DNA of 36,023 bases, from the IMG/VR virus record IMGVR_UViG_2778261035_000011. One strand, 5' to 3'. The notes under the pieces are model-generated. The model was not told the origin of the DNA and did no database searches. It saw only the letters and a program-made list of their open reading frames with translations. Positions 1-36,023 of this stretch are shown here, piece after piece; the first letter of the stretch is position 1; the number at the start of each line of letters is the position of its first letter. Both the position numbers and the translations under genes were made by a program. This stretch comes from a virus. Its lineage: Duplodnaviria > Heunggongvirae > Uroviricota > Caudoviricetes.

Positions 1-447
1 TCAGTTTCGTTTACATTTATATGTCTTAAAAATATTCACATCATCTCGGATATAAAGATTTTTTCCTGATTTATCAACGATAAAATACTTTATAACCGCA
101 GGATTTCTAGTCAAAGCATAGAGATAATCAGTCCCTTTAATCTTTTCATCCTTGTCTTGTTCGTCAATTTGGCCTGTTTCTATCTGAGTGTATAGTTCAC
201 CTGTATCAAGGTCTGTCCATGACCCCATATCAACGCCCATATGCATACGAATACCGTGGCAGGTCCAAAAACCAGAGGCAGGGGCTTTATTTGCAACACT
301 CTTATCTGGATCTATCCCGGCGGACCTTAAGACTGCATCAGCAGCCACTTCAGGATCAAAATCTTTTTCTTGAGCGTGATTGACTGAGGAGGCGGTTAGT
401 ACGAATAGGCTGATGATGGTACTGATTAGCAATTTTGATTTTTTCAT
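1..447 (-). CDS. small secreted protein of unknown function (predicted signal peptide, two Cys); possible cargo/moron gene beyond mom
   Basis: ORF 1..477 minus ends with stop at 1-3. Internal ATG at 447 is preceded by a GGAG-like RBS and gives N-terminus MKKSKLLISTIISLFVLTASSVNHA followed by QEK, a typical Sec signal with AxA-like cleavage site. Region is visibly AT-rich compared with the rest of the window. No family recognised. Confidence 0.5.
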   Translation of the reverse strand: MKKSKLLISTIISLFVLTASSVNHAQEKDFDPEVAADAVLRSAGIDPDKSVANKAPASGFWTCHGIRMHMGVDMGSWTDLDTGELYTQIETGQIDEQDKDEKIKGTDYLYALTRNPAVIKYFIVDKSGKNLYIRDDVNIFKTYKCKRN

Positions 448-491
448 CTGATATGCTCCGTATGTGAGTAAATACATAAATTTATATGATA

Positions 492-1229
492 CTAATCAGA
501 ACTGCTTTTTGGGTATGGCTGAATCCTGAATAGATTAGTATTTAGTCGCTTCCTTGCTCGCTTGTTCAGGAACCTGATGTAGCGATACTGATTAAATTTG
601 TGCACCACGGCACGCTCTTTATTAGCCCGTAAATACACGCCTCGTTGTCCACCGCGCTTAATTGCGTTCATCGTTATCTCGTGATACCACTCACCATCCA
701 GCTCGTAGAACGTGCTTTCATGGCTGCCAATAAAATCAAAATTCGACGCCTGATACACAACGCCTGCGCGTCCGCAGCGTTCGTCAGCAAAGGACTGAAC
801 CCACTCCACTGACGGATACAGTAATCTGATAACTTTCAGCGCGTAGCTGATGGCCCGTGATTCAGAGTTGCGGGGCATGTCGTCGTGTAGCCACATGCGA
901 TTCAACTCCATATAGCCCCGGTTATCCGTTTCAAGCACGACACGACGACCTGAGTTGGGGTTAAGGGCATATCCCCACTGGAGAACGCCAACCAGATCGC
1001 GTCCGCTGAATACTCCTAGGTGGAGGTAAGAGTTATTCACAAAACGGCGGGAATAGTGCTTTGTCTGAATAATTGTGCGGGCCAGCCAGCAGGATATGGT
1101 TTCAACGCGCAGCTCCTTTGAACCATAGCCAACAATCTGGCCTTCATACTCAATAACGCACGGTTTCGTCAGAATGCGTGATTTTTTCTCTTTTCCCACA
1201 ATGTTTCTCCGTGGGATGCTCGCAGGCAT
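492..1229 (-). CDS. mom: Mom DNA-modification protein (adenine modification, anti-restriction)
   Basis: Position directly after com with 5' end overlapping the com 3' end, as in phage Mu; length about 235-245 aa. Exact start uncertain: ATG at 1229 or in-frame GTG at 1199. Confidence 0.85.
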
Positions 1230-1338
1230 TCAGCATTATGATGTGACGTTTGCAACGCGGACACCTGATTTCAATGTGATCAAAGGAATCCGCCTTAAAT
1301 AACAGTTTGTTGCAGTTTTTACAGCGAATTGATTTCAT
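1150..1338 (-). CDS. com: Com zinc-finger translational activator of mom
   Basis: 62 aa, [13 protein letters not shown]...CPRCKRH with four-Cys zinc finger; AAAGGAGG RBS upstream of ATG at 1338; 3' end overlaps mom 5' end. Confidence 0.9.
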
Positions 1339-1412
1339 CTCACCTCCTTTGCATCAATTCGCCACTATCTTAAAAAACATCATGGGTTGAGTGTGGTTAT
1401 TGGGGCATAATC

Positions 1413-1447
1413 GATCTGTATTACCGATCGATTTAATTGATTCGATC
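1413..1447. promoter_or_regulatory. cluster of three GATC (Dam) sites in the mom operon upstream control region
   Basis: GATC at 1413-1416, 1426-1429 and 1444-1447, lying 75-110 bp upstream of the com start on the transcribed side and overlapping the gin stop codon. Matches the known Dam/OxyR-controlled region of Mu Pmom. Confidence 0.6.
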
Positions 1448-2014
1448 GTCGTTTTCTATATGCGCTCGTTTCGCGGGGTGTTTTTTATACAGAGTTGACA
1501 GGGCCACATCGTAGATCAATGCAACCTGCTTGCGGGGGATTCCTTGTGCTAATAAACGCCCGGCCTGCTCCCATTCCGCTTTGGTTAGTTTAGGTGGTCG
1601 CCCACCAATACGGCCTTTATTTCTGGCGGCAGCAAGTCCAGCCATCGTTCGCTCGATGATTAGTTCTCGTTCCATTTCAGCCAGGGCACCCATAACGTGG
1701 AAGAAAAAACGCCCCATTGGAGAAGATGTGTCTATGCTGTCGGTCAGACTGCGAAAATTAATCCCTCGCTCCCGTAGTTCCCCGACGAGAGAAATCAGAT
1801 GTTTCATGCTTCGCCCGAGGCGATCCAGTTTCCAGACAACCAGCGTGTCACCTTTTTGAAGGCGTTTTAAAGCGCGTTTTAATCCCGGTCGGTCTGTCTT
1901 TGTCCCGCTTAATTTATCTTCAAATATTTGTTCACATCCTGCACAAACAAGAGCGTTTCGTTGCAGGTCTGTATTCTGGTCATTTGTTGATACCCTTACA
2001 TAGCCAATCAGCAC
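1433..2014 (-). CDS. gin: Gin serine DNA invertase (resolvase/invertase family)
   Basis: 193 aa, N-terminus MLIGYVRVSTNDQNTDLQ with catalytic Ser motif typical of Hin/Gin/Cin invertases; C-terminal HTH; sits immediately outside gixR. Confidence 0.95.
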   Translation of the reverse strand: MLIGYVRVSTNDQNTDLQRNALVCAGCEQIFEDKLSGTKTDRPGLKRALKRLQKGDTLVVWKLDRLGRSMKHLISLVGELRERGINFRSLTDSIDTSSPMGRFFFHVMGALAEMERELIIERTMAGLAAARNKGRIGGRPPKLTKAEWEQAGRLLAQGIPRKQVALIYDVALSTLYKKHPAKRAHIENDDRIN

Positions 2015-2068
2015 TCTGGATCTCCCGTTTAAAAGCGCAAATCATGCCATGCAGGCCGGAAACAACCA

Positions 2069-2094
2069 TTATCTAAAACCTCGGTTTACAAGAA
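2069..2094. repeat. gixR recombination site (inverted-repeat boundary of G segment)
   Basis: TTATCTAAAACCTCGGTTTACAAGAA on plus strand; reverse complement of 4891-4916 matches at 23 of 26 positions (TTATCCAAAACGTCGGTTTACAGGAA). Confidence 0.7.
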
Positions 2095-2790
2095 CTCGGC
2101 ACAAGCGGGGAGAAAATACCGTTACTCAGTACAGCGAATACCTGGACTAATCGACAAACATTCAGCGGTGGCCTTTCTGGGGAACTGTCCGGCAATGCCG
2201 CTACTGCAACAAAGCTGAAAACAGCACGAAAAATTGCTGGAGTTGGTTTTGATGGTTCTAGCGATATTTCAATTAGTGCCAAAAATGTCAATGCATTTGC
2301 ACTCCGACAAACAGGTAATACTGTTAATGGTGATACATCCGTTGGATGGAATTGGGATAGTGGTGCATATAACGCCCTGATTGGCGGTGCATCTGCATTA
2401 ATTCTTCACTTTAATATAAATGCTGGTAGCTGCCCTGCCGTACAATTCCGTGTGAATTATAAAAATGGTGGCATTTCCTACAGGTCAGCTCGTGATGGTT
2501 ATGGGTTTGAATTAGGTTGGTCAGATTTCTATACCACGACACGAAAACCTTCAGCGGGAGATGTTGGTGCATATACGAAGGCAGAATGTAACTCAAGGTT
2601 TATTACAGGTATTCGCCTTGGCGGTCTGTCATCTGTTCAGACATGGAATGGTCCCGGCTGGTCTGACAGGTCAGGTTATGTCGTTACAGGTTCAGTTAAC
2701 GGAAACCGTGATGAATTAATTGATACAACTCAGGCAAGGCCAATTCAGTATTGCATTAATGGGACGTGGTATAACGCGGGGAGTATTTAA
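2082..2790 (+). CDS. S': alternative tail fiber variable part S'v (start-less, silent in this orientation; would fuse to constant Sc after G inversion)
   Basis: Open frame from the stop at 2074-2076 to 2790 with no credible start; begins NLGLQELG at gixR, matching NVGLQE at gixL inside S; ends INGTWYNAGSI, similar to the S C-terminus INGTWYNVAQV. Confidence 0.65.
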
Positions 2791-2792
2791 CG

Positions 2793-3326
2793 ATGATGCA
2801 CTTAAAAAACATTACTGCTGGCAACCCTAAAACAAAAGAGCAATACCAGCTAACAAAGCAATTTAACATCAAATGGCTTTATTCAGATGATGGAAAAAAC
2901 TGGTATGAGGAACAAAAGAATTTCCAGCCAGACACTTTGAAAATGGTCTATGACCATAACGGCGTTATTATTTGTATTGAAAATGATGTTTCAGCAATTA
3001 ATCCGGAAGGCGCAAGCGTCGTTGAATTACCTGATATTACAGCAAATCGCCGGGCTGATATTTCGGGGAAATGGATGTTCAAAGATGGCGTAGTGATAAA
3101 GCGAACTTATACCGAGGAAGAGCAGAGACAACAAGCGGAAAATGAAAAGCAAAGCCTGTTGCAACTTGTCAGGGATAAAACCCAGCTATGGGACTCACAG
3201 CTACGGCTGGGCATCATTTCCGACGAGAATAAGCAGAAATTAACCGAGTGGATGCTCTTTGCACAGAAAGTCGAATCTACAGACACCTCCAGCCTGCCAG
3301 TAACGTTTCCCGAACAACCAGAATGA
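2793..3326 (+). CDS. U': alternative tail fiber assembly protein U'
   Basis: 177 aa; N-terminus [22 protein letters not shown] closely parallels U ([22 protein letters not shown]); convergent with U inside the G segment. Confidence 0.8.
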   Translation: MMHLKNITAGNPKTKEQYQLTKQFNIKWLYSDDGKNWYEEQKNFQPDTLKMVYDHNGVIICIENDVSAINPEGASVVELPDITANRRADISGKWMFKDGVVIKRTYTEEEQRQQAENEKQSLLQLVRDKTQLWDSQLRLGIISDENKQKLTEWMLFAQKVESTDTSSLPVTFPEQPE

Positions 3327-3330
3327 GAGA

Positions 3331-3348
3331 AGGCCCGATATCGGGCCT
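3331..3348. terminator. bidirectional hairpin between convergent U' and U
   Basis: Perfect palindrome AGGCCCGATATCGGGCCT followed by TTAATTTTT on the plus strand; lies between the U' stop (3326) and the U stop (3355). Confidence 0.5.
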
Positions 3349-3354
3349 TAATTT

Positions 3355-3882
3355 TTACTCTGGTTTTTGTGGCCATTCTGGCTTTGCCGTATCCACGCGG
3401 CTGACCAGAACGCTGTAGCGTTCCCAGGCTTCCAGTCGTGTACGTTCCTCATCTGTTGCCATATTCAGCCTGACAGCACGTTCCAGAAGCTGGATTACTG
3501 ATTCAGCTTCTGAAAGTAACGCGGCCTTTTGTGATTCGGTCTGTTGTTGCTGTTCGTCTGCTGTATAAATCCGCTTAACCACAGTTCCGTCCTTAAACAC
3601 CCACTTCCCTGAATCATCGGCACGACGATTGGCTGTTATATCGGGAATCTCAACGACGCTAAAGCCTTCGGGATTAAGTGTTGAGGCATCTTTGGTTATG
3701 GCAACAATAATATTATTTTCGTCGTATACAATCTTTATGGTGTCGTCCTGAAAGTTATTTACTTCCTCATACCAGTTTTTACCGTCTTCGGACCATAACC
3801 AGATAACATCAAAATTTTTTGTTAGCTGATATTGTTCTTTTGTTTTTGGATTTCCGGACTTAATATTTTTTAAATGCTGCAT
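3355..3882 (-). CDS. U: tail fiber assembly protein U
   Basis: 175 aa; paralogue of U'; directly downstream of S. Confidence 0.85.
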
Positions 3883-3885
3883 AAT

Positions 3886-5412
3886 TTACACCTGTGCGAC
3901 GTTATACCATGTGCCATTGATGTATTTTTGTATTGGTCTGAAGATGGCTTCATCATCGCCATCTACTTCACCAATGATTCTTAATCCGGTAATTGCGTGT
4001 CCGGCTTTTTCATAACGACCACCACGCGCCATCAATTGAACAACACGTGTGCCAAGTCGGACATCTCTCACATAGCGTGAGTCAAAATTGCCATAATTGC
4101 CGGGAATAATTTGCGCACCACAAAGCCAGTTACCGTTATTATCCATGTACGCCTGACCATCGGTGCCATTGGACGTCCTCGAATTATTAATCATGTAAAA
4201 ACCAAACTGGTAGTTACCAAGTCCACCGACAAAAAATTTGCGTTCTGCATGGTCTTGTCTTAACAAAGCCTGCGCAGAACTTGTTGATACTGCGTTTCTA
4301 CCAAAAATGACATTCTGGTTTCGCATATCAATCCATGAGGTTGAACCACTATTAATAGCAAACCTGTTTGCATACACCCAGGCGTTAGTTGTTATATCTC
4401 CTGTAACATCCAGACCATGCCCCATAATTATGCGACCAGTTCTGAGATTAAGCGTAAAGGGGCGTAGTGGCCCTATATCACCATTTTCCCCCTCATTCTC
4501 TCGTGTAGGGATGATATGCAGGCATTCTTCAGAACGACGAAAAATGGCACCAAAAGATGAATTAAATATCCTCAGTGCATTGACTGTAGATATTTTTACT
4601 TCACTGCTGAAAAGGGCTTTAACAAGAACATACAGAGCATCCCATTTAAGATTCATCAGGTCTTTTGTTGTGGTGCTCTGGCGACTTCTCCATTTGAAAT
4701 ATTCATTGCCGTTGTCACCTGTTTCAAACCACATATATGAATCAGTATCGCTGTCGGCATCATTTTTAAATCCAATTTTTGCCCAGTCAGTATTTCGAAT
4801 CCAGGCAAGGATTGAGTCGTTTTCAAAAGTAAGCCCGCCGGACAAAGTATCGCCATTTTTTTGCACGGCGTTCCCGGCTCGGTTTACCGTTTCCTGTAAA
4901 CCGACGTTTTGGATAAACAGCGGCTTATTGGGAATATCTGCTCCGTTCCGGTCTTTTGCCAGACGGGCATTGGCATTATCCATCGCAATTTTCACCGCTT
5001 TTGCGGTGGCTGCCAGCGTTTCACTGGGGCTGTCAGTGGCACTGGTTAGCTGAACGAGTCCTTTCTTGTTCAGGCTGGCATCATAAATATCCAGATTTTC
5101 ACGTGCTGTACGCTGTGCTGATGCCCCGGCAGTTTTAATTTCGCTGAGGTTATTTTTTATCAGCAGCGCATTCTTGTTCATGATGGCTTTAATGGACAGT
5201 GCAAGCTGGTTTAATTTTGTTTTATCCGGTTGAATACCGGCTTCTTCCAGCGTGTTTAATAACTCCGCCTGCACAATATTAAACCAGTCCATGCCGGGCC
5301 ATGTGATAACATTATTCCCGTCACCTTCTGAAAACCAGCGAACGATAGCACTACGCTGGGCGGATACGGGCGGCATGACGGTTACGCCGCTGTCGTTATC
5401 AATATAAAACAT
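3886..5412 (-). CDS. S: tail fiber protein S (constant N-terminal part outside G, variable C-terminal part inside G)
   Basis: 508 aa; gixL lies within the coding sequence at the ...PLFIQNVGLQETV segment; position after R in Mu synteny. Confidence 0.85.
   Translation of the reverse strand: MFYIDNDSGVTVMPPVSAQRSAIVRWFSEGDGNNVITWPGMDWFNIVQAELLNTLEEAGIQPDKTKLNQLALSIKAIMNKNALLIKNNLSEIKTAGASAQRTARENLDIYDASLNKKGLVQLTSATDSPSETLAATAKAVKIAMDNANARLAKDRNGADIPNKPLFIQNVGLQETVNRAGNAVQKNGDTLSGGLTFENDSILAWIRNTDWAKIGFKNDADSDTDSYMWFETGDNGNEYFKWRSRQSTTTKDLMNLKWDALYVLVKALFSSEVKISTVNALRIFNSSFGAIFRRSEECLHIIPTRENEGENGDIGPLRPFTLNLRTGRIIMGHGLDVTGDITTNAWVYANRFAINSGSTSWIDMRNQNVIFGRNAVSTSSAQALLRQDHAERKFFVGGLGNYQFGFYMINNSRTSNGTDGQAYMDNNGNWLCGAQIIPGNYGNFDSRYVRDVRLGTRVVQLMARGGRYEKAGHAITGLRIIGEVDGDDEAIFRPIQKYINGTWYNVAQV
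4891..4916. repeat. gixL recombination site inside S
   Basis: Plus strand TTCCTGTAAACCGACGTTTTGGATAA, inverted partner of 2069-2094. Confidence 0.7.
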
Positions 5413-5954
5413 TAGTTATCTCCGTCATGGTAAACAAATTTATAAATCTGATGCGCGGGTTTATATTTCTCCAGTAAACACTCCAGCGCACCCGATTCAT
5501 AAACACGTAACGGCGTCAGAACATTATCCAGCACCGTTGCGTTGCGATAATTTTTAATACCGTAAATATTGACCTGCGTAACCCACTGGCCTTCTGTGGA
5601 ATCCGTCAGCCTGACGGTAAAACCGTACTGCGCAGCCAGCCATTCATAAAAGCGCCGACTCAGATTGCCGGTCATACGCATTTTATTCGCGGCAGCCCGC
5701 TGGCGTTCGGACAGGGTGCCGTTTTCGCTGGTACAGTCCGGCAACCCCAGAAATGATTCCCACTCCCCCAGATACCAGCGGGATGTGGACGGGAAACGCT
5801 CCCGCAGCATTTGCCGCGCATCATCCGCCGCAGTGGCAATCACGTCGCTGATGGCCTGCGCCAGCGCAGATAATTTGCTGTCGGGGCTTTTATTCCAGGC
5901 AAGCCCTGACGGCAGTAATTGCAGAAAGGCCGTCTGATAGGGTGTTACAGCCAT
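5412..5954 (-). CDS. R: tail/baseplate protein R (Mu gp48-like)
   Basis: 180 aa; stop overlaps S start (ATGA-type coupling); position in Mu baseplate module. Confidence 0.7.
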   Translation of the reverse strand: MAVTPYQTAFLQLLPSGLAWNKSPDSKLSALAQAISDVIATAADDARQMLRERFPSTSRWYLGEWESFLGLPDCTSENGTLSERQRAAANKMRMTGNLSRRFYEWLAAQYGFTVRLTDSTEGQWVTQVNIYGIKNYRNATVLDNVLTPLRVYESGALECLLEKYKPAHQIYKFVYHDGDN

Positions 5955-7027
5955 TCAATTGTCCCCGGTGTTAACAGTTCCGTATTCTCCGAACGCTGGA
6001 TCTCTGTCGGGAAACGCACTTCAAAATCATCCAGACCGGTAACACCTGCCACCGCACGGATAATACGGGAGGGGGCAAGTGCGCCGCCCGGCGTCACCTC
6101 ATTAAAAAACATGGTATTAATGGCGTGGGTAATAGCCTGTTTTAGTTCGGCTGTCTTCGGTGATATATAAATCCGTGGATTTACCGGCTTTGCCTTTGGC
6201 GCAAATACAGTGACATTTACACCGTCAGGCTGTCCGACAATCAGACCGGTGATCGGGTCAGTATGACCGGCGATATAATCTGCCACGCGTTCCACGTCTG
6301 CCGGTTGTGGAAAAATATTGCTCCGGTTATCCATAACAAACGTCACCCCGACTGTGCCACCGCCTTTCCATGTCGGAAAACACCAGGCACGGGTAACGCC
6401 GCTGACTTCACGTGCCCAGCGGACGTAATCAAACTGATTACCGCCGAACGGAGGATACTGGACACGATATTCCAGCCGTGACAGCAGCTCCGCTGCACTC
6501 TCAATATCAGCCCCACCGGAAAACCCTTTTACAGTGATGGCATCGGAAACAACACAGGCAACCGGGGTGATCAACGTTAAAAGGGTATTCTCACCGGTAT
6601 TTCCTGCTTCACCGGCAGCCAGTGCGGTAACGGTAATTTCCGTCGTTCCTGCACGGTCAATCACAATGGCATCAGCCAGGCTGTAAACCACACCATCAGC
6701 ACGCTGCCAGCGTGTACCGGCAGGAATGGTGGTCGCTGCCGATGTGGTGACAGTCAGCGGACCGCTGGCGGCTGTCGCCTGTTTGCGGCGCACGCCCCAG
6801 AACCGACAGTGCTCCAGCAACTCATCTTCATCTGCTGTCGACGGGATAATCTGCCGTCCAACCCATGAAATATGCTCGTGACAACCGGCAGCAAGGCCTG
6901 CCTGAGCATAAGCAATGGCACTCAGCGTTTTTTCACGGGCCTGAGGCCAGCTACCCGGCAGGCGCTGTTCAATATTCTGTTCTGTACGGGCAATCAGCGA
7001 TGATAATGTCGGTGGTGAATAAGCCAT
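5945..7027 (-). CDS. W: baseplate J-like protein W (Mu gp47-like)
   Basis: 360 aa; position between V and R in Mu order. Confidence 0.75.
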   Translation of the reverse strand: MAYSPPTLSSLIARTEQNIEQRLPGSWPQAREKTLSAIAYAQAGLAAGCHEHISWVGRQIIPSTADEDELLEHCRFWGVRRKQATAASGPLTVTTSAATTIPAGTRWQRADGVVYSLADAIVIDRAGTTEITVTALAAGEAGNTGENTLLTLITPVACVVSDAITVKGFSGGADIESAAELLSRLEYRVQYPPFGGNQFDYVRWAREVSGVTRAWCFPTWKGGGTVGVTFVMDNRSNIFPQPADVERVADYIAGHTDPITGLIVGQPDGVNVTVFAPKAKPVNPRIYISPKTAELKQAITHAINTMFFNEVTPGGALAPSRIIRAVAGVTGLDDFEVRFPTEIQRSENTELLTPGTIEWL

Positions 7028-7465
7028 TTAAACCCCGTTAAATGCTGCTTTAAACTCATAAGGAATAACGGAACCATCCGGTAATGTCAGTGCAATGTAG
7101 AGGTATAACCAGCCCTGATGTAACTGTTCCGCTCTGACGTTAATCGCACTTACCCGGCCCGCTGTTTTCAGCCATTCCAGCGCCTCTTCGGCATATCCTC
7201 TGGCGCGTTCCAGCGTATCCGGCGTGGCTTTTTCACGTGATAACAGCCACAACCGCGAACCGATGGGGCGGTCGCGGTAACTGTCACCCCACCATCCACG
7301 GCGATCATCTGAACCATCCGGCAGCGTGTCAGAATCCAGCGCGCGCCGGTCGGTAAACAGGGAGATTGTCACATCGGTTGTCAGGCTGTCGTCGGTCAGC
7401 ATATCAATGCCATCCTGTGCAATATCGCCGCGTCCGTTCGTCCAGATAATGGCTAAATCGGTCAT
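7028..7465 (-). CDS. V: baseplate protein V (Mu gp46-like, gpW/gp25 lysozyme-like fold family)
   Basis: 145 aa; synteny. Confidence 0.7.
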   Translation of the reverse strand: MTDLAIIWTNGRGDIAQDGIDMLTDDSLTTDVTISLFTDRRALDSDTLPDGSDDRRGWWGDSYRDRPIGSRLWLLSREKATPDTLERARGYAEEALEWLKTAGRVSAINVRAEQLHQGWLYLYIALTLPDGSVIPYEFKAAFNGV

Positions 7466-8055
7466 TGCATTGGCCCCGTGGTTCCGCCGCTGTCGCCACG
7501 GTGGATATGCTTATCCGTCGATTTGCCATTGATGATGGCATCCGGGGCAGTAATATTGCTGTCGAACTGGCTTTTACCTTTAACGCCCAGACCTTTCTGG
7601 ATCTCAACGTCGCCGGTAAACGTGGTTCTGGGGGTGTCAACGGTCATACTTTCATCAGCGTAAACCTCAACCGTTTTACAGGTAATGATGCAGCGTCCGT
7701 CCTTTGTCAGCCGGATACGATGCCCCTCATGGTGGTAAATGCCTGCATCACCCGGTTCAAGATTTGTCGGGCGGTAGCGGCGGTCTTCCACCACAACAGC
7801 AATCCCCTGATCACGTTGTGCGCCCACACAGGCAATCAGCGCCTCTGCGCCAGGCAGAGGAACGCTGAAATGCCCGTAATTTTGCAGGCGCTCCACTTCA
7901 TCAGATTCCTCATCATCCAGCAGACCGACCTGCAGGTTCTGAACCTTTCGCCCGTCGTTAATCACGTTAACAACAGCGCGCGCAAGCATCAGGCGCACAC
8001 GACGCATCAGCGGCGTCAGCAGGCGGTTCAGGGCGGAATCATTTACTCTTTCCAC
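7462..8055 (-). CDS. Q: baseplate spike/assembly protein Q (Mu gp45-like)
   Basis: 197 aa; synteny between P and V. Confidence 0.7.
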   Translation of the reverse strand: MERVNDSALNRLLTPLMRRVRLMLARAVVNVINDGRKVQNLQVGLLDDEESDEVERLQNYGHFSVPLPGAEALIACVGAQRDQGIAVVVEDRRYRPTNLEPGDAGIYHHEGHRIRLTKDGRCIITCKTVEVYADESMTVDTPRTTFTGDVEIQKGLGVKGKSQFDSNITAPDAIINGKSTDKHIHRGDSGGTTGPMQ

Positions 8056-9182
8056 GGCGGCGTTTTCTCCGGGTGTCTGCGATAATAATCTTCAACCAGC
8101 GCATCAATACCGCCGTTACTGTCGCCGCCTTTCCTGTTTTTACGGTCGCTTTCAACCGGCACCAGAAAGCCTTCGCGTGGTGCAAGGCTGACGCGGGTTT
8201 TCAGCCCGTCCTGGTCATTCAGTATCAGGGTGACTTTGCTGACCAGTAATTCCGTGGTTTTGATGGCATATTTCGAGGCATCAATAGTGACCAGCAGGTT
8301 CGGCATCCAGAGTTGCCCGTCCTTGCGAGTCCATCCGTCAATTTCAGCCTCAAAGGTGATGGATTTTGCCAGTCTGCGGCGTTGCTCACGCAGGGCGCGG
8401 GCCTGTGCATCCTTCGCCGTAATTTTGCTGTCAGCAATGATGATCATCGGTCTGTAACGGGTTACATCACTGTCAGTGGCGGTCCCTTTCCGGGAGACGA
8501 TACTTTTCGCATCAATATCATCACCCTCAGCACCGTTTGCGCGGGCATACCCCTTGACGGTGTATTCGCTGAACCGGTCGCGGAAGTCTTCCTCAAAATC
8601 CAGTGTCAGCAGATTTTCTCCGAGAACCAGCTCATCAGTGGCTGTGCTGGCAGCCCGGCTGAATACCAGCTCTCCTGCGGCATTGCTGGTCATCAGTACA
8701 CCGCGTGCGCGGGAGGCACGCACCAGCGCCTCATAAACGGTTTCTGAATGGTCCAGCGTGAAGCCGGGAAAAGCTGCCGAACTTTCCTTATCGGAAAGCT
8801 CCCAGCGAACGGTAACGCCATAAGGGGCGCACAGGTCACGCGCAATCTGCTCCAGTGTGCGGTTTTTCCACTGTCCGCCACTGTAAACGGCAGCACAGTC
8901 AATCAGGTCAGCCGTTTTGTCACGTCCGGCGACAGTGATTTTCATGCTGTCAGCGGTCATCTGGCGTCGCCGCGAATCGATATAACCGGTGCAGACAATC
9001 TGCCCGTCGATTTCCAGCGTGAACGCCTTCCCCGGTGCCAGCCCGGATAAATCTGTACCCGGTGGCACATTCACCCCCAGCTCAAAATATCCGGCTACGG
9101 ATTCAATGGAGCGGGTGACAGAGACTGACGTCCAGCCGGTAAAAAGCCTGCCATCCGTTCGCAGCGTGACGGTATTACTCAT
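8043..9182 (-). CDS. P: tail protein P (Mu gp44-like, baseplate hub)
   Basis: 379 aa; follows N with short overlap. Confidence 0.75.
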
Positions 9183-10662
9183 TAATCACCTCAATACTGA
9201 CACCACCGGGAACAAACAACGGGTTGCTGATACCGTTCCTGCGGGCCAGCCGTTGCCAGTTCCGGCTGTTTCCTGTGTAACGGTACAGAGCCACCATTGC
9301 AGGCATCGTCTCCGGCAGGCGGTGCGTTTCACTGCCCGCCAGTTGCAGCCCGCGTTTTTCCAGGTCGGCAACAACCAGCAGACGCAGTTGCGTAAGCTGA
9401 ACGCTGTCTGTCGAAAAGCCCTGCTCAGATGCCGTCAGAATGACGGTATCCAGCGCTGCCCCCAGCATGGCGGCTGTTTTTCCGATATCGGACACACTTT
9501 CAAATACCGGGGGCGTGGCTGTACCACTGTCTGAAAAGGATACCTGTGAAAAGCCGCCGTCCGGGGTTATGGCAGTTAACTGTAACTGTCCCTGTGTGAC
9601 GGTAGCGGATGTGCTGCTGGCCCCGCTGGCTGTGCCGGTTGTGGTGGACGGGGCATCCAGTACAGGTGCACGGGCGGCATTATCCATCCGGCGACTGAAA
9701 TCCAGTGCCGCAGTCAGTGCCTGGCTTGCTGCCTCCGCCCGGTATGTCTGTGCTGCTGCCAGCATGACGTAGTTCAGTGTGGCAATATTTTTTTCTGCAA
9801 CCGGACTGTTGTACGAGGTTGTGATTGTCCCCTGTCTGCCTGCGGTGGCGGCATGGCGACGTTCGAATCGCTGCGCCAGACGGTTCCATGTGGAAAATGC
9901 TGTCCGGGTATCGCATAACGATGAAACGCCGGACAGCGCCCCCATCAGCGAGGAGGCCAGCATGGCAGGCTGGTTAATCAGGCTGGTCACAGAGCCTTTC
10001 ATCGCAGAAAGCGATCCCATCAGACCGCTGACAGTCTGCGTAACCCCCAGATTGTCCACCGCATCACTGATATCATCGATGACACCGGTTACAGCTTCCA
10101 TCACGGCGGTTGCCGCCGCAGTGCCATCTTTTACGGTCTGCCAGACAGAGGACAGCGTATCTCCCAGAGAACCGGTTACAGCAACGGCCTGTGCCGGTAC
10201 GGCTGCACTGGTGTCTGTCTCTGCGTCCGGGGCAGTATCCTGCAACGACGGATAAACGGTAACGGTGAACGCGTAATAATTCAGTTCATCCGCTTTAGTG
10301 CGGCATTCCCATGAATCCACCATGACGTCCACAGTGCCGAAATCAGGATGTACCAGCTCACCGCTACCCGGAGCATCAAGAGCATCCATCAGCGCACCCG
10401 CTTCATCTCTGGCTGTTTCTGCGTTGCTGTTCAGAATGCAGGCGCTGAATGTACGGGAGCGAAGCTTTTTCCCCAGGTCATTGACGCCGCCGGTATCACG
10501 TAACGGGTACTCGAGTTTAACCAGGCGACGTCCGCCAGCCTGTTTTTGCTCCTCGATGACGAGAAACGGCACGTTACGAAACGTGCCTTTGCCGGTTGTT
10601 TTCTTACCACCGCTGATTTTATCCCGGACAGCATTAACGGCATTTAAAGCATCTTCAAACAT
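9175..10662 (-). CDS. N: DNA circularization protein N (Mu gp43-like)
   Basis: 495 aa; directly downstream of the tape measure gene, as in Mu. Confidence 0.8.
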
Positions 10663-10666
10663 GGTT

Positions 10667-12739
10667 TTACCAGCCTGTAATGTAGTTATCGCCCGCGTAA
10701 ATATTCAGCCCCATACCGTCCTCGGTGACGCGGGAACTGGTCAGACGTAACCCCTCGCCAAGTTCGACGCGCAGCGAGGCTTCCGCATTCACTTTTTGTT
10801 CCTGCGGTTCCTTATCCGGGGCCGTCCATTTCTGATACAGGTCGGTTACAAAACCGCCCAGATACTCCCCGGCGACACTGCCCAGCGTGGCACCGGCAAC
10901 CGTACCCAGCGGTCCGGCAAGGCTGCCAACGGCACCGCCGAGCCATGCACCGGCTGTACTGCCAATTGCGCCTGCTTTTTCATGGGTTGACGCCTGCTCA
11001 TCCATCAGGACGGGGGCAAGCTGGAGTGCCCCCATTACCGGGCCACCCAGACGTGACAACGCACGACCGGCACCTTTCCCCATCCAGCCCAGCGCCCCGG
11101 CACCTTTTGTCACAACCCGACCGATCGCACTGCCTGCAAGTTTGTTTCCGATACCGGAAAACCACCCGCCAACAGCACGCCCGGCATCAGCCAGCTTTCC
11201 GACCGTTCCCGTAACCAGTTGCCCGGCAGCACTGCCTGCAAGCCTGCTCAGAAGACCGGATTTACCGGGTAAAGGTAATGGTGCAGGCCGTGCTGTTACC
11301 GGTACGCCGGGTGGGGATAATGCCAGTACAGGGCGTGGTGCAGGTAATGCCAGCGGCTGTGGCCCGGACAGCAATAACGGCTGGCGGGGTAACAGCGGGG
11401 CCATTCTTCCGCCGCTCCGTCCGCGACGACCGCCGCCACTCCCGTAGCCACCAAATCCACGGGGCCAGTTGATGACAAACACACGCTGAATGCCGATACC
11501 CTGCAACAGCGTCTCAGACGTCATGGCATCCGGGACCGGCAGACCTGCCTGCCCACGTTTGCGGTTTCGCATCCAGCGCCACATACGACGCCCGGTTTTA
11601 AACGGATAACTGGCAACCTGCCATGAGGGTTTTGCCACGGCCCAGCCTGCTCTCAGGGCTTTATTGGCAAGCCAGACAGACACCAGAACAGCAGCCAGTT
11701 TTTTCAGGCTGACAATATTCTGGTCAACCCATGCCAGCGCATCTTTACCCGGTTTCAGCCAGCGCCATAATTCCTGCGCCGCGATTTTTACCGTTCTGAA
11801 CGTGGTCAGAAATTTCTGACCAATGTTTTCTGCCAGTGCGTCAAGTTCCCCGGATTTATCCGCCATGTCGTGCCAGTTAAGCACCCGGCGCATCTCGTTC
11901 TTGATTTCTTCAAAGGGGCCGCTGTTTGCCACCTTTATGCGAAATTCAAGCAGGTTAGCTTCCATCTGGGCGAACATCCCGTCCCAGGAGTTCATCGCAC
12001 TGGCCTGTGCACCTTTTGACTGTTCTGACAGCGTTCTGAATACCGTCAGAATGGATTTCAGACCCAGCTTGCCTTTTTCACCTTGTTTGCGGATATCCTT
12101 AACGTCTTTACCCAGTGCATCCGCCAGCGTCTGGTAAACGTTAATACCGTAACCGGTCAGCAGGTTGGCATCCGCCGCCGTGATTTGCTGGCGGGCAAAC
12201 ATCTGTTTCAGTTGCAGTGAGGCACCCTGTGCAGTGGGTAAATCCCAGCCGTGCATGGCCCCCTGATCCTGCAACATGGTGATGAACTGTTTCGTCTGTT
12301 CATCCGTCATGCCGAAGCCTTTCGACGAACGGATCTCATCCAGAACACCACTCAGCCCCCACGTGGTGTCCTTCGCGTTCTGCTTTGCCCAGGCCATCAT
12401 GGCCTGCGCTCTGACCTTATCGCCGTGATACAGCGAGTTCATGGCGATAATTTGCTGCTCACGCTGGGCGGCTGCACCAATAAACAGTTTATTGGCGGTG
12501 TAACCCACACCAGCGATACCCAGCGCCCCGGCTGACAGCATTCGGAATGTACGGGTTGACAGTGAACCCATTCTGTCAATGGCACCAGAAACGCGCACAA
12601 CCTCCATACGCAGGGCACGAAGGGAACTTTGTCCGCTACGGGACAGGGCGTTTATCTGGTTCGAATACTGGCGGGAACGCCGGGAAAGATTGCCATTAAG
12701 ATCAATAATGACAGACGCCTTTAAGCGTTTCCCGGTCAT
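10667..12739 (-). CDS. tail tape measure protein (Mu gp42-like)
   Basis: About 690 aa; start taken at ATG 12739 ([14 protein letters not shown] upstream) rather than the track's 12832; long Gly/Pro-rich C-terminal half; lies between the gp41-like gene and N. Confidence 0.8.
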
Positions 12740-12883
12740 AGAGATTTCCTGATTTAACGGTGATATTGAGAGAGGGTTTTCGCCTGCTGGCAGTGCCGGA
12801 AAAAGCGGGACAGCGGGAGGGATAAGGCCCATTCCGGGCCACTTTTCAGAATAACGCCAATCGCTGTCGCCGCTTTCTCAATA

Positions 12884-13318
12884 TCATTCCGGCACCGCAG
12901 CCACTCGCCCCCGTTCTTGTGTCAGCGATGCTGCCACAGCCATGTCGTACATTTCTGTAGCCAGCGACAGACGCTGGAAGTCATCAACAGACAGCTTGCG
13001 CATCAGCGCCAGCGATAACGGGCCTTTGATGCAACCCACGCTGGCAATCTGTCGGCGCAGCATTTCCAGTCCCATCCGGGACGGGGAACTGACCAGCACC
13101 GGGCCTTCCTTGCTCATTACCAGCTTTTCAGCAGCCGCCTGGGCATCAATCAGATCGCCTGCGGTCAGTTCACGCAGCGTCACGTCATACTGCATTTCAG
13201 TCTCGTCACCGGTGCCGAACGGCAGGCCGTCTTTCAGTTTCAGCACGCCGGACTGAATTTCTGCCACAATGCTGTCATGCAGTTCCTGTGCTTCAGGACC
13301 TAAATTCATTTCGTCCAT
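12884..13318 (-). CDS. tail assembly chaperone-like protein (Mu gp41-like)
   Basis: 144 aa acidic protein between tail tube and tape measure genes. Confidence 0.5.
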   Translation of the reverse strand: MDEMNLGPEAQELHDSIVAEIQSGVLKLKDGLPFGTGDETEMQYDVTLRELTAGDLIDAQAAAEKLVMSKEGPVLVSSPSRMGLEMLRRQIASVGCIKGPLSLALMRKLSVDDFQRLSLATEMYDMAVAASLTQERGRVAAVPE

Positions 13319-13327
13319 TGTTTCCCC

Positions 13328-13684
13328 TTATGCAATGCGTTTGCTTTGTTTTGCCATCAGTACCAGCGAAATTTCGCCGCCGTCGTTTTTCGGTTCATCT
13401 GCCTGCCAGGCATTCGCCATCATCCAGGTTTCACCGGTGTCTGCCTGAAACTCTGCCGTAATGTTTTCCCAGCCGATGATTTCATCCAGACCGATATCAC
13501 CACCGCCCGGAATTTTGCATTCCAGCTTTGCGGCACGTGGTTTACCTTTCCAGCCATAAACCCGCGAGCCGGTCACTTCTTCACGGGTGATACCGGAAGG
13601 CGTGAAGGAGGCACCTTCCATCGTTTCAAGCTCCATGCCATTGACACGGATGAACGCCACCCCCTGACGCTGATTTCCAGCCAT
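13328..13684 (-). CDS. M: tail tube protein M
   Basis: 118 aa; immediately downstream of the sheath gene. Confidence 0.8.
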   Translation of the reverse strand: MAGNQRQGVAFIRVNGMELETMEGASFTPSGITREEVTGSRVYGWKGKPRAAKLECKIPGGGDIGLDEIIGWENITAEFQADTGETWMMANAWQADEPKNDGGEISLVLMAKQSKRIA

Positions 13685-13693
13685 AAATGCTCC

Positions 13694-15181
13694 TTACAGA
13701 ATGAACTGAACTTGTGCCGCGAAAATGCGGAACTGGTTAATCAGATTCGGGCCGCAAAGCACATCAAGACGGTCTTTGTCGTCCTTGTTACGTGCCACAT
13801 ACAGCTCCTCTTTGAACGTGTCGAAATCCTCGACCAGTCCGGCGTTTTCCCATTCTTCAAACAGTGCCAGCAACTCCGTTTTGATCACGGATGGCGTCAC
13901 CACGGCCTGACCGGTGGCAAAGCGGGTGCCATCACTTGCCAGCTTGTAGTTCGGGAATTTCTGCGTGATGCGGGTTCGCAGCGAATAACGCAGATAACTC
14001 AGCGTGGCGATGGTATTCACGTTCAGATAAGACGGATCGCTGTCACCGTACTTGTTTGTGCGGTACATCGTGATCATGCGTTCAATCTGCATTTCACCAC
14101 CATCATTCACGTTAAACGTGGAGATGCCGTCAAACAGCAGCGCATTACGTTCTGACCAGGTGAAACGATCCCCCACCGCAGGCGGCATTCTTCCGGGCAA
14201 CGTCAGCGTCTGGAGTGGACGCGCCGGGTCGATGGAAAGCGCCTGGCTGGCAACGGCACACAGGGTGGCGGCGTACAGATATGACGGTTCCGGTGCACCG
14301 GCAATCCCCATACAGGAAATCAGATGGTCATTACGGCTGACACCAAACGTGGAAATATCCCCATACGTGCCGGACAGCACTGTCACGGCAAAGCCATCAG
14401 CCTGATTGACCGGTCCCCAGCGTTCCTGCAATTCAGTGCGTAACAGATTCAGGTTCGGTTCATCGGTATAGGGCATCACAATATATTTGTATTGCAGATC
14501 GCCCATTCCCGCGATACTTGCGCTGATATCCGGGTTGCTGTTTTTCCCGGAGGCGGCTTTGAATGCCGTGATAATCCCGTAAGGGGTGGTTTCACCCGCG
14601 TAATAGTTCCAGCGCACGTCCACGGCAGATAATGCACCCGTAAATTTTGCACTCAGAACCACATCTGCATGGGTGTCATCATCTCCGCTGTCTGCGCGAA
14701 CTTCTGCCGTCACCGGTAAATCCGGCTGGCCTTTGATTCGGGCAACCAGCAGGTCAGCCAGCGCAGCCCCTTTTGTACCTGCTGCGACGGATACCGCCAG
14801 TCGCTGACCGGCAATATAGGTCACAAGCGAGCCGTTTTCGCCTGCCGTTCCTGACAGTGAGATTTCACCGACAGCAGCATTACCGGTGCCGTTTCCCTGC
14901 GGGATACACCACAGCTCCGCCACGCGGTTAGCGTTCAGGAATGCATCTGCCATCAGTGCCAGCATGGAACCCTGACCAAATGCCGCACTGGCCTGTGAGC
15001 CGGAACGGATACGGACAGGTACGTTCGGTGCGGCACTGGCTTTACTTCCGCTTTGCCCGAACATCAGCACGCGCTGGCGGGGAGCCGGTGTTCCGCTGAC
15101 GGCATTGCTGTTATCAAATTCGATATACGTCAGAGGAACGCGAACATCTGACGGGATCGCGTTAAATGAAATATCGCTCAT
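13694..15181 (-). CDS. L: contractile tail sheath protein L
   Basis: 495 aa; size and position typical of myovirus sheath; followed by tube gene. Confidence 0.9.
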
Positions 15182-15384
15182 TTCGATTTACTCCGTTTTT
15201 TCGGCGCAGCGTCGGTATCATCCGCCGTGTTTTCGGTGCTCCCGACTTCAACCACATCACCGGCTGCAAGGCGACGTATCCAGAAACTGTTACGGGGCTT
15301 TTCTTCTCCCTCAGACGCCAGTAATTTCATCGTGAGCGGGTCACGGATGGCTTTTCCCGCTGCGGGTTTAATTTTCAGCATCAT
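15178..15384 (-). CDS. small hypothetical protein (Mu gp38-like)
   Basis: 68 aa basic C-terminus; overlaps the L start; synteny. Confidence 0.5.
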
Positions 15385-15916
15385 GATCCTTTTCCTGATT
15401 CACATTGATATGTGCGGCAAATTCCGGGGTTTCGTCCGGGAATTTCCAGGTCTGCCAGTGACGCTCGTAATCATCCAGCGAATCCATGTCCACCACGGAC
15501 GGCAGCGGGGTAGTGCCACTGAACAGAACGCCGTAAAGCACCACACCGGCATTGATACGGTTGTCGTCACAAAGATTTCTGACCTGCGTCAGCCTCATCC
15601 CGGTGGTCGGGCCAAACGTCTGACCGTTAACACCGGCAATCAGTCGCTCCACAATCTGATAAATACCGGGCCGGTTTACCGGTTCCCCGTTCAGCAACTC
15701 CGCCACGACAAAAAATGCCCAGCGACTTTCAACTTCCCGACGCGTACGCCCCTCACCACAGCCCATCCATGCCAGAAATACCGATGGAGGGGCCAGAAAG
15801 AGACGGTGTACATCCTCGTTAGTCCATGTGCCGGTAAGGGGTTCCACCTGCCGCAGGGTTGCCCCAAACAACTCACGAACGCGCGCCAGCAGTGCGGCTT
15901 CGGTTTCTTCCAGCAT
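15368..15916 (-). CDS. K: head-tail joining protein K (Mu gp37-like)
   Basis: 182 aa; synteny after J. Confidence 0.6.
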   Translation of the reverse strand: MLEETEAALLARVRELFGATLRQVEPLTGTWTNEDVHRLFLAPPSVFLAWMGCGEGRTRREVESRWAFFVVAELLNGEPVNRPGIYQIVERLIAGVNGQTFGPTTGMRLTQVRNLCDDNRINAGVVLYGVLFSGTTPLPSVVDMDSLDDYERHWQTWKFPDETPEFAAHINVNQEKDHDAEN

Positions 15917-16341
15917 CAGATAAACCCCTTCTGTTTTCGTGAAAAAACAGGCGGATCAGACTGAACCTGCACAAGATCCTCTCCCTCCGGCGACGCTGCC
16001 GTTCTGCTTTCCACGCCGGGATCTGTTTTGCCATCGCGCACCTGTTCCAGCCAGCGCACCGTGTCCCTGTAAGTTGCGGTGATCTGCTCGGTGGGTTGTG
16101 ATTCATTCAGATAAAACCAGGCCACCACGCAACACTGCCGTTTCAGCAGTGAGGGGACGACGGTAAGCGGCAGAACAAAGCGCGCGGCGAGATAGCCATC
16201 AATAAAGGCCGAAGCATCTGCCAGTGCCTGTTCTGCCACGGCATCATCCGGCTGCCCGTCCGCTGTTTTAGGGCGGGTGAGAATATCCAGCCGCGTACGT
16301 GTATAGCGGGCGCACAGGTCATTTACCGTCGCGTAATTCAT
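15916..16341 (-). CDS. J: head completion/connector protein J (Mu gp36-like)
   Basis: 141 aa; synteny. Confidence 0.6.
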   Translation of the reverse strand: MNYATVNDLCARYTRTRLDILTRPKTADGQPDDAVAEQALADASAFIDGYLAARFVLPLTVVPSLLKRQCCVVAWFYLNESQPTEQITATYRDTVRWLEQVRDGKTDPGVESRTAASPEGEDLVQVQSDPPVFSRKQKGFI

Positions 16342-16748
16342 GCATCCGCCTCAGCCAGCGCCGCTTTGATTTGCGCACTGCTCACCGGTTCCCCCAGCGC
16401 CGCACTGACGGCTTTCACTTTGGGTTCCCCCCCCGCGGTAAAGTGTTCCGGGTTTGCCTTATCCAGACCGGCAACGGTCGCACGGATACGGGCGTTCAGA
16501 TCGCCCATACCCAGAACGTCCAGCCCCCCAGCCTCAGCGAGCGTTTCTGCTGACGATGCAGATACCACAGACAGCACGCTGTCGGCACGAATGATCGCCA
16601 GTTGTTCTTCGGTGACTTCCACGGTGTTTTCGCCACGTGTAAAGGCGATTCCGGCGCGGCGGTAGACCGGACGAAGGCATTTAATAATCGCCGTGCAAGT
16701 GATGCGAGAAGTGTCCAGCCGTTGTGAATTAAGCGAAGTGCCTGACAT
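16338..16748 (-). CDS. hypothetical head protein (Mu gp35-like)
   Basis: 136 aa; downstream of the major head gene T. Confidence 0.5.
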   Translation of the reverse strand: MSGTSLNSQRLDTSRITCTAIIKCLRPVYRRAGIAFTRGENTVEVTEEQLAIIRADSVLSVVSASSAETLAEAGGLDVLGMGDLNARIRATVAGLDKANPEHFTAGGEPKVKAVSAALGEPVSSAQIKAALAEADA

Positions 16749-16814
16749 AACACATGCTCCTCCTTTTCCTTTAAATCAGGTTAAAAGGCGGTCTGAACCG
16801 CCTTTTAATGACGG

Positions 16815-17732
16815 TTACAGGTAGTCAGCGACAACCAGTTGCAGCTTGCCCTTCATCTCGTTGGAGACGGTGGTATTGCCATCCGCGAACAGTTCACGGT
16901 TAAGCAGTTGCTCTGCGGCTTTTTCCAGCCCGACCGGTACAACGATATGTGTCGGCTTCAGGCCCAGCTTCTTACCGCCATCACCTTCAAACGCACGCAT
17001 CAGTTGCCAGCCCTTCCAGAGGTTATCCAGCGTCAGATCACCTTTTACCGCGACAGCCATCTGCCAGAAGCCGTAACCGGCAGCACGGCGGGCGCTGGCA
17101 CCAAACAGGAACTCGTTATCCATAAAAACGTGGTCGTCATCGATACGGGTACGTGCGACCAGTTCCGGTTTGCGGCGCTCCTGGAAAATCAGCGGTTTGA
17201 CTGCGCGGGAGCAGTCCAGCAGATAGAACGGCAGACCGCTGAAGCTGTCCTGCTCAACGATATTGGAGGTATTAACCGCGCTGCCCGTGCCGTCCACATT
17301 CGGATATACCGGATGCTCCTTGTCGAAAAAGTTCTGACCGTCATAGCACGGCTGGGTAAAGCCATCTTTCAGAAGTTTAAAAATCAGCTCATCCGGCTGA
17401 ACTGCCGCAGAACGGCCCATCTCCTGAAAAATCGGCGCATAAATACCCAGATTGTCATCCTCGAAGTCATCACGGGAAATACCCACGGTGCCTTCAAACG
17501 TTTTATTGGCGATGGAGTAGCCATGCGCTTCCATTTGCTGAATGGTTCGCTTACCCACCCATTCTTTCAGGGTCGGGAATTTACCCAGCCAGCCATAGGT
17601 ATTACTGCGGGTGGAAGAGTTCACCACCATTGCAATTTTGTTGTACTGCGACGGGGCGTCTTCAAGACCACCCTGAAAATCCTTACGCCAGGAGGTCATC
17701 AGGGCTTTAATGGATGCCGGGGTGACAATCAT
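16815..17732 (-). CDS. T: major head (capsid) subunit T
   Basis: 305 aa; follows the protease/scaffold gene I with 4-nt overlap. Confidence 0.85.
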   Translation of the reverse strand: MIVTPASIKALMTSWRKDFQGGLEDAPSQYNKIAMVVNSSTRSNTYGWLGKFPTLKEWVGKRTIQQMEAHGYSIANKTFEGTVGISRDDFEDDNLGIYAPIFQEMGRSAAVQPDELIFKLLKDGFTQPCYDGQNFFDKEHPVYPNVDGTGSAVNTSNIVEQDSFSGLPFYLLDCSRAVKPLIFQERRKPELVARTRIDDDHVFMDNEFLFGASARRAAGYGFWQMAVAVKGDLTLDNLWKGWQLMRAFEGDGGKKLGLKPTHIVVPVGLEKAAEQLLNRELFADGNTTVSNEMKGKLQLVVADYL

Positions 17733-18814
17733 TTTTCTTGTTCCTGTTTCATTTTCAGATACTCAGCCTCAGTAATGCCGAGCGCCTTCACTGCTGCCTG
17801 TTCATCAGCAGACAGCACCGCCACCACCGGTTTTTCCTGCGACGGGATTTTCGCTGTGGTGGTCTGCATGGCAGATAACGCAGCGATGGGCTGTTTTTTC
17901 TCAAGCTGTGCCGACAGTGCCGCCACGCCAATCTGACCGCCAAGCTGTTCCAGATAGGTACGTTCGCTTTTGAAAATGCGGCCTTCCTGTTCCGCCTTGT
18001 CCAGAACGGCGCTCAGGCTGGCTGTCGCGCTTTGTGCAGTCGCCTGTGCCAGTTCATCACGCAGGGCGTTGTAGCTTTCCACCGGGACGTATTTCGTCAG
18101 GTCAACGGCGGCTTTCTGTGCCTTTTCCAGTTCGGCGGATAACGACGCCACTTTTCCGGCATCTGTTTCGAACGCATCAAGCGCACTCAGGGCCGCGCTG
18201 GCCTGTTCATCGGTGATGTCTGCATTTTCGGGGACCGTCACCCCAAGACGCGCAAGCAGCTTGCGCAGCGTTTCATTCATGGGTTTGTTCTCCTGTTGAA
18301 GGATGTCGGGAAGGTCTGCCGCCAGTGCGGTCAGCTTTTTCATGCCGGTGGCACCGGGGTCATTGGTCAGCGCAGCAAGGCGGATTTGCAGCACCGCACC
18401 GGTGGCGGTGTCATACGGAAAAACCGCAGAGAGATAACCAAATTCGCCGTCATCGATGCGCTGCTGTGCCGCCGCCGTCCAGCGTGGGTGGATAAATAAT
18501 CCTTCACCTTCACGCCACTGCATTTCATCGGCGTTAAACCAGCCAGCCGCGACAAGTTGTTCCGGGGGTAATCCTTTGTCCTTACGTAGCTGGTTATGCT
18601 CGTAATCAATCAGCACGTCCTGGTTGAGTGCGCGAACGCCTTCAACCAGACGCCCGGCAATCTCACCGTCGATGAACCACCCCTGACCGCCTGTCACATC
18701 AAACGGACGACCATCACGGGCACTGAAATGACCGGCAGGCAATAGCTGGCACCAGCCGTCATCGTCAATGGACAGCGCACTCAGTGCGGCAATGCCAATC
18801 GCGTGTTTTTTCAT
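17729..18814 (-). CDS. I: head protease/scaffold protein I (scaffold Z expected from internal start)
   Basis: 361 aa; Ala/Glu-rich coiled-coil C-terminal half typical of scaffolds; preceded by a 196-bp intergenic region. Confidence 0.8.
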   Translation of the reverse strand: MKKHAIGIAALSALSIDDDGWCQLLPAGHFSARDGRPFDVTGGQGWFIDGEIAGRLVEGVRALNQDVLIDYEHNQLRKDKGLPPEQLVAAGWFNADEMQWREGEGLFIHPRWTAAAQQRIDDGEFGYLSAVFPYDTATGAVLQIRLAALTNDPGATGMKKLTALAADLPDILQQENKPMNETLRKLLARLGVTVPENADITDEQASAALSALDAFETDAGKVASLSAELEKAQKAAVDLTKYVPVESYNALRDELAQATAQSATASLSAVLDKAEQEGRIFKSERTYLEQLGGQIGVAALSAQLEKKQPIAALSAMQTTTAKIPSQEKPVVAVLSADEQAAVKALGITEAEYLKMKQEQEK

Positions 18815-19010
18815 GTCCTGCTGCTCATCATGGTTTGTGAGCAGTCAGTTTGCGGGAGGTGCGGGAAAATCTGGGGTTATGCTATTTGAGTACTGGAGAA
18901 AGAAAGTGGAAGGAAGATAAAACGGGATTCATACACCGTTAAATACCGGTTTAAAAATCCCGTGGCGCGTTTTAAAAAATCTGTGCGGCTGATTTTATGC
19001 CTGATTCTGT
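18815..19010. promoter_or_regulatory. central intergenic region between G and I: expected late promoter PI and, by position, the Mu-type strong gyrase site
   Basis: One of the few sizeable non-coding gaps in the late region, lying near the middle of the element. Assignment is positional; no motif confirmed. Confidence 0.35.
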
Positions 19011-19481
19011 TTATTGCCTCAGAGCGGCGCTGACGCGTTTTCTGATGGCATCAAAAATTTCCTGTTCCCCGGTCTTATCCAGCCCCATATAAGGACGCGC
19101 AGGAACGCCTGCCGGGCGGGGTGCCATATCGGGTGTACCGCCCCACTGATGAATGGCAGCATAAATTTTCGGCGAACCAATCAGGGCATAATCCTGTCCA
19201 TAATCGGTGGTAATGCTGCGTGCCAGATCGCCATGCAGGGTAAGGATACTGCCCGGAACAAAACCATGATCCTGACGCCATGCCAGCCACGAATCGCTCC
19301 ACGCTTCCCAGCCTTTCCCTGTATCCGGGTCTGCCTGCCGTTCAAATGCCTGTTCCGTGGATGACAGCAGCGCCGCAGCCATCACACGGGGAATGACGCG
19401 GTCACGTGTGACGGTTCCCAGTTCATCCAGCGCAAGCTGAATACGTCGCACATCCACGGCAACGTTCATATCAAGACTCAC
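19011..19481 (-). CDS. G: virion morphogenesis protein G (Mu gp31-like)
   Basis: 156 aa; downstream of F. Confidence 0.7.
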   Translation of the reverse strand: MSLDMNVAVDVRRIQLALDELGTVTRDRVIPRVMAAALLSSTEQAFERQADPDTGKGWEAWSDSWLAWRQDHGFVPGSILTLHGDLARSITTDYGQDYALIGSPKIYAAIHQWGGTPDMAPRPAGVPARPYMGLDKTGEQEIFDAIRKRVSAALRQ

Positions 19482-20797
19482 TTATTCACCTCCACATGCC
19501 CCTCCAGTATGTCAATCATCCCGTCAGCAATCGCGGCTTCAAGCGACTGTGCAGATACGCGGCTGATACTGACCAGCACATCCGCCCGGTCATTCTGCCT
19601 GCCGACTGTCTGTGATGTTCTGACCACAATCCGGGCCGTGCCGTCACGGGTTGCCACAACATACAGCAACTGGTGGTTCTCCCTGTCCCACAATACCGCC
19701 TGTGGTTTTGCCATCAGCGACGGCAGACGCTGTAAATCTTCCGTTTTCAGGGCGGCATCAGCAGTGGTCGCCAGACTTTTCCCGTTCATTACAAGCAGAC
19801 GGGCTGGCATATTCCCGGTGCGCTGATATACGGCTTCAGCCACGGATCCCGTCATAAAACCCAGCGCCCGGATTTCATGACCGGTCTGACGTGATCCTGC
19901 CAGGCGTTTAAGCCAGAGGGAAAAAGCAAGCTGACGCTCCCGGCTGTTATTCAGTGTCTGCACAACCTGCTCACGCAGCTGCGCGTCGTGAATTTCCACC
20001 AGTTTTCGAATCAGTGCCTGATCCGTACCAAATGCCGCCGAACCGGGGTTATATGACCAGCCCACATCCGGCGTCATTTTTACCCGACCGTTGTCAAACG
20101 TGGTTGACGATGTGCGGAAAATCTCTCCGGTGCTTTCATCCGTACCGGCATCCACTTCGCGGGTATTCATGAATGACGCACCATAACTGACCTGTAGCCC
20201 CAGTTCTTTCATGCGGGCCGCAGACAGCGCCCGGACGCGACAGCGGCAGTTCCAGCCATTGGGCGGGTAATGCGTCTGCCAGAAAATGTCGTCATACCGG
20301 AAAACCATATTGTGCAGCCGCGCATGTTCCGGGCGTGTTCTGCCATCCATAACGGCAACGTACTGCCAGTACGGGTACAAATCTGCGGTATTCATCATCT
20401 GTGCATAACGTCCCGCCCCGTACGCTGTACGGGTATTGACGTTATAAATGGTTGCCAGACGACGCGGACTGCCCAGCTCGATTACCTTTGCGTTTCCGTC
20501 TGCATCCACGATGATTTGTTTTCCCCACCATCCGAGTTTTTGCAGCCGGGGGGCCAGTGTGCGGGTAAATTCCTCACGGGTGATGCCTTCACTGACAGCC
20601 CGCTCCACTTCCTCACGGATTGTGGTCAGTACATCCATCCGGGTGGCTTTGGCAACGGTAAAGGCGCGGGCGTGCGCGTCTGCCAGTTGTTCGTACCAGT
20701 TCCAGGTGATGTTGTAGCCTTTGGCGCGGAAATACGCGACAGCCTCCTTTGGCGGGAGGCGTGCGGCATACGCCAGATCAATGGTCTGCTGCGGCAT
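19478..20797 (-). CDS. F: head morphogenesis protein F (Mu gp30-like)
   Basis: About 439 aa; ATG at 20797 chosen (G-rich RBS upstream); the track's start at 20833 is a GTG. Confidence 0.75.
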   Translation of the reverse strand: MPQQTIDLAYAARLPPKEAVAYFRAKGYNITWNWYEQLADAHARAFTVAKATRMDVLTTIREEVERAVSEGITREEFTRTLAPRLQKLGWWGKQIIVDADGNAKVIELGSPRRLATIYNVNTRTAYGAGRYAQMMNTADLYPYWQYVAVMDGRTRPEHARLHNMVFRYDDIFWQTHYPPNGWNCRCRVRALSAARMKELGLQVSYGASFMNTREVDAGTDESTGEIFRTSSTTFDNGRVKMTPDVGWSYNPGSAAFGTDQALIRKLVEIHDAQLREQVVQTLNNSRERQLAFSLWLKRLAGSRQTGHEIRALGFMTGSVAEAVYQRTGNMPARLLVMNGKSLATTADAALKTEDLQRLPSLMAKPQAVLWDRENHQLLYVVATRDGTARIVVRTSQTVGRQNDRADVLVSISRVSAQSLEAAIADGMIDILEGHVEVNK

Positions 20798-22316
20798 CCA
20801 GACGCCCCCATATATCGGCAACAAAAATGGCACGGGTCAGCATGTCGATAAGTTCTGCATCATCCATCTGCGGATATAATGAAGCGGCTTTGTTCATGGC
20901 GGCTTCCGGGCCATCTTTCAGCACAGAAAAAATGACGGGTTTCAGCAGGGGATCAACCGAACGCTGCCAGTCTTCCGGTGAGACGCCCATCCGGTCGATA
21001 TCATCCTCCTGCGGGATATCTTCAGCGGATAATGCAGCCTCTTTCTGCGGACCGTTATCCATGACGACCGGTTGAGCAGTAAACACGGCTTCATCACCGA
21101 CCGGCTGCGGAATATGGAGTTTTTCCTGTATCCAGGAGACCGGAATACGCATTCCCGCCGCCAGTTTCGGAATGGCGTCAGACAGTGCCGTAATATCACC
21201 CGCTTCACTGGTATCAAATACAATGCCCGGCAGGCGGTTAATATCAATGGTGCTGTCACTGTTCAGTGCCAGCAGGGGATAAATCAGGTCACGGTTAATA
21301 CTGCGGGCAAGCTGGCCCACATCCGCGTTACGGATTTCCCGGCGAACCTCATCATGCACTTCACCCAGCGACCGTGCACCTTTATCGCCGGCCTCTGTGG
21401 TCAGGGTGCCGCCCAGAATGGCTTTTGAAATCGCTTTTTCTGCCCAGCCAATCATCGCCATAAAGGGGTCTGACTGACCATCTGCGGCGCTCTGAAAATC
21501 CAGCGTCATCCCCATCGGAATAATGCCACCGGCACGTCGCCCGATATCCATCACGGCCTGCATCAGCGTGGCTTTCTCACGGTTCGTGGAGCCGGTCGGA
21601 TATTTACCGACGCGCATGGGAAGTCCGTAAATTTCCAGGAACTCTGCAAAATCACGCACGGAATAGTTTTTAAAAATAAAAGGCCAGATAAGCGTGCGTA
21701 CAAGGCCATTGGTGCCGACATACCCGGTACGGGATTTGGCCCGGTGCATAAACCAGCCAAACGGTTGCAGCTCCAGCCCGTGATAAGACGCATCACGCAG
21801 GCGTAATTCGTTCAGATTGTCGGGGTTCGCGCAGAACAGCGCCGGATCGCGATGATGCAGCGCCACCGGCACGCGCATTTTCCCCAGCCACCCCCATTCA
21901 ATCTCCTGCATGGAATAGCCCTTGAGAATGGCATCACCGGCATCAAACAGGGCATCTTCAAACCACGCCGCATCATGCAGATATTCATTCAGCATGTCGG
22001 CATCTTTTTTCTCCTGTGCGCTGGCATCACGTGCCGGAGCGATGCGCCATTCCAGCGCCTGAATGGCAAGGCGGCGTTTGCTCAGTTCGGAAAAAAGGTG
22101 GGTGTCCTTTTCTTCCATATCAAAGGCCAGGTCAGCCTGTGCGGTCAGATCACCGCGTTCGGCATCACGCAGCATCTGCGCGGCCCGGTTCGGCGTCACA
22201 CCACTGGAAGGATGCTCCTGCGTGCGCTTCATGACCATTGCCAGCTCATCGCTGCGGGTCTGCATTTCATCGTCAAAATCAAACGGCTGCCCGGAAATAT
22301 CCAGAATACGGCCCAT
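20778..22316 (-). CDS. H: portal protein H (Mu gp29-like)
   Basis: 512 aa; immediately downstream of the large terminase gene. Confidence 0.85.
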   Translation of the reverse strand: MGRILDISGQPFDFDDEMQTRSDELAMVMKRTQEHPSSGVTPNRAAQMLRDAERGDLTAQADLAFDMEEKDTHLFSELSKRRLAIQALEWRIAPARDASAQEKKDADMLNEYLHDAAWFEDALFDAGDAILKGYSMQEIEWGWLGKMRVPVALHHRDPALFCANPDNLNELRLRDASYHGLELQPFGWFMHRAKSRTGYVGTNGLVRTLIWPFIFKNYSVRDFAEFLEIYGLPMRVGKYPTGSTNREKATLMQAVMDIGRRAGGIIPMGMTLDFQSAADGQSDPFMAMIGWAEKAISKAILGGTLTTEAGDKGARSLGEVHDEVRREIRNADVGQLARSINRDLIYPLLALNSDSTIDINRLPGIVFDTSEAGDITALSDAIPKLAAGMRIPVSWIQEKLHIPQPVGDEAVFTAQPVVMDNGPQKEAALSAEDIPQEDDIDRMGVSPEDWQRSVDPLLKPVIFSVLKDGPEAAMNKAASLYPQMDDAELIDMLTRAIFVADIWGRLDAAADH

Positions 22317-23971
22317 TACCAGCCCCCTCGTTCAAACTGGTGATAATCATCAAAATCATCGTTATCAACATCATCACCACGGTGGCGTGGTGGCAGCGCC
22401 TGTATGCTGTCCTCGTCGATAACAAAACCATTCATATAAGACGCCCTGACAGCCATACAGAGCGCCACGGCAAAGTCACCATGTCGTCGGCCTTTACCGC
22501 TTTCATCTTTTGTGCGCCCCTTATCAATCTGCGGAATACCTTTGTCCACCTTGATATGAAGCAGGTCATCGAGTGTGGTCTGATGCCGGGCAATCGTGAT
22601 GTTCTGCGCTTCAAACTCGCCTTTCAGTTTCGGCATCCACTCCTGATACCAGGCGGCGGTCAGACTGATGCAGTCGATCATCTCCGGGCCATAAATCAGA
22701 CGGGCGGCTTCTGCCAGATAACCGCCGTTACCGGTGGCATCAAATGCAGCGCCGGTAAAACGGGGCAAACGGGACAGAATGAATAAAAGGATTTGTCGCT
22801 GCTGGTCATAGGTCACATTACGCAGCTCCACGCGGAAACATTCGCGTTTGCGTAAGTCAGGCGTGATGGCAAGCGGCACAAACACCGTCAGGTCGCCACG
22901 GCGTGCAAAGTCTTCGCCCAGTACGTGTTTATTGAGCGGCGACAGCGCATCGAGCAACGGGAGCAGCTCCTGTTCACACCAGTCCTGAACGATGCCGTGG
23001 CGCATTTGTGGTGTCAGCGATTCAAAATCGTCCGGGGCTTCAAAACGCAGAATCGGGATATCCCGCACTGGCGTCATGGCGGCTTCAATCAGCACGCGTG
23101 ACAGATAAGCGCCCCCGGATTTTTTGGGAATGCAGCCGTATTCCTCGTCGGCACTCTCTTTATTCGGCGCATTCCGGTACAGGCCATCACGCCAGGCTTT
23201 TTCCGCTTCCGGCGACCACGGCTGATTCGTGACGTAACAGATACGTCGGTACAACCCGTCAGCGATGGCATCATCCAGCGTGATACGGTGAACGCTGTAA
23301 TCCTTGCGCCCCTCGCGCGCATCCTGAATGTACTGGTTAAACAGGTTATCGACGCCGTTATGTGTCGATATGATCCGCACGCGGGCACCCCACATGGTGA
23401 GCGCAAAGGCCGCTTTCAGGAGTTCGTCCAGGGCTTCATGAAATGCCGCCTCATCAATCACCACGTCCCCCTGCAAACCACGCAGGTTAGACGGACGGCT
23501 TGACAGCGCCTGCACCTTAAATCCGCTGTTAGGGAAACGGATCATATAAGTGAGGATTTCTTCTTTTTTGTCGCTGTCCCAGAAGGTCTGCTCCCATACG
23601 TCAGCCTTTGCCAGCTGGTTAAAGGCGCGGGCAAACAGGGCACAGGCGGCGATATATTCCAGCGCCATTTCCTGACGGGAACCCACATAAAAAACGTTGC
23701 GACCGCCACGGCGACGCGGCTTTGCTGCCGTCATGACATTGCGGCCCGCTTCGGCCCATGTCAGACCGGTACGACGGGATTTTTCAGCGATGCAAATCTG
23801 GCTTTCATCCTCAAACCAGCGGCGCTGATAACCCAGGAAAACCGGTTCATTGCGGGGCTGTGCTTCACCGATATCGGTCACGATATTCACGCCGAGCAGT
23901 CCGGCTTCCTCACGCAGGTTGATTTTGCGGGGCGCATGAAGGGCTTTAAGGTTGTTTTCTCTGGTGTTCAT
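22316..23971 (-). CDS. E: terminase large subunit E (Mu gp28-like)
   Basis: 551 aa; Walker A-like EKSRRTG and Walker B-like VVIDEAAF visible; start at ATG 23971 with GAGAGGG RBS (the track's 615-aa extension overlaps the upstream gene). Confidence 0.85.
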   Translation of the reverse strand: MNTRENNLKALHAPRKINLREEAGLLGVNIVTDIGEAQPRNEPVFLGYQRRWFEDESQICIAEKSRRTGLTWAEAGRNVMTAAKPRRRGGRNVFYVGSRQEMALEYIAACALFARAFNQLAKADVWEQTFWDSDKKEEILTYMIRFPNSGFKVQALSSRPSNLRGLQGDVVIDEAAFHEALDELLKAAFALTMWGARVRIISTHNGVDNLFNQYIQDAREGRKDYSVHRITLDDAIADGLYRRICYVTNQPWSPEAEKAWRDGLYRNAPNKESADEEYGCIPKKSGGAYLSRVLIEAAMTPVRDIPILRFEAPDDFESLTPQMRHGIVQDWCEQELLPLLDALSPLNKHVLGEDFARRGDLTVFVPLAITPDLRKRECFRVELRNVTYDQQRQILLFILSRLPRFTGAAFDATGNGGYLAEAARLIYGPEMIDCISLTAAWYQEWMPKLKGEFEAQNITIARHQTTLDDLLHIKVDKGIPQIDKGRTKDESGKGRRHGDFAVALCMAVRASYMNGFVIDEDSIQALPPRHRGDDVDNDDFDDYHQFERGGW

Positions 23972-23978
23972 AACCCTC

Positions 23979-24569
23979 TCATGCCTTACCCAGCAGCACA
24001 TCACGGATACGCTGCTCCAGCTCTTCGCTGATGCCATCCTGCCCGCGCAGTTCTTCACTGACGGCGTTTGCCGCTTCTTCTGCGAATGCCTGGCGGATTT
24101 CTTTCTCGCGCCGGTGGCTGGACATTGCCGTGGATTCCAGACGCTGTGCCGCCAGCATGGCATTTTTCAGCAGGTCAATATCCACGTCAGATTCCGGGTT
24201 TTCGATTTGCCGCATCATGGCCTTAAAAAGCTGGCTTCGGGCCATTTCCAGAATCAGCTTTGTGGTTTCTCCCATTGGCTTGTCGCCAAGTTCTGCGGTC
24301 AGTGCTGACGTCATTTCACGCATCTGTCGCAGGTTATGGCCTACCTGCTCGACGTTCGTCGCGTAACGGTTCAGACCGGAACGGGAGAGTTTCATCTCAT
24401 CCGGCAGGCCAGCGTCTTTAATCAGTGCGTTAATTTCTTCCAGAATGCGGGCCTGTGGGATCGCTTTATCACGCAGCATTTCATGCAGCGTTTTACGTAC
24501 GTTTTCCGGCAGTAAATCCACTTTTGAAGCCCGGCCCCGTGTTTTCCTGTCCATCACGCCTCCTGTCAT
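23979..24569 (-). CDS. D: terminase small subunit-like protein D (Mu gp27-like)
   Basis: 196 aa; directly upstream of the large terminase gene. Confidence 0.65.
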   Translation of the reverse strand: MTGGVMDRKTRGRASKVDLLPENVRKTLHEMLRDKAIPQARILEEINALIKDAGLPDEMKLSRSGLNRYATNVEQVGHNLRQMREMTSALTAELGDKPMGETTKLILEMARSQLFKAMMRQIENPESDVDIDLLKNAMLAAQRLESTAMSSHRREKEIRQAFAEEAANAVSEELRGQDGISEELEQRIRDVLLGKA

Positions 24570-24856
24570 GCACGGGGACGAGGACGCTTGACACCGGCAA
24601 CGCGGGCACGACCTTCTGCCACATCCTGACCTCGGGAGGTCAGCGTTACGACATAAAAGCCGCGCAGGTTTTCCACGGTGACCAGTTGCTGCTCTGCCAG
24701 CCAGTCAATCTGGCCGCGAACCACATCGCGGGAAACGTTGTGTCCGTATGCATCCAGACAGTCCTGAAGGATGGATTCGTTTGCTTCGTTATTGCAGTCC
24801 ATCAGGGAACGCAGGATGACCAGACGACGGTCTTCGGTCAGAATATCGTTAATCAT
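24566..24856 (-). CDS. hypothetical protein (Mu gp26-like)
   Basis: 96 aa; synteny between lysis genes and terminase genes. Confidence 0.45.
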   Translation of the reverse strand: MINDILTEDRRLVILRSLMDCNNEANESILQDCLDAYGHNVSRDVVRGQIDWLAEQQLVTVENLRGFYVVTLTSRGQDVAEGRARVAGVKRPRPRA

Positions 24857-25152
24857 GAATTACTCCGGTTTACTGCGTTTTCAAGCAGCAGCTCCAGTTG
24901 ATGGGAAAATGACTGCACCCGCTGGGACAGCACCCGGATATCGCCGGACAGCTCTGCAATTCGCAGGCGCATTTCGTGTACATCTTCTGTGCCAGGGATG
25001 CTGGCGTAGCGGGTTTCCATTTCGGTCATCCGGTTTTCAAGACGCTCCACACGCTCAGTGCTGGCAAAACTACGACGCATTGCCCAGACGGCCCCACCGG
25101 CCACAACAGGCAACAGGTAAGGCCATAACGCTAAAACTGAAATCAAATCCAT
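24853..25152 (-). CDS. membrane protein with N-terminal TM helix and coiled coil (Mu gp25-like, possible releasin/lysis regulator)
   Basis: 99 aa from ATG 25152 (MDLISVLALWPYLLPVVAGGAVWA...); position at the end of the lysis cassette. The releasin role is recalled from Mu literature and not verifiable here. Confidence 0.45.
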   Translation of the reverse strand: MDLISVLALWPYLLPVVAGGAVWAMRRSFASTERVERLENRMTEMETRYASIPGTEDVHEMRLRIAELSGDIRVLSQRVQSFSHQLELLLENAVNRSNS

Positions 25153-25346
25153 TATTCTGCTCCACGGCACCAGTGGCAGTAGTTCGCCATCGGCTGCTGT
25201 CTCAGCACATCAGGCCGCAGCTCACGACCGCAACCGGCACACAATACAGGCGGGTCATACGCCGCCGGGCGGGGAATATCACGGGTATCCCCCTGCCAGA
25301 GTTCAGCGAGCAGCAGCGCCACCGCCCGGTTCTGGTCTTCGTTCAT
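25152..25346 (-). CDS. small Cys-containing protein (possible zinc ribbon)
   Basis: 64 aa with CAGC...CHWC; AGGAAAG RBS upstream of ATG 25346; stop overlaps the start of the following gene. Confidence 0.4.
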   Translation of the reverse strand: MNEDQNRAVALLLAELWQGDTRDIPRPAAYDPPVLCAGCGRELRPDVLRQQPMANYCHWCRGAE

Positions 25347-25659
25347 AAATTTCTTTCCTTCGGGTCTCCTGTTCCCGGACTGATGCCTTGTCGCGGTTGC
25401 ACTGCCCGAGCGCCATCAACAGGTCAGCATTCCAGAGAAGGGATGCTCCCCACGTCAGGGGCTGTGGCATGGGCGGAACGGGCGTTGCTTCCGTCAGTTC
25501 TGCATCAGTTTCGGGCAGGATCACCACCGATGGCACGGGTGCGTTTTTCGAGTTCCCGCAACCTGTCAGCAGCAACGGCAGGCACAGGACGAGTGCTGCA
25601 ATTGTCACCGGTAATGGCGGTTGTAATTTTTTGTTTTGCATCATGATGTTCTGTCTCAT
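25303..25659 (-). CDS. outer-membrane spanin-like lipoprotein (o-spanin, Rz1-like)
   Basis: ATG 25659; signal peptide followed by lipobox LLTGC and a Pro-rich mature region; the gene starts inside the i-spanin gene in another frame. Confidence 0.55.
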   Translation of the reverse strand: MRQNIMMQNKKLQPPLPVTIAALVLCLPLLLTGCGNSKNAPVPSVVILPETDAELTEATPVPPMPQPLTWGASLLWNADLLMALGQCNRDKASVREQETRRKEIYERRPEPGGGAAAR

Positions 25660-25891
25660 CTTCCAGCCGCGCGGCACGATTTGCGGCACGGATAGCGGAA
25701 AATACCTGCATCGTCTGTTCCTGACTGTGTAACAACCATTCAGCCGTGTTGCGGGCCTGTTGCTCCGTCTGTAATTCACGGCGCAGCGTCTGGTTATCGT
25801 GGCGGGTGCTGTCCAGCCTGTGCCACAACACCCCGGACAGAACGGCGGCAAACACGGCTGCCAGCAGTAAACTTTTACTGGCGAAGGTCAT
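25505..25891 (-). CDS. inner-membrane spanin-like protein (i-spanin, Rz-like)
   Basis: 128 aa; N-terminal TM helix (LLLAAVFAAVLSGVLW) then charged coiled-coil region; overlaps the lys 3' end. Confidence 0.6.
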   Translation of the reverse strand: MTFASKSLLLAAVFAAVLSGVLWHRLDSTRHDNQTLRRELQTEQQARNTAEWLLHSQEQTMQVFSAIRAANRAARLEDETEHHDAKQKITTAITGDNCSTRPVPAVAADRLRELEKRTRAIGGDPARN

Positions 25892-26393
25892 CCGCCCCCC
25901 TGATATTCCAGATTGCCATTTCCACTTCGCGACGGTTCATCAGTCCTTTCCATTTATGGCCTGCGGCAAACACCCAGCGGGCCATCTGGTCACGCGCTCC
26001 GGCGTAATCACCGGCATTGAGTTTTTTCAGCAGCGTTGATTTACTGAATGCGGTAACACCGGTGTTGAAAATAAACGTTGCCAGCGCCGTTTTCTGATAT
26101 GGCGTCAGCGGCACCCTGACAAGACGATCGATTGCCGCATAAACCGGTTTTAAATCACTGTCGAGAAGAGCCATACACTCCGCATGGCTGTAACGGCGCA
26201 TTTCGATATCCGGCCCGGTATGTCCCACACAGACCGTAAGCACACCGGCAATATCGCGGTAAGGCATATAAGCGATATTTTCCAGATGGATCAGAGACTG
26301 ACGGGTCATTTCCTGATAACCACCCACACCTCCACCGGCAATCGTTGCCGCCAGCAGTGCGGCTTTCAGTTTTTTTGGTATCCCCGCCATCAT
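25875..26393 (-). CDS. lys: endolysin, lysozyme-like with N-terminal signal-anchor-release (SAR) type hydrophobic segment
   Basis: 172 aa; N-terminus KKLKAALLAATIAGGGVGGY is weakly hydrophobic and Gly/Ala-rich, typical of SAR endolysins; first gene after C. Confidence 0.85.
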   Translation of the reverse strand: MMAGIPKKLKAALLAATIAGGGVGGYQEMTRQSLIHLENIAYMPYRDIAGVLTVCVGHTGPDIEMRRYSHAECMALLDSDLKPVYAAIDRLVRVPLTPYQKTALATFIFNTGVTAFSKSTLLKKLNAGDYAGARDQMARWVFAAGHKWKGLMNRREVEMAIWNIRGADDLRQ

Positions 26394-26461
26394 GCTTCCC
26401 TGAAAAAATGCTCTGATGGCAGTCTAAAAAATCAGATGGCAGGTGCGGGATTATGGTGACA
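26394..26461 (-). promoter_or_regulatory. expected C-dependent late promoter Plys (positional)
   Basis: Non-coding gap between the C terminator hairpin and the lys start; no motif verified. Confidence 0.3.
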
Positions 26462-26488
26462 GGAAATAACCGGCAGGATGCCGGTTAT
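26462..26488 (-). terminator. putative intrinsic terminator at the end of C (end of middle transcript)
   Basis: Hairpin AACCGGCA-GGA-TGCCGGTT overlapping the C stop codon, followed on the minus-strand RNA by UUAUUUCCU. Confidence 0.45.
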
Positions 26489-26907
26489 TTCTGGCTTTCA
26501 GGTGAGAACAGATCAGGCTGATGACGTCGTGTATGCAGCTTTCTCTGGCGGGCAATAATCTGGTAGATCTGCGGCTGGGACAGGCGATACTGGCAACGCA
26601 GTTCTTCCATGTTACGACCATTGAACTGGCAGTAAAGCAAATCGTCGCGTAACGCGGTCAGGATCGTATCGCCGCAGGGGATGTAAAACTGCCGTCCCCC
26701 CAGAAAACAGGACAGGGCAACGGCCTGTTTACGGGCAAGCTCACGGGGATTGCTGACGTTCTGGCGTTTCAGTTCGTTTTCCAGAACATCAATCAGATCA
26801 ACCACCGAACGGGGCCAGCGTGATTCCAGTTCCGGGGCCGGGATGTTATCAATATGTCCGATTAACTGGCGAATTGCCGGATCGTGTTCAAATAAATCAT
26901 GCTGCAT
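26485..26907 (-). CDS. C: late gene transcriptional activator C (Mor/C family)
   Basis: 140 aa; clear paralogue of the Mor ORF at 27700..28089 (shared ...FNGRN..EL...Y..S...IY.I. C-terminal HTH region); immediately upstream of the lysis/late genes. Confidence 0.85.
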   Translation of the reverse strand: MQHDLFEHDPAIRQLIGHIDNIPAPELESRWPRSVVDLIDVLENELKRQNVSNPRELARKQAVALSCFLGGRQFYIPCGDTILTALRDDLLYCQFNGRNMEELRCQYRLSQPQIYQIIARQRKLHTRRHQPDLFSPESQK

Positions 26908-26919
26908 ATTTTCCCCCGG

Positions 26920-27039
26920 TTAACAGACAGAAAGATACACCACGGCACTGATGGTTATCAGAACCACAAGGGCAATCACTTTTATCGCACTCATCAGCGT
27001 GGACGGCCCGAAACATTCATCACTGAATTTTCTGTACAT
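26920..27039 (-). CDS. possible 39-aa single-TM membrane peptide (not in the supplied ORF track)
   Basis: ATG at 27039 with AAGGGG RBS; translation MYRKFSDECFGPSTLMSAIKVIALVVLITISAVVYLSVC; fills the gap between the membrane protein gene and C. Confidence 0.3.
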   Translation of the reverse strand: MYRKFSDECFGPSTLMSAIKVIALVVLITISAVVYLSVC

Positions 27040-27048
27040 GGTGCCCCT

Positions 27049-27411
27049 TTACCCGAACAGACGAGCGCGAAAACGAAAGGAGAGCCAGAACGTCAGCAAT
27101 CCGGCCAGCGCCCAGATGACATGCTCAGGACCCGTTTTCAGTTGAGACGTTACCATCACGGCTAATCCCAGCCCGGACAGACTCCCCAGCCAGGTCAGCG
27201 GCCAGACGAACCGGGCAAAATGTTCAGGCACCCGGCAGCTCATTATCAGCGCATCCAGACAATCACCGGCAACACATAAAGCAACACTGAAAACCGAGGC
27301 ACAGCAAAACATCAGCGCGCGCCAGCCACAAAACAGACTTATCCACAATAACAGCGCCAGTAACACCACCGATAAAAAATCAGGCCACTGACGAGCAGAA
27401 CGCTCAGACAT
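27049..27411 (-). CDS. multi-pass membrane protein in middle operon (holin-like candidate)
   Basis: 120 aa from ATG 27411 (GGGAG RBS); several hydrophobic helices; the track's longer start is a TTG. Confidence 0.5.
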   Translation of the reverse strand: MSERSARQWPDFLSVVLLALLLWISLFCGWRALMFCCASVFSVALCVAGDCLDALIMSCRVPEHFARFVWPLTWLGSLSGLGLAVMVTSQLKTGPEHVIWALAGLLTFWLSFRFRARLFG

Positions 27412-27622
27412 AATGTTTCTCCCTGTAAAGCAGGCAATGATGAAGAATTTCCGGCATATCAACTGACTGCCAGCCTTTCATGTAATAACTGCCGTGGGTG
27501 CCATCATGACCGGTATAGTCGCGGGGCGCAGGACGTGGCCCACCGGCGACACGGTGCAAAACCTCCTGACGCAGCCGCTCACGTCTGCCAAGATGAAAGG
27601 ATGCATTCCAGCCTTTACCCAT
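27404..27622 (-). CDS. hypothetical protein, first gene of middle operon
   Basis: 72 aa; ATG 27622 with GGGGGA RBS; lies just downstream of the early terminator. Confidence 0.45.
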   Translation of the reverse strand: MGKGWNASFHLGRRERLRQEVLHRVAGGPRPAPRDYTGHDGTHGSYYMKGWQSVDMPEILHHCLLYREKHYV

Positions 27623-27669
27623 GATGATTTCCCCCGGTACGGTTATTCATCACAGGATATTGAGGACGT
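27623..27669 (-). promoter_or_regulatory. expected Mor-dependent middle promoter Pm (positional)
   Basis: Short gap between the early-operon terminator and the first middle-operon gene; Mu Pm is recalled to lie just after the early terminator; no motif verified. Confidence 0.35.
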
Positions 27670-27694
27670 AAAAAAAGCCGGATTAACCGGCTTT
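27670..27694 (-). terminator. rho-independent terminator of the early operon, immediately after mor
   Basis: Minus-strand RNA AAAGCCGG-UUAAU-CCGGCUUU followed by a 7-U tract (plus-strand A run 27670-27676); 6 nt downstream of the mor stop. Confidence 0.7.
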
Positions 27695-27699
27695 ACTGT

Positions 27700-28089
27700 T
27701 TACAGAAGTGAGGGCTGGTACTGGCGGTATTTCAGCCGTCGCATCCGGCGAATGGCCTTGTAAACCGTATTGAAAGTGACACCATAACGGGTGGTCAGTT
27801 CGCTGACGTTGCGACCGTTAAAATCATTCCAGATACGCAAATCCCGAATCAGCGAGTCCAGAACCTGACCGCGTGGAATGTAGACCTGACCGCCGCCCAG
27901 ATGCTTACAGATAGCCACAACAATCTCCAGTGAATGGGCAGGATCAACACCCAGCCGGGACAATTCCCCGCGTAGTAAATCGTTCAGCTCCGCCAGCAGT
28001 GCCGGAAAGCGTGACGTATCCTCTGCGGGATTGTCAAGATGTGCCAGGATGGTGTCATCCTGCAAATCACCAAATAAATCTTCCGTCAT
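27700..28089 (-). CDS. mor: middle operon regulator Mor (Mor/C family transcription activator)
   Basis: 129 aa; paralogous to C (26485..26907); last gene before the early terminator, as in Mu. Confidence 0.85.
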   Translation of the reverse strand: MTEDLFGDLQDDTILAHLDNPAEDTSRFPALLAELNDLLRGELSRLGVDPAHSLEIVVAICKHLGGGQVYIPRGQVLDSLIRDLRIWNDFNGRNVSELTTRYGVTFNTVYKAIRRMRRLKYRQYQPSLL

Positions 28090-28637
28090 TGTGCCATCCT
28101 CCGTGTCTTTCTGGCATGGGCATAAGCCGCCGTCATGGCATCATAGCCGCGCAGTTCACGACCGGACGGACTGACCGGCAATGGAAGCCCGTGACGGGAA
28201 AAGGCTTCACGAATACAGCGGATGTGCCACTGCTTGAGTGTTTCGAGGACTGTCAGCAGCGTGTCGCCATGACACCACGCCAGTGTGGAAACGCCCTGTC
28301 CGCCGTTGCGTTTCGCGGTCAGGCGCTGAACATATTTATCCAGCGCCACATCACCGCCATCGGCAATAAAACCGTCTTCTGCCATCTGCTGCCAGATTTT
28401 ATACACCTTCTCACGGGGCGTGACATGCCCCTTAAAGCGGCGACGGGGGTATTTATTCTGCTTCTTAAAGCCGCGTTCTTTCATGGCACCGAGCACCTGT
28501 TCCAGTTGCGTGACCGTCAGCTCGCGGCAACTGATTTTGCCTGTTTTCTGCATCAGAAAAGCGCGGTAAGTGTCATCGTCGAGTTGTAGTTCCCGACGGG
28601 CGACATGGATTAATTTAATCAGGGATGTGCGACTCAT
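28086..28637 (-). CDS. gemA: GemA-like regulatory protein (Mu gp16 family)
   Basis: 183 aa from ATG 28637 (GGAGG RBS); immediately upstream of and overlapping mor, as in Mu. Confidence 0.7.
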   Translation of the reverse strand: MSRTSLIKLIHVARRELQLDDDTYRAFLMQKTGKISCRELTVTQLEQVLGAMKERGFKKQNKYPRRRFKGHVTPREKVYKIWQQMAEDGFIADGGDVALDKYVQRLTAKRNGGQGVSTLAWCHGDTLLTVLETLKQWHIRCIREAFSRHGLPLPVSPSGRELRGYDAMTAAYAHARKTRRMAQ

Positions 28638-28740
28638 GATCGTACCTCCGGAAAGGGGGCGGTGCTGCAACACCGCCTGAATTTACACATCAATCAGAGT
28701 GGATTTTATGGAAAATAATGTTTTAGTTTCATTATTCATA

Positions 28741-28923
28741 TTATTCACCTTCACAATTCATGCACGCCGTGTCATCGCCCATATCGCAGTGGTTGCATTT
28801 CTGCCCACCACAATGAGGGCACTCTTTCAGATATTCAGGGTTTTCATTACCGCAGGTCGGACATTCCTGCTTCACAGTGGTAAATGTCCCCAGCCACGAA
28901 TACGATGTTTCATTGTTTTCCAT
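28741..28923 (-). CDS. small zinc-ribbon protein (8 Cys in four CxxC-type pairs)
   Basis: 60 aa with CPTCG...CPHCG...CNHC...CMNC; GGAGG RBS upstream of ATG 28923. Confidence 0.5.
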   Translation of the reverse strand: MENNETSYSWLGTFTTVKQECPTCGNENPEYLKECPHCGGQKCNHCDMGDDTACMNCEGE

Positions 28924-29440
28924 TGTTTACCTCCGCCTGTTTTTGCGCCCGGATAAATTCGTCAGAAAGGATTTCAGTCATGCGGCCTTGTGCGGGCGTC
29001 ATCCCCGTCATGACGTAAATCACATCACCAACACGGAACCACTGGAGAGGTCCGAATATTGTTGCGCTGAAATCCAGTCCCAGTGCGGGTAAGAGAGCAT
29101 CTGTGCGGGCATAAGTGACCGGAATATTCTCCTGCCATATTTTCGCCAGCTCTTTTGCCTGCTCCCTGAGATGAACAGGTATCCGCGAAGTTCTGGGCCT
29201 GCAACTGTTACCTGATGCGGGCCGTTGTACGGTCCACAGCTCCCGCGAGAAAGGGCGCTCATTCCCCGGAAAGTTCACACCATGAAAATAACGCCCACCA
29301 ATACCTGTGCTGAATACTGACCGGCAACCACAACCCAGAACCTTATCAAGATGGCGGGCTTCTTCGCGTAGTTTCAGACAGTCCGCCATAAACTGGTCCC
29401 ACGCCAGCAGTGCTGCGGGATTTGACGTTTTAAAAAACAT
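28910..29440 (-). CDS. hypothetical early protein
   Basis: 176 aa from ATG 29440, which overlaps the stop of the upstream gene (TGATG coupling); the track's longer start is a TTG. Confidence 0.5.
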   Translation of the reverse strand: MFFKTSNPAALLAWDQFMADCLKLREEARHLDKVLGCGCRSVFSTGIGGRYFHGVNFPGNERPFSRELWTVQRPASGNSCRPRTSRIPVHLREQAKELAKIWQENIPVTYARTDALLPALGLDFSATIFGPLQWFRVGDVIYVMTGMTPAQGRMTEILSDEFIRAQKQAEVNNGKQ

Positions 29441-29970
29441 CACGCCACCTCCTGCACCGCTACGGGAGCCGGAGAACAATCAAGAATGAGATAACGCAGT
29501 ACATGGTCGGTGATATTCCAGTCGCTTGAACTGCAAATAAACCGCCCCAGCCGGATATCGATATAAGCCATCACAAAACGTGGCATTCCCTGTTTGCACA
29601 TCTCGTCATCCACTTCTGCAACGATGTGAACGGACTCACAGGTCAGTACGCCTGTCGCAAACTCTTTTGCCAGTGCGGGGATGGTATTACCTTCCACCCA
29701 GGGTAATGAGCGACGCCAGTTGCACCACACCGCATCATCAACAGCAGGCTGCTCAGTTGCGTTTCGTCTTACAGGCGGCGTCGGACGCGGGCGCGGAACG
29801 TCATAAAATCCGTTGCATTCGGTGAGAACGCCGGCATCAACCGCATCACGCAGGAAATACACCATTGACGAGGGCAGCATATTCATTTTTTCAGCCAGAA
29901 CTCCGCAGGTCAGGCGTCCGTAAGCCCGTAATAATGTGCTGACACCATTCAGAATTTTTGCATCAACCAT
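29440..29970 (-). CDS. hypothetical early protein
   Basis: 176 aa; follows gam after a 98-bp AT-rich gap. Confidence 0.5.
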   Translation of the reverse strand: MVDAKILNGVSTLLRAYGRLTCGVLAEKMNMLPSSMVYFLRDAVDAGVLTECNGFYDVPRPRPTPPVRRNATEQPAVDDAVWCNWRRSLPWVEGNTIPALAKEFATGVLTCESVHIVAEVDDEMCKQGMPRFVMAYIDIRLGRFICSSSDWNITDHVLRYLILDCSPAPVAVQEVA

Positions 29971-30068
29971 GTTTTATTCCTCAGTAATCTGTTTCAGGCG
30001 CGAGCAATCCCCTGACGTATCGCGCCATAATTAAAAGAATGTGAATTAATTAAATATTAATGGTGGTA

Positions 30069-30593
30069 TTAAATACCGGCTTCCTGTTCAAATGGAATAA
30101 TAGAAAAATCCTCAATGCCTGATTTAACTGTAATTCCTGCAACACCTGCGACCGCTTTCGGTTCCAGTAAAATCGCTTCCTTGTTGATTTCCTGCTTCGT
30201 GCGAATAAAGCGTTGCAGGCCAAGACGCTCCAGCGTTTCCATCACTGCATCCATACCACGAATACTTACTGATGGTGGACGGACCCGCCACGATACATCA
30301 CCGGTGACAAGATTTGCCGTCTTCACTTTGCCGCCGTTCGTCAGTTCGTCGCGGTTCGCTTCACACCATCCCTGAACGCCTTTTGAAAGGGTTTCAATAT
30401 CGGTTTTAATCGGTGCAATCCGGGCCGCAAATTTCTCCGTAATTTCCGCGATGGCATCATTCATTTCCGTTTCCAGACGTGATGCTTCGCGCTGTAAATC
30501 CCCGATGCGTTTAATATCGGTAATCACCGCATCGCGGTTTTGTGGCACATAAGCCGCTGCGGCACTTTTGATACGTTTTGCTGGTTTAGCCAT
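30069..30593 (-). CDS. gam: Gam host-nuclease inhibitor (Ku-like DNA-end binding protein)
   Basis: 174 aa; N-terminus MAKPAKRIKSAAAAYVPQNRDAV and coiled-coil region typical of Mu Gam. Confidence 0.9.
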   Translation of the reverse strand: MAKPAKRIKSAAAAYVPQNRDAVITDIKRIGDLQREASRLETEMNDAIAEITEKFAARIAPIKTDIETLSKGVQGWCEANRDELTNGGKVKTANLVTGDVSWRVRPPSVSIRGMDAVMETLERLGLQRFIRTKQEINKEAILLEPKAVAGVAGITVKSGIEDFSIIPFEQEAGI

Positions 30594-30612
30594 AAATTAA
30601 AGCTCCTGTTAA

Positions 30613-30912
30613 TTAATATCCGCTGTATACAATGCTGGATACAGCTCGATTGCTTAATTCCATCTTTCGGGCAATGACATGAATATCCAGCCCTTCTTTA
30701 TAAAGTTCACGACATAAATATTTGTCGTGTTCACTGATTCGGTATACACACAATGATATTCCGTGCCTTCTGGCATGTGCCCGGAGGGCGGTTGTGGCGA
30801 CTTTCAGTTTTTCCGCCATTTCTTCAACGGTCATTTTCCCGACGTTGGCTTCGATAAATTCCCGGTCTTCGCGTGACCAGCGCTTACGATTACACTTCAT
30901 GTCAGCCACCAT
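30613..30912 (-). CDS. hypothetical early protein, possible HTH DNA-binding
   Basis: 99 aa; ...MTVEEMAEKLKVATTALRAHARRHG resembles a helix-turn-helix. Confidence 0.45.
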   Translation of the reverse strand: MVADMKCNRKRWSREDREFIEANVGKMTVEEMAEKLKVATTALRAHARRHGISLCVYRISEHDKYLCRELYKEGLDIHVIARKMELSNRAVSSIVYSGY

Positions 30913-31332
30913 TCAGTACAGCAGAGGCTCGCGCAGTGATGCCGGAATATGCCGCAGCGATAACTGAACCGCTTTCAGGGCAAGCGAGGAATAACAGCAG
31001 CGCGCCCAGCCTTTTGCCATTAACCGGTAATCGCGCCAGATACGCTGCCACATTTCACGGGCTTTCGGGTCTGATACACAGATGTATTCACGGTCCATGA
31101 CGTACTCCCATAAATCCACGTTAAACGCATCGCCAGACGCAATGGCGCGGGATATGCTTTCGCCACAATAACGCGCACAGATGCTGTAATGGTCGAAAGT
31201 AATCAGGTAAGTCTTTTCACCACAATCATCAACTTTCCGGGCGCAAATAAACTCGCGTAATTCACCACCGTTGTTATTGCGTTCCTGAATTCGGATTAAT
31301 GCCTGAATTTCATTTCGGATTTTGACGTTCAT
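30913..31332 (-). CDS. hypothetical early protein
   Basis: 139 aa, Cys- and Trp-rich; tightly packed in the early operon. Confidence 0.45.
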   Translation of the reverse strand: MNVKIRNEIQALIRIQERNNNGGELREFICARKVDDCGEKTYLITFDHYSICARYCGESISRAIASGDAFNVDLWEYVMDREYICVSDPKAREMWQRIWRDYRLMAKGWARCCYSSLALKAVQLSLRHIPASLREPLLY

Positions 31333-31352
31333 TGTCAGCGTTCCTTTGCGAA

Positions 31353-31622
31353 TTAATGTTTAACCGCATTCACCGGATGTGGTACTAAATCACATTCAGC
31401 TTCCATACCCACTTTCTTCATAGTGGTCAGCATCTCATCTTTGGCCTTTTTAATAATTTCAGGAGCCATAGTCAGGACGATATTTGCCAGTAAATCATGA
31501 GGCCCGGTATTTTCCGTTGGCGAGATATCTGCAAGACATGCTTTTGCATCCAGAACTTCTCTGCGCCCATTGCAACCGTCACTACTTTCCAGCCATGTAA
31601 ACTCAAAGATAACCTTTGCCAT
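31353..31622 (-). CDS. hypothetical early protein
   Basis: 89 aa; early-operon synteny. Confidence 0.45.
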   Translation of the reverse strand: MAKVIFEFTWLESSDGCNGRREVLDAKACLADISPTENTGPHDLLANIVLTMAPEIIKKAKDEMLTTMKKVGMEAECDLVPHPVNAVKH

Positions 31623-31633
31623 TTTGTTTCTCC

Positions 31634-31888
31634 TTATTGATTCTGAATAACTGCGCTGGCTTTTACCTTCGCGCCTTTTACCTGCTTAAAGAAAACCGCG
31701 CTGCACCACGGACAACATGTCAGGGAATCCCGAATTTCCTTTTCGGGTGAGCATTGCGTCATAATCTGTTCACCACATCCGGGGCATTTATATGTCGTCA
31801 GCGGCACCCCGTGGCACTGACAGTGTTTAACCCATTCAATATATTTTTCAGCTTTAATACACATCGTTATCTCCAGATAATCTGGCAA
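31634..31888 (-). CDS. Cys-rich small protein (putative zinc-binding)
   Basis: 84 aa with CQCHG...CPGCG...CCPWC motifs. Confidence 0.5.
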
Positions 31889-32094
31889 CCATTAAGACGG
31901 GCCGTCCATACAGAACGGGCCACCCCGGACTTATGCTCCATAATTCTGACCGCGCTTTTTACCAGTTCCACCGGTGGGTAAGTGATTTCAAGAATCGGAC
32001 GCGCCACACCGAGATATGATTCATTTACATGACTCCCGCGCGCCTGTAACCAGTTCTGCGCATCCGTTGCCATTTTTATATTTCGGGCCATCAT
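31867..32094 (-). CDS. small early protein directly after B (position of Mu kil/cim-type genes)
   Basis: 75 aa; first ORF after B. The kil assignment is positional only. Confidence 0.4.
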
Positions 32095-32109
32095 AATTTC
32101 TTCTCCTTC

Positions 32110-33048
32110 TTAATTACGCAGCAGCGTTGAAATATCAACGTCCAGGTCTAATTCACGGAAAGCCTGACGCAGATAATCTTCGTTAACACGCTCATCTTTA
32201 CCGTGAGCCGTCATGGCGGCAAGGCGAAGTGAATGATTCAGAATGCGAAGCGCACCTGGTTTCTGCGCAATCTGCTGTAATAACTCCAGTTCTTTTTCGC
32301 CGTTAATCTGCCAGGCATCCGCAATAGCTTTTACATCGGCTTTTTTTGTTTTATTAATTGCAGTGCGCTTTGCAATACGGGAAAACAGACGGGCAAATTC
32401 AACCGTTCTGTTACCCCCCGTCATATTTGAATAAACCCGGTGATTTCCCATCAGCACAAGGCCAATACGGGTTGATTCCTGTAACAGGCGGAGTTCTTCC
32501 AGAACTTCGGCACCAAGATGATCAGCTTCGTCGATGATAACCAGCCCCTGTGTACCTTCAAGGCGACGTCGCAGGGCGCGGGAGAGCGGCCCTTTACGGC
32601 GTGGTGCGTCATTCATTCCCAGCTCAAACGCCAGTTCAGTAAGACATTCCAGAACGCTGGCACAGGATGGCGTAATGGTGATCATCCAGACATTGTTATT
32701 GGTGCGGCGATATTCACGGGCCGCTTCGGTTTTGCCCACACCAGGATTGCCACATACAACAGCAATACTTTCAGTCAGGCTGGCAAAACGCATACTTGTC
32801 CAGATTTGTTTTACCGTCTGCGTTTCCACAAAGCGGGGCGGTTCAGGTAGTTCTGCAACTGCATGATATTTTTCCAGCCAGCGTTGCAGAATTTGTGAAA
32901 CACGCTCGTTATCCCCGTTGTACTTATCATTGATAAAACTACTGATAGTTCCGGTAGAAAGTCCGCTCTCAAGAGCAATTTGTTTAAAGGTGGTTTCTTC
33001 ATTTTCTACAAGCGTGCGCAGTCCTGCGCGAATATCGGAAATATTCAT
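32110..33048 (-). CDS. B: transposition ATPase / target DNA activator MuB
   Basis: 312 aa; Walker A VVCGNPGVGKT and Walker B LVIIDEADHL; immediately downstream of the transposase gene. Confidence 0.95.
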   Translation of the reverse strand: MNISDIRAGLRTLVENEETTFKQIALESGLSTGTISSFINDKYNGDNERVSQILQRWLEKYHAVAELPEPPRFVETQTVKQIWTSMRFASLTESIAVVCGNPGVGKTEAAREYRRTNNNVWMITITPSCASVLECLTELAFELGMNDAPRRKGPLSRALRRRLEGTQGLVIIDEADHLGAEVLEELRLLQESTRIGLVLMGNHRVYSNMTGGNRTVEFARLFSRIAKRTAINKTKKADVKAIADAWQINGEKELELLQQIAQKPGALRILNHSLRLAAMTAHGKDERVNEDYLRQAFRELDLDVDISTLLRN

Positions 33049-33086
33049 CTGAATAACCTCGTAATTAAATTTTGTTTAAACGTTAA

Positions 33087-35093
33087 TTAAATGGCTTTTT
33101 TACGTCTGTTCTGTTCCAGAATATCCAGCGAATGATTCAGATATTCATCACGCTCAGTTTCGTATTCATCATCACGCTCCTGATTCTTCACCCGTTCCAT
33201 ATTACCGGAAGGCCGGAAAATGCCGACAATTCGTGATTCTGGTGCTTCAGGTTCGGCTATCTGCGGCAGCAGCTCTGCCACTTCCAGTGCATCCATTTGT
33301 TTCTGTGCCTTAATCGCTGCTTTCGTCGCAGATTTCAGTTGTTTCTGGCGGCGGCGATATTCACGGCCTGCCGCAGCATCATTAAACGCAACAGGTGACA
33401 GACATTCCGCTTCACAGATAAACCGACCGTCCAGGGTGTAGCAATAAACCGTGCTGTGTAACTGCTGTGGATCAAATCTGACCACAACTTTTTTCACTCC
33501 GGCATTCATTAACGCCATGTTGTAATAAACGTTTTTCGCACCTTTAAGGGAGCCGCCAACTTTAAGCGCGAACTCGCCTTTACGTGAAACGTTCACCGCC
33601 TCGGCAGGCAGTAACAGCATCCGTTTTTGCTCTTCGGTAGGCTTACGCACAATCGTTCTGGCGTATTCACGCTCAAAAACGTCATCAAACGAAAGTTTGC
33701 CTCCGCACATTTCTGTTTCACGGCCTGTTCTGGCATTGAACATCGCCACACCTTCGGCAAGGGTTTTCAGAAACAGCTCTGCATCAACAGCGCGGTCGCC
33801 ATAGTTATCAGGTTTTGCCTGCGGATTAGGCCCCGTATATGCGCCAGCCAGTGCCGGATGCTTATCAACGTATTCCTCAAGCCCACCAACACCGAAAGCA
33901 CGTTCAACAGGTTTTGCCTGGCCCCAGCCTTTACCGGCAACAACGCTTGTCCAGTGCATTTTCGCCCCCATCAGTAAAAACAGTCCTTTTGGATCGTCCT
34001 CTTTTACCTTAAAGCGGTAGCGATTGGGCGCGCCTCCCGTCAGCCATTTATTCGCAGCACCACGGGTGTTATCAATGGTGATGTGAAAATCCTCCGGGAT
34101 ACCGTAGCGAGTCACAACATCCATGAACGAGAGGCGAATTGAATCAATGTTCTCGCTCACATCGCAGCGCCAGCCCAGAATTTTTCGGGTTTTCACATCC
34201 TGCCAGAACCATGTTTTCGGGCGGATCACATCACCGTTAAACCAGCGTACAAAGACGTTATGCAGATAACCGTCGCCGTTGATCCACTGCATGGCGTCCA
34301 GGTGTTCCACAGTTCGTTGTTGTGCCGGTATCAGATGCATCAGTGCATGTTCACCTTCACGGCAGGCAACAACCATTGCCTCGTTCAGTTGCTGAATCCG
34401 GCGAAAGGCCGTGGCACGGGAGGGAATACTCCAGCCATGCTCGCGGGCTGCCAGTTCCAGACGCTCATAACATTTGCGGAAGGCGGGTTTTTCCGGTCGC
34501 AGATAATCTGCAATCAGAAACTGCCAGGCATCCTCGTCAAATTCACTTTTGTGAACATTGCGACGGGATGCACCACGTCCATCAACAAGAGCAGCCGCCC
34601 AGTCAGGCTTCGCAAACTTCTGTACCTGGTAATACTTGTCACGCAAAGTGGATGCGCTGACCTGGTAATGTCCTGCAACGGTCGCAAAAGCCGTTTTTGT
34701 TGAAATCCCCTGGTTCAGCATTTCGTCTGCGGCCTGAACCGCAGGCAACCATTTTTCAGCAAGTCTGCGCTGGGAATCGCTGGCGTTATCCCATTTGCTC
34801 CACAGCGCCTCGCGATCATAATCGTGGGCTTCCAGCGTGGGGCGGGCGATTTCAAAACGGCCCATGCTTGTTTCAATCTCTCCTTGTCTAAGCAATAACG
34901 CAGCTTGCGTTTCCTTTGGTAAAGATGAGATATGAAACTCATAGGCTACTCCTCTTACCCCGTGTATCTGTCGAAACACCCACTGTTCTAACCTTGCTTT
35001 ACGAGAGATCGCGCTAGAGGATTTTGGAAGACCTATCAGCCCTTCTAATTTCTTTGCAGAAAACCAATCATTACATTGTGGTTGCATTTTCAA
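33087..35093 (-). CDS. A: DDE transposase MuA
   Basis: 668 aa; N-terminal DNA-binding domain homologous to the repressor N-terminus in this window; long central catalytic core; acidic C-terminal tail ending NRRKKAI. Confidence 0.95.
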
Positions 35094-35317
35094 TACCTCG
35101 AAGGCCAGAGGTCTCGTGGCTCAACTCCCAATGCATCGGCAATAATTCTTTCACCCCGAGGGTAAGGTTTATCCAAGGCATTTTTTACCGTAGAGATAGA
35201 GAGACCGTTCTCACGACCAAGAGCTGCTAGGCTTTTTCCTCTTTTGCGCAGATCAGCAACAATGTCGTATCTGCTTTTGTCTTCACATTTACTTTTCTTT
35301 ATCGCCATAAAATGCAA
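35090..35317 (-). CDS. ner: Ner-like DNA-binding regulator (negative regulator of repressor and early transcription)
   Basis: 75 aa; ...[38 protein letters not shown] matches the Ner/Nlp family signature; divergent from c across the operator region. Confidence 0.85.
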
Positions 35318-35504
35318 TCCTCACAAGCTACGCCATCAGCTACGCCGCAAGGTAGCTGACAAGGTATGCAGCAATGTTAGTGTGAATACATTGTCAATGC
35401 AATGATGTATTCAAATATTTCGTTTGAATTTCATCTATCTTGATGATTTTAAAATGAATATATTTTTGTTTCTTTGAATACATGGTGTATTTAAAGCGAG
35501 GTTT
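35318..35504. promoter_or_regulatory. operator / divergent promoter region between ner and c (expected Pe, Pc and transposition enhancer)
   Basis: AT-rich 187-bp gap with repeated TGAATA(CA) motifs in both orientations (35384-35390, 35406-35413 inverted, 35424-35429, 35453-35458, 35475-35482). Confidence 0.6.
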
Positions 35505-36023
35505 GTGATGACACAAGAATGGTTTTCAGCTAAAGAGCTACAAGGGGTTGCTGGTCTTCCGTCTTCAGCAAGTAGTATTAGCCGCAAAGCAACTAATGAG
35601 GGATGGAAAAAGAGACAGATCAAAGGAGTAAAGGGAGTTGCTTATGAATACCATATCAGCTCATTACCTGATGCCACTCAGGCAGAATTAGGAGGGGCGC
35701 AGTTATTAGATAGCGATAAGCCAGCTTATAAGTTAGCTTCTGTGTTAATGGCTTTGGTCGCAGAGTTAGAACCAGAGGAAATCCAGAGGGCATTAAAGCT
35801 ACTTAGTAAAGGCGGACTTGGAGCACTAATGCCAAGTATCTTTGATCAGACTCAAATCCAATCTCTGCACGGCGTATCGCGTGAGTGCATACAACTAGCC
35901 CAAATGCTAGAAACTTTACCAGCAGATGCGCGCAAAGAGATTTTGTCAGAGTATGGTATTCATGAACAGGAAGGTTTTGTAGCTCCTTCACAAGAACCAC
36001 AAGATGTAAAAAAAGCCGTATAA
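35505..36023 (+). CDS. c: Mu-type repressor c
   Basis: 172 aa; N-terminal domain shares long identical stretches with the MuA N-terminus here (WFSAKEL.G..GLP.S.S.ISRKA; GV.GVAYE.HISSLP); C-terminus ...[28 protein letters not shown]; divergent from ner. Confidence 0.9.

Follow-up and report, generated by a model that had tools for sequence, protein, structure and literature searches.

Which phage does the 36,023-nucleotide viral record IMGVR_UViG_2778261035_000011 belong to, and how much of that phage does it hold? The initial annotation had read this stretch, the whole of which we call the window, as a near-complete Mu/D108-type element in reverse orientation, and comparing it with Mu and D108 at both nucleotide and protein level bore this out. 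A megablast search of 50,697 phage records gave full-length minus-strand matches (E = 0) to PhiR68_1, D108, Mu, Mu_3F6 and SfMu, the window being the reverse complement of the standard Mu map. Colinear coverage and nucleotide identity were 97.7% and 97.5% for PhiR68_1, 95.3% and 97.6% for D108, and 93.7% and 97.2% for Mu, while no phage record in the search was 99% or more identical across the whole window. We used as species criterion for Muvirus mu about 95% or more genome-wide nucleotide identity to Mu/D108 together with colinear gene order; the window showed 97.2–97.6% identity over 93.7–97.7% of its length and an identical gene order. Judged from its sequence, the window is almost certainly an essentially complete, apparently intact Muvirus mu genome (a transposable myovirus of the Mu/D108/PhiR68_1 group), trimmed, and most probably taken from a prophage integrated in the chromosome of an enterobacterium.

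Reference proteins of Mu (56) and of D108 (30) were compared with the window by tblastn. Fifty-three of the 56 Mu proteins were located, in Mu order; all of them except S' aligned end to end, mostly at 94–100% identity, and the matched genes showed no sign of disruption. Mu gp14, gp15 and Mu_54 had no tblastn match in the window. Every gene that had been named from c to mom, from high to low coordinates, was placed in that order; the list stood as far as it went, but had missed one gene after mom, the D108 gp56. An Rfam gathering scan and a tRNA scan of the window found nothing. The features are listed in Table 1.

Table 1. Features of the window, from base 1 upwards (strand relative to the window; aa, amino acid)
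Feature	Position	Strand	Remarks
gp56 ('D108-specific protein', 148 aa)	1-447	-	100% aa identity to D108 gp56; stop codon at bases 1-3
com (1150-1338) overlapping mom (492-1229); DNA-modification module and its translational activator	492-1338	-	com 100%, mom 98.8% identical to Mu/D108
gin, serine DNA invertase	1433-2014	-	99.5% aa identity to Mu Gin
gin-proximal gix site, TTATCTAAAACC TC GGTTTACAAGAA	2069-2094	.	inverted repeat I2; left half-site as in D108
Invertible G segment, S-U-expressing orientation	2083-4902	.	S'v 2083-2790 (+), U' 2793-3326 (+), U 3355-3882 (-), Sv 3886-4902 (-)
S tail fibre gene, 508 aa	3886-5412	-	constant part 4917-5412, variable part inside G; Pfam Phage_fiber_2 and Gp34_trimer
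gix site inside S, coding strand TTATCCAAAACG TC GGTTTACAGGAA	4891-4916	.	identical to the corresponding D108 and PhiR68_1 site
Tail/baseplate: gp48/R, gp47/W, gp46/V, gp45/Q, P, N, tape measure (10667-12739), gp41/Y, tube M, sheath L, gp38	5412-15384	-	95-100% aa identity, full length
Head/packaging: K, J, gp35, T (major capsid), I/Z (protease and scaffold), G, F, H (portal), E (TerL), D (TerS)	15368-24554	-	97-100% aa identity, full length
Central strong gyrase site region	18890-19090	.	99.5% identical to Mu 17780-17980
gp26, then lysis cassette: releasin gp25, gp24, o-spanin, i-spanin, SAR endolysin	24566-26390	-	95-100% aa identity to Mu
Regulators/middle: C (26485-26907), gp20, gp19, gp18, mor (27700-28089), gemA (28086-28637)	26485-28637	-	95-100% aa identity
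gp13-gemA junction	28638-28740	.	Mu 7673-8148 (gp14, gp15, Mu_54) absent; Mu alignment jumps from 8149 to 7672
Semi-essential early region: gp13, gp12, gp11, gam (30069-30593), gp9, gp8, gp7 (31353-31622), gp6, kil	28741-32094	-	most 93-100% aa identity to Mu
B, MuB AAA+ target-capture ATPase	32110-33048	-	99.4% aa identity to MuB
A, MuA DDE transposase, 666 aa	33087-35087	-	93.8% aa identity to MuA
ner, 72 aa	35090-35308	-	48% aa identity to Mu Ner, 65% to D108 Ner; Pfam HTH_35
c-ner intergenic region, divergent genes	35309-35507	.	conserved with PhiR68_1
c repressor, 171 aa	35508-36023	+	47.6% aa identity to Mu c, 40% to D108 c; stop codon is the last three bases

The internal hallmarks of Muvirus mu were all found; the hallmarks at its ends, MuA-binding sites with 5'-TG...CA-3' termini and a 5-bp target duplication at effectively random insertion sites, fall outside the window. 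In particular, the window carries a MuA-type DDE transposase whose DNA-binding domains are of Mu type and, after it, the MuB AAA+ ATPase, c on the plus strand divergent from ner-A-B on the minus strand, with a repressor and a transposase that share an N-terminal DNA-binding domain, and, at sequence level, gin with a gix-bounded G segment holding alternative S/U and S'/U' fibre genes. Mor and C, the middle and late promoters, com/mom and the central strong gyrase site were also present, with proteins 98–100% and promoter and gyrase regions 97–100% identical to Mu. Regarding single control sites, the middle promoter Pm, the promoter PI, the late promoter PP and the Pmom upstream region (Mu 35674–35770) were 100% identical to Mu, the semi-early promoter 98.5% and Plys 97%. 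The Mu gyrase cut site 17879/17880 corresponds to about window bases 18990–18991, and the chaperone gp41/Y has its frameshift extension, with a frameshift region 97.7% identical to Mu.

The likeness to Mu and D108 held for this backbone, but not for the immunity module (c, ner and the A N-terminus), which is of neither type. Mu and D108 immunity were both ruled out by the c and Ner identities given in Table 1, and the block that includes ner and c (28953–36023) had 97.6% nucleotide identity to PhiR68_1. The c repressor contains the Pfam domain HTH_Tnp_Mu_1 (E = 2e-22), and a protein identical to A contains HTH_Tnp_Mu_1, HTH_Tnp_Mu_2, DDE_2 and Mu-transpos_C. The first ~60 residues of A represent the third immunity type. 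The N-termini of c and A were 65% identical over 60 aa (E = 4e-26), a likeness expected of the co-varying pair in a Mu immunity module. By these alignments, the module is a third type, as in PhiR68_1, and very common in public assemblies: the exact c protein was listed in 4,520 index blocks and the exact A protein in 3,223, and both proteins of the window are already present in thousands of assemblies. Because the module matches neither textbook type, Mu or D108, lysogens would be predicted to show heteroimmunity towards both phages. At nucleotide level the c-ner intergenic region did not match the Mu operator region, and a promoter scan of it gave matches no more numerous than in shuffled sequence; operators, early promoter and transposition enhancer should, from position only, lie there.

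In the early region, the gp7 gene is the PhiR68_1 allele; it has no match in Mu, and its product is 40% identical (aa) to D108 gp7. The slot between gp13 and gemA is variable among Mu-like prophages, and relatives bear different genes there.

In the G segment, the proposed Mu/D108 likeness applied to U and U' (93–99% identical to Mu/D108), but parts of the fibre genes were unlike both phages. S was 77–80% identical to Mu/D108, the match of S'v was confined to its C-terminal 165 aa, and bases 2095–2291 and 4276–4597 of the window had no match in Mu or D108. The S'v frame is open from the gix site, and inverting the segment in silico gave an intact S' ORF of 406 aa. The exact S protein was found on at least 23 public contigs, and two E. 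coli genomes had S'v-type sequence directly following the constant part of S. The same gin on near-identical loci showed the Pfam domains Resolvase and HTH_7, and the central TC dinucleotide is common to both gix sites. In SfMu, a G adjacent to the crossover point of the gix site in S has been proposed to block inversion (PMC4406740). We rejected such a block for the gix site in the S gene of the window, because D108 and PhiR68_1 have the same base, which therefore reflects natural variation and does not indicate a defect.

The closest known systems divide these features among them. PhiR68_1 (PV340575.1), an Escherichia phage isolate, shares with the window the c/ner/A N-terminus module, the gp7 allele and the D108-type gp56 after mom; it differs in lacking gp19 (window 27039–27407), in carrying two extra ORFs (222 and 113 aa) at the gp13-gemA junction, where the window is empty, and in a different start of S'v (window 2095–2291). 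D108 (NC_013594.1), also an Escherichia phage isolate, was 98.3–98.8% identical at the right end, in gin and throughout the late and middle region, and has the same gp56 and the same gix sequence inside S, whereas its immunity module and gp7 allele differ, it carries gp14, and the variable parts of S and S' were only 80–89% identical or unmatched. Mu (NC_000929.1/AF083977.1) has the gene order and all regulatory landmarks in common with the window, at 97–98% identity over 93.7%, but has no gp56, carries gp14, gp15 and Mu_54, and has a different immunity module, gp7 and G-segment fibre tips. By these comparisons, the genome is a mosaic of a D108/Mu-like backbone, the D108 gp56 at the right end, a PhiR68_1-type immunity module and fibre-gene tips that resemble those of P88-like P2-type phages. 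Its phage type and biology are already known; as an ordinary representative of a phage species that ranks among the most thoroughly studied, it is of slight importance beyond correct annotation. Most of the differences among the Mu-type prophages that we compared fall in the fibre tips and a small number of accessory slots.

The window is bounded by the stop codons of its outermost genes, gp56 and c, and both termini lie outside it, as the initial annotation had held: the MuA end-site consensus had no match in the window, while in the Mu, D108 and PhiR68_1 references it matched only at their ends. Five near-identical copies (99.97–99.98% over 15.4 kb) were found as integrated prophages at five different chromosomal sites, all within bacterial chromosome contigs of 150–340 kb. 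All five had the canonical right-end sequence ...GCGCCGCTTCA, 92 bp past base 1 of the window. The left end was read from relatives sharing the c protein, which belong to other lineages and are 98.7% identical or less: in 10 out of 10 such loci it was ...AATCAATACA, located 338 bp beyond the c stop codon (base 36023) and followed by unrelated host DNA. The look-ups with c and A, both very common proteins, returned only other lineages, so the left end of the near-identical lineage was not among them. For the window's own copy we predict a right terminus, on the reverse strand, of ...TTTTCGTGCGCCGCTTCA that ends 92 bp before base 1, and a left terminus of ...CTTCAAGTGAATCAATACA that ends about 338 bp after base 36023. 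With ~92 and ~338 bases beyond the window ends, the full element is predicted at ~36,453 bp; it is longer than 36 kb, as had been claimed, but exceeds the window by only ~430 bp. Mu-type copies occupied many different chromosomal loci in the relatives compared, and in E. coli MIN10 the insertion of a close relative splits a DKNYY-family gene, with a 5-bp target duplication (TCGGC). Among 5,426 complete E. coli genomes there was no copy with 99% identity or more over most of the query. Copies on a Salmonella enterica chromosome (L009) and on an E. coli chromosome (L011) were identical to each other over 15.4 kb. A literature search on Mu-like prophages in Salmonella arizonae found nothing relevant.

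Ends that fall exactly on the outermost stop codons are also what a coding-span extract of any record would give, and the nearest phage records, PhiR68_1 and D108, are isolates; the window could come from a phage isolate, as virion DNA or a genome record cut down to its coding span, and not from an integrated prophage. We consider this unlikely, as a gene-based prophage caller would trim at stop codons in the same way, no phage record reached 99% identity across the window, and the near-identical copies all lay inside chromosomes. A defective, grounded remnant that no longer transposes or forms particles is very improbable. The absence of gp14, gp15 and Mu_54 and of the termini from the window would fit such a remnant, but the slot of those three genes differs among the isolates Mu, D108 and PhiR68_1 and among related prophages, the other Mu proteins with a counterpart, S' excepted, align end to end, and the occurrence of near-identical copies in two genera, at five or more sites, speaks for recent mobility.

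The P2-like phages P88 and Xuanwuvirus P884B11 matched gin and the G segment (window 1659–4916) at 92–96% identity, which might suggest another type of element, such as a P2-like phage or a hybrid, with only some Mu-like modules. This similarity is limited to the invertible fibre cassette and gin; the remaining genome of P88 and P884B11 is unrelated to Mu, and the other ~33 kb of the window are colinear with Mu and D108 at 97–99%. The whole-window alignments refuted this reading, to which we give practically no credence.

As an apparently intact Muvirus mu genome, the element would be expected to follow the life cycle of Mu, a mechanism that we infer from the very high identity between the two. 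The c repressor would keep the early promoter shut, and upon induction Ner, MuA and MuB would be made. MuA would bind the terminal sites, 92 bp and 338 bp outside the window, as well as an enhancer in the c-ner operator region, and together with MuB would carry out replicative transposition with 5-bp target duplications. Mor and, after it, C would activate the middle and late operons, with the genes for lysis, the head, the tail and mom. Gin would invert the 2.8-kb G segment between the two gix sites, thereby swapping S/U against S'/U' fibres and changing the host range, and Com and Mom would modify the DNA against restriction.

Finally, gp56 belongs to PHROG 15648, a group without assigned function, and had no Pfam, PADLOC or PDB match; its single-sequence AlphaFold model (pLDDT 56.5) was too poor for a fold search. 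Its N-terminus has a signal-peptide-like stretch. It is possible, though we consider it doubtful, that one Mu-type phage lineage is at present passing from genus to genus, and that the divergent fibre tips, and perhaps a secreted gp56, could underlie its host breadth or act as lysogenic-conversion functions.

Minus-strand matches to Mu-family phage records extended along the entire window (E = 0). Colinear blastn alignments covered 95.3% of the window with phage D108 (NC_013594.1) at 97.6% identity, 97.7% with PhiR68_1 (PV340575.1) at 97.5% identity, and 93.7% with Mu (NC_000929.1/AF083977.1) at 97.2% identity. The initial annotation had proposed a near-complete, inverted Mu/D108-like prophage, and these alignments bear it out; judged by its sequence, the window belongs to Muvirus mu. 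We then queried the window by tblastn with 56 Mu and 30 D108 proteins, translated from the gene annotation of the two records. All the genes previously named were found in the same order from high to low coordinates and, S' apart, aligned over their full length. Identity was mostly 94–100%, but lower for c, ner, gp7 and the S/S' fibre genes. The c, S'v and U' genes lie on the plus strand and all the remaining genes on the minus strand, which is the inverted Mu map. Thus, the proposed gene order stood, while the gene list had missed gp56, beyond mom. The finding holds but is not new: a published comparison of SfMu, Mu and D108 describes the conserved backbone and the divergent c/ner and G-segment genes (PMC4406740).

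Features of the window at its right end, G segment and accessory slots
Feature	Position	Strand	Description
gp56	1-447	-	148-aa ORF after mom, extreme right end; 100% identical to D108 gp56 ("D108-specific protein")
gix, gin-proximal	2069-2094		central dinucleotide TC
G segment	2083-4902		bounded by gix sites
gix inside S	4891-4916		central dinucleotide TC
gp18-gp20 slot	27039-27407		gp19 in the window; variable among Mu-type prophages
gp13-gemA slot	28638-28740		empty in the window; variable among Mu-type prophages

D108 was the closest record for the right end of the window, while PhiR68_1 was the closest for the left end and the immunity module. Positions 34888-36023 had no match in D108, and only the last 120 bases matched Mu (85%). 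The c protein was 48% identical to Mu c and 40% to D108 c, and Ner 48% and 65% identical to its Mu and D108 counterparts, respectively. By these sequence comparisons, the immunity module (c, ner and the A N-terminus) is of a third type, neither Mu nor D108; the block that includes it (28953-36023) was 97.6% identical to PhiR68_1. The c protein matched the Pfam domain HTH_Tnp_Mu_1, and across 60 aa the N-termini of c and A shared 65% identity. Co-varying c and A N-termini are expected, given that the repressor of Mu competes with its transposase for shared operator/enhancer DNA. This third type is extremely widespread: in the public assembly index, 4,520 blocks list the exact 171-aa c repressor and 3,223 the exact 666-aa A transposase.

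The gp7 gene corresponded to the PhiR68_1 allele, and Mu 7673-8148 (gp14, gp15 and Mu_54) was missing from the window. Those three genes occupy the gp13-gemA slot in Mu, whereas PhiR68_1 carries 222-aa and 113-aa ORFs there and the prophage of E. coli MIN10 an oppositely oriented DUF2513 gene. The gp18-gp20 slot is empty in PhiR68_1 and holds a GH108 muramidase gene in two other bacterial loci with Mu-type prophages (L021 and L024). Regarding gp56, its N-terminus was signal-peptide-like, it belonged to PHROG 15648 (function unknown) and had no Pfam, PADLOC or PDB match, and its single-sequence AlphaFold model reached a pLDDT of 56; it may be a moron, an accessory gene with a secreted product.

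The gix pair was mismatched at three positions, one of them adjoining the central TC, where the site inside S has G and the gin-proximal one C. This G is shared with D108 and PhiR68_1; both Mu sites have C instead. Because the start of S'v differs, the window has an inverted repeat of 26 bp, compared with 34 bp in Mu. U and U' were 93–99% identical to Mu/D108, but stretches at 4276-4597 (part of Sv) and 2095-2291 (start of S'v) had no match in Mu or D108. The latter was also absent from PhiR68_1, and was the exception among window segments, nearly all of which match at least one public phage record; many E. coli genomes carry it in their tail-fibre genes. In the P2-like phages P88 and P884B11, the entire gin-plus-G block matched at 92–96%. 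The segment is oriented so that S and U are expressed. The S'v frame is open starting at gix, and in-silico inversion yielded an intact 406-aa S'. Two complete E. coli genomes have this S'v-type sequence joined directly to the constant part of S; therefore, this cassette type occurs in both orientations in nature.

Both window borders coincide with stop codons: base 1 opens that of the outermost gene at the right end, and base 36023 closes that of c. The consensus for MuA end sites, as annotated in D108 (YMYNWRAARYRCGAAAR), had zero matches within the window, and in Mu, D108 and PhiR68_1 it matched at the termini only. The exact S protein was found on at least 23 public contigs, and five out of six fetched loci were 99.97–99.98% identical to window 1-15412 (3–5 differing positions), each in a different chromosomal context. 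All five ended in ...TTTTCGTGCGCCGCTTCA, exactly 92 bp past window base 1. At the left, 10 out of 10 fetched loci with the exact c ended in ...CTTCAAGTGAATCAATACA, 338 bp past the stop codon of c, with unrelated host DNA beyond. As initially proposed, neither terminus is inside the window and the element is longer than 36 kb, with a predicted length of 36,453 bp (36,023 + 92 + 338). The MIN10 prophage, closely related and sharing the window's immunity module, spans 36,711 bp and interrupts a DKNYY-family gene, with the 5-bp duplication TCGGC on both flanks. At another locus (L016:10759-20516), the only gene called beside the left end of a Mu-type prophage with the same c protein was a 327-aa P22-type portal ORF; further out lie P22-like terminase, lysis and nin genes, an arrangement suggestive of a Mu-type phage inserted into another prophage.

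Fifty-three Mu proteins have a counterpart in the window and all except S' align end to end, with no sign of gene disruption; moreover, near-identical copies occupy many different sites. Together, these observations argue for an active phage and against a remnant. The regions of the strong gyrase site, Pm, the semi-early promoter, Plys, PI and PP, the region upstream of com and the tail-chaperone frameshift region were 97–100% identical to Mu, and no tRNA genes or Rfam families were detected in the window. Given its identity to Mu, the phage would share the mechanism of Mu: early transcription would be under c/Ner control, MuA/MuB would drive replicative transposition from ends just beyond the window, Mor and then C would carry the transcriptional cascade, Gin would switch host range, and Com/Mom would modify DNA.

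Finally, we compared the flanks (15505-21527 in both) adjoining the near-identical copies of window 1-15412 in two loci, L009 and L011. The two copies show the same four differences from the window and hence match each other perfectly over 15.4 kb. The L009 flank had no megablast match among 5,426 E. coli genomes, and its fepA region shared 98% aa and 95.7% nt identity with that of the Salmonella enterica subsp. diarizonae type strain, while the L011 flank matched E. coli hyuA/arcC at 100% identity. Recent spread between genera, involving a Salmonella enterica-like and an E. coli chromosome, is suggested by these two assemblies of partly verified taxonomy. Such spread fits the historically reported host range of Mu.

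What the first reader, a model, noticed from the sequence alone, without database searches (positions are those of the whole stretch)
1..491. AT-rich secreted-protein gene beyond mom, where canonical Mu would end
In Mu as I recall it, mom is the last gene and the right end follows within about 100 bp. Here a complete gene (4..447, minus strand) follows the mom stop by 44 bp. It has its own RBS, encodes a signal peptide and a roughly 120-aa mature protein with two Cys, and is much more AT-rich than the phage. No Mu right-end sequence is visible in 1..491. It may be co-transcribed with com-mom or have its own promoter. This is a candidate moron (lysogenic conversion, superinfection exclusion or periplasmic factor).
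Basis: partly seen in the sequence, partly recalled or inferred. Interest (0 to 1): 0.65.

Follow-up and report, generated by a model that had tools for sequence, protein, structure and literature searches.

The report
D108 gene 56: exported phage accessory protein
The extra gene after mom is real, but it is the already-annotated "gene 56, D108-specific protein" of D108-type Mu phages: a small exported beta-barrel protein of unknown function that lies inside the phage's right end and occurs only in Mu-like phages.

Summary
Window 1..447 (minus strand) is a complete 148-codon gene, 44 bp after mom. It has a GGAG ribosome-binding site, a signal-peptide-like N-terminus and two invariant Cys, and is 39% GC against 52% for the window.

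It is not new. It is 100% identical to gene 56 ("D108-specific protein") of reference phage D108. It is also present in PhiR68_1, Mu_3F6, two Yersinia Mu-like phages and 6 of 5,426 complete E. coli genomes. Mu and SfMu lack it.

The Mu-type right end is not missing. It starts 92-93 nt beyond the stop codon, just outside the window, and in four prophages a different disrupted host gene follows it.

The family is tiny (12 clusters among 1.84 billion representatives) and was found only in Mu-like prophages. All members more distant than 89% identity sit between gemA and the C-like activator.

Best reading: an exported periplasmic binder or inhibitor made during lytic growth. The function is inferred, not shown. 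Interest is low to moderate.

The parts
1..447 (-). Gene 56 (D108-specific protein), 148 codons plus a stop codon at 1..3
   Evidence: ORF. 100% identical protein in D108, Mu_3F6 and vB_YpM_3/23. PHROG 15648 at E=7.6e-88. Family alignment A1.
373..447 (-). Signal-peptide coding part (residues 1 to about 25; cleavage predicted after A19-S21 or after VNHA25)
   Evidence: An n/h/c layout is kept in all 20 family members scored. AlphaFold pLDDT is below 50 for residues 1-28. SignalP was not available.
4..279 (-). Conserved domain (residues 57-148): predicted 8-stranded antiparallel beta-barrel carrying the invariant G59-x-W61, C63, C145, K146 and R147
456..459 (-). Shine-Dalgarno GGAG, 8 nt upstream of the ATG
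   Evidence: Read directly from the sequence.
448..491 (-). 44-bp mom/gene-56 spacer (27% GC). No promoter-like or terminator-like site. Its mom-proximal part (478-491) is homologous to the innermost TTTGATAC site of another Mu-like lineage.
492..1338 (-). com (1150..1338) and mom (492..1229), the upstream late operon from which gene 56 is most simply transcribed by read-through. Mom ends PYPKSSSD here, against PYPK in Mu.
   Evidence: Pfam Mom at 2.7e-75 and Zn_ribbon_Com at 2.7e-09. No terminator between mom and gene 56. C-termini read.

Best explanation
Window 1..447 is gene 56 of D108-type Mu phages. It is an accessory cargo gene inside the transposable phage genome, between mom and the Mu-type right end (attR). 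This is shown, with confidence of about 0.98.

Its product is made with a Sec-type signal peptide, which is cleaved by signal peptidase I. The released protein of about 14 kDa goes to the periplasm. Its conserved C-terminal part of about 90 residues folds into a small 8-stranded calycin-like beta-barrel. The two invariant cysteines probably form a disulfide. This is inferred from sequence and an AlphaFold model, with confidence of about 0.8.

In this phage the insert brought only a ribosome-binding site and the coding sequence. The gene is therefore most simply transcribed as the third cistron of the C-activated late com-mom operon. In nearly all other family members it is the last gene of the early operon, between gemA and the terminator that precedes the C-like activator. 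This is inferred, with confidence of about 0.5.

The family is confined to Mu-like phages and is placed in lytic transcription units. The most likely role is therefore a periplasmic binder or inhibitor that acts on the envelope of the infected cell during lytic development. Possible actions are exclusion of superinfecting phage or neutralising an envelope-acting enzyme or ligand. Classic lysogenic conversion is less likely. This step is speculative, with confidence of about 0.3.
For: Identity and position:
- Megablast gives 99.9% to PhiR68_1 and 98.5% to D108, with gene 56 annotated under the match.
- tblastn gives 100% identity to D108 gp56.
- The Mu-type end lies 92-93 nt past the stop. It is followed by four different disrupted host genes: yjiT, a carbamate kinase gene, a PTS IIC gene and ldtD.
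- Mu and SfMu lack the gene.

Export and fold:
- Signal-peptide layout is kept across 20 diverged members.
- C63 and C145 are invariant.
- The AlphaFold barrel has pLDDT above 90.
- Invariant G59-x-W61 in strand 1 and K146/R147 in the last strand match, from my own knowledge, the calycin signature of a first-strand Trp packed against a last-strand Arg or Lys.

Expression:
- No promoter-like or terminator-like site lies between mom and the gene, and the junction RNA has no special structure.
- The insert relative to Mu is about 490 bp, that is the ribosome-binding site plus the gene.

Phage-specific role:
- About 40 loci carry family members and all are Mu-like prophages.
- There is no plasmid hit.
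- Only 12 clusters were found among 1.84e9 representatives.
- In the gemA-X-C slot the gene lies on the early-operon strand, 1-95 nt after gemA, and is followed by a conserved hairpin plus T-run and a TATAAT-like box before C.
Against: - No sequence or fold match assigns a function. Pfam, NCBIfam, PADLOC, the PDB profile search, Foldseek against PDB and BFVD, and hhalign against MliC are all negative or insignificant.
- One clade (P0011/P0013) has the gene antisense to the early operon with 150-180 nt upstream. It must have its own promoter and could be expressed in lysogens.
- In two decayed prophages (L028, L035) com and the 5' half of mom, and hence the mom promoter, are deleted while the gene is intact. 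Read-through from the mom promoter therefore cannot be the only mode of expression.
- The consensus promoter scan is crude, so a weak promoter in the AT-rich spacer is not excluded.
- Signal-peptide cleavage, the disulfide and periplasmic location are predictions only.
Confidence: 0.55

Rival explanations
1. Classic moron or lysogenic-conversion gene. It would be transcribed from its own promoter in the repressed prophage and give the lysogen a periplasmic fitness factor.
For: - It is an AT-rich insert absent from Mu.
- Homologues are always 5-14 GC points below their prophage.
- In the P0011/P0013 clade the gene is antisense to the early operon, bracketed by hairpins, with 150-180 nt of upstream DNA.
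- The gene survives intact in two decayed prophages that have lost com, the 5' half of mom and the mom promoter.
Against: - No sigma-70-like site lies upstream in the window or in D108, and no terminator lies on either side.
- The insert carries only about 30 nt of 5' leader.
- In most loci the gene is co-oriented with the early operon and tightly packed into it, once only 1 nt after gemA.
- The family has never been seen outside Mu-like phages, unlike general conversion genes.
Confidence: 0.2
2. Periplasmic inhibitor of a peptidoglycan hydrolase, working like PliC/MliC or PhiA. For example, it could block the lysozyme of a superinfecting phage's tail or modulate the phage's own endolysin.
For: - Location, size and fold class are the same.
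- In most loci the gene lies two genes upstream of the phage lysozyme gene.
Against: - No Pfam MliC hit was found for any of 15 members.
- hhalign of the family against E. coli MliC aligns only 4 signal-peptide residues, with probability 2%.
- The S58-G59 and K104-G105 motifs only loosely recall, from my own memory of those families, the PliC/MliC SxSGAxY and TKG motifs, and they lie on different strands.
Confidence: 0.12
3. Lipocalin-like carrier that binds a small hydrophobic or anionic ligand in the periplasm, such as a lipid, an LPS intermediate, a siderophore or a cofactor.
For: - Calycin-like G-x-W plus last-strand K/R signature, and invariant aromatic residues W61, W77, Y108, F122 and Y143.
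Against: - The barrel is only about 90 residues and lacks the C-terminal helix of true lipocalins.
- No lipocalin Pfam hit was found.
- There is no obvious reason why such a carrier would be confined to Mu-like phages.
Confidence: 0.12
4. Chance ORF, host-flank pseudo-ORF or decaying remnant with no function.
For: There is no functional annotation anywhere, and the gene is dispensable because Mu lacks it.
Against: - It lies inside the phage ends at four independent insertion sites.
- The reading frame, the signal peptide and 25 invariant residues are kept down to 43% identity.
- There are 0-1 nt changes among 7 copies.
Confidence: 0.01

Closest known systems
Gene 56 'D108-specific protein' of Escherichia phage D108 (GQ357916 / NC_013594, ACV50316.1); PHROG 15648; WP_016024192.1
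   Same: The protein is 100% identical and has the same position between mom and attR. There is a full-length PHROG match.
   Different: Nothing differs. The window is a D108-type phage nearest to PhiR68_1. No function is recorded for any of these entries, and no paper on it was found.
Calycin superfamily (lipocalins, fatty-acid-binding proteins, avidins, bacterial periplasmic metalloprotease inhibitors)
PliC/MliC periplasmic lysozyme inhibitors
   Different: There is no Pfam or hhalign relationship. The motifs are not in equivalent positions, and inhibition is untested.
Phage morons and early exclusion proteins acting in the envelope (lambda bor/lom; T4 Sp and Imm; T5 Llp) - from my own knowledge
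   Same: A small accessory phage gene with foreign composition whose product is targeted to the cell envelope. Like T4 sp/imm and T5 llp, most family members sit in an early lytic operon.
   Different: There is no sequence or fold similarity to any of them. It has no own promoter or terminator in this phage, and no exclusion phenotype is known.

Membership tests
D108 gp56 / PHROG 15648 family | Full-length sequence similarity to the family profile or reference protein | tested here: met
   100% identity to D108 gp56. PHROG 15648 at E=7.6e-88 over residues 1-148 of 148.
D108 gp56 / PHROG 15648 family | Location between mom and the Mu-type right end, inside the prophage | tested here: met
   Same layout in D108, PhiR68_1 and four E. 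coli prophages (N61, A20, N1286, Esc30), with the phage end 92-93 nt past the stop.
Moron (sense of Juhala/Hendrix; definition from my own knowledge) | Extra gene present between elements that are adjacent in related phages | tested here: met
   Mu and SfMu go from the mom stop to attR in about 115 bp. Here about 490 bp is inserted.
Moron (sense of Juhala/Hendrix; definition from my own knowledge) | Nucleotide composition different from the surrounding phage | tested here: met
   39.1% against 52.0% GC, in the lowest 1.7% of windows. The same holds for 8 homologues.
Moron (sense of Juhala/Hendrix; definition from my own knowledge) | Own promoter and own terminator flanking the gene | tested here: not met
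   No promoter-like site upstream and no terminator on either side in the window or D108. The scan is consensus-only, so weak signals are not excluded. Some homologues in the other slot do have flanking hairpins.
Moron (sense of Juhala/Hendrix; definition from my own knowledge) | Expression from the repressed prophage | not testable with these tools
   This needs RNA-seq or a reporter in lysogens.
Sec/SPase I secreted protein | Basic n-region, hydrophobic h-region of 10 or more residues, small residues at -1/-3 of a c-region, no lipobox Cys | tested here: met
   MKKSK / LLISTIISLFVLTA / SS-VNHA|Q, with candidate cleavage sites after residues 19-21 (A19, S20, S21) that satisfy the -1/-3 rule, and after VNHA25, which has A at -1 but N at -3. 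There is no Cys before residue 63. The layout is kept in 19 homologues. This was a heuristic only; SignalP and experiment were not available.
PliC/MliC lysozyme inhibitors (Pfam PF09864) | Match to the family profile or to a member | tested here: not met
   No Pfam hit for 15 members at E<=5. hhalign against E. coli MliC gives probability 2%.
PliC/MliC lysozyme inhibitors (Pfam PF09864) | 8-stranded beta-barrel fold | tested here: inconclusive
PliC/MliC lysozyme inhibitors (Pfam PF09864) | Inhibition of c-type lysozyme | not testable with these tools
   A biochemical assay is needed.
Lipocalins / calycins | Match to lipocalin sequence profiles | tested here: not met
   No Pfam hit and no PDB profile hit.
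Lipocalins / calycins | 8-stranded antiparallel barrel with a first-strand Trp and a last-strand Arg/Lys (the structural signature, from my own knowledge) | tested here: inconclusive
   The predicted topology and the invariant G59-x-W61 and K146/R147 fit. The packing could not be inspected because no coordinates were available.
Outer-membrane 8-stranded barrels (OmpX/Ail/Lom) | Long amphipathic strands, hydrophobic exterior, C-terminal aromatic beta-signal | tested here: not met
   Strands are 4-9 residues long. The mature protein has 17 K+R and 21 D+E among 123 residues and ends ...KCKRN.

The most novel reading that the evidence does not exclude
gp56 founds a Mu-phage-specific family of periplasmic mini-calycin barrels. 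These would be a new kind of phage-encoded envelope effector made during lytic growth, for example a superinfection-exclusion factor or an inhibitor of an envelope-acting enzyme. The cassette has hopped between two cargo slots of transposable phages: the end of the early operon and the position after mom.
Probability: 0.25. Interest if true: 0.5.

Novelty: already known. Interest (0 to 1): 0.25.

Why it matters
The finding mainly clears up an apparent anomaly. The window is a D108-type Mu phage, nearest to PhiR68_1. Its right end is normal for that type and lies just outside the window.

What remains open is modest but real. Gene 56 belongs to a very small orphan family confined to Mu-like phages. 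It is predicted to be exported to the periplasm, and nobody has tested its function. A simple deletion and over-expression study in D108 or PhiR68_1, with Mu as a natural minus control, could show whether transposable phages carry an envelope-directed exclusion or inhibitor protein.

Tried and rejected
Searches that assigned no function:
- Pfam, NCBIfam and PADLOC scans of the protein, and Pfam on all 15 aligned members.
- Profile search of PDB sequences. The only hit had E=0.26.
- Foldseek against PDB and BFVD, with nothing at E<=0.001. AFDB50 was not available.
- hhalign of the family against E. coli MliC, which aligned only 4 signal-peptide residues.
- Rfam on window 1-1500, which gave only a sub-threshold IS102 hit at 1364-1449.
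- RNA fold of the mom/gene-56 junction, z-score -0.76.

Literature:
- Searches for D108 gp56, its accession numbers, PhiR68 and the Yersinia Mu-like phages found no statement about this gene.
- The 1981 Mu/D108 heteroduplex paper (PMC171019) is not held.

Readings considered and rejected:
- Outer-membrane barrel of the Lom/Ail type: the strands are too short and the protein is highly charged.
- A C63-x5-H69-M70 metal site: in the predicted hairpin of strands 1 and 2, C63 and H69/M70 lie at opposite ends, so this was not pursued.
- The longer 158-aa start at 477: it has no Shine-Dalgarno sequence and homologues do not use it.

An argument I do not rely on: gene 56 has no differences between two haplotype groups whose mom differs at 21-23 sites, where about 10.5 differences would be expected (Poisson P about 3e-5). 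However, the differences cluster at window 534-1017 and another 385-nt stretch is also identical. This looks like ordinary recombination patchwork, so I do not use it as evidence for a recent sweep.

Full report
**1. What is in the window**

Bases 1..447 on the minus strand carry a complete ORF of 148 codons. The stop codon is the first three bases of the window. Upstream on the same strand lie three Mu genes:
- mom at 492..1229 (Pfam Mom, E=2.7e-75);
- com at 1150..1338 (Zn_ribbon_Com);
- a Gin-type invertase at 1433..2014.

The spacer between mom and the ORF is 44 bp (448..491). A GGAG motif at 456..459 lies 8 nt before the ATG.

The N-terminus (MKKSK-LLISTIISLFVLTA-SSVNHA|QE) has the three-part layout of a Sec signal peptide and no lipobox cysteine. 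The mature protein would be 123-128 aa, acidic (pI about 5.1-5.3), with two Cys.

The gene is 39.1% GC (GC3 33.6%), against 52.0% for the window and 49.3% (GC3 54.9%) for mom. That puts it in the lowest 1.7% of 447-nt windows.

**2. It is a known gene, and the right end is not missing**

Megablast of window 1-1400 gives the following:
- 99.9% to Escherichia phage PhiR68_1;
- 98.5% to the reference phage D108, where the ORF is annotated "56: D108-specific protein";
- 98% to Mu_3F6 and to Yersinia phages vB_YpM_3 and vB_YpM_23.

The protein is 100% identical in D108, Mu_3F6 and the two Yersinia phages.

Mu, SfMu and three other Yersinia phages match only from window position 478-511 onward, so they lack the gene.

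In D108, PhiR68_1 and four E. coli prophages (six complete E. coli genomes carry the gene; four were inspected), the Mu-type terminal sequence with its annotated transposase-binding sites starts 92-93 nt beyond the stop codon. In the four prophages it is followed by four different disrupted host genes: yjiT, a carbamate kinase gene, a PTS IIC gene and ldtD.

The gene therefore travels inside the transposable phage, and the window simply ends at its stop codon.

**3. Anatomy of the insertion**

Alignment of the Mu and D108 ends shows homology through the first roughly 88 bp, the attR region, and then divergence.

On the mom side, homology to other Mu-like phages resumes at about window 478. The insert relative to Mu is about 490 bp, which is about 30 nt of leader with the ribosome-binding site plus the coding sequence.

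Neither the window nor D108 shows a sigma-70-like site upstream of the gene or a terminator-like hairpin between mom and the gene or after it. The junction RNA has no unusual structure.

The simplest inference is transcription by read-through from the late, C-dependent com-mom promoter. This is an inference, not a demonstration.

**4. The family and where it lives**

The word-indexed search found 16 clusters. An exhaustive HMM search of 1.84 billion representatives with the family profile found only 12. Sources are Escherichia, Citrobacter, Salmonella, Hafnia, Kluyvera and Apirhabdus.

PHROGs holds it as family 15648, function unknown. There is no plasmid copy. Of 5,426 complete E. coli genomes, 97 carry com-mom but only 6 carry this gene.

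I classified about 40 loci by tblastn with D108 proteins and by the precomputed Pfam context. Every one is a Mu-like prophage.
- Only the clade at 89% identity or more sits after mom.
- All more distant members (26-76% identity) sit between gemA and the C-like activator that precedes the lysozyme gene.
- Usually they are on the early-operon strand, 1-95 nt after gemA. A conserved hairpin with a T-run and a TATAAT-like box follows, ahead of C.
- In one clade (P0011/P0013) the gene is inverted and bracketed by two hairpin copies.
- Homologues are always 5-14 GC points below their prophage.

The cassette is thus a Mu-phage-specific cargo gene that occupies two alternative slots. The right-end slot looks derived.

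**5. The protein**

The alignment has 25 invariant columns, including G59, W61, C63, H69, W77, Y108, F122, Y143, C145, K146 and R147. The signal peptides and the 30-residue linker after them vary freely, and several members lack the linker.

AlphaFold2 with this alignment gives pLDDT 90 or above over most of residues 61-148. The model has eight consecutive beta-strands with short connections, preceded by one short helix.

Foldseek against PDB and BFVD finds nothing significant.

The G-x-W in strand 1 and the invariant K/R in the last strand fit what I recall as the calycin structural signature. I could not inspect coordinates. Sequence-level tests against Pfam, PDB and E. coli MliC are negative.

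I therefore describe it as calycin-like in fold class and do not file it in any family.

**6. How it most likely works**

- Shown: it is D108 gene 56, inside the phage, conserved as a coding sequence.
- Inferred with good support: Sec export, signal-peptide cleavage, and a soluble periplasmic barrel probably stabilised by a C63-C145 disulfide.
- Inferred with moderate support: expression during lytic development, late through com-mom here and early in most relatives.
- Speculative: it binds a periplasmic target to protect or condition the envelope of the infected cell, by superinfection exclusion or by neutralising an envelope-acting enzyme or ligand. This would parallel the early envelope proteins of T4 (Sp, Imm) and T5 (Llp), a comparison from my own knowledge.

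Evidence that cuts the other way:
- The inverted clade must have its own promoter.
- Two decayed prophages (L028, L035) have independently lost com, the 5' half of mom and therefore the mom promoter, yet keep the gene intact downstream of gin.

Expression in lysogens is therefore not excluded.

**7. Novelty and score**

The feature is already annotated in a reference genome and in PHROGs. Its function is unknown and, as far as the searchable literature shows, unstudied.

A Mu specialist would not be surprised that D108 differs from Mu at this spot. The phage-restricted distribution and the predicted periplasmic barrel give it modest residual interest.

Interest is 0.25 and novelty is "already known".

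Noticed in passing
window 478-520; L022 1420-1510; L023 1422-1510; L015 1150-1520; L016 520-615: A second lineage of E. coli and Yersinia Mu-like phages (E. coli S6 and FDAARGOS_1059 prophages, vB_YpM_5, vB_YpM_6, Tongde) ends about 77 bp after mom. Its right end starts TAAAGCGCGCAAAATC and carries three TTTGATAC repeats instead of Mu-type CGAAA sites. The window's mom/gene-56 spacer (aaatttatatgatactaatc) is homologous to the innermost repeat. The D108-type right end therefore looks like a mosaic: mom plus the remnant of one end type, then gene 56, then a Mu-type attR.
   Followed up: partly
window 492-520 (Mom C-terminus): Mom ends ...PYPKSSSD here and in D108. It ends ...PYPKSTPD in the TTTGATAC-end lineage, but ...PYPK in Mu. 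The recombination breakpoint with Mu lies at the last codons of mom.
   Followed up: partly
L005 5909-5937 and 6463-6489; L007 5883-5910 and 6434-6457; downstream of the gene in L010, L013, L018, L019, L029, L031 and L036: In the gemA-X-C slot a conserved hairpin, AAATCCCGC-N6-8-GCGGGATTTTTT, directly abuts a TATAAT/TATACT box about 35-40 nt before the C-like gene. It looks like the early-operon terminator fused to the promoter of the activator gene. In some prophages a second copy brackets the cassette on the other side.
   Followed up: partly
L028 1-700; L035 3052-3911: Two decayed prophages have independent deletions that fuse a truncated gin to the 3' part of mom. Both deletions remove com, the 5' half of mom and the mom promoter. 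The gene-56 homologue (89% identical) stays intact behind a longer 92-nt spacer. In L035 the terminal CTTCA of the phage end is also changed.
   Followed up: partly
L024 (D108) 9297-9999, equivalent to window about 27050-27750: In Mu and D108, the slot that holds this family in other prophages (between the early operon and C) instead holds gp18-gp20. By eye, gp19 is a multi-pass membrane protein and gp20 a single-pass one. That slot therefore seems to collect envelope-directed accessory genes.
   Followed up: no
window about 2090-2900: From about 2090 onward the window diverges almost completely from D108, although the flanking gin-com-mom region is 98-100% identical. This is the invertible G-segment and tail-fibre region. 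The phage therefore carries a different variable tail-fibre part, and probably a different host range, from D108.
   Followed up: no
window 534-1017 compared with 1-447 and 1018-1402: The differences between the window/PhiR68_1/N61 group and the D108/A20/Esc30 group are patchy. There are 20 substitutions within 534-1017, one at 450, none in gene 56 and none in 1018-1402. This is the recombination mosaicism typical of these phages.
   Followed up: partly
L021 5069-5803: In Kluyvera prophages about 1 kb of extra cargo lies between gemA and the gene-56 homologue. It consists of a 109-aa ORF and an oppositely oriented 140-aa ORF. Neither was characterised.
   Followed up: no

What the first reader, a model, noticed from the sequence alone, without database searches (positions are those of the whole stretch)
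1339..1447. Three clustered GATC sites upstream of com-mom overlapping the gin stop
Three Dam sites spaced 13 and 18 bp apart lie in the expected position of the mom control region. In Mu, methylation of such sites blocks OxyR repression and the promoter needs the C activator. The arrangement is conserved here, suggesting the same epigenetic control.
Basis: partly seen in the sequence, partly recalled or inferred. Interest (0 to 1): 0.4.

Follow-up and report, generated by a model that had tools for sequence, protein, structure and literature searches.

The report
Phage Mu mom promoter Dam/OxyR sites
The three clustered GATC sites are real and base-for-base the same as the well-studied control region of the phage Mu mom operon, where host Dam methylation stops the OxyR repressor from binding; it is an ordinary, already-known feature.

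Summary
Observation confirmed. GATC sites lie at 1413-1416, 1426-1429 and 1444-1447, 13 and 18 bp apart start to start. They straddle the gin stop codon (1433-1435, minus strand) and lie upstream of com (1150-1338) and mom (492-1229).

The window is a Mu/D108-type phage read in reverse. The 221 bp at window:1300-1520 are 100% identical to phage Mu AF083977. This is therefore the published mom control region itself, not a look-alike.

Published oligonucleotide coordinates place +1 at window 1360. The GATCs then lie at -53/-56, -66/-69 and -84/-87. They sit just upstream of the C-activator site TTATGCCCCAATAA (1397-1410), the -35 ACCACA, a 19-bp spacer with a T6 run, and the -10 TAAGAT. The OxyR consensus matches 13 of 20 positions over the triad, tied best in the window. 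The C gene is present and 97.9% identical to Mu C.

Diverged com-mom operons keep the same GATC spacing module (13, 18/19, 31 bp), even where gin is absent. E. coli agn43 has it too.

Interpretation supported. Novelty: already known. Interest is low. Methylation dependence itself was not tested here.

The parts
1444..1447 (.). Distal GATC (Dam site), -87..-84 relative to the mom transcription start. It lies inside the last codons of gin and is part of a CGATCG (PvuI) palindrome.
   Evidence: Invariant in 9 Mu-type phages.
1426..1429 (.). Middle GATC (Dam site), -69..-66, just downstream of the gin stop. Also part of a CGATCG palindrome.
   Evidence: Invariant.
1413..1416 (.). Proximal GATC (Dam site), -56..-53, abutting the C-activator site.
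   Evidence: Invariant.
1414..1459 (-). OxyR-consensus-like region covering the GATC triad. It matches 13/20 at 1414-1450 and 12/20 at 1423-1459, the latter starting with ATAG at 1456-1459 (-99..-96).
   Evidence: The 13/20 match is tied for best among about 36,000 window positions. Actual OxyR binding is taken from the literature on the identical Mu sequence.
1433..1435 (-). gin stop codon TAA (-75..-73), located between the distal and middle GATC.
   Evidence: It is CAA in D108, SfMu and others, which lengthens Gin.
1397..1410 (-). C-activator binding core TTATGCCCCAATAA (TTAT-N6-ATAA, -50..-37), overlapping the -35 element.
   Evidence: Identical to Mu. C site overlapping -35 as described in PMC4461284. 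The palindrome assignment is from my own knowledge of the Mu literature.
1392..1397 (-). -35 element ACCACA of Pmom (-37..-32).
   Evidence: Poor -35 and suboptimal spacing are described in PMC3378877.
1367..1378 (-). T6 run (1372-1377) and -10 element TAAGAT (1367-1372, -12..-7). The spacer is 19 bp.
   Evidence: The tin7 oligo in PMC4461284 changes TTTTTT to TTTGTT here. No consensus sigma-70 promoter was detected.
1360..1360 (-). Transcription start (+1) of the com-mom operon.
   Evidence: Deduced from the 78-mer stated to span -58..+20 and from the mom reverse primer stated to anneal downstream of +56. Both agree (PMC4461284, PMC3378877).
1150..1338 (-). com, a zinc-ribbon translational activator of mom.
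   Evidence: Pfam PF10122, E = 2.7e-9. Annotated as Com in Mu and D108.
492..1229 (-). mom, the DNA adenine modification enzyme. This is the longest ORF; the Mu record starts it at the GTG at 1199.
   Evidence: Pfam PF25680, E = 2.7e-75..
1433..2014 (-). gin, the G-segment serine invertase, whose 3' end carries the distal GATC.
   Evidence: Pfam Resolvase + HTH_7..
26488..26907 (-). C, the late-gene transcription activator (Mor family) needed at Pmom.
   Evidence: tblastn with Mu C gives 97.9% identity over 140 aa. Pfam PF08765.

Best explanation
This is the transcriptional control region of the com-mom operon of a Mu/D108-type phage, identical in sequence to that of phage Mu. The three GATC sites lie in and beside a binding site for the host LysR-type regulator OxyR, at about -54 to -99. 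When the sites are unmethylated, OxyR binds and represses the promoter. Full methylation by host Dam prevents OxyR binding. Even then the promoter is intrinsically poor, with -35 ACCACA, a 19-bp spacer containing a T6 run, and -10 TAAGAT. It fires only when the phage activator C binds TTATGCCCCAATAA, immediately downstream of the proximal GATC. Translation of mom additionally needs Com. Shown here: the sites, their positions, sequence identity to Mu, presence of all partner genes, and evolutionary conservation of the GATC module. Inferred from the Mu literature: OxyR binding, methylation sensitivity and C dependence.
For: The sites and their spacing are. The window matches Mu-type phages at 96-99% identity, and the 221-bp control region is 100% identical to Mu AF083977, whose record marks the late promoter here. 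The +1 position was fixed at 1360 by two independent published oligonucleotide coordinates. The OxyR consensus matches 13/20 over the triad, tied for top among about 36,000 positions. No consensus sigma-70 promoter is present, as expected for an activator-dependent promoter. Com, Mom, Gin and C (Mor family) were all identified. Conservation is strong: of 20 clusters of com-upstream sequence (Mom identity 69-100%), 18 keep GATC pairs spaced 13 and/or 18-19 bp, and 11 keep a full triad. GATC density is 18.1/kb in the 130 nt upstream of com against 2.3/kb elsewhere in the same loci, P about 4e-26. The triad persists where the upstream gene is a tail-fibre assembly gene instead of gin (L010, L079 group). 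E. coli agn43, a proven Dam/OxyR switch, has the same module with spacings 19 and 13. Literature: PMC7549136, PMC3378877, PMC4461284, PMC2909390.
Against: Nothing in the sequence argues against it. Several limits apply. No methylation or expression data exist for this phage. The primary papers (Bolker & Kahmann 1989; Sun & Hattman 1996; Hattman & Sun 1997) could not be opened, so the exact OxyR footprint limits are not cited. As I recall, the OxyR consensus was derived partly from the mom site, which makes the 13/20 match partly circular. The within-window clustering statistic alone is weak (P about 0.11). Fis also binds this region at -98 and -49 (PMC3378877), so OxyR is not the only silencer.
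Confidence: 0.93

Rival explanations
1. The GATC cluster is a chance or coding by-product of the 3' end of gin, with no regulatory role.
For: One of the three sites lies in gin codons. In D108 and SfMu the longer gin covers more of them. A cluster this tight somewhere in the window has P of about 0.11.
Against: The same 18+13 or 31+13 spacing is kept in diverged loci that have no gin upstream (L010, L079/L082/L087). GATC is 8-fold enriched upstream of com across 20 sequence clusters. The sequence is identical to the experimentally studied Mu region.
Confidence: 0.01
2. The sites act mainly through hemimethylation sensing after replication, not through a simple methylated/unmethylated OxyR switch. 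SeqA or OxyR would bind hemimethylated DNA and so time mom expression relative to Mu replication.
For: Spacings of 13, 18 and 31 bp are the sort that paired-GATC binders use. The title of Hattman & Sun 1997, cited in PMC2909390 and PMC3378877, says OxyR can bind hemimethylated Pmom DNA in dam+ cells. Mu DNA replicates intensely before late transcription.
Against: This refines the OxyR/Dam model more than it competes with it. No evidence for SeqA at Pmom was found in the papers read. The OxyR-consensus elements (ATAG at -99, 13/20 match) are conserved along with the GATCs.
Confidence: 0.04
3. Silencing here is due mainly to nucleoid proteins such as Fis, and the GATC sites are secondary.
For: Fis footprints at -133/-115, -107/-84, -60/-22 and -7/+12 overlap the distal and proximal GATC (PMC3378877).
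Against: The same paper treats Fis as an additional layer on top of Dam/OxyR and C. The Fis sites shown there to block RNA polymerase are the promoter-proximal ones (-49, -38, +3), not those in the GATC region. Fis does not explain strict GATC conservation.
Confidence: 0.02

Closest known systems
Phage Mu mom operon control region (Pmom with its upstream Dam/OxyR region and C-binding site)
   Same: 100% identical over 221 bp, covering -160 to +61 relative to the start. It has the same three GATCs, the same C site, the same -35/-10 elements and T6 spacer, and the same com start. C protein is 97.9% identical.
   Different: The control region shows no difference. The phage as a whole is closer to D108/PhiR68_1 at the right end, with an extra gene 56 downstream of mom (window 1-477) that Mu lacks.
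D108, SfMu, PhiR68_1, Mu_3F6 and Yersinia vB_YpM Mu-like phages
   Same: All three GATCs and their spacing are invariant. The promoter core is nearly invariant.
   Different: In D108, SfMu and most others the gin stop TAA is CAA. gin then runs on through the middle GATC, and in some through the proximal GATC. The window has the Mu-type TAA.
E. coli agn43 (flu) Dam/OxyR phase-variation switch
   Same: It has three GATCs with spacings 19 and 13 in an OxyR site. It aligns with the module ATAG-N9-GATC-N14/15-GATC-N9-GATC seen upstream of com. Methylation abrogates OxyR binding (PMC2909390).
   Different: At agn43 OxyR is the sole repressor of a constitutive promoter and gives heritable ON/OFF phases. 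At mom an activator (C) and a translational activator (Com) are also required. [quoted passage not shown]
Salmonella P22 gtr operon Dam/OxyR switch
   Same: Expression is controlled by OxyR and by GATC methylation in its binding sites (PMC2909390).
   Different: gtr uses two alternative OxyR sites, one activating and one repressing, each with paired GATCs. mom has one repressing region.

Membership tests
Mu-type mom operon control region (Dam/OxyR/C-controlled Pmom) | Three closely spaced GATC sites (within about 35-43 bp) just upstream of the promoter | tested here: met
   Sites at 1413, 1426 and 1444, i.e. -53 to -87. Identical to Mu. [quoted passage not shown]
Mu-type mom operon control region (Dam/OxyR/C-controlled Pmom) | OxyR recognition sequence overlapping the GATCs | tested here: met
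   13/20 match to ATAGnTnnnAnCTAT-N7-ATAGnTnnnAnCTAT at 1414-1450, tied for best in the window. 12/20 at 1423-1459. This is sequence only; binding was not tested.
Mu-type mom operon control region (Dam/OxyR/C-controlled Pmom) | C-activator site overlapping a poor -35, a 19-bp spacer with a T run, and a non-consensus -10 | tested here: met
   TTATGCCCCAATAA at 1397-1410, ACCACA at 1392-1397, T6 at 1372-1377, TAAGAT at 1367-1372. No consensus promoter found. Description in PMC3378877 and PMC4461284.
Mu-type mom operon control region (Dam/OxyR/C-controlled Pmom) | Overlapping com (zinc ribbon) and mom genes downstream | tested here: met
   PF10122 and PF25680 hits. ORFs overlap at 1150-1229.
Mu-type mom operon control region (Dam/OxyR/C-controlled Pmom) | Cognate C activator encoded by the same phage | tested here: met
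   Gene at 26488-26907, 97.9% identical to Mu C, Mor family.
Mu-type mom operon control region (Dam/OxyR/C-controlled Pmom) | Expression depends on Dam methylation, and the dependence is relieved by loss of OxyR | not testable with these tools
   Needs dam/oxyR genetics or methylome data. Inferred from identity to Mu.
agn43-type Dam/OxyR phase-variation switch | Three GATCs inside one OxyR site with about 19 + 13 bp spacing | tested here: met
   Window 18 + 13, agn43 19 + 13. They align in register.
agn43-type Dam/OxyR phase-variation switch | Heritable ON/OFF phase variation from competition between Dam and OxyR | not testable with these tools
   PMC2909390 states it is not known whether mom expression phase-varies.

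The most novel reading that the evidence does not exclude
The GATC module upstream of com (ATAG-N9-GATC-N14/15-GATC-N9-GATC) is shared by many diverged com-mom operons and by agn43. It could therefore act in lysogens as a true heritable Dam/OxyR phase switch that pre-sets which cells can express mom on induction, not merely as a methylation check. That would be a new behaviour of a known element, not a new element. Nothing in this window distinguishes it from Mu.
Probability: 0.07. Interest if true: 0.4.

Novelty: already known. Interest (0 to 1): 0.08.

Why it matters
It matters little as a discovery. This is the textbook example of Dam-methylation-sensitive repression by OxyR at the phage Mu mom promoter, present here in identical sequence. 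Its use is for annotation. It fixes the com-mom promoter, the OxyR/Dam region and the C site in this phage. The side survey shows that the GATC spacing module is a conserved hallmark of com-mom operons well beyond Mu. That makes it a handy marker for predicting Dam/OxyR control in uncharacterised Mu-like prophages.

Tried and rejected
1. Chance clustering. Simulation gave only P of about 0.11 window-wide, so the argument does not rest on it.

2. Coding by-product of gin. Rejected because the triad persists without gin.

3. Primary papers PMC401183, PMC147061 and PMC146201 are not held. Footprint limits are therefore not quoted, and secondary sources were used.

4. Two paper searches failed because the term 'Mu' is too short.

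5. The consensus promoter scan found nothing in 1200-1600. This is consistent with a weak activator-dependent promoter, not evidence against it.

6. A shared C-site pattern CCAWAAYCMC found only two other places, 26447 and 9563 (probably Plys and PP). It does not fit Pmom itself, so it was not used.

7. No complete E. coli genome carries this exact phage. The closest records are PhiR68_1 and D108.

8. My first com-finder missed 12 loci and mis-set some starts. This was corrected.

Full report
**1. Observation**

GATC occurs at 1413-1416, 1426-1429 and 1444-1447 (sequence).

All the surrounding genes are on the minus strand:
- gin is 1433..2014.
- com is 1150..1338.
- The longest mom ORF is 492..1229.

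The gin stop TAA (1433-1435) lies between the middle and distal GATC. The distal GATC is inside the last gin codons. The whole triad lies 75-109 nt upstream of the com ATG.

This is the tightest 3-GATC cluster in the window (35 bp; the next spans 70 bp). GATC is depleted overall, with 71 observed against 133 +/- 10 in shuffles. Simulation gives P of about 0.11 for such a cluster anywhere in 36 kb, and P of about 0.0014 for three or more sites in this specific 109 bp.

**2. Identity of the region**

The window matches Mu-type phages over its length in reverse orientation. Identities are 97.5% to PhiR68_1, 98.2% to D108 and 97.4% to Mu.

I aligned window:1300-1520 (minus strand) with eight Mu-type phages. 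The window is 100% identical to Mu AF083977 over all 221 columns. The three GATCs are invariant in all nine sequences. The Mu record annotates the late promoter exactly here.

Pfam confirms the gene assignments:
- Com: PF10122.
- Mom: PF25680.
- Gin: Resolvase + HTH_7.

A gene at 26488-26907 is 97.9% identical to Mu C and belongs to the Mor family.

**3. Anatomy in promoter coordinates**

Two independent published anchors place the transcription start at window 1360, a minus-strand G. The first is the 78-mer tin7 fragment, stated to span -58 to +20. The second is the mom reverse primer, stated to anneal downstream of +56 (PMC4461284, PMC3378877).

The published BstUI and PvuI truncations that remove the Fis sites at -123 and -98 also fit. 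CGCG lies at -115, and CGATCG lies at -88 and -70.

| Element | Position relative to +1 | Window coordinates |
|---|---|---|
| Distal GATC | -87/-84 | 1444-1447 |
| gin stop TAA | -75/-73 | 1433-1435 |
| Middle GATC | -69/-66 | 1426-1429 |
| Proximal GATC | -56/-53 | 1413-1416 |
| C site TTATGCCCCAATAA | -50/-37 | 1397-1410 |
| -35 ACCACA | -37/-32 | 1392-1397 |
| T6 run | -17/-12 | 1372-1377 |
| -10 TAAGAT | -12/-7 | 1367-1372 |

The spacer between -35 and -10 is 19 bp. A consensus sigma-70 scan finds no promoter in 1200-1600. That is what is expected of the weak, out-of-phase, activator-dependent Pmom described in PMC3378877 and PMC4461284.

**4. OxyR site**

I scanned the OxyR consensus ATAGnTnnnAnCTAT-N7-ATAGnTnnnAnCTAT over the whole window. 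It gives 13/20 at 1414-1450. Only three distinct places in 36 kb score this high. Matches of 12/20 occur at 1405-1441 and 1423-1459. The last begins with ATAG at -99.

As I recall, the consensus was derived partly from mom, so this is only supportive evidence.

**5. Mechanism**

The literature on the identical Mu sequence states the following:
- Dam and OxyR govern Pmom transcription (PMC3378877, PMC2909390).
- C recruits RNA polymerase by unwinding the out-of-phase promoter and then promotes promoter escape (PMC4461284).
- Com is needed to translate mom (PMC3378877).
- Fis adds another repressive layer (PMC3378877).

I therefore take the same mechanism to apply here. What is shown is sequence identity and the presence of all parts. 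What is inferred is binding and methylation dependence.

**6. Comparative test beyond Mu**

Using a Mom alignment, I fetched 80 viral-contig loci and 3 genome loci, with Mom identity from 52% to 100%. One of the three genome loci, L012 (52% identity), is cut within com, so it was left out of the upstream survey.

I clustered the 200 nt upstream of com at 80% identity, which gave 20 clusters:
- 18 carry a GATC pair spaced 13 and/or 18-19 bp.
- 11 carry a full triad, either 18/19 + 13 or 31 + 13.
- A further group (L079/L082/L085/L087) has 31 + 13.

Several of these loci have a tail-fibre assembly gene instead of gin upstream. The cluster is therefore not a by-product of gin coding.

GATC density is 18.1/kb in the 130 nt upstream of com against 2.3/kb elsewhere in the same loci. 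That is 47 sites observed against 6 expected, P about 4e-26.

Anchored alignment shows a shared module, roughly ATAG-N9-GATC-N14/15-GATC-N9-GATC(G/A)AT. The E. coli agn43 regulatory region, a proven Dam/OxyR switch, has GATC spacings of 19 and 13 and aligns in register.

Two lineages (L091, L092) have no GATC upstream of com.

**7. A natural contrast**

An SJ46-like P1-type phage-plasmid (NZ_CP159120) carries a remnant of this region downstream of a pin/gin-like invertase. It has lost com after about 13 codons and has lost mom entirely.

The promoter part is about 94% identical to the window. All three GATCs are changed by single substitutions (GCTC, GGTC, GATT). This is an anecdote only. It is consistent with the GATCs mattering only when com-mom is present.

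**8. Verdict**

The feature is the already-known mom control region of phage Mu, present in identical sequence in a D108/PhiR68_1-like relative. Novelty: already known. Interest is low.

The only mildly open point is whether this Dam/OxyR module produces heritable phase variation of mom. PMC2909390 says this is unknown.

Noticed in passing
window 1-36023: GATC is strongly under-represented across the whole phage window: 71 sites against 133 +/- 10 in dinucleotide-preserving shuffles, and all 100 shuffles had at least 71. This makes the local triad stand out more.
   Followed up: partly
L013:1490-1760 (E. coli plasmid NZ_CP159120, SJ46-like phage-plasmid): A remnant of the mom promoter sits downstream of a pin/gin-like invertase. 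com is truncated after about 13 codons and mom is absent. The promoter core is about 94% identical to the window. All three GATCs carry single substitutions (GCTC, GGTC, GATT).
   Followed up: partly
window 1433-1435 (compare L002, L004-L008): The gin stop codon is polymorphic. It is TAA in this window, Mu and PhiR68_1, and CAA in D108, SfMu, Mu_3F6 and the Yersinia phages. In the latter, Gin is 4 or 12 residues longer and reads through the middle GATC, and in some the proximal GATC.
   Followed up: partly
window 1-477 (minus strand): An ORF downstream of mom is annotated 'D108-specific protein' (gene 56) in D108 and PhiR68_1 and is absent from Mu. It has a signal-peptide-like N-terminus (MKKSKLLISTIISLFVLTASS) and no Pfam match.
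   Followed up: partly
window 1199-1229 (minus strand): The mom start codon is annotated differently in related records. The Mu record uses the GTG equivalent to window 1199 (231 aa). D108 uses the ATG equivalent to 1229 (245 aa). PhiR68_1 has an intermediate 235-aa version.
   Followed up: no
L091 and L092 (IMG/VR contigs), upstream of com: Two diverged com-mom lineages (Mom about 69-70% identical) have no GATC at all in the 200 nt upstream of com, unlike 18 of 20 sequence clusters. They may use a different control, or their hosts may lack Dam.
   Followed up: no
window 1462-1481 (+ strand): A terminator-like hairpin plus T-run lies on the strand antisense to the gin 3' end. It would be downstream of the divergent momP2 promoter mentioned in PMC3378877. 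It may be chance: 2 were found against 0.4 expected in shuffles.
   Followed up: no
window 15954-16084: The second-densest GATC cluster in the window has four sites in 131 bp (15954, 15975, 16020, 16081). It spans the junction of two minus-strand ORFs (15368-15916 and 15916-16341).
   Followed up: no
L094:318-353 (E. coli K-12 agn43/flu regulatory region): The three GATCs of agn43 are spaced 19 and 13 bp apart, with ATAG elements upstream. They align in register with the com-upstream module of Mu-like phages. agn43 lies in cryptic prophage CP4-44.
   Followed up: partly

Follow-up and report, generated by a model that had tools for sequence, protein, structure and literature searches.

Whether a tail-fibre segment bounded by two unequal recombination sites can still be inverted is the question raised by the DNA analysed here, a stretch of 36,023 nucleotides from a virus of the Caudoviricetes (IMG/VR record IMGVR_UViG_2778261035_000011) that is referred to below as the window. 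The locus is almost certainly a functional G-inversion switch of host range, carried by a transposable Mu-like prophage of E. coli of the D108/PhiR68_1 type. Its mechanism is textbook, and the phage is a new mosaic member of the Mu-type switches.

Nucleotide comparison identifies the window as a D108/PhiR68_1-like Muvirus prophage of E. coli. PhiR68_1, D108 and Mu match 95-97% of positions 11024-36023 at ~98% identity, and the genome is of the Mu type, with transposase genes, random insertion and the Mu-type end ...CGCCGCTTCA. Within the Mu-type right end, com, mom and gin were all found from the open reading frame (ORF) list and the Mu reference, and the right-end 'D108-specific' gene is present as well. 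Identity of the window with phage Mu itself was considered and rejected: the start of one variable fibre part (S'v) and the middle of the other (Sv) have no match in Mu.

Layout of the invertible segment

The segment and its surroundings comprise the following features, each given with its coordinates, strand and basis.

1433..2014, - strand: gin, serine DNA invertase, 193 aa, GTG start (ORF, Pfam, identity to Mu Gin, 3UJ3)
1930..1992, - strand: predicted recombinational enhancer (sis), gin nt 23-85 (homology and Fis-consensus matches)
2015..2068, - strand: gin-gixR spacer, 54 bp, presumed gin promoter region (sequence reading)
2069..2094, + strand: gixR, gin-proximal recombination site, TTATCTAAAACC-TC-GGTTTACAAGAA (Mu gix comparison)
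2083..2790, + strand: S'v, silent alternative variable fibre part (translation; frame open from 2077)
2793..3326, + strand: U', silent tail-fibre assembly protein, 177 aa (Pfam Caudo_TAP, 4.6e-36)
3330..3349, no strand assigned: G+C-rich hairpin separating the convergent genes U' and U (terminator-like on the + strand)
3355..3882, - strand: U, expressed tail-fibre assembly protein, 175 aa (Pfam Caudo_TAP, 9.8e-35)
3886..5412, - strand: S, tail fibre, 508 aa (ORF, in frame across the 4891-4916 site)
3886..4902, - strand: Sv, resident expressed variable part of S (within the 508-aa ORF; Pfam Gp34_trimer)
4891..4916, - strand: gixL, site inside S, TTATCCAAAACG-TC-GGTTTACAGGAA as read on the - strand (Mu gix comparison)
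4905..5412, - strand: Sc, constant N-terminal part of S, outside the invertible segment (ORF; Pfam Phage_fiber_2)

This is the layout of a Mu-type G segment, with a constant fibre part outside and two variable parts that face each other, each with its own chaperone; the 2.8-kb segment itself has S'v and U' on the plus strand, with U and Sv opposite on the minus strand. A preliminary description had proposed an intact G-inversion switch in the S-U-expressing orientation, in which the constant part of S runs in frame through gixL and the alternative S'v/U' pair is silent on the plus strand, and these points stand. The 508-aa ORF crosses 4891-4916, and the S'v frame (2077-2790) and U' (2793-3326) both lie on the plus strand. 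Moreover, the annotation of the Mu reference genome gives its G segment as expressing S and U, and since the window is collinear with that genome, it too is in the G(+) orientation, with S and U expressed.

The two inverted arms, TTATCTAAAACCTCGGTTTACAAGAA at 2069-2094 and TTATCCAAAACGTCGGTTTACAGGAA as the reverse complement of 4891-4916, are equal at 23/26 positions, in agreement with the three differences reported earlier. The mismatches fall at positions 6, 12 and 23, and both arms have TC as the central dinucleotide (positions 13-14). Such an architecture, with inverted sites of 26 bp in which two 12-bp half-sites flank a 2-bp core, fits the Gin/Cin/Pin/Hin (Din) family of DNA-inversion systems. 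A search for the Mu gix site at <=3 mismatches returned exactly two matches in the 36-kb window, both being these arms, and no match in 100 shuffled windows. Relative to Mu, gixR carries two substitutions, C6T, which is common to D108 and SfMu, and G23A, which accompanies the P88-type S'v module. The single substitution of gixL, C12G, adjoins the core and is the same in D108, PhiR68_1 and SfMu; two of the three site mismatches of the window are thus found in D108 and SfMu. That the sites differ, with one mismatch directly at the core, is a counterpoint to a working switch.

In the fibre gene, Sc is ~97-100% identical in nucleotide sequence to that of Mu, D108 and PhiR68_1, and Sv is a mosaic, of the P88/P7 type at 3800-4100, of the P7 type at 4100-4600 and common to Mu at 4600-4916. 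At the protein level, S is 77% identical to Mu S, U 94.9% to Mu U and U' 96.6% to Mu U', and the two chaperones share 55% identity with each other over their full length. S'v has 99.1% identity to its silent counterpart in Xuanwuvirus P88_4B11, and over the C-terminal 165 aa it matches Mu S'v at 88.5%. Towards gin, its frame is bounded by a TAA stop codon at 2074-2076 that belongs to the outer half-site; when the segment is inverted in silico, S'v becomes fused in frame to Sc, giving an S' of 405 aa. At the location equivalent to the U'/U hairpin, the D108 record has rho-independent terminators annotated on both strands. The two tips had been described as alike only in the extreme C-terminal NGTWYN, which understates their kinship, as they share 38% identity in the final 65-71 residues (E = 2e-8), a resemblance limited enough to be compatible with different receptors.

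The invertase gene is intact. Its product contains the Pfam domains Resolvase (2e-50) and HTH_7 (2e-17), is 99.5% identical to Mu Gin, aligns to the solved structure 3UJ3 over 193/193 residues and has the catalytic Ser9. The earlier estimate that gin starts about 55 bp outside gixR is close to the measured gap of 54 bp, and a ribosome-binding site, GGGAGA, is located 7 nt 5' of the GTG. It had further been argued that the gin promoter must overlap gixR, but a scan for a sigma-70-like consensus 5' of gin gave no match there; the overlap is therefore still conjectural, and the promoter presumably lies in the 54-bp spacer.

An enhancer had also been expected in the gin 5' coding region, and here homology lends support. 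Over its first 105 nt, gin does not differ from Mu, and this stretch includes Fis-consensus matches at nt 23-37 and 71-85, with centres 48 bp apart, in a degenerate motif that gives ~16 matches/kb and is frequent by chance. In the P7 record, the enhancer of cin is annotated at nt 19-86 of that gene, the homologous stretch, and for Mu a paper title places the enhancer within the invertase gene (Kahmann et al. 1985, cited in PMC3798978). Together with the identity to Mu, these records point to a putative Fis-dependent enhancer within the 5' coding region of gin.

The proposed course of inversion takes its cutting chemistry, its dependence on Fis and the enhancer, and the gin promoter from the literature on Mu, Hin and Cin. 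Gin, encoded directly outside the segment, would bind the two inverted 26-bp gix sites as dimers, and gix-bound Gin would synapse with the Fis-bound enhancer in the gin 5' coding region. Cleavage of both sites at TC, followed by rotation of half of the complex through 180 degrees, would then leave the 2.8-kb segment inverted. Because Sc holds the promoter and the start codon, only the variable part downstream of it would be translated, namely Sv with its chaperone U in the window state and S'v with U', as a 405-aa fibre, in the inverted state. By analogy with the same literature, the two fibres would be expected to give different host ranges.

Both orientations in public assemblies

The preliminary description had named assemblies in both orientations as the way to check the switch, and they exist. 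The exact 508-aa S occurs in a public collection in 18 contigs by cluster look-up and 23 by contig look-up, and the exact predicted 405-aa S' occurs in public E. coli assemblies in 4 and 6 contigs, respectively. When the window is inverted in silico across the segment, it is collinear with locus L020, from which it differs at 3 of 11,412 nt (99.974% identity), and the native window matches loci L010-L019 at 99.4-100% identity. The segment is flipped in three loci, L020-L022, in a phage that is 99.97% identical, and thus both states of the same phage are found, each in different isolates. Twelve loci of this phage occupy 12 different host insertion sites and have the right end in common, which indicates independent lysogens of an active phage. 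Among these 12 loci there is no G(+)/G(-) pair at the same host site, a pair that would point to switching within one lineage.

The polymorphisms between the sites reveal where exchange took place. In L020-L022, the outer half-sites are retained, with G at position 12 remaining with Sc and T at position 6 and C at position 12 remaining with gin, and the inner half-sites (A or G at position 23) have been exchanged along with the segment. The crossover therefore lies between gix positions 12 and 23, an interval that is consistent with the TC core.

Complete genomes were searched with synthetic junctions. The Sc-S'v junction was found at no place in complete E. coli genomes at >=80% coverage, and its two best partial matches, in two complete genomes, are related Mu-like prophages in the flipped state, with a short S'v and a G segment that is ~90% identical. 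The gin-Sv junction is full-length in 216 genomes, the best match (H51, locus L009) being in a P2-like/P88-like prophage. This count was set aside as evidence for the window phage, because only that best match was inspected and it is not Mu-like.

It might be asked whether some agent other than the resident Gin mainly inverts the segment, either a co-resident invertase (Pin of e14, Cin of P1 or that of a P88-like phage) or homologous recombination of the host. Related invertase/site modules are very common, with 1,703/5,426 complete E. coli genomes matching the region; P88-like prophages have nearly the same sites and modules, and Gin, Cin, Pin and Hin cross-complement one another. However, the phage has its own intact gin, whose product differs little from Mu Gin, an enzyme characterised in biochemical work, together with an enhancer region identical to Mu. 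As for host recombination, an imperfect 26-bp repeat is a poor RecA substrate, and the exchange is confined to 10 bp around the core. On balance, inversion mainly by another agent is improbable.

A frozen segment, in which three mismatches, one of them core-adjacent, stop Gin and lock the fibre in the S/U state, is less probable still. The arms are indeed unequal at 3/26 positions, and the authors of the SfMu study suggested that this core-adjacent C12G mismatch might slow or block inversion, and their lysates were without host-range change (PMC4406740); sequence comparison confirms that SfMu does have the C12G change. Against this view, the core dinucleotide is equal in both sites, gin is intact, and at least three loci hold the same phage (99.97%) with the segment flipped, and in these loci the junctions fall inside the sites and the inner half-sites have changed partners. 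Least credible of all is that the opposite orientations are short-read assembly artefacts at the inverted repeat: most loci do come from draft assemblies and the contig of L022 ends within the segment, but the repeat is just 26 bp, imperfect and below read length and the usual k-mers, so that reads pass straight through the junctions; the flipped loci stem from independent samples and insertion sites and have exactly the hybrid sites expected of core exchange, and related prophages are flipped in complete genomes.

Site polymorphisms and exchange of fibre modules

With a functional Gin-driven switch as the preferred reading, the main value of the analysis is correct annotation: this one prophage has two possible fibres, a 508-aa one and a 405-aa one, the latter joining a Mu constant part to a tip known otherwise from the P2-like P88 phages. 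Since both states are present in public assemblies, two gix sites that differ at three positions, including one adjacent to the core, still recombine, which is relevant to the point left open for SfMu. A more far-reaching proposal is put forward as tentative and rather doubtful, namely that the half-site polymorphisms serve as a map of the crossover, that C12G does not block Gin in nature and that gixR may record an intermolecular exchange. Tolerance of C12G, if true, contradicts the suggestion made for SfMu.

The last part of this proposal arises from the sequence around gixR, which changes from D108-type to P88-type within 10 bp around the core. Because the change is so close to the core, it may record an intermolecular exchange of fibre modules mediated by an invertase, and Mu-like and P2-like prophages may have exchanged them in this way rather than by ordinary homologous recombination. 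The resulting patchwork of Mu, P1/P7 and P88 illustrates cleanly how unrelated temperate phages exchange fibre modules, a process that matters when host range is predicted from prophage sequences.

Comparison with known systems

The Mu G segment has the same order as the window, Sc, gixL, Sv-U / U'-S'v, gixR and gin-com-mom, and its reference is in the same orientation. Between the site ends it measures 3,084 bp, compared with 2,848 bp in the window. The Mu repeat is 34 bp and perfect, whereas that of the window is 26 bp with 3 mismatches, the shortening being due to sequence of a different type inside the gin-side site. In addition, the S'v of Mu has ~314 aa compared with 232 aa in the window, where the first 67 residues are of another type, and Sv is replaced in its middle portion.

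The closest relatives by backbone are D108, PhiR68_1 and SfMu, which are ~98% identical to the window and share with it, as a group, the C6T and C12G site variants. The S of PhiR68_1 is 93.7% identical to that of the window. These three phages, however, have the long, Mu-type S'v, whereas the window has an S'v with a P88-type start and, in the inner half-site, the extra G23A.

The P88-like phage of the P2 family, Xuanwuvirus P88_4B11, is 96.5% identical to the window over 1626-4104 and has its invertase, site, paired fibre tips and paired chaperones arranged in the same way. It differs in its constant fibre part (716 aa in total), its outer half-sites and its P2-type backbone. As judged by nucleotide identity, the P7 C segment is 91.8% identical to window positions 2292-4854, and the middle of Sv is 97-100% of the P7 type. 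Its enhancer lies within the 5' end of the invertase gene (cin), as is predicted for gin in the window. P1 and P7 differ from the window in cin, which has ~71% nucleotide identity, in a cix core of TT rather than TC, and in the length of the P7 C segment (~4 kb).

The Salmonella Hin/hix system is of the same class, with a Fis- and enhancer-dependent serine invertase and 26-bp sites. In Salmonella, hin is inside the inverted segment and the switch relocates a promoter, not coding ends. The Hin enhancer lies ~100 bp from one site (PMC3798978), and the predicted proximal Fis site of the window would be ~97 bp from the gixR centre.

The prophage and its right-end genes

The DNA is a D108/PhiR68_1-type Muvirus prophage, in reverse complement to the usual Mu map: at the nucleotide level, 81-94% of the region aligns with PhiR68_1, D108 and Mu at ~93% identity, and window positions 11024-36023 match the same three phages at ~98%. 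Among the complete E. coli genomes of the collection, no identical copy was present, the best reaching 97% coverage at 95.3%. The exact S fibre protein was recovered from 18 contigs by cluster look-up and 23 by contig look-up, mainly draft E. coli assemblies, and one of these loci (L016, GCA_002476295.1) matches the window at 100% identity across 11.4 kb. In the public-assembly loci L010-L021 (n=12), the phage runs 92 nt past window position 1 (locus 11413-11520) to a common end, ...GCGCCGCTTCA, beyond which twelve different host sequences follow in 12/12 loci. The right attachment end therefore lies beyond the window, and there have been many independent insertions of the phage, which is the trace that a transposing, still active phage would leave.

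Features of the region (ORF reading, or sequence reading where marked *seq)
1-477, minus: 'D108-specific' ORF
492-1229, minus: mom
1150-1338, minus: com
1433-2014, minus: gin, serine recombinase, 193 aa
2069-2094: gin-side 26-bp site, gixR (seq)
inside gixR to 2790, plus: open frame of S'v, the alternative variable part of the fibre (seq)
2793-3326, plus: U' ORF, 177 aa
3330-3349: G+C-rich hairpin (seq)
3355-3882, minus: U ORF, 175 aa
3886-5412, minus: S ORF, 508 aa, holding the second 26-bp site, gixL, at 4891-4916

The ORF at the extreme right end encodes 148-158 aa with a signal-peptide-like N-terminus, has no Pfam match and is annotated elsewhere as 'D108-specific protein'; it is accessory-gene-like and is absent from Mu. 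The stretch between the gin stop and com (1409-1446) contains a near-palindrome, AATCGATCTGTA / TACCGATCGATT, together with three GATC sites; in Mu, this position would be that of the region ahead of mom controlled by Dam and OxyR.

Both orientations of the G segment

The preliminary description, an intact inversion switch in the S-U-expressing orientation, is real and was rightly interpreted. The Mu reference record, with which the window is collinear, has the constant part contiguous with S and U and annotates S' and U' as G(-) products. When positions 2083-4902 are inverted in silico, the constant part joins the other variable part in frame, giving an S' of 405 aa, and this exact protein exists in the public collection in E. 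coli (4 contigs by cluster look-up, 6 by contig look-up). Both orientations, which had been proposed as something to seek in assemblies, were found in separate ones: L010-L019 are collinear with the native window, and three loci with DNA, L020-L022, carry the constant part followed by S' and U'. In L020 and L021, U and Sv, the resident variable part, follow on the opposite strand and then gin-com-mom; the inverted window is collinear with L020 and mismatches it at 3 positions in 11,412 nt. Among complete E. coli genomes, CP098214 and AP024518 both have related Mu-like prophages, flipped and with the same short S' type. Neither a single orientation together with a disrupted gin nor a non-recombining pair of repeats was encountered, and the switch is intact.

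Three side observations concern these loci. RefSeq marks both fibre-gene copies of the AP024518 prophage, expressed and silent (L008:4408-5626, 2438-3312), as frameshifted. L021 lacks ~1.3 kb at ~2364 (window about 9050-10364), where the tape-measure / DNA-circularisation genes lie, and this flipped prophage is probably defective as a result. The L022 contig ends at locus 7967, within U and inside the invertible segment, where a mixed-orientation population, or similarity between U and U' breaking the assembly, could be responsible.

Half-site polymorphisms and crossover

The inverted sites differ, as described, at 3 of 26 positions (6, 12 and 23, with 23/26 matching) and have the central TC in common. 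Read outside inwards, the gin-side site is TTATCTAAAACC-TC-GGTTTACAAGAA and that inside S TTATCCAAAACG-TC-GGTTTACAGGAA; they are the only matches to Mu gix (<=3 mismatches) in the whole window, and 0/100 shuffles gave one at that threshold. In the flipped loci, hybrid sites (6497-6522 and 9319-9344 in L020 and L021; 6497-6522 in L022) keep the outer half-sites, TTATCCAAAACG adjoining the constant part and TTATCTAAAACC adjoining gin, while the inner half-sites and all sequence behind them are swapped. The crossover thus fell between positions 12 and 23, as cleavage at the TC core predicts, and the polymorphic half-sites serve as a natural crossover map, the first of two small points of value here.

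D108 and SfMu carry both C6T (gin side) and C12G (inside S), and PhiR68_1 has C12G only; these changes are lineage traits rather than decay. G23A lies in the inner half-site, at the switch from D108-like to P88-type sequence, P88-type phages having GGTTTACGAGAA as inner half-site. It was suggested for SfMu that the change adjoining the core might reduce or abolish inversion (PMC4406740); the second point is that the flipped twins argue that this core-adjacent mismatch is tolerated and does not abolish it. C6T also creates an in-frame TAA (2074-2076) in the outer half-site of gixR, and the first in-frame start of the silent S'v frame is GTG at 2452, so silent S'v is untranslatable from the gin side. 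In Mu, by contrast, the frame is open here, and the GeneMark ORF Mup52 begins outside the segment.

Recombinase, putative enhancer and mosaic fibres

Gin has Resolvase and HTH_7 domains (Pfam), is 99.5% identical to Mu Gin, and structure 3UJ3 aligns with all 193 residues, catalytic Ser9 included. It starts 54 bp outside gixR, close to the ~55 bp first given. The gin promoter may overlap gixR; a consensus scan of 2015-2100 returned no sigma-70-like site. The Mu enhancer is located inside the invertase gene, according to Kahmann et al. 1985 as cited in PMC3798978, and that of cin is annotated at cin nt 19-86 in the record of phage P7. Here, gin nt 1-105 are identical to Mu, and the case for a putative enhancer in the 5' coding region rests on this identity rather than on the Fis-consensus matches (nt 23-37 and 71-85, centres 48 bp apart), because that motif is degenerate, with ~16 matches per kb. 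The proximal match is ~97 bp from the gixR centre, similar to the roughly 100 bp of Hin (PMC3798978).

S is 77%, 80% and 94% identical to the S of Mu, D108 and PhiR68_1, respectively. U and U', both Caudo_TAP fibre-assembly proteins (Pfam), share 95% and 97% with their Mu counterparts and 55% with each other over full length. The variable parts had been thought to share only NGTWYN; in fact, their last 65-71 residues are 38% identical (E = 2e-8).

Mosaic of the G segment (identity in 100-bp windows)
2095-2600: S'v start and middle; 98-100% type of P88_4B11, a P88-like Xuanwuvirus; Mu/D108 absent or 68-84%
2600-3800: S'v end, U', U; common to all, 85-100%
3800-4100: Sv end; P88/P7 type; Mu 65%
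4100-4600: Sv middle; 92-100% P7 type (97-100% from 4200); no Mu/D108 match from about 4250, no P88 match throughout
4600-4916: Sv start; shared

From 2095 to 4600, the segment is pieced together from modules known otherwise from P88-like P2-family phages and P1/P7, with one boundary inside gixR. The D108-like prophage, whose G segment has been reshuffled, carries a classic tail-fibre switch of the known Gin/gix type, and both states of the switch are already in public data. Fibre patchworks among Mu, P1 and the P2 family are well known; here S'v has 232 aa compared with about 314 in Mu, and resembles Mu S'v in its last 165 aa only (88.5%).

What the first reader, a model, noticed from the sequence alone, without database searches (positions are those of the whole stretch)
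24853..27411. Lysis cassette with SAR-type endolysin, overlapping spanins and membrane proteins but no obvious canonical holin
The endolysin has a weakly hydrophobic Gly/Ala-rich N-terminus. The o-spanin gene (lipobox LLTGC) starts inside the i-spanin gene. A 99-aa TM protein closes the cassette. The only holin-like candidates are small membrane proteins in the middle operon upstream of C (27049..27411 and a 39-aa TM peptide at 26920..27039 not in the ORF track).
Basis: partly seen in the sequence, partly recalled or inferred. Interest (0 to 1): 0.45.

Follow-up and report, generated by a model that had tools for sequence, protein, structure and literature searches.

The report
Phage Mu holin-less lysis cassette
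This is the lysis gene cluster of a phage Mu/D108-type virus, and the missing holin is real but already explained: a 2022 study showed that Mu has no holin and uses the 99-aa membrane protein gp25 ("releasin") to free its membrane-tethered lysozyme.

Summary
The window is a Muvirus genome read on its minus strand, 98.8% identical to Mu and 99.0% to D108 across this region.

Gene assignments:
- 25875-26390: gp22, the SAR endolysin. It is identical to D108 Lys and differs from Mu only by V15A.
- 25505-25891 and 25303-25644: gp23 and gp23.1, the overlapped i-/o-spanin pair (lipobox LLTGC).
- 25152-25346: gp24, a small Cys4 protein.
- 24853-25152: gp25 (DUF2730), 100% identical to the Mu releasin.
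- 27049-27411 and 26920-27039: gp19 and gp20, middle-operon genes upstream of C.

The absence of a canonical holin is the published conclusion for Mu (Chamblee et al. 2022, mBio, PMC9239132). In that study gp19, gp20 and gp25 all failed the holin depolarisation test, and gp25 was required to release gp22.

My checks add the following:
- No other membrane-protein gene in the window is a holin candidate.
- No holin-family match was found for gp19, gp20 or gp25.
- Gene 19 is naturally deleted in SfMu, PhiR68_1 and Yersinia Mu-like phages.
- Genes 18-20 are absent from the loci of three more distant relatives that keep gp22 to gp26.

Verdict: already known, low interest. How the releasin works, and what gp24 does, remain open.

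The parts
25875..26390 (-). gp22 (Lys), SAR endolysin. GH24 lysozyme with an N-terminal signal-anchor-release domain (about residues 10-25), preceded by K6, K7 and K9.
   Evidence: Pfam PF00959, E 1e-37. Triad E37/D46/T52, and a SAR core with 5 Gly and 5 Ala. Best 19-residue KD window 1.05, below the TM threshold. Identical to D108 Lys; V15A versus Mu. Best solved relatives are RrrD 4zpu and phage 21 R21 3hde, with the alignment running into the N-terminal region. SAR behaviour was shown for Mu gp22.
25505..25891 (-). gp23, i-spanin (inner-membrane spanin subunit). N-terminal TMD at about residues 7-23, helical periplasmic domain, Cys98.
   Evidence: PHROG 214 'Rz-like spanin', E 7e-35. TMD KD 1.93-2.28. 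6 aa differences from Mu gp23. The spanin-defect phenotype was shown for Mu.
25303..25644 (-). gp23.1, o-spanin (outer-membrane lipoprotein subunit). Lipobox LLTG|C29; 85-aa Pro-rich mature part. The gene overlaps gp23 by 140 nt in the +1 frame.
   Evidence: Pfam PF23793 LysC, E 7.7e-15, 55 bits against a cut-off of 27. PHROG spanin families. Overlap geometry, 10 Pro and Cys82. Annotated as o-spanin Mu_55 in AF083977.
25152..25346 (-). gp24, a 64-aa protein with a conserved CxxC...CxxC motif. Function unknown. It overlaps the 3' end of the o-spanin gene by 44 nt and its stop abuts the gp25 start.
   Evidence: Identical in Mu, D108 and the window. C36, C39, C57 and C60 are invariant in relatives at 44-61% identity. 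No family match above cut-off. PHROG 3260, unknown function. Not mentioned as gp24 or gene 24 in the Mu lysis paper; gp22 + gp25 alone gave lysis from plasmids.
24853..25152 (-). gp25, releasin (DUF2730). N-terminal TMD (residues 3-25), an R26-R27 junction and a 74-aa helical cytoplasmic domain. Required for release of the SAR endolysin.
   Evidence: 100% amino-acid identity to Mu gp25. PF10805, 50.4 bits against a cut-off of 24.9. TMD KD 1.84. Invariant W23, RR, FASTERVE and HQxELLLENAVN motifs in 15 homologues. AF2 model is all-helical but of low confidence. The Mu 25::cam lysis defect and gp22 + gp25 sufficiency are published.
26401..26467 (-). Plys, the C-activated late promoter that drives gp22 to gp25 and the downstream head genes.
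   Evidence: Mapped from the Mu annotation, 10403-10469. The alignment with Mu and D108 has 98% mean column identity.
26464..26487 (-). Predicted intrinsic terminator after gene C. It separates the middle operon (genes 18, 19, 20 and C) from the late lys operon.
   Evidence: TransTermHP feature in AF083977. The hairpin AACCGGCATCCTGCCGGTTATTT is invariant in the window, Mu and D108.
26485..26907 (-). C, the late-gene transcription activator (Mor/C family). It switches on Plys.
   Evidence: Pfam PF08765 Mor, E 1.4e-32. 3 aa differences from Mu C.
26920..27039 (-). gp20, a 39-aa single-TMD protein of the middle operon. Not a holin; function unknown.
   Evidence: TMD KD 2.77. 2 aa differences from Mu gp20. 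No holin-family match. Negative DNP test and dispensability were reported for Mu. No homologue in loci L004-L006.
27049..27411 (-). gp19, a 120-aa multi-TMD, Cys-rich protein of the middle operon. Not a holin; function unknown.
   Evidence: Hydrophobic segments. 2 aa differences from Mu gp19. No family match beyond PHROG 4975, unknown function. Window 27039-27407 is deleted in SfMu and PhiR68_1. Negative DNP test in Mu.
27637..27707 (-). Pm, the Mor-activated middle promoter that drives genes 18, 19, 20 and C.
   Evidence: Mapped from Mu 9163-9233. The aligned stretch differs from Mu at one position and is identical to D108.

Best explanation
The region is the lysis module of a Mu/D108-type transposable phage and works as the published holin-less Mu pathway.

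1. Mor activates Pm, so genes 18, 19, 20 and C are transcribed.
2. C activates Plys, so gp22, gp23, gp23.1, gp24, gp25 and the downstream head genes are transcribed as one tightly overlapping late operon.
3. gp22 is exported by Sec. It stays tethered to the inner membrane in an inactive form through its weak Gly/Ala-rich SAR helix, held in place by the cytoplasmic Lys6-Lys7.
4. gp25 is a type I (N-out, C-in) membrane-tethered, helical cytoplasmic protein. It promotes escape of the SAR helix into the periplasm without depolarising the membrane.
5. Released gp22 refolds and degrades the peptidoglycan.
6. The gp23/gp23.1 spanin complex then disrupts the outer membrane.

No holin is involved, and gp19 and gp20 are accessory middle-operon membrane proteins unrelated to lysis.

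Shown experimentally for identical or near-identical Mu proteins:
- The SAR nature of gp22.
- The requirement for gp25 and the K6/K7 dependence.
- The spanin phenotype.
- The non-holin behaviour of gp19, gp20 and gp25.

Inferred here: that all of this transfers to the window, by sequence identity and conserved promoters.

Unresolved: the molecular mechanism of gp25. I favour a non-covalent route (charge masking of, or chaperoning of, the basic N-terminus) over proteolysis. gp25 is predicted to consist only of long helices, and it acts on unrelated SAR endolysins.
For: - Identity: the region is 98.8% identical to Mu and 99.0% to D108. There is gene-for-gene correspondence; gp24, gp25 and gp26 are identical and gp22 differs from Mu only by V15A. 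Position 15 varies naturally (A/V/I) among relatives, whereas K6 is invariant.
- Families: Phage_lysozyme, LysC and DUF2730 are above Pfam cut-offs, and both spanin subunits match PHROG spanin families.
- Hydropathy: gp22's N-terminus is sub-threshold and Gly/Ala-rich, while gp23, gp23.1 and gp25 have true hydrophobic segments.
- Solved structures: gp22 aligns from residue 5 with the phage 21 SAR endolysin R21 (3hde) and with RrrD.
- Regulation: Pm, Plys and the terminator after C are conserved, which places gp19 and gp20 on the middle transcript and gp22-gp25 on the late one.
- Published experiments (PMC9239132): 25::cam abolishes timely lysis and chloroform rescues it; gp22 + gp25 suffice for lysis; K6A or K7A removes the gp25 dependence; a pinholin can release gp22; DNP does not trigger gp19, gp20 or gp25 and delays Mu lysis; 23.1am gives spherical cells that lambda RzRz1 rescues.
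- No other candidate: a whole-window scan of 394 ORFs finds no further genuine membrane protein except a signal-peptide protein at 1-447.
- Comparative: gp22-gp23-gp23.1-gp24-gp25-gp26 is conserved in three loci whose gp25 is 65-66% identical, and those loci lack genes 18-20. Gene 19 is precisely deleted in SfMu and PhiR68_1.
Against: - Nothing in the sequence contradicts this explanation.
- No experiment has been done on this particular phage variant.
- The V15A change makes the SAR core slightly less hydrophobic (mean KD 1.33 against 1.48 in Mu). In principle this could loosen its dependence on gp25, although D108 carries the same residue.
- The gp25 structural model is of low confidence (pLDDT 62.5), so my argument against a protease fold is weak.
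- For the distant relatives only 10-kb loci were inspected, so gp19/gp20 homologues elsewhere on those contigs are not excluded.
Confidence: 0.93

Rival explanations
1. gp19 (multi-TMD) and gp20 (one TMD) form the holin/antiholin pair, and the cassette is a conventional holin-endolysin-spanin system with the holin displaced upstream of C. 2021.
For: Both are small membrane proteins close to the endolysin. Apart from gp23, gp23.1 and gp25, they are the only TMD proteins of the phage.
Against: - They lie upstream of a conserved terminator and of Plys, on the Mor-dependent middle transcript.
- Induced gp19, gp20, or both together are not lethal after DNP, unlike lambda S105 and S21-68.
- They match no holin family in Pfam, PHROGs or NCBIfam.
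- Gene 19 is deleted in SfMu and PhiR68_1, and from the coverage pattern probably also in several Yersinia Mu-like phages.
- Genes 18-20 have no homologue in three diverged Mu-like loci that keep gp22-gp26.
Confidence: 0.02
2. gp25 is itself a holin or pinholin: a small late-expressed membrane protein that depolarises the membrane and thereby releases the SAR endolysin, as S21-68 does for R21.
For: It is a small single-TMD protein encoded in the late lysis operon just downstream of the endolysin and spanins. It is required for gp22 release. gp22 can be released by a genuine pinholin.
Against: - gp25 expression has no effect on growth and is not lethal after DNP triggering.
- DNP delays Mu lysis rather than triggering it.
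- It has one TMD with only about 4 periplasmic residues and a 74-aa charged helical cytoplasmic domain, unlike known pinholins.
- Among homologues the invariant residues lie in the cytoplasmic domain and at the RR junction, while the TMD sequence varies.
- The requirement for gp25 is removed by K6A or K7A in gp22, which points to a charge problem and not to a need to collapse the proton motive force.
Confidence: 0.03
3. The N-terminus of gp22 is an ordinary cleaved Sec signal peptide. The endolysin is simply secreted, and lysis timing is set only by expression level.
For: The n-region is basic, the h-region is short, and small residues (G-V-G-G) could fit a signal-peptidase site (sequence). 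The 25::cam mutant does eventually lyse, at about 3 h.
Against: - gp22 alone does not lyse cells at physiological levels.
- It is released by chloroform, by a pinholin or by gp25.
- Single K-to-A changes on the cytoplasmic side make it autonomous.
- These behaviours fit a membrane-tethered SAR form, not a constitutively cleaved one.
- The N-terminal region aligns with the SAR region of the structurally characterised R21 endolysin.
- Its hydrophobicity is below that of the true signal peptides in the same window: 1.05-1.33 against 2.26 for gp23.1.
Confidence: 0.02

Closest known systems
Phage Mu lysis system: gp22 SAR endolysin, gp23/gp23.1 spanins, gp25 releasin (Chamblee et al. 2022, mBio 13:e00813-22; GenBank AF083977)
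   Same: Same genes in the same order, with the same overlaps and promoters. gp24, gp25 and gp26 are identical in amino-acid sequence. gp22 matches at 170 of 171 residues, with K6, K7, K9 and the E37/D46/T52 triad intact.
   Different: There are a handful of substitutions: V15A in the SAR core, 6 in gp23, 5 in gp23.1 and 2 each in gp19 and gp20. The surrounding genome is a mosaic, with a D108-like right end and a PhiR68_1-type immunity region.
Phage D108 lysis region (NC_013594)
   Same: This is the closest full match: 99.0% DNA identity, with gp22, gp24, gp25 and gp26 identical.
   Different: The D108 record does not annotate the o-spanin and names gp25 only 'DUF2730 family protein'. gp23 differs at 5 residues and gp23.1 at 2.
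Phage 21 pinholin S21-68 / SAR endolysin R21 system, and the E. coli DLP12 endolysin RrrD
   Same: gp22 is a homologue of R21 and RrrD (E about 1e-37), with the alignment running into the N-terminal SAR region. The Mu ortholog can be released by S21-68.
   Different: Phage 21 controls release with a pinholin that depolarises the membrane. Here there is no (pin)holin, and release depends on a non-lethal DUF2730 protein. The gp22 SAR core is unusually Gly-rich (5 of 16 residues).
Phage P2 LysB/LysC, the overlapped two-component spanin class
   Same: The o-spanin matches Pfam 'Rz1-like lysis system protein LysC'. Its gene starts inside the i-spanin gene in the +1 frame and extends beyond it. From my own knowledge of the spanin classification, this is the overlapped architecture.
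   Different: Sequence similarity of the i-spanin to characterised Rz or LysB proteins is weak: Pfam DUF2570 is below its cut-off. P2 also encodes a holin; this cassette does not.

Membership tests
SAR (signal-anchor-release) endolysin, R21/GH24 type | Muralytic catalytic domain with the E-x8-D-x5-T lysozyme triad | tested here: met
   PF00959, E 1e-37. E37, D46 and T52 found. Homology to R21 and RrrD structures.
SAR (signal-anchor-release) endolysin, R21/GH24 type | N-terminal, weakly hydrophobic, Gly/Ala/Ser/Thr-rich uncharged stretch preceded by basic residues | tested here: met
   K6, K7 and K9, then AALLAATIAGGGVGGY (5 Gly, 5 Ala). Best 19-residue KD window 1.05, against 1.8-2.8 for true TMDs.
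SAR (signal-anchor-release) endolysin, R21/GH24 type | Sec-exported, membrane-tethered and inactive, releasable by pinholin or depolarisation, and not removed by signal peptidase | not testable with these tools
   Shown for Mu gp22, which differs by one residue: release by S21-68 and by chloroform.
Releasin (DUF2730 type I, Mu gp25) | Full-length match to Pfam PF10805 / sequence similarity to Mu gp25 | tested here: met
   50.4 bits against a cut-off of 24.9, although the match covers only residues 25-94. 100% identity to Mu gp25.
Releasin (DUF2730 type I, Mu gp25) | Single N-terminal TMD, N-out/C-in, with a twin-Arg (or Arg-Lys) junction and a cytoplasmic C-terminal domain | tested here: met
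   Uncharged residues 3-25, KD 1.84. R26-R27 invariant in 15 homologues. 74-aa charged domain with 12 D+E and 11 K+R. The topology itself is inferred from the positive-inside rule.
Releasin (DUF2730 type I, Mu gp25) | [quoted passage not shown] | tested here: met
   It is the fourth gene after gp22, in an unbroken chain of overlapping genes. The same position is seen in L004-L006.
Releasin (DUF2730 type I, Mu gp25) | Required for release and activation of the SAR endolysin without being lethal or depolarising | not testable with these tools
   Shown for the identical Mu protein.
Two-component spanin (overlapped architecture) | i-spanin: N-terminal TMD plus a helical periplasmic domain | tested here: met
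   TMD at residues 7-23. PHROG 214 Rz-like spanin, E 7e-35.
Two-component spanin (overlapped architecture) | o-spanin: lipoprotein signal with a lipobox Cys, a short Pro-rich mature part, no Asp at +2 | tested here: met
   LLTG|C29-G30. 85-aa mature part with 10 Pro. PF23793 LysC above cut-off.
Two-component spanin (overlapped architecture) | The o-spanin gene starts within the i-spanin gene in another frame and ends beyond it | tested here: met
   Start offset 247 nt (+1 frame), 140-nt overlap, 202 nt beyond.
Holin / pinholin (considered for gp19, gp20, gp25) | Match to a known holin family | tested here: not met
   No holin family in Pfam, PHROGs or NCBIfam for gp19, gp20 or gp25. Holins are very diverse, so this evidence is weak on its own.
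Holin / pinholin (considered for gp19, gp20, gp25) | Expressed from the late lysis transcript | tested here: not met
   Not met for gp19 and gp20: they lie upstream of the conserved terminator and Plys, under Pm. Met for gp25.
Holin / pinholin (considered for gp19, gp20, gp25) | Lethal hole formation that can be triggered prematurely by membrane depolarisation | not testable with these tools
   Published negative result for Mu gp19, gp20 and gp25, singly and together; DNP delays Mu lysis.
Holin / pinholin (considered for gp19, gp20, gp25) | Conserved together with the endolysin across related phages | tested here: not met
   Gene 19 is absent from SfMu and PhiR68_1. Genes 18-20 are absent from loci L004-L006. 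gp25, in contrast, is always present.

The most novel reading that the evidence does not exclude
The cassette may hold one more, uncharacterised lysis component. gp24 is a 64-aa protein with an invariant CxxC...CxxC motif, wedged between the o-spanin and the releasin with overlapping reading frames. It is co-conserved with them in relatives where it is only 42-63% identical. It could be a cytoplasmic zinc-binding partner or timer of the releasin; the Mu paper itself allows for an 'indirect, unknown partner'. Alternatively, the naturally variable SAR position 15 (A here and in D108, V in Mu, I in relatives) could tune how strongly release depends on gp25.
Probability: 0.12. Interest if true: 0.4.

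Novelty: already known. Interest (0 to 1): 0.1.

Why it matters
Mu-type lysis is a real exception to the holin-endolysin-spanin rule for phages of Gram-negative bacteria, because timing is set at the step of SAR endolysin release and not by a holin. That exception was established in 2022 on proteins identical or nearly identical to those in this window, so the finding adds only another natural variant. What remains of value is this:

- Natural gene-19 deletions and gene 18-20 absences are independent comparative support that those membrane proteins are not lysis genes.
- Two questions are still open: the mechanism of the releasin and the role of the co-conserved gp24.

Tried and rejected
1. 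Holin elsewhere in the window. I scanned all 394 ORFs of at least 30 aa on both strands for a 19-residue Kyte-Doolittle window of 1.6 or more. Forty-eight ORFs passed. Most lie antisense to, or inside, longer conserved genes and are spurious. The genuine ones are gp19, gp20, gp23, gp23.1 and gp25, an internal segment of the large conserved gene at 5945-7027, and the gene at 1-447. That last protein has a classical Sec signal peptide (MKKSKLLISTIISLFVLTASSVNHA|QE) and is not a holin.

2. gp25 structure. An AlphaFold2 run on a 15-sequence alignment gave pLDDT 62.5 and pTM 0.24. Only the secondary structure is usable: helix 10-49, loop 50-54, helix 55-98. I did not run fold search because matches to a low-confidence model are meaningless.

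3. Solved relatives of DUF2730. A profile search of the PDB gave only chance hits, mostly to coiled-coil or helical segments, all with E above 0.09.

4. Later work on the releasin mechanism. A full-text search for 'releasin' and 'DUF2730' from 2021 onward found only the 2022 paper and papers that cite it, with no mechanistic follow-up. The 2026 PNAS paper on Mu C and the beta clamp does not deal with lysis.

5. Function of gp19, gp20, gp24 and gp26. Pfam, NCBIfam and PHROGs gave only 'unknown function' families, or hits below cut-off.

6. Exact source of the window. No phage or complete E. coli genome in the collections matches the cassette at 100% (best 99.4%). The immunity region is 100% identical to PhiR68_1 and to E. 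coli 22KM0354. I did not pursue this further.

Full report
**What the window is.** The stretch 24500-28100 is 99.0% identical to Escherichia phage D108 and 98.8% to phage Mu, in reverse orientation. Local BLAST shows that the whole window is collinear with both genomes. Window 4598-28677 matches D108 32321-8243 at 98.8%. The exceptions are:
- a divergent G-segment/tail-fibre region (2292-4275, 85-89% identical);
- a short replacement at 28678-28721;
- an immunity region (about 34926-35903) unlike either reference, though window 34850-36023 is 100% identical to phage PhiR68_1.

The window is therefore a mosaic Muvirus genome running from the D108-type gene 56 to the repressor gene. The same lysis cassette, at 95% identity or more, occurs as a chromosomal prophage in 41 of 5,426 complete E. 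coli genomes.

| Gene | Window coordinates | Difference from Mu |
|---|---|---|
| gp19 | 27049-27411 | 2 aa |
| gp20 | 26920-27039 | 2 aa |
| C | 26485-26907 | 3 aa |
| gp22 | 25875-26390 | 1 aa (V15A) |
| gp23 | 25505-25891 | 6 aa |
| gp23.1 | 25303-25644 | 5 aa |
| gp24 | 25152-25346 | identical |
| gp25 | 24853-25152 | identical |
| gp26 | 24566-24856 | identical |

- **Family assignments:** these agree with the mapping. Pfam gives Phage_lysozyme (E 1e-37), LysC (E 7.7e-15), DUF2730 (50.4 bits against a cut-off of 24.9) and Mor for C. PHROGs places gp23 and gp23.1 in spanin families.
- **Endolysin N-terminus:** hydropathy confirms it is 'weakly hydrophobic, Gly/Ala-rich'. The best 19-residue Kyte-Doolittle window is 1.05. 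The uncharged core AALLAATIAGGGVGGY has 5 Gly and 5 Ala and a mean of 1.33. The TMDs of gp19, gp20, gp23 and gp25 and the signal sequence of gp23.1 score 1.8-2.8.
- **Spanin overlap:** the o-spanin gene starts 247 nt inside the i-spanin gene in the +1 frame, overlaps it by 140 nt and continues 202 nt beyond. This is the overlapped architecture. The lipobox is LLTG|C29.
- **Gene packing:** gp22/gp23 overlap by 17 nt, gp23.1/gp24 by 44 nt, gp24/gp25 by 1 nt and gp25/gp26 by 4 nt. This packing is consistent with translational coupling in a single late operon.

**What it is and how it works.** Working with Mu, they showed the following.

1. gp22 is a SAR endolysin. It is non-lytic alone but is released by the phage 21 pinholin and by chloroform.
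2. gp23 and gp23.1 are the spanin subunits. Amber mutants give spherical cells, and lambda RzRz1 rescues them.
3. None of the membrane proteins gp19, gp20 or gp25 behaves as a holin. There is no lethality after DNP triggering, singly or together, and DNP delays lysis of induced Mu lysogens.
4. Deletion of gene 25 abolishes timely lysis, whereas gp22 + gp25 together suffice for it.
5. The dependence on gp25 is conferred by the basic residues at positions 6 and 7 of gp22.
6. gp25 also helps unrelated SAR endolysins to escape the membrane.

They named gp25 a 'releasin' and concluded that Mu is a holin-less phage.

The window's gp25 is identical to Mu's. Its gp22 keeps K6, K7, K9 and the E37/D46/T52 triad, and is identical to the Lys protein of D108. 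The Pm and Plys promoters and the terminator after C are essentially unchanged. The mechanism therefore transfers by identity. This step is inference, but a very strong one.

**Independent evidence gathered here.**

- **No hidden holin.** A scan of all 394 ORFs of at least 30 aa finds no further genuine membrane-protein gene. The one exception is the D108 gene-56 homologue at 1-447, which carries a typical cleavable Sec signal peptide.
- **No holin family.** gp19, gp20 and gp25 match no holin family in Pfam, PHROGs or NCBIfam.
- **Natural deletion of gene 19.** In SfMu and PhiR68_1, window 27039-27407, almost exactly gene 19, is missing, while gp20, gp22 and gp25 are retained at 90-100% identity. 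The 89-90% two-piece coverage of several Yersinia Mu-like phages suggests the same deletion, but I did not inspect those records.
- **Distant relatives.** Three contig loci whose gp25 is 65-66% identical keep the block lysozyme, i-spanin, overlapped lipobox o-spanin, gp24, DUF2730 and gp26. tblastn identities to the window proteins range from 42% for gp24 to 88% for gp26. These loci have no homologue of gp18, gp19 or gp20. Only 10 kb of each contig was examined.
- **SAR region in relatives.** Their endolysins keep a basic, Gly-rich SAR-like N-terminus. K6 is invariant, and position 15 is A, V or I, so the V15A difference from Mu lies within natural variation.
- **Solved structures.** gp22's best matches are RrrD (4zpu) and the phage 21 SAR endolysin R21 (3hde), with E about 1e-37. 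The alignment starts at residue 5, inside the SAR region.

**The releasin mechanism.** This is still unresolved. The 2022 paper offers three models: proteolytic removal of the basic N-terminus, charge neutralisation or a transient hydrophilic channel, or an unknown host partner. No later mechanistic paper is in the searchable library.

My alignment of 15 type-I homologues shows that the TMD varies in sequence. In contrast, W23, R26-R27, F29-A-S-T-E-R-V-E36 and H84-Q-x-E-L-L-L-E-N-A-V-N95 are invariant. The AlphaFold2 model is of low confidence (pLDDT 62.5), but it predicts only two long helices joined by the conserved SIPGT loop. No solved structure is related.

A 74-residue helical hairpin is an unlikely serine protease, and gp25 acts on SAR domains with no common sequence. 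I therefore favour a non-covalent, membrane-proximal charge-masking or chaperone role. This is inference, not demonstration.

**Rivals.** Three alternatives were considered, each contradicted by the published experiments on the Mu orthologues. For the first, the comparative data above also count against it.
- gp19/gp20 act as a holin/antiholin pair.
- gp25 is a pinholin.
- The gp22 N-terminus is an ordinary cleaved signal peptide.

Together I give them under 10%.

**Comparison with what is known, and verdict.** The cassette is a member of the Mu gp22/gp23/gp23.1/gp25 lysis system, not merely similar to it. It meets every sequence-level defining feature of a SAR endolysin, a DUF2730 type-I releasin and an overlapped two-component spanin. 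The functional features were demonstrated on identical or near-identical proteins.

Novelty: already known. Interest is low. What remains open is the releasin mechanism and the function of the co-conserved Cys4 protein gp24. The four cysteines C36, C39, C57 and C60 are invariant. The Mu lysis paper does not mention gp24 by name.

Noticed in passing
window 1-447 (-); L004 2770-3144, L005 2828-3220, L006 2750-3142: A homologue of the 'D108-specific protein' gene 56 lies at the far right end of the phage. It is a 148-aa protein with a classical Sec signal peptide (MKKSKLLISTIISLFVLTASSVNHA|QE) and belongs to PHROG 15648, unknown function. Homologues about 60% identical sit at a completely different position, between gemA and C, in three diverged Mu-like contigs. 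This suggests a mobile accessory ('moron') gene for a secreted protein.
   Followed up: partly
window 27039-27407 versus SfMu (L007) and PhiR68_1 (L008): Gene 19 (multi-TMD, Cys-rich) is cleanly absent from SfMu and PhiR68_1. From the coverage pattern, it is probably also absent from several Yersinia pestis Mu-like phages. In SfMu and PhiR68_1 the C-terminus of gp18 is altered and extended at the deletion joint. Gene 19 is therefore a dispensable, variably present middle-operon gene.
   Followed up: yes
window 34926-35903 (c repressor 35505-36023 +, ner-like 35090-35317 -): The immunity/early-control region resembles neither Mu nor D108. Window 34850-36023 is 100% identical to phage PhiR68_1 and to a prophage of E. 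coli 22KM0354. The rest of the genome is Mu/D108-like, so the window is a heteroimmune mosaic.
   Followed up: partly
window 28678-28721: A 44-bp stretch replaces Mu 7673-8148 (476 bp: the end of gene 14 plus Mu_54) and about 610 bp of D108. This is a deletion or replacement in the semi-essential early region just upstream of gemA.
   Followed up: no
window 2095-4597: The invertible G-segment/tail-fibre region is the most divergent late region. Window 2292-4275 is only 85-89% identical to Mu and D108, and 2095-2291 and 4276-4597 gave no BLAST match. This points to different S/U or S'/U' host-range determinants.
   Followed up: no
window 25152-25346 (-): gp24 is a 64-aa protein with an invariant CxxC-x17-CHxC motif. 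It is identical in Mu, D108 and the window, is conserved in all relatives examined, and is embedded between the o-spanin and the releasin with overlapping frames. Its function is unknown and the Mu lysis paper does not mention it by name. PhiR68_1 annotates its ortholog as 'TraR/YbiI family'.
   Followed up: partly
window 26388-26393 (-): The endolysin ORF begins with two adjacent ATG codons (ATGATGGCG), conserved in Mu and D108. The Mu annotation uses the second ATG. Whether both starts are used is unknown. The two products would differ only by one Met, so no charge difference of the kind seen in the lambda S dual-start motif is expected.
   Followed up: no
L004 2150-3760, L005/L006 2175-3765: Within the 10 kb examined, the diverged Mu-like contigs carry only one Mor/C-family gene. 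It is C-like, at 59-73% identity to C against 34-38% to Mor. They have no gene 18-20 block, which suggests a simpler middle/late regulatory layout than in Mu.
   Followed up: partly
window 24771-25646 (+): A 291-aa ORF runs antisense across gp25, gp24 and gp23.1. It is the longest ORF in the region. It lies opposite genes conserved with Mu and is most likely a spurious GC-rich antisense frame. It was not tested for homologues.
   Followed up: no

What the first reader, a model, noticed from the sequence alone, without database searches (positions are those of the whole stretch)
27623..27700. Strong early-operon terminator immediately after mor, followed by the expected middle promoter
A GC-rich hairpin followed by a 7-U tract lies 6 nt after the mor stop on the coding strand. 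The next gene starts about 50 bp later, leaving a compact window for the Mor-dependent middle promoter driving three small genes and C.
Basis: seen in the sequence. Interest (0 to 1): 0.4.

Follow-up and report, generated by a model that had tools for sequence, protein, structure and literature searches.

The report
Mu early terminator embedded in Pm
This is the well-studied junction between the early and middle operons of phage Mu: the terminator-like hairpin after mor is real, but it lies inside the Mor-activated middle promoter rather than in front of it, which is already known.

Summary
The window is a Mu-type phage read in reverse. The mor-to-gene-18 junction is 98.9% identical to Mu and base-identical across all of Pm.

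**Observation: confirmed.** On the minus strand, an 8-bp hairpin (AAAGCCGG-TTAAT-CCGGCTTT, 27694..27674) ends in a 7-T run (27676..27670). It starts 5 nt after the mor stop and lies 47 nt before gene 18.

**Interpretation: partly right.**
- Three published anchors (primers JM1 and MLK7, KMnO4 sites) put Pm +1 at 27646 and the -10 hexamer TATCCT at 27659..27654.
- The 16-bp Mor site is at 27697..27682, and the UP subsite sits over the mor stop codon.
- The hairpin plus T-run therefore spans Pm -48 to -24. The terminator lies within the promoter, and the roughly 50-bp gap holds only the -10, the start site and a 24-nt leader.
- The Mu GenBank record already annotates both features as overlapping.

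**Comparison with relatives.** In 100 related loci the 19-mer GCCGGTWAATCCGGCTTTT is exact, and it keeps a fixed spacing to invariant -10 bases (A-12, T-8). The flanks are unrelated. In many loci a cargo gene separates mor from the module.

**Limits.** Termination itself is inferred; I could reach no 3'-end data. "Strong" is unproven, since the GC core is only 5 bp. The finding is already known and of low interest.

The parts
27700..28089 (-). mor (gene 17), the activator of Pm and the last gene of the Mu early operon
   Evidence: 129-aa ORF. Pfam PF08765 Mor, E = 4e-33. Corresponds to AF083977 8781..9170, 'middle operon regulator'.
27705..27707 (-). Pm -61..-59, the published RNAP alpha-CTD footprint; lies inside the last codons of mor
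   Evidence: Footprint positions from PMC4390567 and PMC4287176, mapped using +1 = 27646.
27698..27703 (-). Pm -57..-52, GTAAAC: proximal UP-element subsite; contains the mor stop codon TAA (27702..27700)
   Evidence: PMC4390567 Table 3 gives wild-type -57..-52 as G T A A A C, and primer JM1 spans -87..-48. The sequence is identical in the window.
27682..27697 (-). Pm -51..-36, AGTAA-AGCCGG-TTAAT: 16-bp Mor dimer binding site centred at -43.5
   Evidence: Described as two 5-bp inverted repeats around a G/C-rich hexamer, centred at -43.5. Mapped. The Mor footprint -56..-33 corresponds to 27702..27679.
27674..27694 (-). Terminator-like hairpin AAAGCCGG-TTAAT-CCGGCTTT (Pm -48..-28). The 5' arm is the spacer of the Mor site, the loop is the right Mor half-site, and the 3' arm occupies the -35 region.
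   Evidence: The TransTermHP terminator in AF083977 (9179..9200) corresponds to window 27691..27670.
27670..27676 (-). T7 run (Pm -30..-24): U-tract of the terminator and T-tract of the Pm spacer
   Evidence: T at -27..-24 is invariant in 52 of 52 distinct related sequences; of these, -26..-24 lie outside the search pattern.
27654..27659 (-). Pm -10 hexamer TATCCT (-13..-8)
   Evidence: Position follows from the numbering anchors. A-12 and T-8 are invariant in 52 of 52 distinct relatives. The scan finds no sigma-70 -35/-10 pair here, consistent with dependence on an activator.
27646..27646 (-). Pm transcription start (+1, A)
   Evidence: Primer MLK7 (+10..-9) matches 27637..27655. The KMnO4-reactive bottom-strand T at -12, -4, -1, +1, +3 and +4 all fall on top-strand A. 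The AF083977 Pm feature 9163..9233 equals -61..+10.
27623..27645 (-). Rest of the middle-transcript leader (24 nt counting the +1 base) with a G-rich RBS (GGGGG at 27635..27631); one G/A difference from Mu at 27631
   Evidence: The leader has no significant structure.
27404..27622 (-). gene 18 (72 aa), first gene of the middle operon
   Evidence: corresponds to AF083977 Mu_18.
27049..27411 (-). gene 19 (120 aa, membrane protein)
   Evidence: Corresponds to AF083977 Mu_19, 9459..9821; ORF.
26920..27039 (-). gene 20 (39 aa, membrane protein)
   Evidence: corresponds to AF083977 Mu_20.
26485..26907 (-). C, the late-gene activator and last gene of the middle operon
   Evidence: Pfam Mor family, E = 1e-32; corresponds to AF083977 Mu_21.

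Best explanation
The segment is the Mu early/middle operon boundary. One stretch of about 27 bp is used in two ways.

**As RNA.** On transcripts coming from the early promoter Pe through mor, the segment forms a GC-stem hairpin followed by U7. This is an intrinsic terminator. It should release RNA polymerase at about Pm -24..-22 (27670..27668), just upstream of the Pm -10 hexamer. Genes 18-20 and C are then not expressed by read-through.

**As DNA.** The same bases form the upstream half of the activator-dependent sigma-70 promoter Pm:
- the Mor dimer binds -51..-36, which is the 5' arm plus the loop;
- the alpha-CTD binds the A/T-rich -57..-52 that overlaps the mor stop codon;
- the 3' arm and T-tract fill the position of the missing -35 element and the spacer;
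- TATCCT at -13..-8 is the -10 hexamer, and transcription starts at 27646.

Because +1 lies downstream of the hairpin, middle transcripts do not contain the terminator.

**Shown versus inferred.** The Pm map is shown by published experiments on an identical sequence. Termination, and its role as an insulator, are inferred.
For: - **Identity to Mu.** The region is 98.9% identical to Mu over 2.3 kb and identical across -98..+15 of Pm.
- **Numbering fixed by independent anchors.** These are primer JM1 and Table 3, primer MLK7 and the six KMnO4 positions. The AF083977 Pm feature equals -61..+10.
- **Published Pm properties.** A Mor site centred at -43.5, a Mor footprint at -56..-33, no -35 element, and absolute dependence on Mor.
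- **Terminator motif.**. TransTermHP predicted it independently in AF083977, inside the Pm feature.
- **Comparison across 100 loci (52 distinct sequences analysed).**
  - Every fetched locus with Mor identity of 56% or more that extends past the mor stop has the exact 19-mer (L104 stops 3 bases after it). The flanks are about 32-43% identical.
  - Positions outside the search pattern are invariant: A-51, A-47, A-46, T-26..-24, G-21, A-12 and T-8.
  - The module always lies 7-34 nt after a same-strand stop codon and 47-64 nt before the next gene. This holds whether the upstream gene is mor or an unrelated cargo ORF. An operon-boundary terminator/promoter cassette would be expected to behave this way.
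- **Symmetry argument.** The perfect hairpin symmetry is centred at -38 and the Mor dyad at -43.5. Mor binding alone therefore does not explain the 8-bp complementarity.
Against: - No 3'-end or read-through data were accessible, so termination and its efficiency are not demonstrated here.
- The GC core is short (5 bp, -8.3 kcal/mol).
- Both stem arms are invariant, so there is no covariation evidence for an RNA structure. The only change is A-U to G-U at -48/-28.
- The invariance of the 3' arm and T-tract could be explained by promoter function alone. From memory, spacer mutations at the T-tract/GC junction are reported to affect Pm.
- The mor stop codon is only 5-8 nt from the stem, so a terminating ribosome could transiently hinder hairpin formation.
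Confidence: 0.8

Rival explanations
1. The element is a promoter element only. The dyad and T-tract exist solely as Pm DNA (Mor site, -35-region substitute and a rigid T-tract spacer). The resemblance to a terminator is a by-product, and early transcripts read through or end elsewhere.
For: - The module keeps a fixed register with the invariant -10 bases, not with mor.
- There are no compensatory stem changes.
- All published functional data that I could read concern promoter activity.
Against: - Mor needs only -51..-36, and its symmetry centre (-43.5) differs from that of the hairpin (-38).
- Perfect 8-bp complementarity plus U7 is rare in this genome: 2 instances in 36 kb.
- The module always sits directly after a gene end on the coding strand.
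- TransTermHP calls it a terminator.
Confidence: 0.12
2. One reading: a stand-alone strong terminator, with the whole Mor-dependent promoter packed into the ~50 bp between the T-run and gene 18.
For: The -10 hexamer and +1 do lie in that gap.
Against: - The Mor site, the Mor footprint and the UP subsite all map upstream of and onto the hairpin.
- The gap holds only -23..+24.
- No -35-like element or second dyad is present in the gap.
Confidence: 0.03
3. A bidirectional terminator that also stops antisense (window + strand) transcription entering the early region.
For: An A7 run precedes the hairpin on the + strand, and the + strand RNA also folds (-13.3 kcal/mol).
Against: On the + strand the stem is followed by only UUUAC. 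No + strand genes or promoters are known or predicted nearby.
Confidence: 0.05

Closest known systems
Phage Mu middle promoter Pm (Mor-dependent, sigma-70; Howe laboratory)
   Same: Base-for-base identical from at least -98 to +15. It has the same Mor site, UP subsite, -10 hexamer and +1, and the same downstream genes 18, 19, 20 and C.
   Different: One G/A difference at +16 (27631) in the leader/RBS. The element is otherwise the same.
Terminator annotated in the Mu genome record AF083977 (9179..9200, TransTermHP). From memory, the early-operon terminator is called t9.2 in the older Mu literature; I could not verify this name.
   Same: Same sequence and position: window 27691..27670, which is the GC core plus T7.
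   Different: None in sequence. The experimental basis could not be read here, as the papers are not held.
Mu C-to-Plys junction in the same window
   Same: An activator gene (C) ends in a hairpin (26495..26464, -19.9 kcal/mol) that abuts or overlaps the promoter activated by that gene's product.
   Different: There the hairpin overlaps the stop codon and only the first 4 bp of the annotated promoter. Its U-tract is poor.
Class II activator-dependent promoters (activator site overlapping -35, for example CRP at -41.5)
   Same: The activator dimer is centred near -43.5 and replaces the -35 element, with alpha-CTD bound just upstream.
   Different: The activator is a Mor/C-family protein, and the site is co-encoded with a terminator hairpin.

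Membership tests
Intrinsic (Rho-independent) terminator | G+C-rich stem-loop in the transcript | tested here: met
   8-bp stem with 5 G-C pairs and a 5-nt loop. Energy is -11.7 kcal/mol; z = -4.0 against shuffles.
Intrinsic (Rho-independent) terminator | U-rich tract immediately 3' of the stem | tested here: met
   Seven consecutive T directly after the GC core (27676..27670).
Intrinsic (Rho-independent) terminator | Located downstream of a gene end on the transcribed strand | tested here: met
   5 nt after the mor stop in the window. In 100 related loci it lies 7-34 nt after a same-strand stop, apart from one locus with a tandem duplication of the module.
Intrinsic (Rho-independent) terminator | Evolutionary support for base pairing (compensatory changes) | tested here: inconclusive
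   Both arms are invariant in 52 distinct sequences. The only change is A-U to G-U at -48/-28.
Intrinsic (Rho-independent) terminator | Transcript 3' ends, or reduced read-through, at the site | not testable with these tools
   No RNA data are available, and the primary papers are not held.
Mu Pm (Mor-dependent middle promoter) | 16-bp Mor dyad centred at -43.5 relative to the start site | tested here: met
   AGTAAAGCCGGTTAAT at 27697..27682, identical to Mu. The numbering rests.
Mu Pm (Mor-dependent middle promoter) | A recognisable -10 hexamer, with no -35 and no extended -10 | tested here: met
   TATCCT at -13..-8. The -35 region is CCGGCT. The sigma-70 scan finds no promoter here. This agrees with the published description.
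Mu Pm (Mor-dependent middle promoter) | Cognate Mor activator encoded upstream | tested here: met
   The mor ORF matches Pfam PF08765 at E = 4e-33.
Mu Pm (Mor-dependent middle promoter) | Mor-dependent initiation at +1 | not testable with these tools
   Inherited from Mu experiments on an identical sequence.
Bidirectional terminator | U-tract on both strands | tested here: not met
   The + strand hairpin is followed by only UUUAC.
Any Rfam RNA family | Covariance-model score at or above the gathering threshold | tested here: not met
   The only hit is sroD at 20.3 bits against a 50-bit threshold, E = 0.21.

The most novel reading that the evidence does not exclude
The hairpin/T-tract cassette may be a deliberately dual-coded switch rather than two overlapping signals. 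Three versions of this reading are not excluded:
- Mor bound at -51..-36 alters the fate of Pe-derived polymerases, acting as a roadblock or changing termination.
- The perfect dyad adopts an alternative DNA structure on replicating or supercoiled templates, which would contribute to the reported dependence of Pm on replication.
- The invariant ~30-bp cassette serves as the recombination joint that lets enterobacterial Mu-like phages swap early and middle modules and insert cargo genes between mor and the terminator.
Probability: 0.07. Interest if true: 0.5.

Novelty: already known. Interest (0 to 1): 0.15.

Why it matters
It matters mainly for correct annotation. The mor-to-gene-18 intergenic region of Mu-type phages should not be read as 'terminator, then promoter'. 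It is one overlapping cassette in which the Mor site and the UP element reach back over the hairpin and the mor stop codon.

A terminator upstream of the -10 hexamer would explain how C, and through it all late genes, stays dependent on Mor rather than on read-through from Pe.

The comparative result is a small addition. The cassette is invariant and portable across enterobacterial Mu-like phages, and cargo genes can be inserted between mor and it. This is useful for locating middle promoters in prophages.

Tried and rejected
- **Primary papers.** I tried to read those that should document the early-transcript 3' end and the Pm spacer: PMID 8602357/PMC145667, PMC210775, PMC208440, PMC177842, PMC38441 and PMC4486318. 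None are held.
- **Text searches.** Searches for 't9.2', Mu RNA-seq and early-operon terminators found nothing usable.
- **Alternative numbering.** GTAAA occurs twice. Assigning -57..-53 to the second copy would put +1 at about 27639, with 'TGATGA' as the -10. I rejected this because primer JM1, primer MLK7 and the KMnO4 sites all fit only the first copy.
- **Covariation.** A covariation test of the stem is impossible because the arms are invariant.
- **Genome scan.** The genome-contig scan returned only 7 loci. The viral-contig scan was more useful.
- **Rfam.** Only a sub-threshold chance hit.
- **Bidirectional terminator.** Considered and rejected.

Full report
**Identity of the region.** The minus strand of the window around the finding carries, in order:
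- GemA (28086..28673);
- a 129-aa Mor (27700..28089);
- a 72-aa ORF (27404..27622);
- a 120-aa and a 39-aa membrane ORF;
- a 140-aa Mor-family protein (26485..26907).

Megablast of 26400..28700 gives 98.9% identity over its full length to Escherichia phage Mu (AF083977 8171..10470), with D108, SfMu and several Yersinia Mu-like phages next. The conversion is Mu coordinate = 36870 minus window coordinate. An alignment of the junction shows the window is identical to Mu from inside mor to +15 of the middle transcript, with one G/A difference at 27631. Experimental maps made on Mu therefore transfer base for base.

**The observation.** The minus strand reads CTG-TAA(mor stop, 27702..27700)-ACAGT-AAAGCCGG-TTAAT-CCGGCTTT-TTTT-ACG.
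- The consensus scan reports the hairpin at 27694..27674 with 8 pairs (5 G-C) and a 5-nt loop.
- The run of seven T spans 27676..27670.
- The RNA folds at -8.3 kcal/mol for the GC core, -11.7 for the 8-bp stem and -14.0 in a 46-nt context. The 46-nt context gives z = -4.0, and none of 200 shuffles fold as well.
- Only one other perfect hairpin with at least 5 G-C pairs followed by TTTT exists in the 36-kb window.
Five nt intervene before the stem, and 47 nt lie between the T-run and the ATG at 27622.

**Where the promoter really is.** Howe-laboratory papers on Pm give sequence anchors that I could match directly.
- Primer JM1 (-87..-48, GAAATACCGCCAGTACCAGCCCTCACTTCTNTAAANAGTA) and Table 3 (-57..-52 = GTAAAC) of PMC4390567 place -57 at 27703.
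- Primer MLK7 (+10..-9; reverse complement CTGTGATGAATAACCGTAC) matches 27655..27637.
- The KMnO4-reactive bottom-strand T at -12, -4, -1, +1, +3 and +4 (PMC4287176) all fall on top-strand A when +1 = 27646.
- The Pm feature of AF083977 (9163..9233) corresponds exactly to -61..+10.

With this numbering:

| Element | Pm positions | Window coordinates |
|---|---|---|
| alpha-CTD footprint | -61..-59 | 27707..27705 (inside mor) |
| Proximal UP subsite, GTAAAC (contains the mor stop codon) | -57..-52 | 27703..27698 |
| Mor dimer site, AGTAA-AGCCGG-TTAAT (centre -43.5) | -51..-36 | 27697..27682 |
| Mor DNase footprint | -56..-33 | 27702..27679 |
| Hairpin | -48..-28 | 27694..27674 |
| T7 run | -30..-24 | 27676..27670 |
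| -10 hexamer, TATCCT | -13..-8 | 27659..27654 |
| Leader before the gene 18 ATG | +1..+24 | 27646..27623 |

The published description (a -10 but no -35 and no extended -10, with absolute Mor dependence) fits the absence of any sigma-70 promoter call in this interval.

The terminator is therefore not upstream of Pm. It is embedded in it. The 5' arm is the G/C-rich spacer of the Mor site, the loop is the right Mor half-site, and the 3' arm plus T-tract occupy the -35 and spacer region. The Mu GenBank record already shows this overlap, with the TransTermHP terminator at 9179..9200 (window 27691..27670) inside the Pm feature.

**Comparative evidence.** I collected mor loci by protein similarity.
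- The exact 19-mer GCCGGTWAATCCGGCTTTT is present in 102 of the 119 loci held, two of which are the Mu records themselves. That includes every locus whose Mor is at least 56% identical and that extends past the mor stop.
- It is absent from loci with Mor at 51% identity or less (L110, L112-L119, L026-27), from L035-39, and from L104, which ends 3 bases after the mor stop.
- Among 52 distinct 160-mers, mean pairwise identity is 0.32 upstream of -58 and 0.37-0.43 downstream of -7. It is 0.86 at -51..-46 and 0.85 at -26..-21, both outside the search pattern.
- A-51, A-47, A-46, T-26..-24, G-21, A-12 and T-8 are invariant. A-12 and T-8 are the two key bases of a -10 hexamer, so the hairpin keeps a fixed register with the promoter core in all lineages.
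- The left Mor half-site drifts (AGTAA, AATGA, AGTGA, AAGGA) and the right half varies TTAAT/TAAAT, while the stem and T7 never change.
- The stem shows no compensatory changes. The only change is A-U to G-U at its outermost pair.

**The module is not tied to mor.**
- In Mu, D108-like phages and one large group (L028-32, L063-73, L079), the module follows the mor stop by 7-8 nt, measured to the G at -45.
- In many other lineages (L033-34, L074-78, L080-111), the mor stop abuts or overlaps an extra ORF of about 110-180 aa. These ORFs are unrelated between groups. The module lies 350-560 bp further on, 9-34 nt after that ORF's stop.
- In every case a same-strand gene follows 47-64 nt after the T-run. 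In most lineages this is a PF05838-type lysozyme rather than gene 18.

The cassette therefore consistently marks an operon boundary, as expected of a combined terminator/promoter unit.

**Mechanism.** The following is shown by published work on an identical sequence: Mor binds -51..-36, the alpha-CTD binds just upstream, and RNAP initiates at +1 only with Mor.

The following is inferred.
- Transcripts from Pe that run through mor form the hairpin and end in the U-tract at about -24..-22. This releases polymerase before it reaches the -10 hexamer, so genes 18-20 and C depend on Mor rather than on read-through.
- Pm transcripts start downstream of the hairpin and are not subject to it.
- The argument that the hairpin is selected as such, and not only as promoter DNA, is geometric. 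Its perfect symmetry is centred at -38, whereas the Mor dyad is centred at -43.5. Mor binding does not require the 8-bp complementarity.

Against a confident 'strong terminator': the GC core is 5 bp, there are no accessible 3'-end data, and the stop codon is close enough (5-8 nt) for a terminating ribosome to interfere transiently. From memory, which I could not verify here, the older Mu literature names an early-operon terminator at about 9.2 kb and reports that mutations at the T-tract/GC junction of the Pm spacer affect activation. If the second point is right, promoter function alone could also explain the invariance of the 3' arm.

**Rivals.** A promoter-only reading (about 0.12) cannot be excluded without RNA data. 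A bidirectional terminator is unlikely because the + strand hairpin is followed by only UUU. Rfam has nothing here.

**Verdict.** The feature is real. Its gene context is correctly identified, but its geometry was mis-stated. It is already known and already annotated in the Mu reference record, so interest is low. The only modest addition is the comparative finding that the cassette is invariant and portable across enterobacterial Mu-like phages.

Noticed in passing
window 26464..26495 (minus strand): At the C-to-Plys junction a 13-bp hairpin (GAAATAACCGGCA-UCC-UGCCGGUUAUUUC, -19.9 kcal/mol, z = -6.1) overlaps the C stop codon. It abuts the annotated C-dependent Plys promoter. The layout is the same 'activator gene, hairpin, its own target promoter', but the U-tract is poor.
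   Followed up: partly
window 16787..16802 (both strands): This is the only other perfect hairpin in the window with at least 5 G-C pairs followed by TTTT, and it is followed by TTTT on both strands (GGCGGTCTGAACCGCC). It may be a bidirectional terminator in the late region, at about Mu coordinate 20.07 kb.
   Followed up: no
L033-34, L074-78, L080-111 (for example L075 1579..2100, L080 1582..2130): In many Mu-like phages, a lineage-specific ORF of about 110-180 aa sits between mor and the conserved terminator/Pm cassette. Several begin with hydrophobic, signal-peptide-like sequences. The ORFs are unrelated between groups and resemble moron-type cargo placed in the early operon.
   Followed up: partly
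L023 / L060 (IMGVR_UViG_2531839192_000008), about 41 bp after the mor stop: There is a partial tandem duplication of the hairpin/T-tract/spacer module: ...GCCGGTTAATCCGGGAATCCGGCTTTTTTTACGCCCTCAAT|GCCGGTTAATCCGGCTTTTTTTACGCCCTCAATATTCTG. Only the second copy keeps the spacing to the -10, and that copy lacks the left Mor half-site.
   Followed up: no
L114-L117, L027/L115 (Mor-like, ~35% identity), first ~85 nt after the stop: A different conserved long hairpin (AAAAGCACAAT ... GGTTGTGCTTTT with an inner variable stem; 17 predicted pairs, one compensatory) ends in a T-run that directly abuts the next gene's ATG. No room is left for a downstream promoter. A conserved TTAATTCA motif lies just after the stop.
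   Followed up: partly
window 27631: This is the single difference from Mu in the junction: G here versus A in Mu, at +16 of the middle-transcript leader within the G-rich RBS (GGGGG versus GGGGA). Both variants occur among IMG/VR relatives.
   Followed up: no
L037, L039 (downstream of the Mor/C-family match): These two genome loci look like C orthologues rather than Mor orthologues. Their downstream sequence (..CCATAATCCC..N..TTTTTTA..) resembles Mu Plys.
   Followed up: no

Follow-up and report, generated by a model that had tools for sequence, protein, structure and literature searches.

The five small minus-strand open reading frames (ORFs) that separate the transposition gene B from gam in the window, the whole 36,023-nucleotide stretch of viral DNA analysed here, are by sequence comparison kil (gp5), gp6 (E5), gp7 (E6), gp8 (E7) and gp9 (E8) of phage Mu. 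The window amounts to a Mu-family prophage that is almost complete, with kil-gp6-gp7-gp8-gp9 as a block in the non-essential early region of this transposable element; the block is read, if Mu is a guide, within the early operon right after transposition genes A and B, and gives rise to five small soluble proteins that would be produced early and act on the host. The preferred explanation, to which a probability of roughly 0.8 is assigned, is that of a Mu kil-gp9 early block, combined with an action of gp7 on the cell surface and with the roles proposed below for gp6, gp8 and gp9. The present analysis demonstrated the identity and coding status of the genes, the mosaicism of the region and how gp7 is structured into alleles.

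Because its five genes have long been catalogued in Mu, the locus is ordinary, with gp7 as the exception. The genes are already known, the locus was covered earlier by a published screen of accessory genes, and the finding as originally posed adds little; gp7 is the one modest lead.

Identity and coding status of the five genes

The ORFs occupy positions 30613-32094 and measure, from gp9 to kil, 99, 139, 89, 84 and 75 aa (Table 1). They lie where the original prediction had placed them, in what in Mu is the kil region, with B and gam on either side, and in the gene order of the annotated Mu and D108 maps. The DNA of the region is 98.8% identical to that of Mu_3F6 and, across 91% of its extent, to that of Mu. 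Mu kil (Mup05), Mup06/E5, Mup08/E7 and Mup09/E8 (NC_000929, M64097) are arranged alike in order, strand and spacing; the window proteins differ from these four by 0-5 substitutions each and in nothing material. All five proteins could be assigned to PHROG families. The original prediction took the identities to be unassignable from sequence, which is incorrect: four of the five proteins, Kil, gp6, gp8 and gp9, are 96-100% identical to their Mu counterparts, and the fifth, gp7, matches hypothetical proteins from Mu-like prophages at 100% identity.

Table 1. Features of the kil-gp9 block and its flanks (positions in the window)
Feature	Position	Strand	Remarks
MuB transposition ATPase (flank)	32110..33048	-	Phage-MuB_C 1.5e-33, AAA_22 2.7e-21 (Pfam); 310/312 identical to Mu B
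kil (Mu gp5), 75 aa	31867..32094	-	first gene after B
gp6 (Mu E5), 76 aa, basic, Cys-rich	31634..31864	-	start moved from 31888 (most likely)
gp7 (Mu E6 slot), 89 aa, acidic, "window-type" allele	31353..31622	-	third allele class
Variable DNA cassette, ~250 bp	31347..31598	.	gp7 body after codon 8, to stop codon
gp8 (Mu E7), 139 aa	30913..31332	-	lineage-restricted protein
gp9 (Mu E8), 99 aa (95 aa from M5 at 30900), basic	30613..30912	-	predicted tandem-HTH protein
Gam (flank)	30069..30593	-	Phage_Mu_Gam 4e-42 (Pfam); 174/174 identical to Mu Gam

All five ORFs are real genes. Each is preceded by a Shine-Dalgarno sequence or begins at a stop/start junction, the genes share one orientation with intergenic gaps of 0-20 nt, every ORF is kept in frame across 46 related loci, and purifying selection acts on all of them (dN/dS 0.09-0.41 within allele classes). 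Chance open frames might be suspected, since all five ORFs are short and three belong to no Pfam family, but with in-frame conservation in 46 loci, dN/dS well below 1 and a ribosome-binding site before every ORF this reading has a negligible probability; ORFs of the mechanical kind are those that the ORF list places on the opposite strand of the region. The old M64097 record lists only a few of these opposite-strand ORFs, which it labels "putative". Promoter- and terminator-like sites are not in excess in the region, which has no match in Rfam, and transmembrane segments were found in none of the five proteins.

A different view of the locus, that of the original prediction, is that the ORFs are novel and unassignable, with the Cys-rich protein as the prime new anti-defence candidate. 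All five proteins match catalogued Mu-family proteins, and roles have been described only for Kil and, by virtue of its slot, gp7; to that extent the view has something in its favour, as it has in the behaviour of gp6, which like an accessory gene is found in some loci, missing from others and in others again exchanged for a 70-aa protein. Against it, the records M64097 and NC_000929 already annotate kil and E5-E8, a PADLOC search of the region returned no meaningful matches, and Mu gp6 (100% identical) and Mu gp8 were both among the 200 genes screened for counter-defence and toxicity in wild E. coli, with no phenotype reported for either (Silas et al.). The view is largely refuted as to novelty and is improbable as a whole.

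Allele structure of gp7

What sets the locus apart, and went unnoticed in the original prediction, is the gp7 gene, a divergent allele that has been swapped in. Whereas its flanks are ~100% identical to those of Mu and D108, gp7 itself shares only 25% of its residues with the Mu protein and 39% with that of D108. Measured in 40-nt windows, DNA identity to Mu and D108 drops from 0.95-1.00 to 0.25-0.78 only within the variable cassette, the borders of which were taken from a three-way alignment of the window, Mu and D108. The gp7 slot always holds one of three deep allele classes (46 loci), which occur at similar frequency, in 19, 20 and 13 of 5426 complete E. coli genomes, and combine freely with gp6 states and B types among the 46 loci. 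Of the 46 IMG/VR loci, 10 carry the window-type allele (97-100% identity), as do 19 of the 5426 E. coli genomes. This allele is present also in Yersinia and Cronobacter, which counts against a serotype-specific target.

Window gp7 matches PHROG 2230 over residues 1-89 of 89 (E = 6e-36), and Mu gp7 falls in PHROG 10252. D108 gp7 (YP_003335755.1) and its variants resemble window gp7 in belonging to PHROG 2230, in their length of 89 aa and in the invariant residues MAKVIFEF, SP, GPHD and EII, but the overall identity is only 39%: the two types are 51% identical in the helices and 11% in the hairpin (residues 9-33). A word-indexed homologue search with window gp7 returned seven close relatives and missed the D108 type, which was recovered by using D108 gp7 as query.

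An AF2 model of the window allele (pLDDT 78.7) consists of a beta-hairpin and two helices. Among viral structures the model is best matched by an 82-aa protein (TM 0.68/0.73) at 24% identity, the value expected of a Mu-type gp7. In all three classes codons 1-8 have dN = 0 with dS = 0.18-0.52; the hairpin evolves at dN/dS ~0.5 and the remainder at 0.15-0.26. Profiles of the window/D108 type align with Mu-type gp7 colinearly and over the full length, but weakly (12-14 bits). When trimmed alignments of the two were compared with hhalign only residues 1-13 aligned, and tblastn found no similarity between window gp7 and NP_050611.1. Homology of window gp7 to Mu gp7 can thus be taken as established for the first ~13 residues only.

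A proposed surface function for gp7

Mu gp7 (E6, Mup07, NP_050611.1) is the accessory gene gnarl2 (Silas et al. 2025 Nat Commun, PMC12373910), which shifts O-antigen bands downwards and renders wild E. coli susceptible to T5 (PMC12373910; bioRxiv 10.1101/2023.04.06.535777). Given this, and the killing of the host by Mu Kil, it had been fair to name the small ORFs as candidates for host manipulation. Affinity purification-mass spectrometry (AP-MS) on gnarl2 gave no clear pattern (PMC12373910), and a literature search found no paper following up its target. Gnarl2 (87 aa) and window gp7 (89 aa) both lie in the slot that gp6 and gp8 flank, and they are acidic, soluble proteins with a MAKVI-E- N-terminus, a C-terminal His and similar predicted strand-strand-helix-helix patterns; they are set apart by their low identity, their PHROG assignments and a profile homology that ends at residue ~13.

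Window gp7 would be placed as a divergent member of a gnarl2 slot family, whose scaffold of conserved N-terminal strand and helices appears to carry a hypervariable beta-hairpin that probably determines which host protein is bound. The protein most likely binds and inhibits a host factor of envelope-polysaccharide (LPS/O-antigen) biosynthesis, and would in this way alter the surface of the infected or induced cell, a surface that serves Mu-family phages as receptor (LPS core for Mu, O-antigen for SfMu; PMC4406740). The logic proposed here, that of a non-enzyme phage protein of <100 aa altering LPS/O-antigen through inhibition of a host enzyme, is also that of Gnarl3, which binds GalU, and of Iap of Pseudomonas phage D3, which blocks the O-antigen polymerase (PMC12373910); neither has a sequence relationship to the gp7 family. 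It may tentatively be suggested that the slot is a balanced polymorphism, at least three-way, on one scaffold, with the hairpin retargeting the protein among envelope-polysaccharide factors or evading sensors.

If so, window-type gp7 would alter LPS/O-antigen in a set of hosts other than that of gnarl2, and natural specificity variants would be at hand for finding the gnarl2 target. The window carries one of two further natural classes that share the N-terminal strand, and likely the scaffold, of gnarl2. The classes differ completely in the 25-residue hairpin, so that their comparison could map specificity cheaply.

An alternative that is no more than possible has window gp7 as an unrelated or re-purposed gene, not equivalent in function to gnarl2 and sharing with it only an 8-codon N-terminal junction; its role might then be, for example, to inhibit an intracellular defence system or to exclude related phages. 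The absence of an hhalign match past residue ~13 and the different PHROGs do mean that the functions could differ, and the 25% identity and the sharp borders of what is a swappable cassette point the same way, as does the idea behind the Silas et al. screen, namely that phage accessory slots often house unrelated genes. Yet the lengths are nearly equal in a slot that always holds one of three classes, HMM alignments run colinearly from end to end, the hydrophobic strand-strand-helix-helix patterns are similar, and no match to PADLOC or to another family points elsewhere. Moreover, the N-terminal octapeptide is kept despite synonymous change (dN = 0, dS up to 0.52).

The diversity of gp7 might instead reflect escape from host immune sensors that recognise gp7 and trigger abortive infection, and not a diversity of targets. 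This is unlikely as the sole cause. The exposed hairpin is where variation is focused, whether classes are compared with one another or members of one class, three alleles are maintained at similar frequency, and gnarl2 (orf63) is listed among accessory genes with lethality in only some wild hosts (bioRxiv 10.1101/2023.04.06.535777), all of which sensor escape would accommodate. However, the lethality of orf63 was not taken further in that preprint, and the dN/dS of the hairpin is ~0.5, not >1. Sensor escape is in any case compatible with, and not exclusive of, the preferred explanation in which gp7 acts on the envelope polysaccharide.

kil, gp6, gp8 and gp9

Among Mu Kil, gp6, gp8 and gp9 a phenotype has been described for Kil only. 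Expression of Mu Kil leads to host killing and spherical cells (Waggoner 1989, as cited in PMC3961180). The database label of Mu Kil, "septation inhibitor", is here corrected to agree with that cited phenotype. The kil gene starts at 32094, just downstream of the B stop at 32110, with an ATGATG preceded by a GAAGGAG Shine-Dalgarno sequence. Its product is identical to Mu Kil at 73 of 75 residues and to D108 Kil at 74 of 75, matches PHROG 2743 (E = 4e-43), and is under strong constraint (dN/dS = 0.09).

The Cys-rich ORF had been read from a TTG at 31888. This long form of 84 aa would overlap kil, and the start is most likely the ATG at 31864, which has a GGAG 6 nt upstream and corresponds to the start in the Mu, D108, Mu_3F6 and PhiR68_1 annotations. 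The resulting 76-aa gp6 is identical to Mu gp6 at 76 of 76 residues and matches PHROG 3786 (E = 1e-40). Three CxxC-type pairs had been claimed for it, two of which hold: CPGC (C27xxC30) and C-CPWC (C51-C52xxC55) are invariant in all gp6 alleles, and form two CxxC knuckles ~20 residues apart, whereas the third is a CQCH (CxCH; C15xC17H) that varies and reads RVQNN in a common allele. The two conserved pairs fit a zinc ribbon. Matches to FmdB/CxxC zinc-ribbon models are weak, and all curated models score below their cut-offs: TIGR02605 at 18.0 (cut-off 31.3), NF047912 at 16.8 (37) and Pfam Zn_ribbon_ACC at 14.7 (24.5). About half of the related prophages have lost gp6 or carry a replacement. The protein is best viewed as a probably dispensable accessory protein with a predicted zinc ribbon.

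The gp8 protein is identical to Mu gp8 at 134 of 139 residues and matches PHROG 3690 over its full length (E = 2e-95), with no match in Pfam, NCBIfam, PADLOC or PDB by sequence or profile. A profile search of 1.84 billion representatives yielded a single full-length cluster together with two remote relatives, which did not suffice to deepen the alignment, and a scan of genome contigs gave no relatives; the AF2 model, made from a 12-sequence alignment, was unusable (pLDDT 41.5). One remote relative, P0073 (PHROG 3690, E = 5e-10), is encoded between B and a Kil homologue, and gp8 may be a conserved partner, specific to the Mu lineage, in the B/kil neighbourhood.

The last gene of the block, gp9, begins with an ATG directly abutted by the TGA of gp8 (TGA/ATG), and its conserved start may be M5, at 30900. 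The protein is identical to Mu gp9 at 98 of 99 residues and to D108 gp9 at all 99, and it matches part of the 319-position profile of PHROG 323, "transcriptional regulator, D5-like" (E = 7e-29). The helix-turn-helix (HTH)-like segment that had been noted in it was seen again, as two stretches and not one (residues ~26-50 and ~69-95), with Pfam and NCBIfam HTH matches on both halves that all fall under the curated cut-offs. BLAST detected no internal repeat. A weak match to PDB 2lvs_A (Cbp2) spans both repeats of gp9, and each of the two repeats of 2lvs_A can be aligned with the gp9 motif ELYK-G-----IA. Archaeal tandem-HTH repeat-binding proteins (NCBIfam HTH_Cbp1, PDB 2lvs) likewise have two HTH repeats; with E = 0.003-0.007, far under the curated cut-offs, the resemblance is one of architecture only. 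The predicted role of gp9 is that of a small two-HTH regulator that would bind DNA. In the Mu_3F6 record gp9 carries the label COG1209, dTDP-glucose pyrophosphorylase, which would imply a link to O-antigen synthesis. For a 95-aa HTH protein, and with no support for the label in Pfam or NCBIfam, this is a misannotation, and it is corrected here.

Organization of the region between B and gam

The window holds an almost complete Mu-family genome, whose late region shares 97-98% identity with D108, Mu and PhiR68_1, and the five small ORFs of 75 to 139 aa lie between B and gam just as originally predicted from the sequence. The accompanying claim that their identities could not be assigned does not hold, as all five genes are already known and annotated: they match catalogued Mu-family genes, each has a PHROG family, and the gene order (kil/Mup05, Mup06/E5, Mup07/E6, Mup08/E7, Mup09/E8) is that of the annotated Mu (NC_000929, M64097) and D108 maps. 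By megablast, positions 30000-33100 are 98.8% identical to Mu_3F6 with 100% of the query covered, and 98.8% identical to Mu over 91% of the query, split in two pieces.

Features of the early region and other segments of the window
Feature	Position	Strand	Length (aa)	Identity to Mu protein	PHROG	Remarks
Five ORFs	30613-32094	-	99, 139, 89, 84, 75			between B and gam
Kil (gp5)	31867-32094	-	75	73/75	2743	
gp6	31634-31888	-	84	76/76	3786	length from TTG start
gp7		-	89	25%	2230	39% identical to D108 gp7
gp7 variable interval	~31598-31347					codon 9 through stop codon
gp8		-	139	134/139	3690	
gp9	30613-30912	-	99	98/99	323	PHROG name 'transcriptional regulator, D5-like'
Gam homologue	30069-30593	-		174/174		flanks the five ORFs
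MuB homologue	32110-33048			310/312		flanks the five ORFs on the other side
Transposase A	33087-35093	-				farther along the same strand, with ner
Repressor-like ORF		opposite				cut by window end
Mu gp13/E14 homologue	28741-28923	-	60			downstream of gam
Immunity end	34926-36023					A N-terminus, ner, repressor start
First 5 kb	1-5000					G+C 0.42-0.47

All five genes are in frame across 46 related IMG/VR loci, and comparison of allele pairs of the same class gives dN/dS values of 0.09 (kil), 0.26 (gp6), 0.18-0.41 (gp7), 0.18 (gp8) and 0.28 (gp9). Shine-Dalgarno sequences lie 6-9 nt upstream of the minus-strand starts of kil, gp6 (ATG at 31864), gp7, gp8 and gam, and the ATG of gp9 follows immediately on the TGA that ends gp8. 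Promoter- and terminator-like sites are not over-represented in the region, and Rfam gives no match, the pattern expected of a run-through early operon, as which the genes would be transcribed by analogy with Mu. None of the five proteins has a transmembrane segment; the gp7 alleles are acidic, and Kil, gp6, gp8 and gp9 are basic.

The gp7 cassette

On either side of the variable interval of gp7, the DNA matches Mu and D108 at an identity of 0.95-1.00, which falls to 0.25-0.78 only within this sharply bounded interval. Variability of ORF6 and ORF7 was already noted in the SfMu paper (PMC4406740). The gp7 slot is filled in all 46 loci, by a Mu-type (87 aa), D108-type (89 aa) or window-type (89 aa) allele, each with sub-variants and each combining freely with gp6 states and B types. 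Among 5426 complete E. coli genomes, the three types occur in 20, 13 and 19, respectively, and window-type variants (76-90% identity) are also carried by Yersinia and Cronobacter. Variation is focused on a hairpin, residues 9-33, which is 11% identical between the window and D108 types, as against 51% for the helices. Within classes the hairpin is 58-67% identical and the remainder 80-87%, with dN/dS of ~0.5 and 0.15-0.26, respectively.

Mu gp7 (E6/Mup07, NP_050611.1) is the 'gnarl2' (orf63) of Silas et al.; on expression it shifts the O-antigen bands of ECOR1 and ECOR22 downwards and increases T5 infection 10^5-6-fold (PMC12373910; bioRxiv 10.1101/2023.04.06.535777). A literature search found no later paper on its mechanism. 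The window-type and Mu-type proteins are of about equal length and have a C-terminal His in common, and all gp7 classes, Mu-type included, begin with MAKVI[F/I]E[F/I]. In every class dN is 0 over this N-terminus, with dS of 0.18-0.52, so that the constraint acts on the protein and not on a DNA recombination anchor alone. HMM alignments of the two types are weak, but full-length and colinear. The AF2 model of window gp7 (pLDDT 78.7) consists of a hairpin (3-16/19-32) and helices (41-51 and 53-70); among viral structures it is closest to an unnamed 82-aa protein (TM 0.68/0.73), with 24% identity, the value expected for Mu-type gp7. Profile-profile comparison of the two types aligns residues 1-13 alone and their PHROGs differ, so that window gp7 is not an established member of the gnarl2 family. 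That the two types share a slot is established, and that they share a scaffold is likely.

Window gp7 may be pictured as a small acidic binder, in which a conserved scaffold would present a variable hairpin that chooses the partner. Its most probable action, with a probability of about 0.35-0.4, is to inhibit a host envelope-polysaccharide factor; the receptor is the LPS core for Mu and the O-antigen for SfMu (PMC4406740). One rival reading is that the slot holds a different function in the window. Another is that escape from host sensors drives gp7 diversification, as suggested by the listing of gnarl2 among genes lethal only in some wild hosts (bioRxiv 10.1101/2023.04.06.535777). The locus was already used in a published screen of accessory genes. 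What is new is only that the window holds a so far untested class of allele in the gnarl2 slot, with its hairpin-focused pattern of variation.

The Cys-rich gp6

The ORF predicted to be Cys-rich is indeed so, although its TTG start at 31888 overlaps kil, and the ATG at 31864 is favoured, with GGAG 6 nt upstream and annotation as the start in Mu, Mu_3F6 and PhiR68_1. Of the three CxxC-type pairs proposed, C27xxC30 and C51-C52xxC55 are invariant, but the 'first pair', C15-Q-C17-H, is not conserved, being replaced by RVQNN in a common 78%-identical allele and changed in others too. The protein is therefore predicted to be two-knuckle and zinc-ribbon-like; every match to zinc-ribbon family models is sub-threshold.

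The gp6 slot is optional. Across the 46 loci it is intact in 26, frameshifted in one, replaced in five, empty in 12 (handles given: L031-L033, L036-L041, L043-L046) and not covered in two. The replacement, between kil and gp7 in L016, L024, L028, L029 and L030, is an unrelated acidic 70-aa protein (MMVINIHD..., PHROG 3375); where the slot is empty, kil lies directly upstream of gp7 and abuts it. Mu gp6, 100% identical to that of the window, is UDP0137 'Zn finger' in the 200-gene library of Silas et al., and is not among the genes with a reported phenotype. The Mu counterpart of a second small Cys-rich ORF, the double-zinc-ribbon gp13/E14 homologue, is UDP0114 'Double Zn finger' in the same library.

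gp9, gp8 and Kil

The HTH-like segment proposed for gp9 is partly borne out: HTH-type models match at two separate stretches, ~residues 26-50 and again 69-95, with every score short of the curated cut-off. Both repeats of PDB 2lvs_A, presumably the tandem-HTH protein Cbp2, are weakly matched by a profile built from gp9 variants (E = 0.007). Residues 1-4 vary and M5 is invariant, and a 95-aa form is annotated in two records. In Mu_3F6 (L051 914-1201 = LR595867.1 5603-5890) this form is labelled 'COG1209 dTDP-glucose pyrophosphorylase', a database misannotation, as no family search backs it.

gp8 has no match in Pfam, NCBIfam, PADLOC or PDB, and its AF2 model is unusable (pLDDT 41.5). Against 1.84 billion representative proteins, its profile recovered a single full-length cluster and two remote relatives, besides fragments. 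One relative, P0073 (PHROG 3690, E = 5e-10), has MuB on one side and a Kil homologue on the other on a distant Mu-like contig, which places gp8 in the B/kil neighbourhood of a wider set of transposable phages. The distant Mu-like element L050 (Logan SRR22184585 contig, 3017 bp) encodes A, B, a gp8-like protein (113 aa), a Kil-like one (80 aa) and an uncharacterised 117-aa ORF, in that order; the gp8 relative precedes kil there, and neither gp6 nor gp7 occupies that position. Two further database proteins, P0008 (Logan contig, 231 aa), in which a frameshifted Mu-type gp7 is fused to gp8, and P0031, which resembles frameshifted gp8, probably reflect prophage decay or faulty assembly. Mu gp8 is UDP0119 in the Silas et al. 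library, and no phenotype was reported for it in that screen.

Kil is labelled 'protein for bacterial septation inhibition' in RefSeq and PHROG. As summarized in PMC3961180 from the literature it cites, Mu Kil makes cells spherical, kills the host and bears no relation to the Kil proteins of lambda and Rac. On that account spherical cells point to inhibition of elongation, and the database name is doubtful.

Mosaicism

The immunity end of the window is unlike Mu, D108 and SfMu, matches to which end at query ~1926, and Escherichia phage PhiR68_1 (PV340575.1) alone matches it at 100%, whereas the kil-gam block is nearer Mu_3F6 (98.8%) than PhiR68_1 (97.5%); the genome is therefore mosaic. In L008, L013, L031-L035, L037, L038, L040 and L047, B is only 40-44% identical to that of the window and kil to gam is 84-100% identical, so that B, too, is exchanged as a module. 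The first 5 kb, presumably the phage end that carries the tail fibre, invertible segment and mom, are low in G+C relative to the late region (~0.55).

Follow-up and report, generated by a model that had tools for sequence, protein, structure and literature searches.

A Muvirus early control region with a likely third immunity specificity common to repressor, spacer repeats and transposase I-alpha domain

Positions 33087-36023 of the virus DNA recorded in IMG/VR as IMGVR_UViG_2778261035_000011 are likely to form a Muvirus early control module whose immunity cassette has a third specificity, neither that of Mu nor that of D108. We analysed this region together with the neighbouring B gene; the whole stretch of 36,023 nt is referred to here as the window. 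In the mechanism that we propose by analogy with Mu, the repressor c would bind TTTGAATACAT-type repeats between c and ner through its N-terminal winged helix-turn-helix, and this binding would switch off the early promoter of ner-A-B. The same repeats would double as the transpositional enhancer and, in that role, be recognised by the homologous I-alpha subdomain of the transposase A, so that the repressor would compete directly with the transposase. Since c, its sites and I-alpha of A must match, they would be passed on and swapped together as a single unit. The phage is probably immune to neither Mu nor D108, and a phage bearing the cassette would be predicted to form plaques on lysogens of Mu and of D108, and vice versa. 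With moderate confidence we lean towards the strict form of this proposal, in which repressor, operator/enhancer and I-alpha make up a fully orthogonal third set on a Mu backbone.

Organization of the Early Control Region

The gene order, with c facing a divergent ner-A-B across a spacer of ~200 bp that holds repeats in two clusters, is the layout of the Muvirus early control region (Table 1). The product of c matched PF02316 at E=2e-22 and PHROG 7148 ("transcriptional repressor") at E=4e-48. The likely start codon of A is also the start annotated in Escherichia phage PhiR68_1. In the profile search A matched PF09039, PF02914 and PF09299; its I-beta domain is identical to PDB 2EZK, its I-gamma domain is one residue off 2EZH, and over residues 80-245 all but one residue are the same as in 4FCY, 2EZK and 2EZH. 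The last base of the window is the end of the c stop codon.

Table 1. Coordinates of genes, domains and candidate control sites (positions in the window)
Feature	Position	Strand	Remarks
c, repressor gene	35508-36023 (frame 35505-36023, likely start ATG 35508)	+	171 aa; GAGG 6 nt upstream
c DNA-binding domain, coding part (residues 1-62)	35508-35693	+	predicted helix 2 = residues 21-31
c C-terminal domain	residues ~75-171	+	last 40 codons Mu-like
ner, early negative regulator	35090-35308	-	72 aa; PF13693 E=5e-25
Transposase A	33087-35087 (frame 33087-35093, likely start ATG 35087)	-	666 aa; GAGG 8 nt upstream
A subdomain I-alpha, coding part (residues 1-66)	34890-35087	-	part common to c; residues 8-79 match 1TNS, E=1.4e-14
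Remaining A: I-beta and I-gamma end-binding domains, DDE core, C-terminal domain	33087-34889	-	essentially Mu's
B, AAA+ transposition and target-choice protein	32110-33048	-	outside variable cassette; 310/312 to Mu B
c-proximal cluster, three operator-like repeats	35453-35495	both	O1-like by position; candidate operator/enhancer half
Repeat AATGAATATAT	35453-35463	+	c-proximal cluster
Repeat TTTGAATACAT	35473-35483	+	c-proximal cluster
Repeat TTTAAATACAC	35485-35495	-	near-palindrome with TTTGAATACAT at 35473-35483
ner-proximal cluster, inverted pair TGTGAATACAT (35381-35391, +) / TTTGAATACAT (35405-35415, -)	35381-35415		O2-like
Candidate early promoter	-35 TTGCAT 35397-35402; -10 TAACAT 35374-35379	-	overlaps ner-proximal cluster
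Candidate c promoter, TTGTCA-17-AATATT	35391-35419	+	overlaps ner-proximal cluster
A+T-rich (78%) spacer between clusters	35416-35452		positional homologue of D108 site AATCATGCTGTTA
Best IHF-like site AATCATCAAGATA	35436-35448	-	2 mismatches to WATCAANNNNTTR; assignment weak
Candidate Ner site, palindrome TCAGCTAC-N8-GTAGCTGA	35336-35359	unstranded
Extra AGCTACGCC direct repeat in candidate Ner region (35326-35359)	35326-35337

A DNA-Binding Domain Common to Repressor and Transposase

A sequence-only reading of this DNA had aligned the N-terminus of A with that of c, and both peptides that it quoted lie where it had placed them. The N-terminal 60 residues of the two proteins are identical at 39 positions without a gap, a likeness that is not due to chance (BLASTP E=3e-23). 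Against PF02316 (HTH_Tnp_Mu_1, gathering cut-off 23.3 bits) the full proteins scored 152.6 (A) and 80.2 bits (c), and their isolated N-termini 70.2 and 60.7 bits, respectively. Both N-termini matched the PDB entries of MuA I-alpha (1TNS/1TNT) and of the Mu repressor (1G4D/1QPM); the fold of A was judged from the sequence search (Table 1). An AF2 model of c had pLDDT values of 79-89 over residues 1-60, with the elements E5-7, H8-11, H21-31, E35-37, E46-49 and H55-60, while the C-terminal half was modelled at low confidence (pLDDT 31-56). Using Foldseek, the top PDB matches of the N-terminal model were 1TNS (TM 0.69, normalised by target, rmsd 2.9 Å) and 1QPM (TM 0.64). As modelled, the N-terminal domain of c has the fold strand-helix 1-recognition helix 2-hairpin wing-helix 3 and is superposable on both.

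Within each phage, c and A agree in the first half of the recognition helix, which differs from phage to phage. The segment that leads into predicted helix 2 and covers its first part reads SSISRKA (c) and SAISRKA (A) in the present phage, TNITRKA in both proteins of D108, and AGVHYRA (c) and AGVIYVA (A) in Mu; the corresponding segments are SVSRKA and AISRKA in a Sodalis prophage and TNITRKA and TNVTRQA in a Mannheimia phage. The sequence-only reading had expected c and A to recognise the same operators, and we infer the same, since these helix residues are common to the two proteins and a motif is repeated in the spacer. Overall similarity between c and A was dropped as an argument for specificity. 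The repressor is most like its own transposase in the present phage, in Mu and in the Mannheimia phage, but not in the Sodalis prophage or in D108, whose c has a higher score with the A of the present phage, 180, as compared with 158 for its own A; the specificity argument therefore rests on a few helix residues.

Divergence from Mu and D108 and the Limits of the Cassette

As the sequence-only reading had supposed, the N-termini are unlike those of Mu, and high identity to Mu c or A was not found. The A N-terminal domain is identical to Mu A at 25/59 and to D108 A at 29/59 residues; the DNA-binding domain of c is ~40% identical to that of Mu c, and whole c has 84/181 residues in common with Mu c and 70/174 (40%) with D108 c. 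Against D108 the DNA-binding domains reach 49-55%, and Ner is identical to D108 Ner at 45/69 and to Mu Ner at 32/66 positions. By comparison, SfMu, which has a D108-type cassette, matches D108 at 58/61 residues of the A N-terminal domain and 156/174 of c. We found neither the near-identity to Mu in c and the A N-terminus that Mu-type Yersinia phage vB_YpM_3 shows, nor the near-identity to D108 in c, ner and the A N-terminus that SfMu shows, and these identities together with the spacer motifs rule out that the cassette is simply that of D108. From the two types that the sequence-only reading had offered, D108-like or other heteroimmune, the former can be discarded and the latter retained, with heteroimmunity as what the divergence suggests.

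Beyond I-alpha, A is ~99% identical to Mu and to D108 alike (594/601), as is B (308-310/312). A sliding window placed breakpoints of identity at ~34890-34930 and ~35905. In a megablast of the region, identity to Mu and D108 ended at query positions 1839 and 1801, respectively, and no D108 match beyond the A core was returned. On this comparison, there is a ~1-kb putative immunity cassette (~34900-35900) within a genome that is otherwise 97-98% Mu. Of A it takes in the first 60-65 codons, and of c the DNA-binding and central parts, together with ner and the operator/enhancer spacer; it ends inside c on one side and, on the other, where I-alpha of A joins I-beta. Its DNA-binding domains and its Ner resemble D108 more closely than Mu, and the last 40 codons of c are nearer to Mu, with 78-90% identity at the DNA level.

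Repeats and Candidate Sites in the c-ner Spacer

The Mu enhancer, which is bound by the I-alpha subdomain of MuA (PMC3362531), overlaps the operators O1-O3, and its MuA sites fall into two clusters with an IHF site between them (PMC3145075). The c-ner spacer of the present phage contains five TTTGAATACAT-type repeats in two clusters (Table 1). Allowing up to two mismatches, TTTGAATACAT has 13 matches in the window, of which four fall within 115 bp (~0.04 expected), and of the four places where the window has an exact TGAATACAT 9-mer, three are within 100 bp of the spacer. The c-proximal repeats are mostly kept in diverged prophages, and we infer that this cluster would be the counterpart of Mu O1 (PMC3145075). 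The TTTGAATACAT-type motif was absent from the spacers of Mu, N1286 and D108 (the last with up to two mismatches allowed). The D108 motif TGAAATCAY occurs four times in the D108 spacer and at most once, in weak form, in the present one. As the repeat cores TGAATACAT (present phage) and TGAAATCAT (D108) differ at only ~3/9 positions, partial cross-recognition with D108 may nevertheless occur.

The candidate early promoter was identified by visual inspection and by comparison with the aligned D108 stretch CACACTACATTGC, and scores only 8/12; an automatic sigma-70 scan picked out a single site, on the plus strand, and did not detect an early promoter. Between the clusters, the scan for the IHF consensus found only sites with two mismatches, although it recovered a perfect match in the corresponding spacer of Mu and a one-mismatch site in that of D108. 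This inter-cluster stretch is the most variable among related prophages. The core of the candidate Ner site, AGCTAC-N8-GTAGCT, occurs a single time in the window (0 expected), and five diverged prophages show no change in the site; at the matching position D108 has GTGAGCTAC-N8-GTAGCTCAC.

Occurrence of the Cassette and Co-residence with Other Types

PhiR68_1 (PV340575.1) is 100% identical over 33087-36023, and the cassette is thus already in GenBank. The same cassette is present at 95-100% identity in prophages of 15 of 5426 complete E. coli genomes. The records name its genes just "repressor", "Ner" or "DNA-binding protein", and we found no paper that describes the cassette as an immunity type. 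In the protein database, the 90% cluster of the c protein is represented on 844 contigs, whose names include Salmonella and E. coli; a search of one genome per species gave no match to c, which is expected of a sporadic prophage and is uninformative on host range. One chromosome, that of E. coli 22KM0354, carries Mu-type, D108-type and present-type cassettes at three loci, each with an A core, and the D108-type and present-type prophages, whose sequences were read, are both full length. E. coli MIN10 carries a Mu-type and the present cassette. The co-residence of prophages in 22KM0354 and MIN10 suggests separate specificities. We count against this argument the case of cS51a, where the present cassette apparently occupies two places.

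It is unlikely that the cassette functions as a D108 type, with c and I-alpha reading D108 operators and the phage homoimmune, or partly cross-immune, with D108 despite 45-50% divergence. Ner and the DNA-binding domains are indeed closer to D108 than to Mu, the latter also in the cross-comparisons of c with D108 A (32/59) and of D108 c with the present A (34/64); the helix segment ends in RKA in both phages, their repeat cores are related and the core of the Ner palindrome is the same. However, the positions before RKA differ, with SSIS/SAIS here and TNIT in D108, and neither spacer carries the motif of the other, the D108 motif being essentially absent here. A full-length D108-type prophage lies in one chromosome with a present-type prophage in 22KM0354, and two D108-type copies were found in 0/45 D108-type genomes.

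Age of the Similarity between c and A

Over 174 aligned bases the DNA of c and A is 60% identical, with a longest identical run of 8 nt; third codon positions match at 19/58, and the same codon is used for just 16 of the 39 identical residues. We compared five E. coli prophages in which the cassette DNA has diverged by 3-5%. The DNA-binding domain of c has 0-1 substitutions in them and the C-terminal part of c 7-9, and I-alpha of A has none. As judged from these substitutions, the similarity between c and A is old and maintained by selection, because third positions are saturated and the binding domains are near-invariant in diverged prophages.

We consider it very unlikely that c and A have only fold ancestry in common, in which case I-alpha would not read the repressor sites, or no enhancer would be used, and there would be no competition. 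An enhancer-independent MuA reaction does occur in minimal systems (PMC3362531), and domain sharing is not obligatory in this phage group, given the HTH_3 repressor of N1286/SE11. Yet 65% of residues, including the type-specific helix residues, have been kept while synonymous sites became saturated, I-alpha is invariant across diverged prophages, and recombination has cut A precisely between I-alpha and I-beta, the place to be expected if I-alpha has to travel with the operators. A recent intragenomic duplication or gene conversion, which would give the likeness no regulatory meaning and could draw on the higher c/A identity here (65-67%, vs 42% in Mu and 55% in D108), is hardly credible and is ruled out by the saturated third codon positions, the scarcity of common codons and the short identical runs.

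Implications for Mu Immunity and Transposition

The principle that repressor and transposase share a DNA-binding domain has been known for Mu and D108 since 1985-86, and the picture of Mu regulation is unchanged; according to the citing passage in PMC3820752, the c/A homology of the two phages dates to Harshey 1985 and Mizuuchi 1986. The third-specificity cassette proposed here would place another matched set beside Mu and D108, the pair that established competition between transposase and repressor for one DNA element. Comparison of three sets can narrow the putative determinants of specificity to a handful, namely S(S/A)IS, TNIT and AGV(H/I) in helix 2 of the proteins and the centre of the ~11-bp repeat in the DNA. 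A third specificity would also explain how two or three nearly identical Mu prophages come to reside within one E. coli strain, and could offer an orthogonal set of enhancer, I-alpha and repressor for Mu-based genome engineering.

If the set is truly orthogonal, it would form with Mu, D108 and the type with an HTH_3 repressor a natural series of interchangeable immunity cassettes. A cell such as the triple lysogen 22KM0354 could then harbour several Mu prophages, each of them transposing independently of the others. Such a set would provide a third pairing of proteins and sites from which to learn how a few helix-2 residues set the specificity of a winged helix, and it would be a basis for mutually non-interfering Mu transposition tools.

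Comparison with Known Muvirus Systems

The present phage resembles Mu in the order of c, operators and divergent ner-A-B, in the PF02316 winged helix-turn-helix of both c and A, and in the two clusters of spacer repeats. B is 99% identical, as are the catalytic core and the I-beta and I-gamma domains of A, and the C-terminal ...VKKAV of Mu c is kept. In contrast, Mu has AGV(H/I)Y(R/V)A in the helix-2 segment where the present phage has S(S/A)ISRKA, the wing of Mu has an extra glycine (GVKGGKA vs GVKGVA here), and Mu c has 196 aa with a longer N-terminal arm as compared with 171 aa. The one 12-bp stretch of the Mu spacer that matched the Mu operator consensus, CTTTTCAGTAAT, has no counterpart in the present phage, nor does its perfect IHF consensus.

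Muvirus prophages of the N1286/SE11 type, found in 2 of 5426 E. coli genomes, have the same backbone and are similar in the A core (97%) and in the last 120 bp of c (82-100%). Their repressor, however, has an N-terminus of the Pfam HTH_3 family (XRE/lambda-cI-like) and not of PF02316, while I-alpha of their A is a further divergent PF02316 variant, so that repressor and transposase have no DNA-binding domain in common there.

D108, with SfMu and Mu_3F6, represents the classical second Mu immunity type. It has a similarly short c (171-174 aa) as well as the closest DNA-binding domains and the closest Ner (65%); the RKA end of the helix segment and the core of the Ner palindrome are common to both, and where the early promoter is presumed to lie the two have a similar stretch, CACACTA(A)CATTGC. 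It differs in TNIT as against S(S/A)IS, in its repeat core, TGAAATCAY as against TGAATACAT, and in the C-terminal half of c, which is unrelated in DNA (~55%), whereas that of the present phage is Mu-like. SfMu is 90-95% identical to D108 in the cassette parts, compared with 40-50% for the present cassette. PhiR68_1 carries the same cassette on a different backbone, with 36,686 bp between the stop codon of c and that of the last ORF vs 36,023 bp here.

Gene Layout and Comparison with Mu and D108

The window represents the genome of a Mu-family phage, oriented right to left, and its final 3.9 kb carry B, the transposase gene A, ner, a 199-bp spacer and the repressor gene c, whose stop codon is the end of the window. 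Mechanical ORF calling started A at TTG 35093 and c at GTG 35505, both probably wrong; we prefer the ATG codons listed in the table because GAGG lies upstream of each and the GenBank annotation uses the same starts.

Coordinates of genes and motif copies in the window and of Mu-family prophages in E. coli 22KM0354
Feature	Sequence	Position	Strand	Remark
B	window	32110-33048	-	
A	window	33087-35087	-	ATG 35087, GAGG 8 nt upstream
ner	window	35090-35308	-	
c	window	35508-36023	+	ATG 35508, GAGG 6 nt upstream
Motif copy 1	window	35381-91	+	
Motif copy 2	window	35405-15	-	
Motif copy 3	window	35453-63	+	degenerate
Motif copy 4	window	35473-83	+	
Motif copy 5	window	35485-95	-	
Prophage	22KM0354	1459680-1496000		window-type (locus L008)
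Prophage	22KM0354	888800-925100		D108-type (locus L009)
Prophage	22KM0354	about 3621693		Mu-type

The control region excepted, the backbone shows 97-98% identity with Mu along most of its length. At the gp7 position lies an unrelated 89-aa ORF (31353-31622; PHROG 2230, unknown function), at a mosaic spot relative to Mu (31347-31603). Mu 7672-8149 (gp14/gp15 area) is absent at the window junction 28721/28722, and the invertible tail-fibre (G) segment (2094-4612) is just 70-85% identical to Mu. Positions 1-507 have no match in Mu; here, at the right end downstream of mom, a 158-aa ORF without Mu counterpart (1-477, minus strand) begins with a signal peptide-like sequence (MKKSKLLISTIISLFVLTASSVNHAQE) and matches PHROG 15648, of unknown function. 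Its PhiR68_1 counterpart is annotated 'D108-specific protein'; a role as lysogeny cargo or as a moron is possible.

Among 50,697 phage records searched by megablast, Escherichia phage PhiR68_1 alone matched over the full length (100%), and the matches of Mu and D108 ended at query positions 1839 and 1801, within the A 5' end. The N-terminal DNA-binding domain of A (I-alpha) shares 25 of 59 residues with Mu and 29 of 59 with D108, whereas the other 601 residues share 594 with either phage and B 308-310 of 312. Ner is likewise divergent (32/66 to Mu, 45/69 to D108), and c has 46% identity with its Mu and 40% with its D108 counterpart. SfMu, which has a D108-type cassette, provides a benchmark for phages of the same type, with 156/174 identities to D108 in c and 58/61 in the A N-terminus; by sequence, the window is far from this level. 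The sequence-only reading had proposed N-termini unlike those of Mu, which alignment with Mu and D108 bears out, the high identity to Mu that would speak against it being absent. Of the two types it offered, D108-like or otherwise heteroimmune, the first does not fit these identities and the second does.

A 40-nt sliding comparison bounded the variable block at ~34890-34930 in A (codons ~55-65, the I-alpha/I-beta junction) and at ~35905 in c (codon ~133). Identity over the final 120 bp of c is 78-90% with Mu but just ~55% with D108. The block is thus a mosaic, with ner and the DNA-binding domains closer to D108 and the tail of c closer to Mu.

A DNA-Binding Domain Common to Repressor and Transposase

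The c and A N-termini, proposed from the sequence to be directly alignable, are both present and align without gaps (BLASTP, 39/60 identities, E=3e-23). Both match Pfam PF02316 ('Mu DNA-binding domain') and, by sequence, MuA I-alpha (1TNS/1TNT) and the Mu repressor domain (1G4D/1QPM). The AlphaFold model of c is confident over residues 1-60 (pLDDT 79-89); its best PDB matches are 1TNS (TM 0.69) and 1QPM (TM 0.64), with no other significant match in the PDB. The likeness between c and A is old rather than recent, since their DNA identity is 60%, third codon positions agree at 19 of 58 and conserved residues use the same codon at 16 of 39. Five E. coli prophages with cassettes 3-5% diverged in DNA show 0-1 substitutions in the DNA-binding domain of c, none in A I-alpha and 7-9 in the C-terminal part of c.

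The c and A domains of the window, Mu and D108 were aligned together and scored, with SfMu and the N1286 A domain aligned but unscored. Ten columns are invariant, six are identical inside every c/A pair and different between types, and five more are common to the window pair alone. The type-specific columns cluster from just before predicted helix 2 (c residues 21-31) through its start, a segment reading SSISRKA in c and SAISRKA in A of the window, TNITRKA in both proteins of D108, and AGVHYRA and AGVIYVA in Mu. The c and A segments of a Sodalis prophage (SVSRKA, AISRKA) and of Mannheimia phage 3927AP2 (TNITRKA, TNVTRQA) fit this sharing within pairs. Overall similarity is not always highest within a genome: D108 c scores higher on window A than on D108 A, so the argument for c/A specificity rests on the helix residues. 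The Sodalis sp. remnant (L018, contig JBLKSS010000061.1, 56-3046), whose repressor recognition helix SSPNSVSRKA resembles the window type, is probably decaying, because a frameshift separates a 52-aa I-alpha fragment from the other 627 aa of its transposase.

Repeats in the c-ner Spacer

An 11-bp motif (consensus TTTGAATACAT) occurs five times in the spacer. Three of the four occurrences of the exact 9-mer TGAATACAT in the 36-kb window fall inside 100 bp of the spacer, as do, inside 115 bp, 4 of 13 window matches with <=2 mismatches (~0.04 expected). The five copies fall into two clusters with a 78% A+T stretch between them, an arrangement reported for Mu, in which two clusters of MuA sites flank an IHF site and overlap operators O1-O3 (PMC3145075). 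A good IHF consensus was not found in the window spacer, whereas the same scan recovered IHF sites in Mu (perfect) and D108 (1 mismatch). The 11-bp motif, at <=2 mismatches, was not found in the Mu, D108 or N1286 spacers; in D108 a repeat of its own, TGAAATCAY, occurs four times. Diverged prophages mostly retain the copies and vary chiefly in the stretch between clusters. The ner-proximal pair flanks a candidate early promoter on the minus strand (TTGCAT-17-TAACAT, 8/12, read by eye) and also overlaps a plus-strand candidate promoter for c.

Adjacent to ner, a palindrome TCAGCTAC-N8-GTAGCTGA, whose core AGCTAC-N8-GTAGCT occurs once in the window, corresponds to GTGAGCTAC-N8-GTAGCTCAC in D108 and is a likely Ner site. 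Positions 35326-35359 hold three AGCTAC/GTAGCT half-sites, that is, the palindrome and one additional direct repeat, whereas D108 has the palindrome alone; window Ner may bind an extended site.

Distribution among E. coli

In 5426 complete E. coli genomes, the A core common to these phages occurs at 102 places in 89 genomes. The full window-type cassette is present in 15 genomes, the Mu type in 25 (often laboratory strains), the D108 type in 45 and a fourth type in two. Strain 22KM0354 (NZ_CP151071.1; dog blood isolate) has three A cores, with one Mu-type, one D108-type and one window-type cassette; on reading, the latter two prophages proved full length, each inserted within a host gene that it interrupts. 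MIN10 carries Mu-type and window-type cassettes. No genome with two D108-type copies was found among the 45. Co-residence of different types and the lack of D108-type doubles match the prediction of heteroimmunity, as circumstantial evidence. In E. coli cS51a (NZ_CM176585.1; one place is locus L014), the window-type cassette and the A core each occur at two places, reflecting either a double lysogen of one immunity type or a partial copy.

The 22KM0354 cassette matches the window at 100% identity and the neighbouring A core at just 97.2%, while other strains combine an A core of 100% identity with a cassette of 99.7%; the cassette therefore moves between backbones. The repressor falls in a 90% protein cluster of 109 sequences, found on 844 contigs of Salmonella enterica and E. 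coli and named solely 'DNA-binding protein'. The database protein P0012 (134 aa) combines part of a tyrosine recombinase with the C-terminal half of Mu c. In E. coli MFDpir (NZ_CP060708.1, 3906311-3906612) only the first 302 bp of the Mu-type query match, beside a recombinase gene; P0012 probably corresponds to the engineered Mu deletion of this laboratory strain, and is likely a strain-construction artefact rather than a natural fusion.

The fourth Muvirus immunity type occurs in E. coli N1286 (L007, NZ_CP178401.1, 3992-4997) and SE11. Its 202-aa repressor retains a Mu/window-like C-terminal domain but has an N-terminal Pfam HTH_3 domain (XRE/lambda-cI-like) instead of the Mu winged helix, whereas the transposase still has a divergent PF02316 I-alpha. 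The two thus have no DNA-binding domain in common, which raises the question of how transposition is repressed.

Mechanism and Relation to Known Immunity Types

The cassette sequence is already public in PhiR68_1, with genes annotated 'repressor', 'Ner' and 'DNA transposition protein'. The sole paper mentioning PhiR68 phages concerns a defence nuclease and does not treat immunity, and in a literature search of limited scope no account of a third type of Mu immunity turned up.

Mu and D108 are heteroimmune, and the transposase of each favours its own enhancer. The control principle, a domain common to c and A, is textbook: the c/A homology of Mu and D108 dates to work by Harshey et al. (1985) and Mizuuchi et al. 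(1986), cited in PMC3820752, and in Mu the enhancer is bound by MuA I-alpha (PMC3362531) and overlaps the operators (PMC3145075). In the window, the homology, fold, cassette boundaries, c/A helix residues, clustered repeats and co-residence are observed directly. By analogy with Mu, c would bind the spacer repeats and turn off the early promoter, and A I-alpha would use the same repeats as a transpositional enhancer; since both would share these sites, c would block transcription and transpososome assembly alike, with a specificity differing from those of Mu and D108. On every criterion open to testing the region belongs to the Mu control-module family and, judged by its sequence, it lies outside both the Mu and the D108 immunity types.
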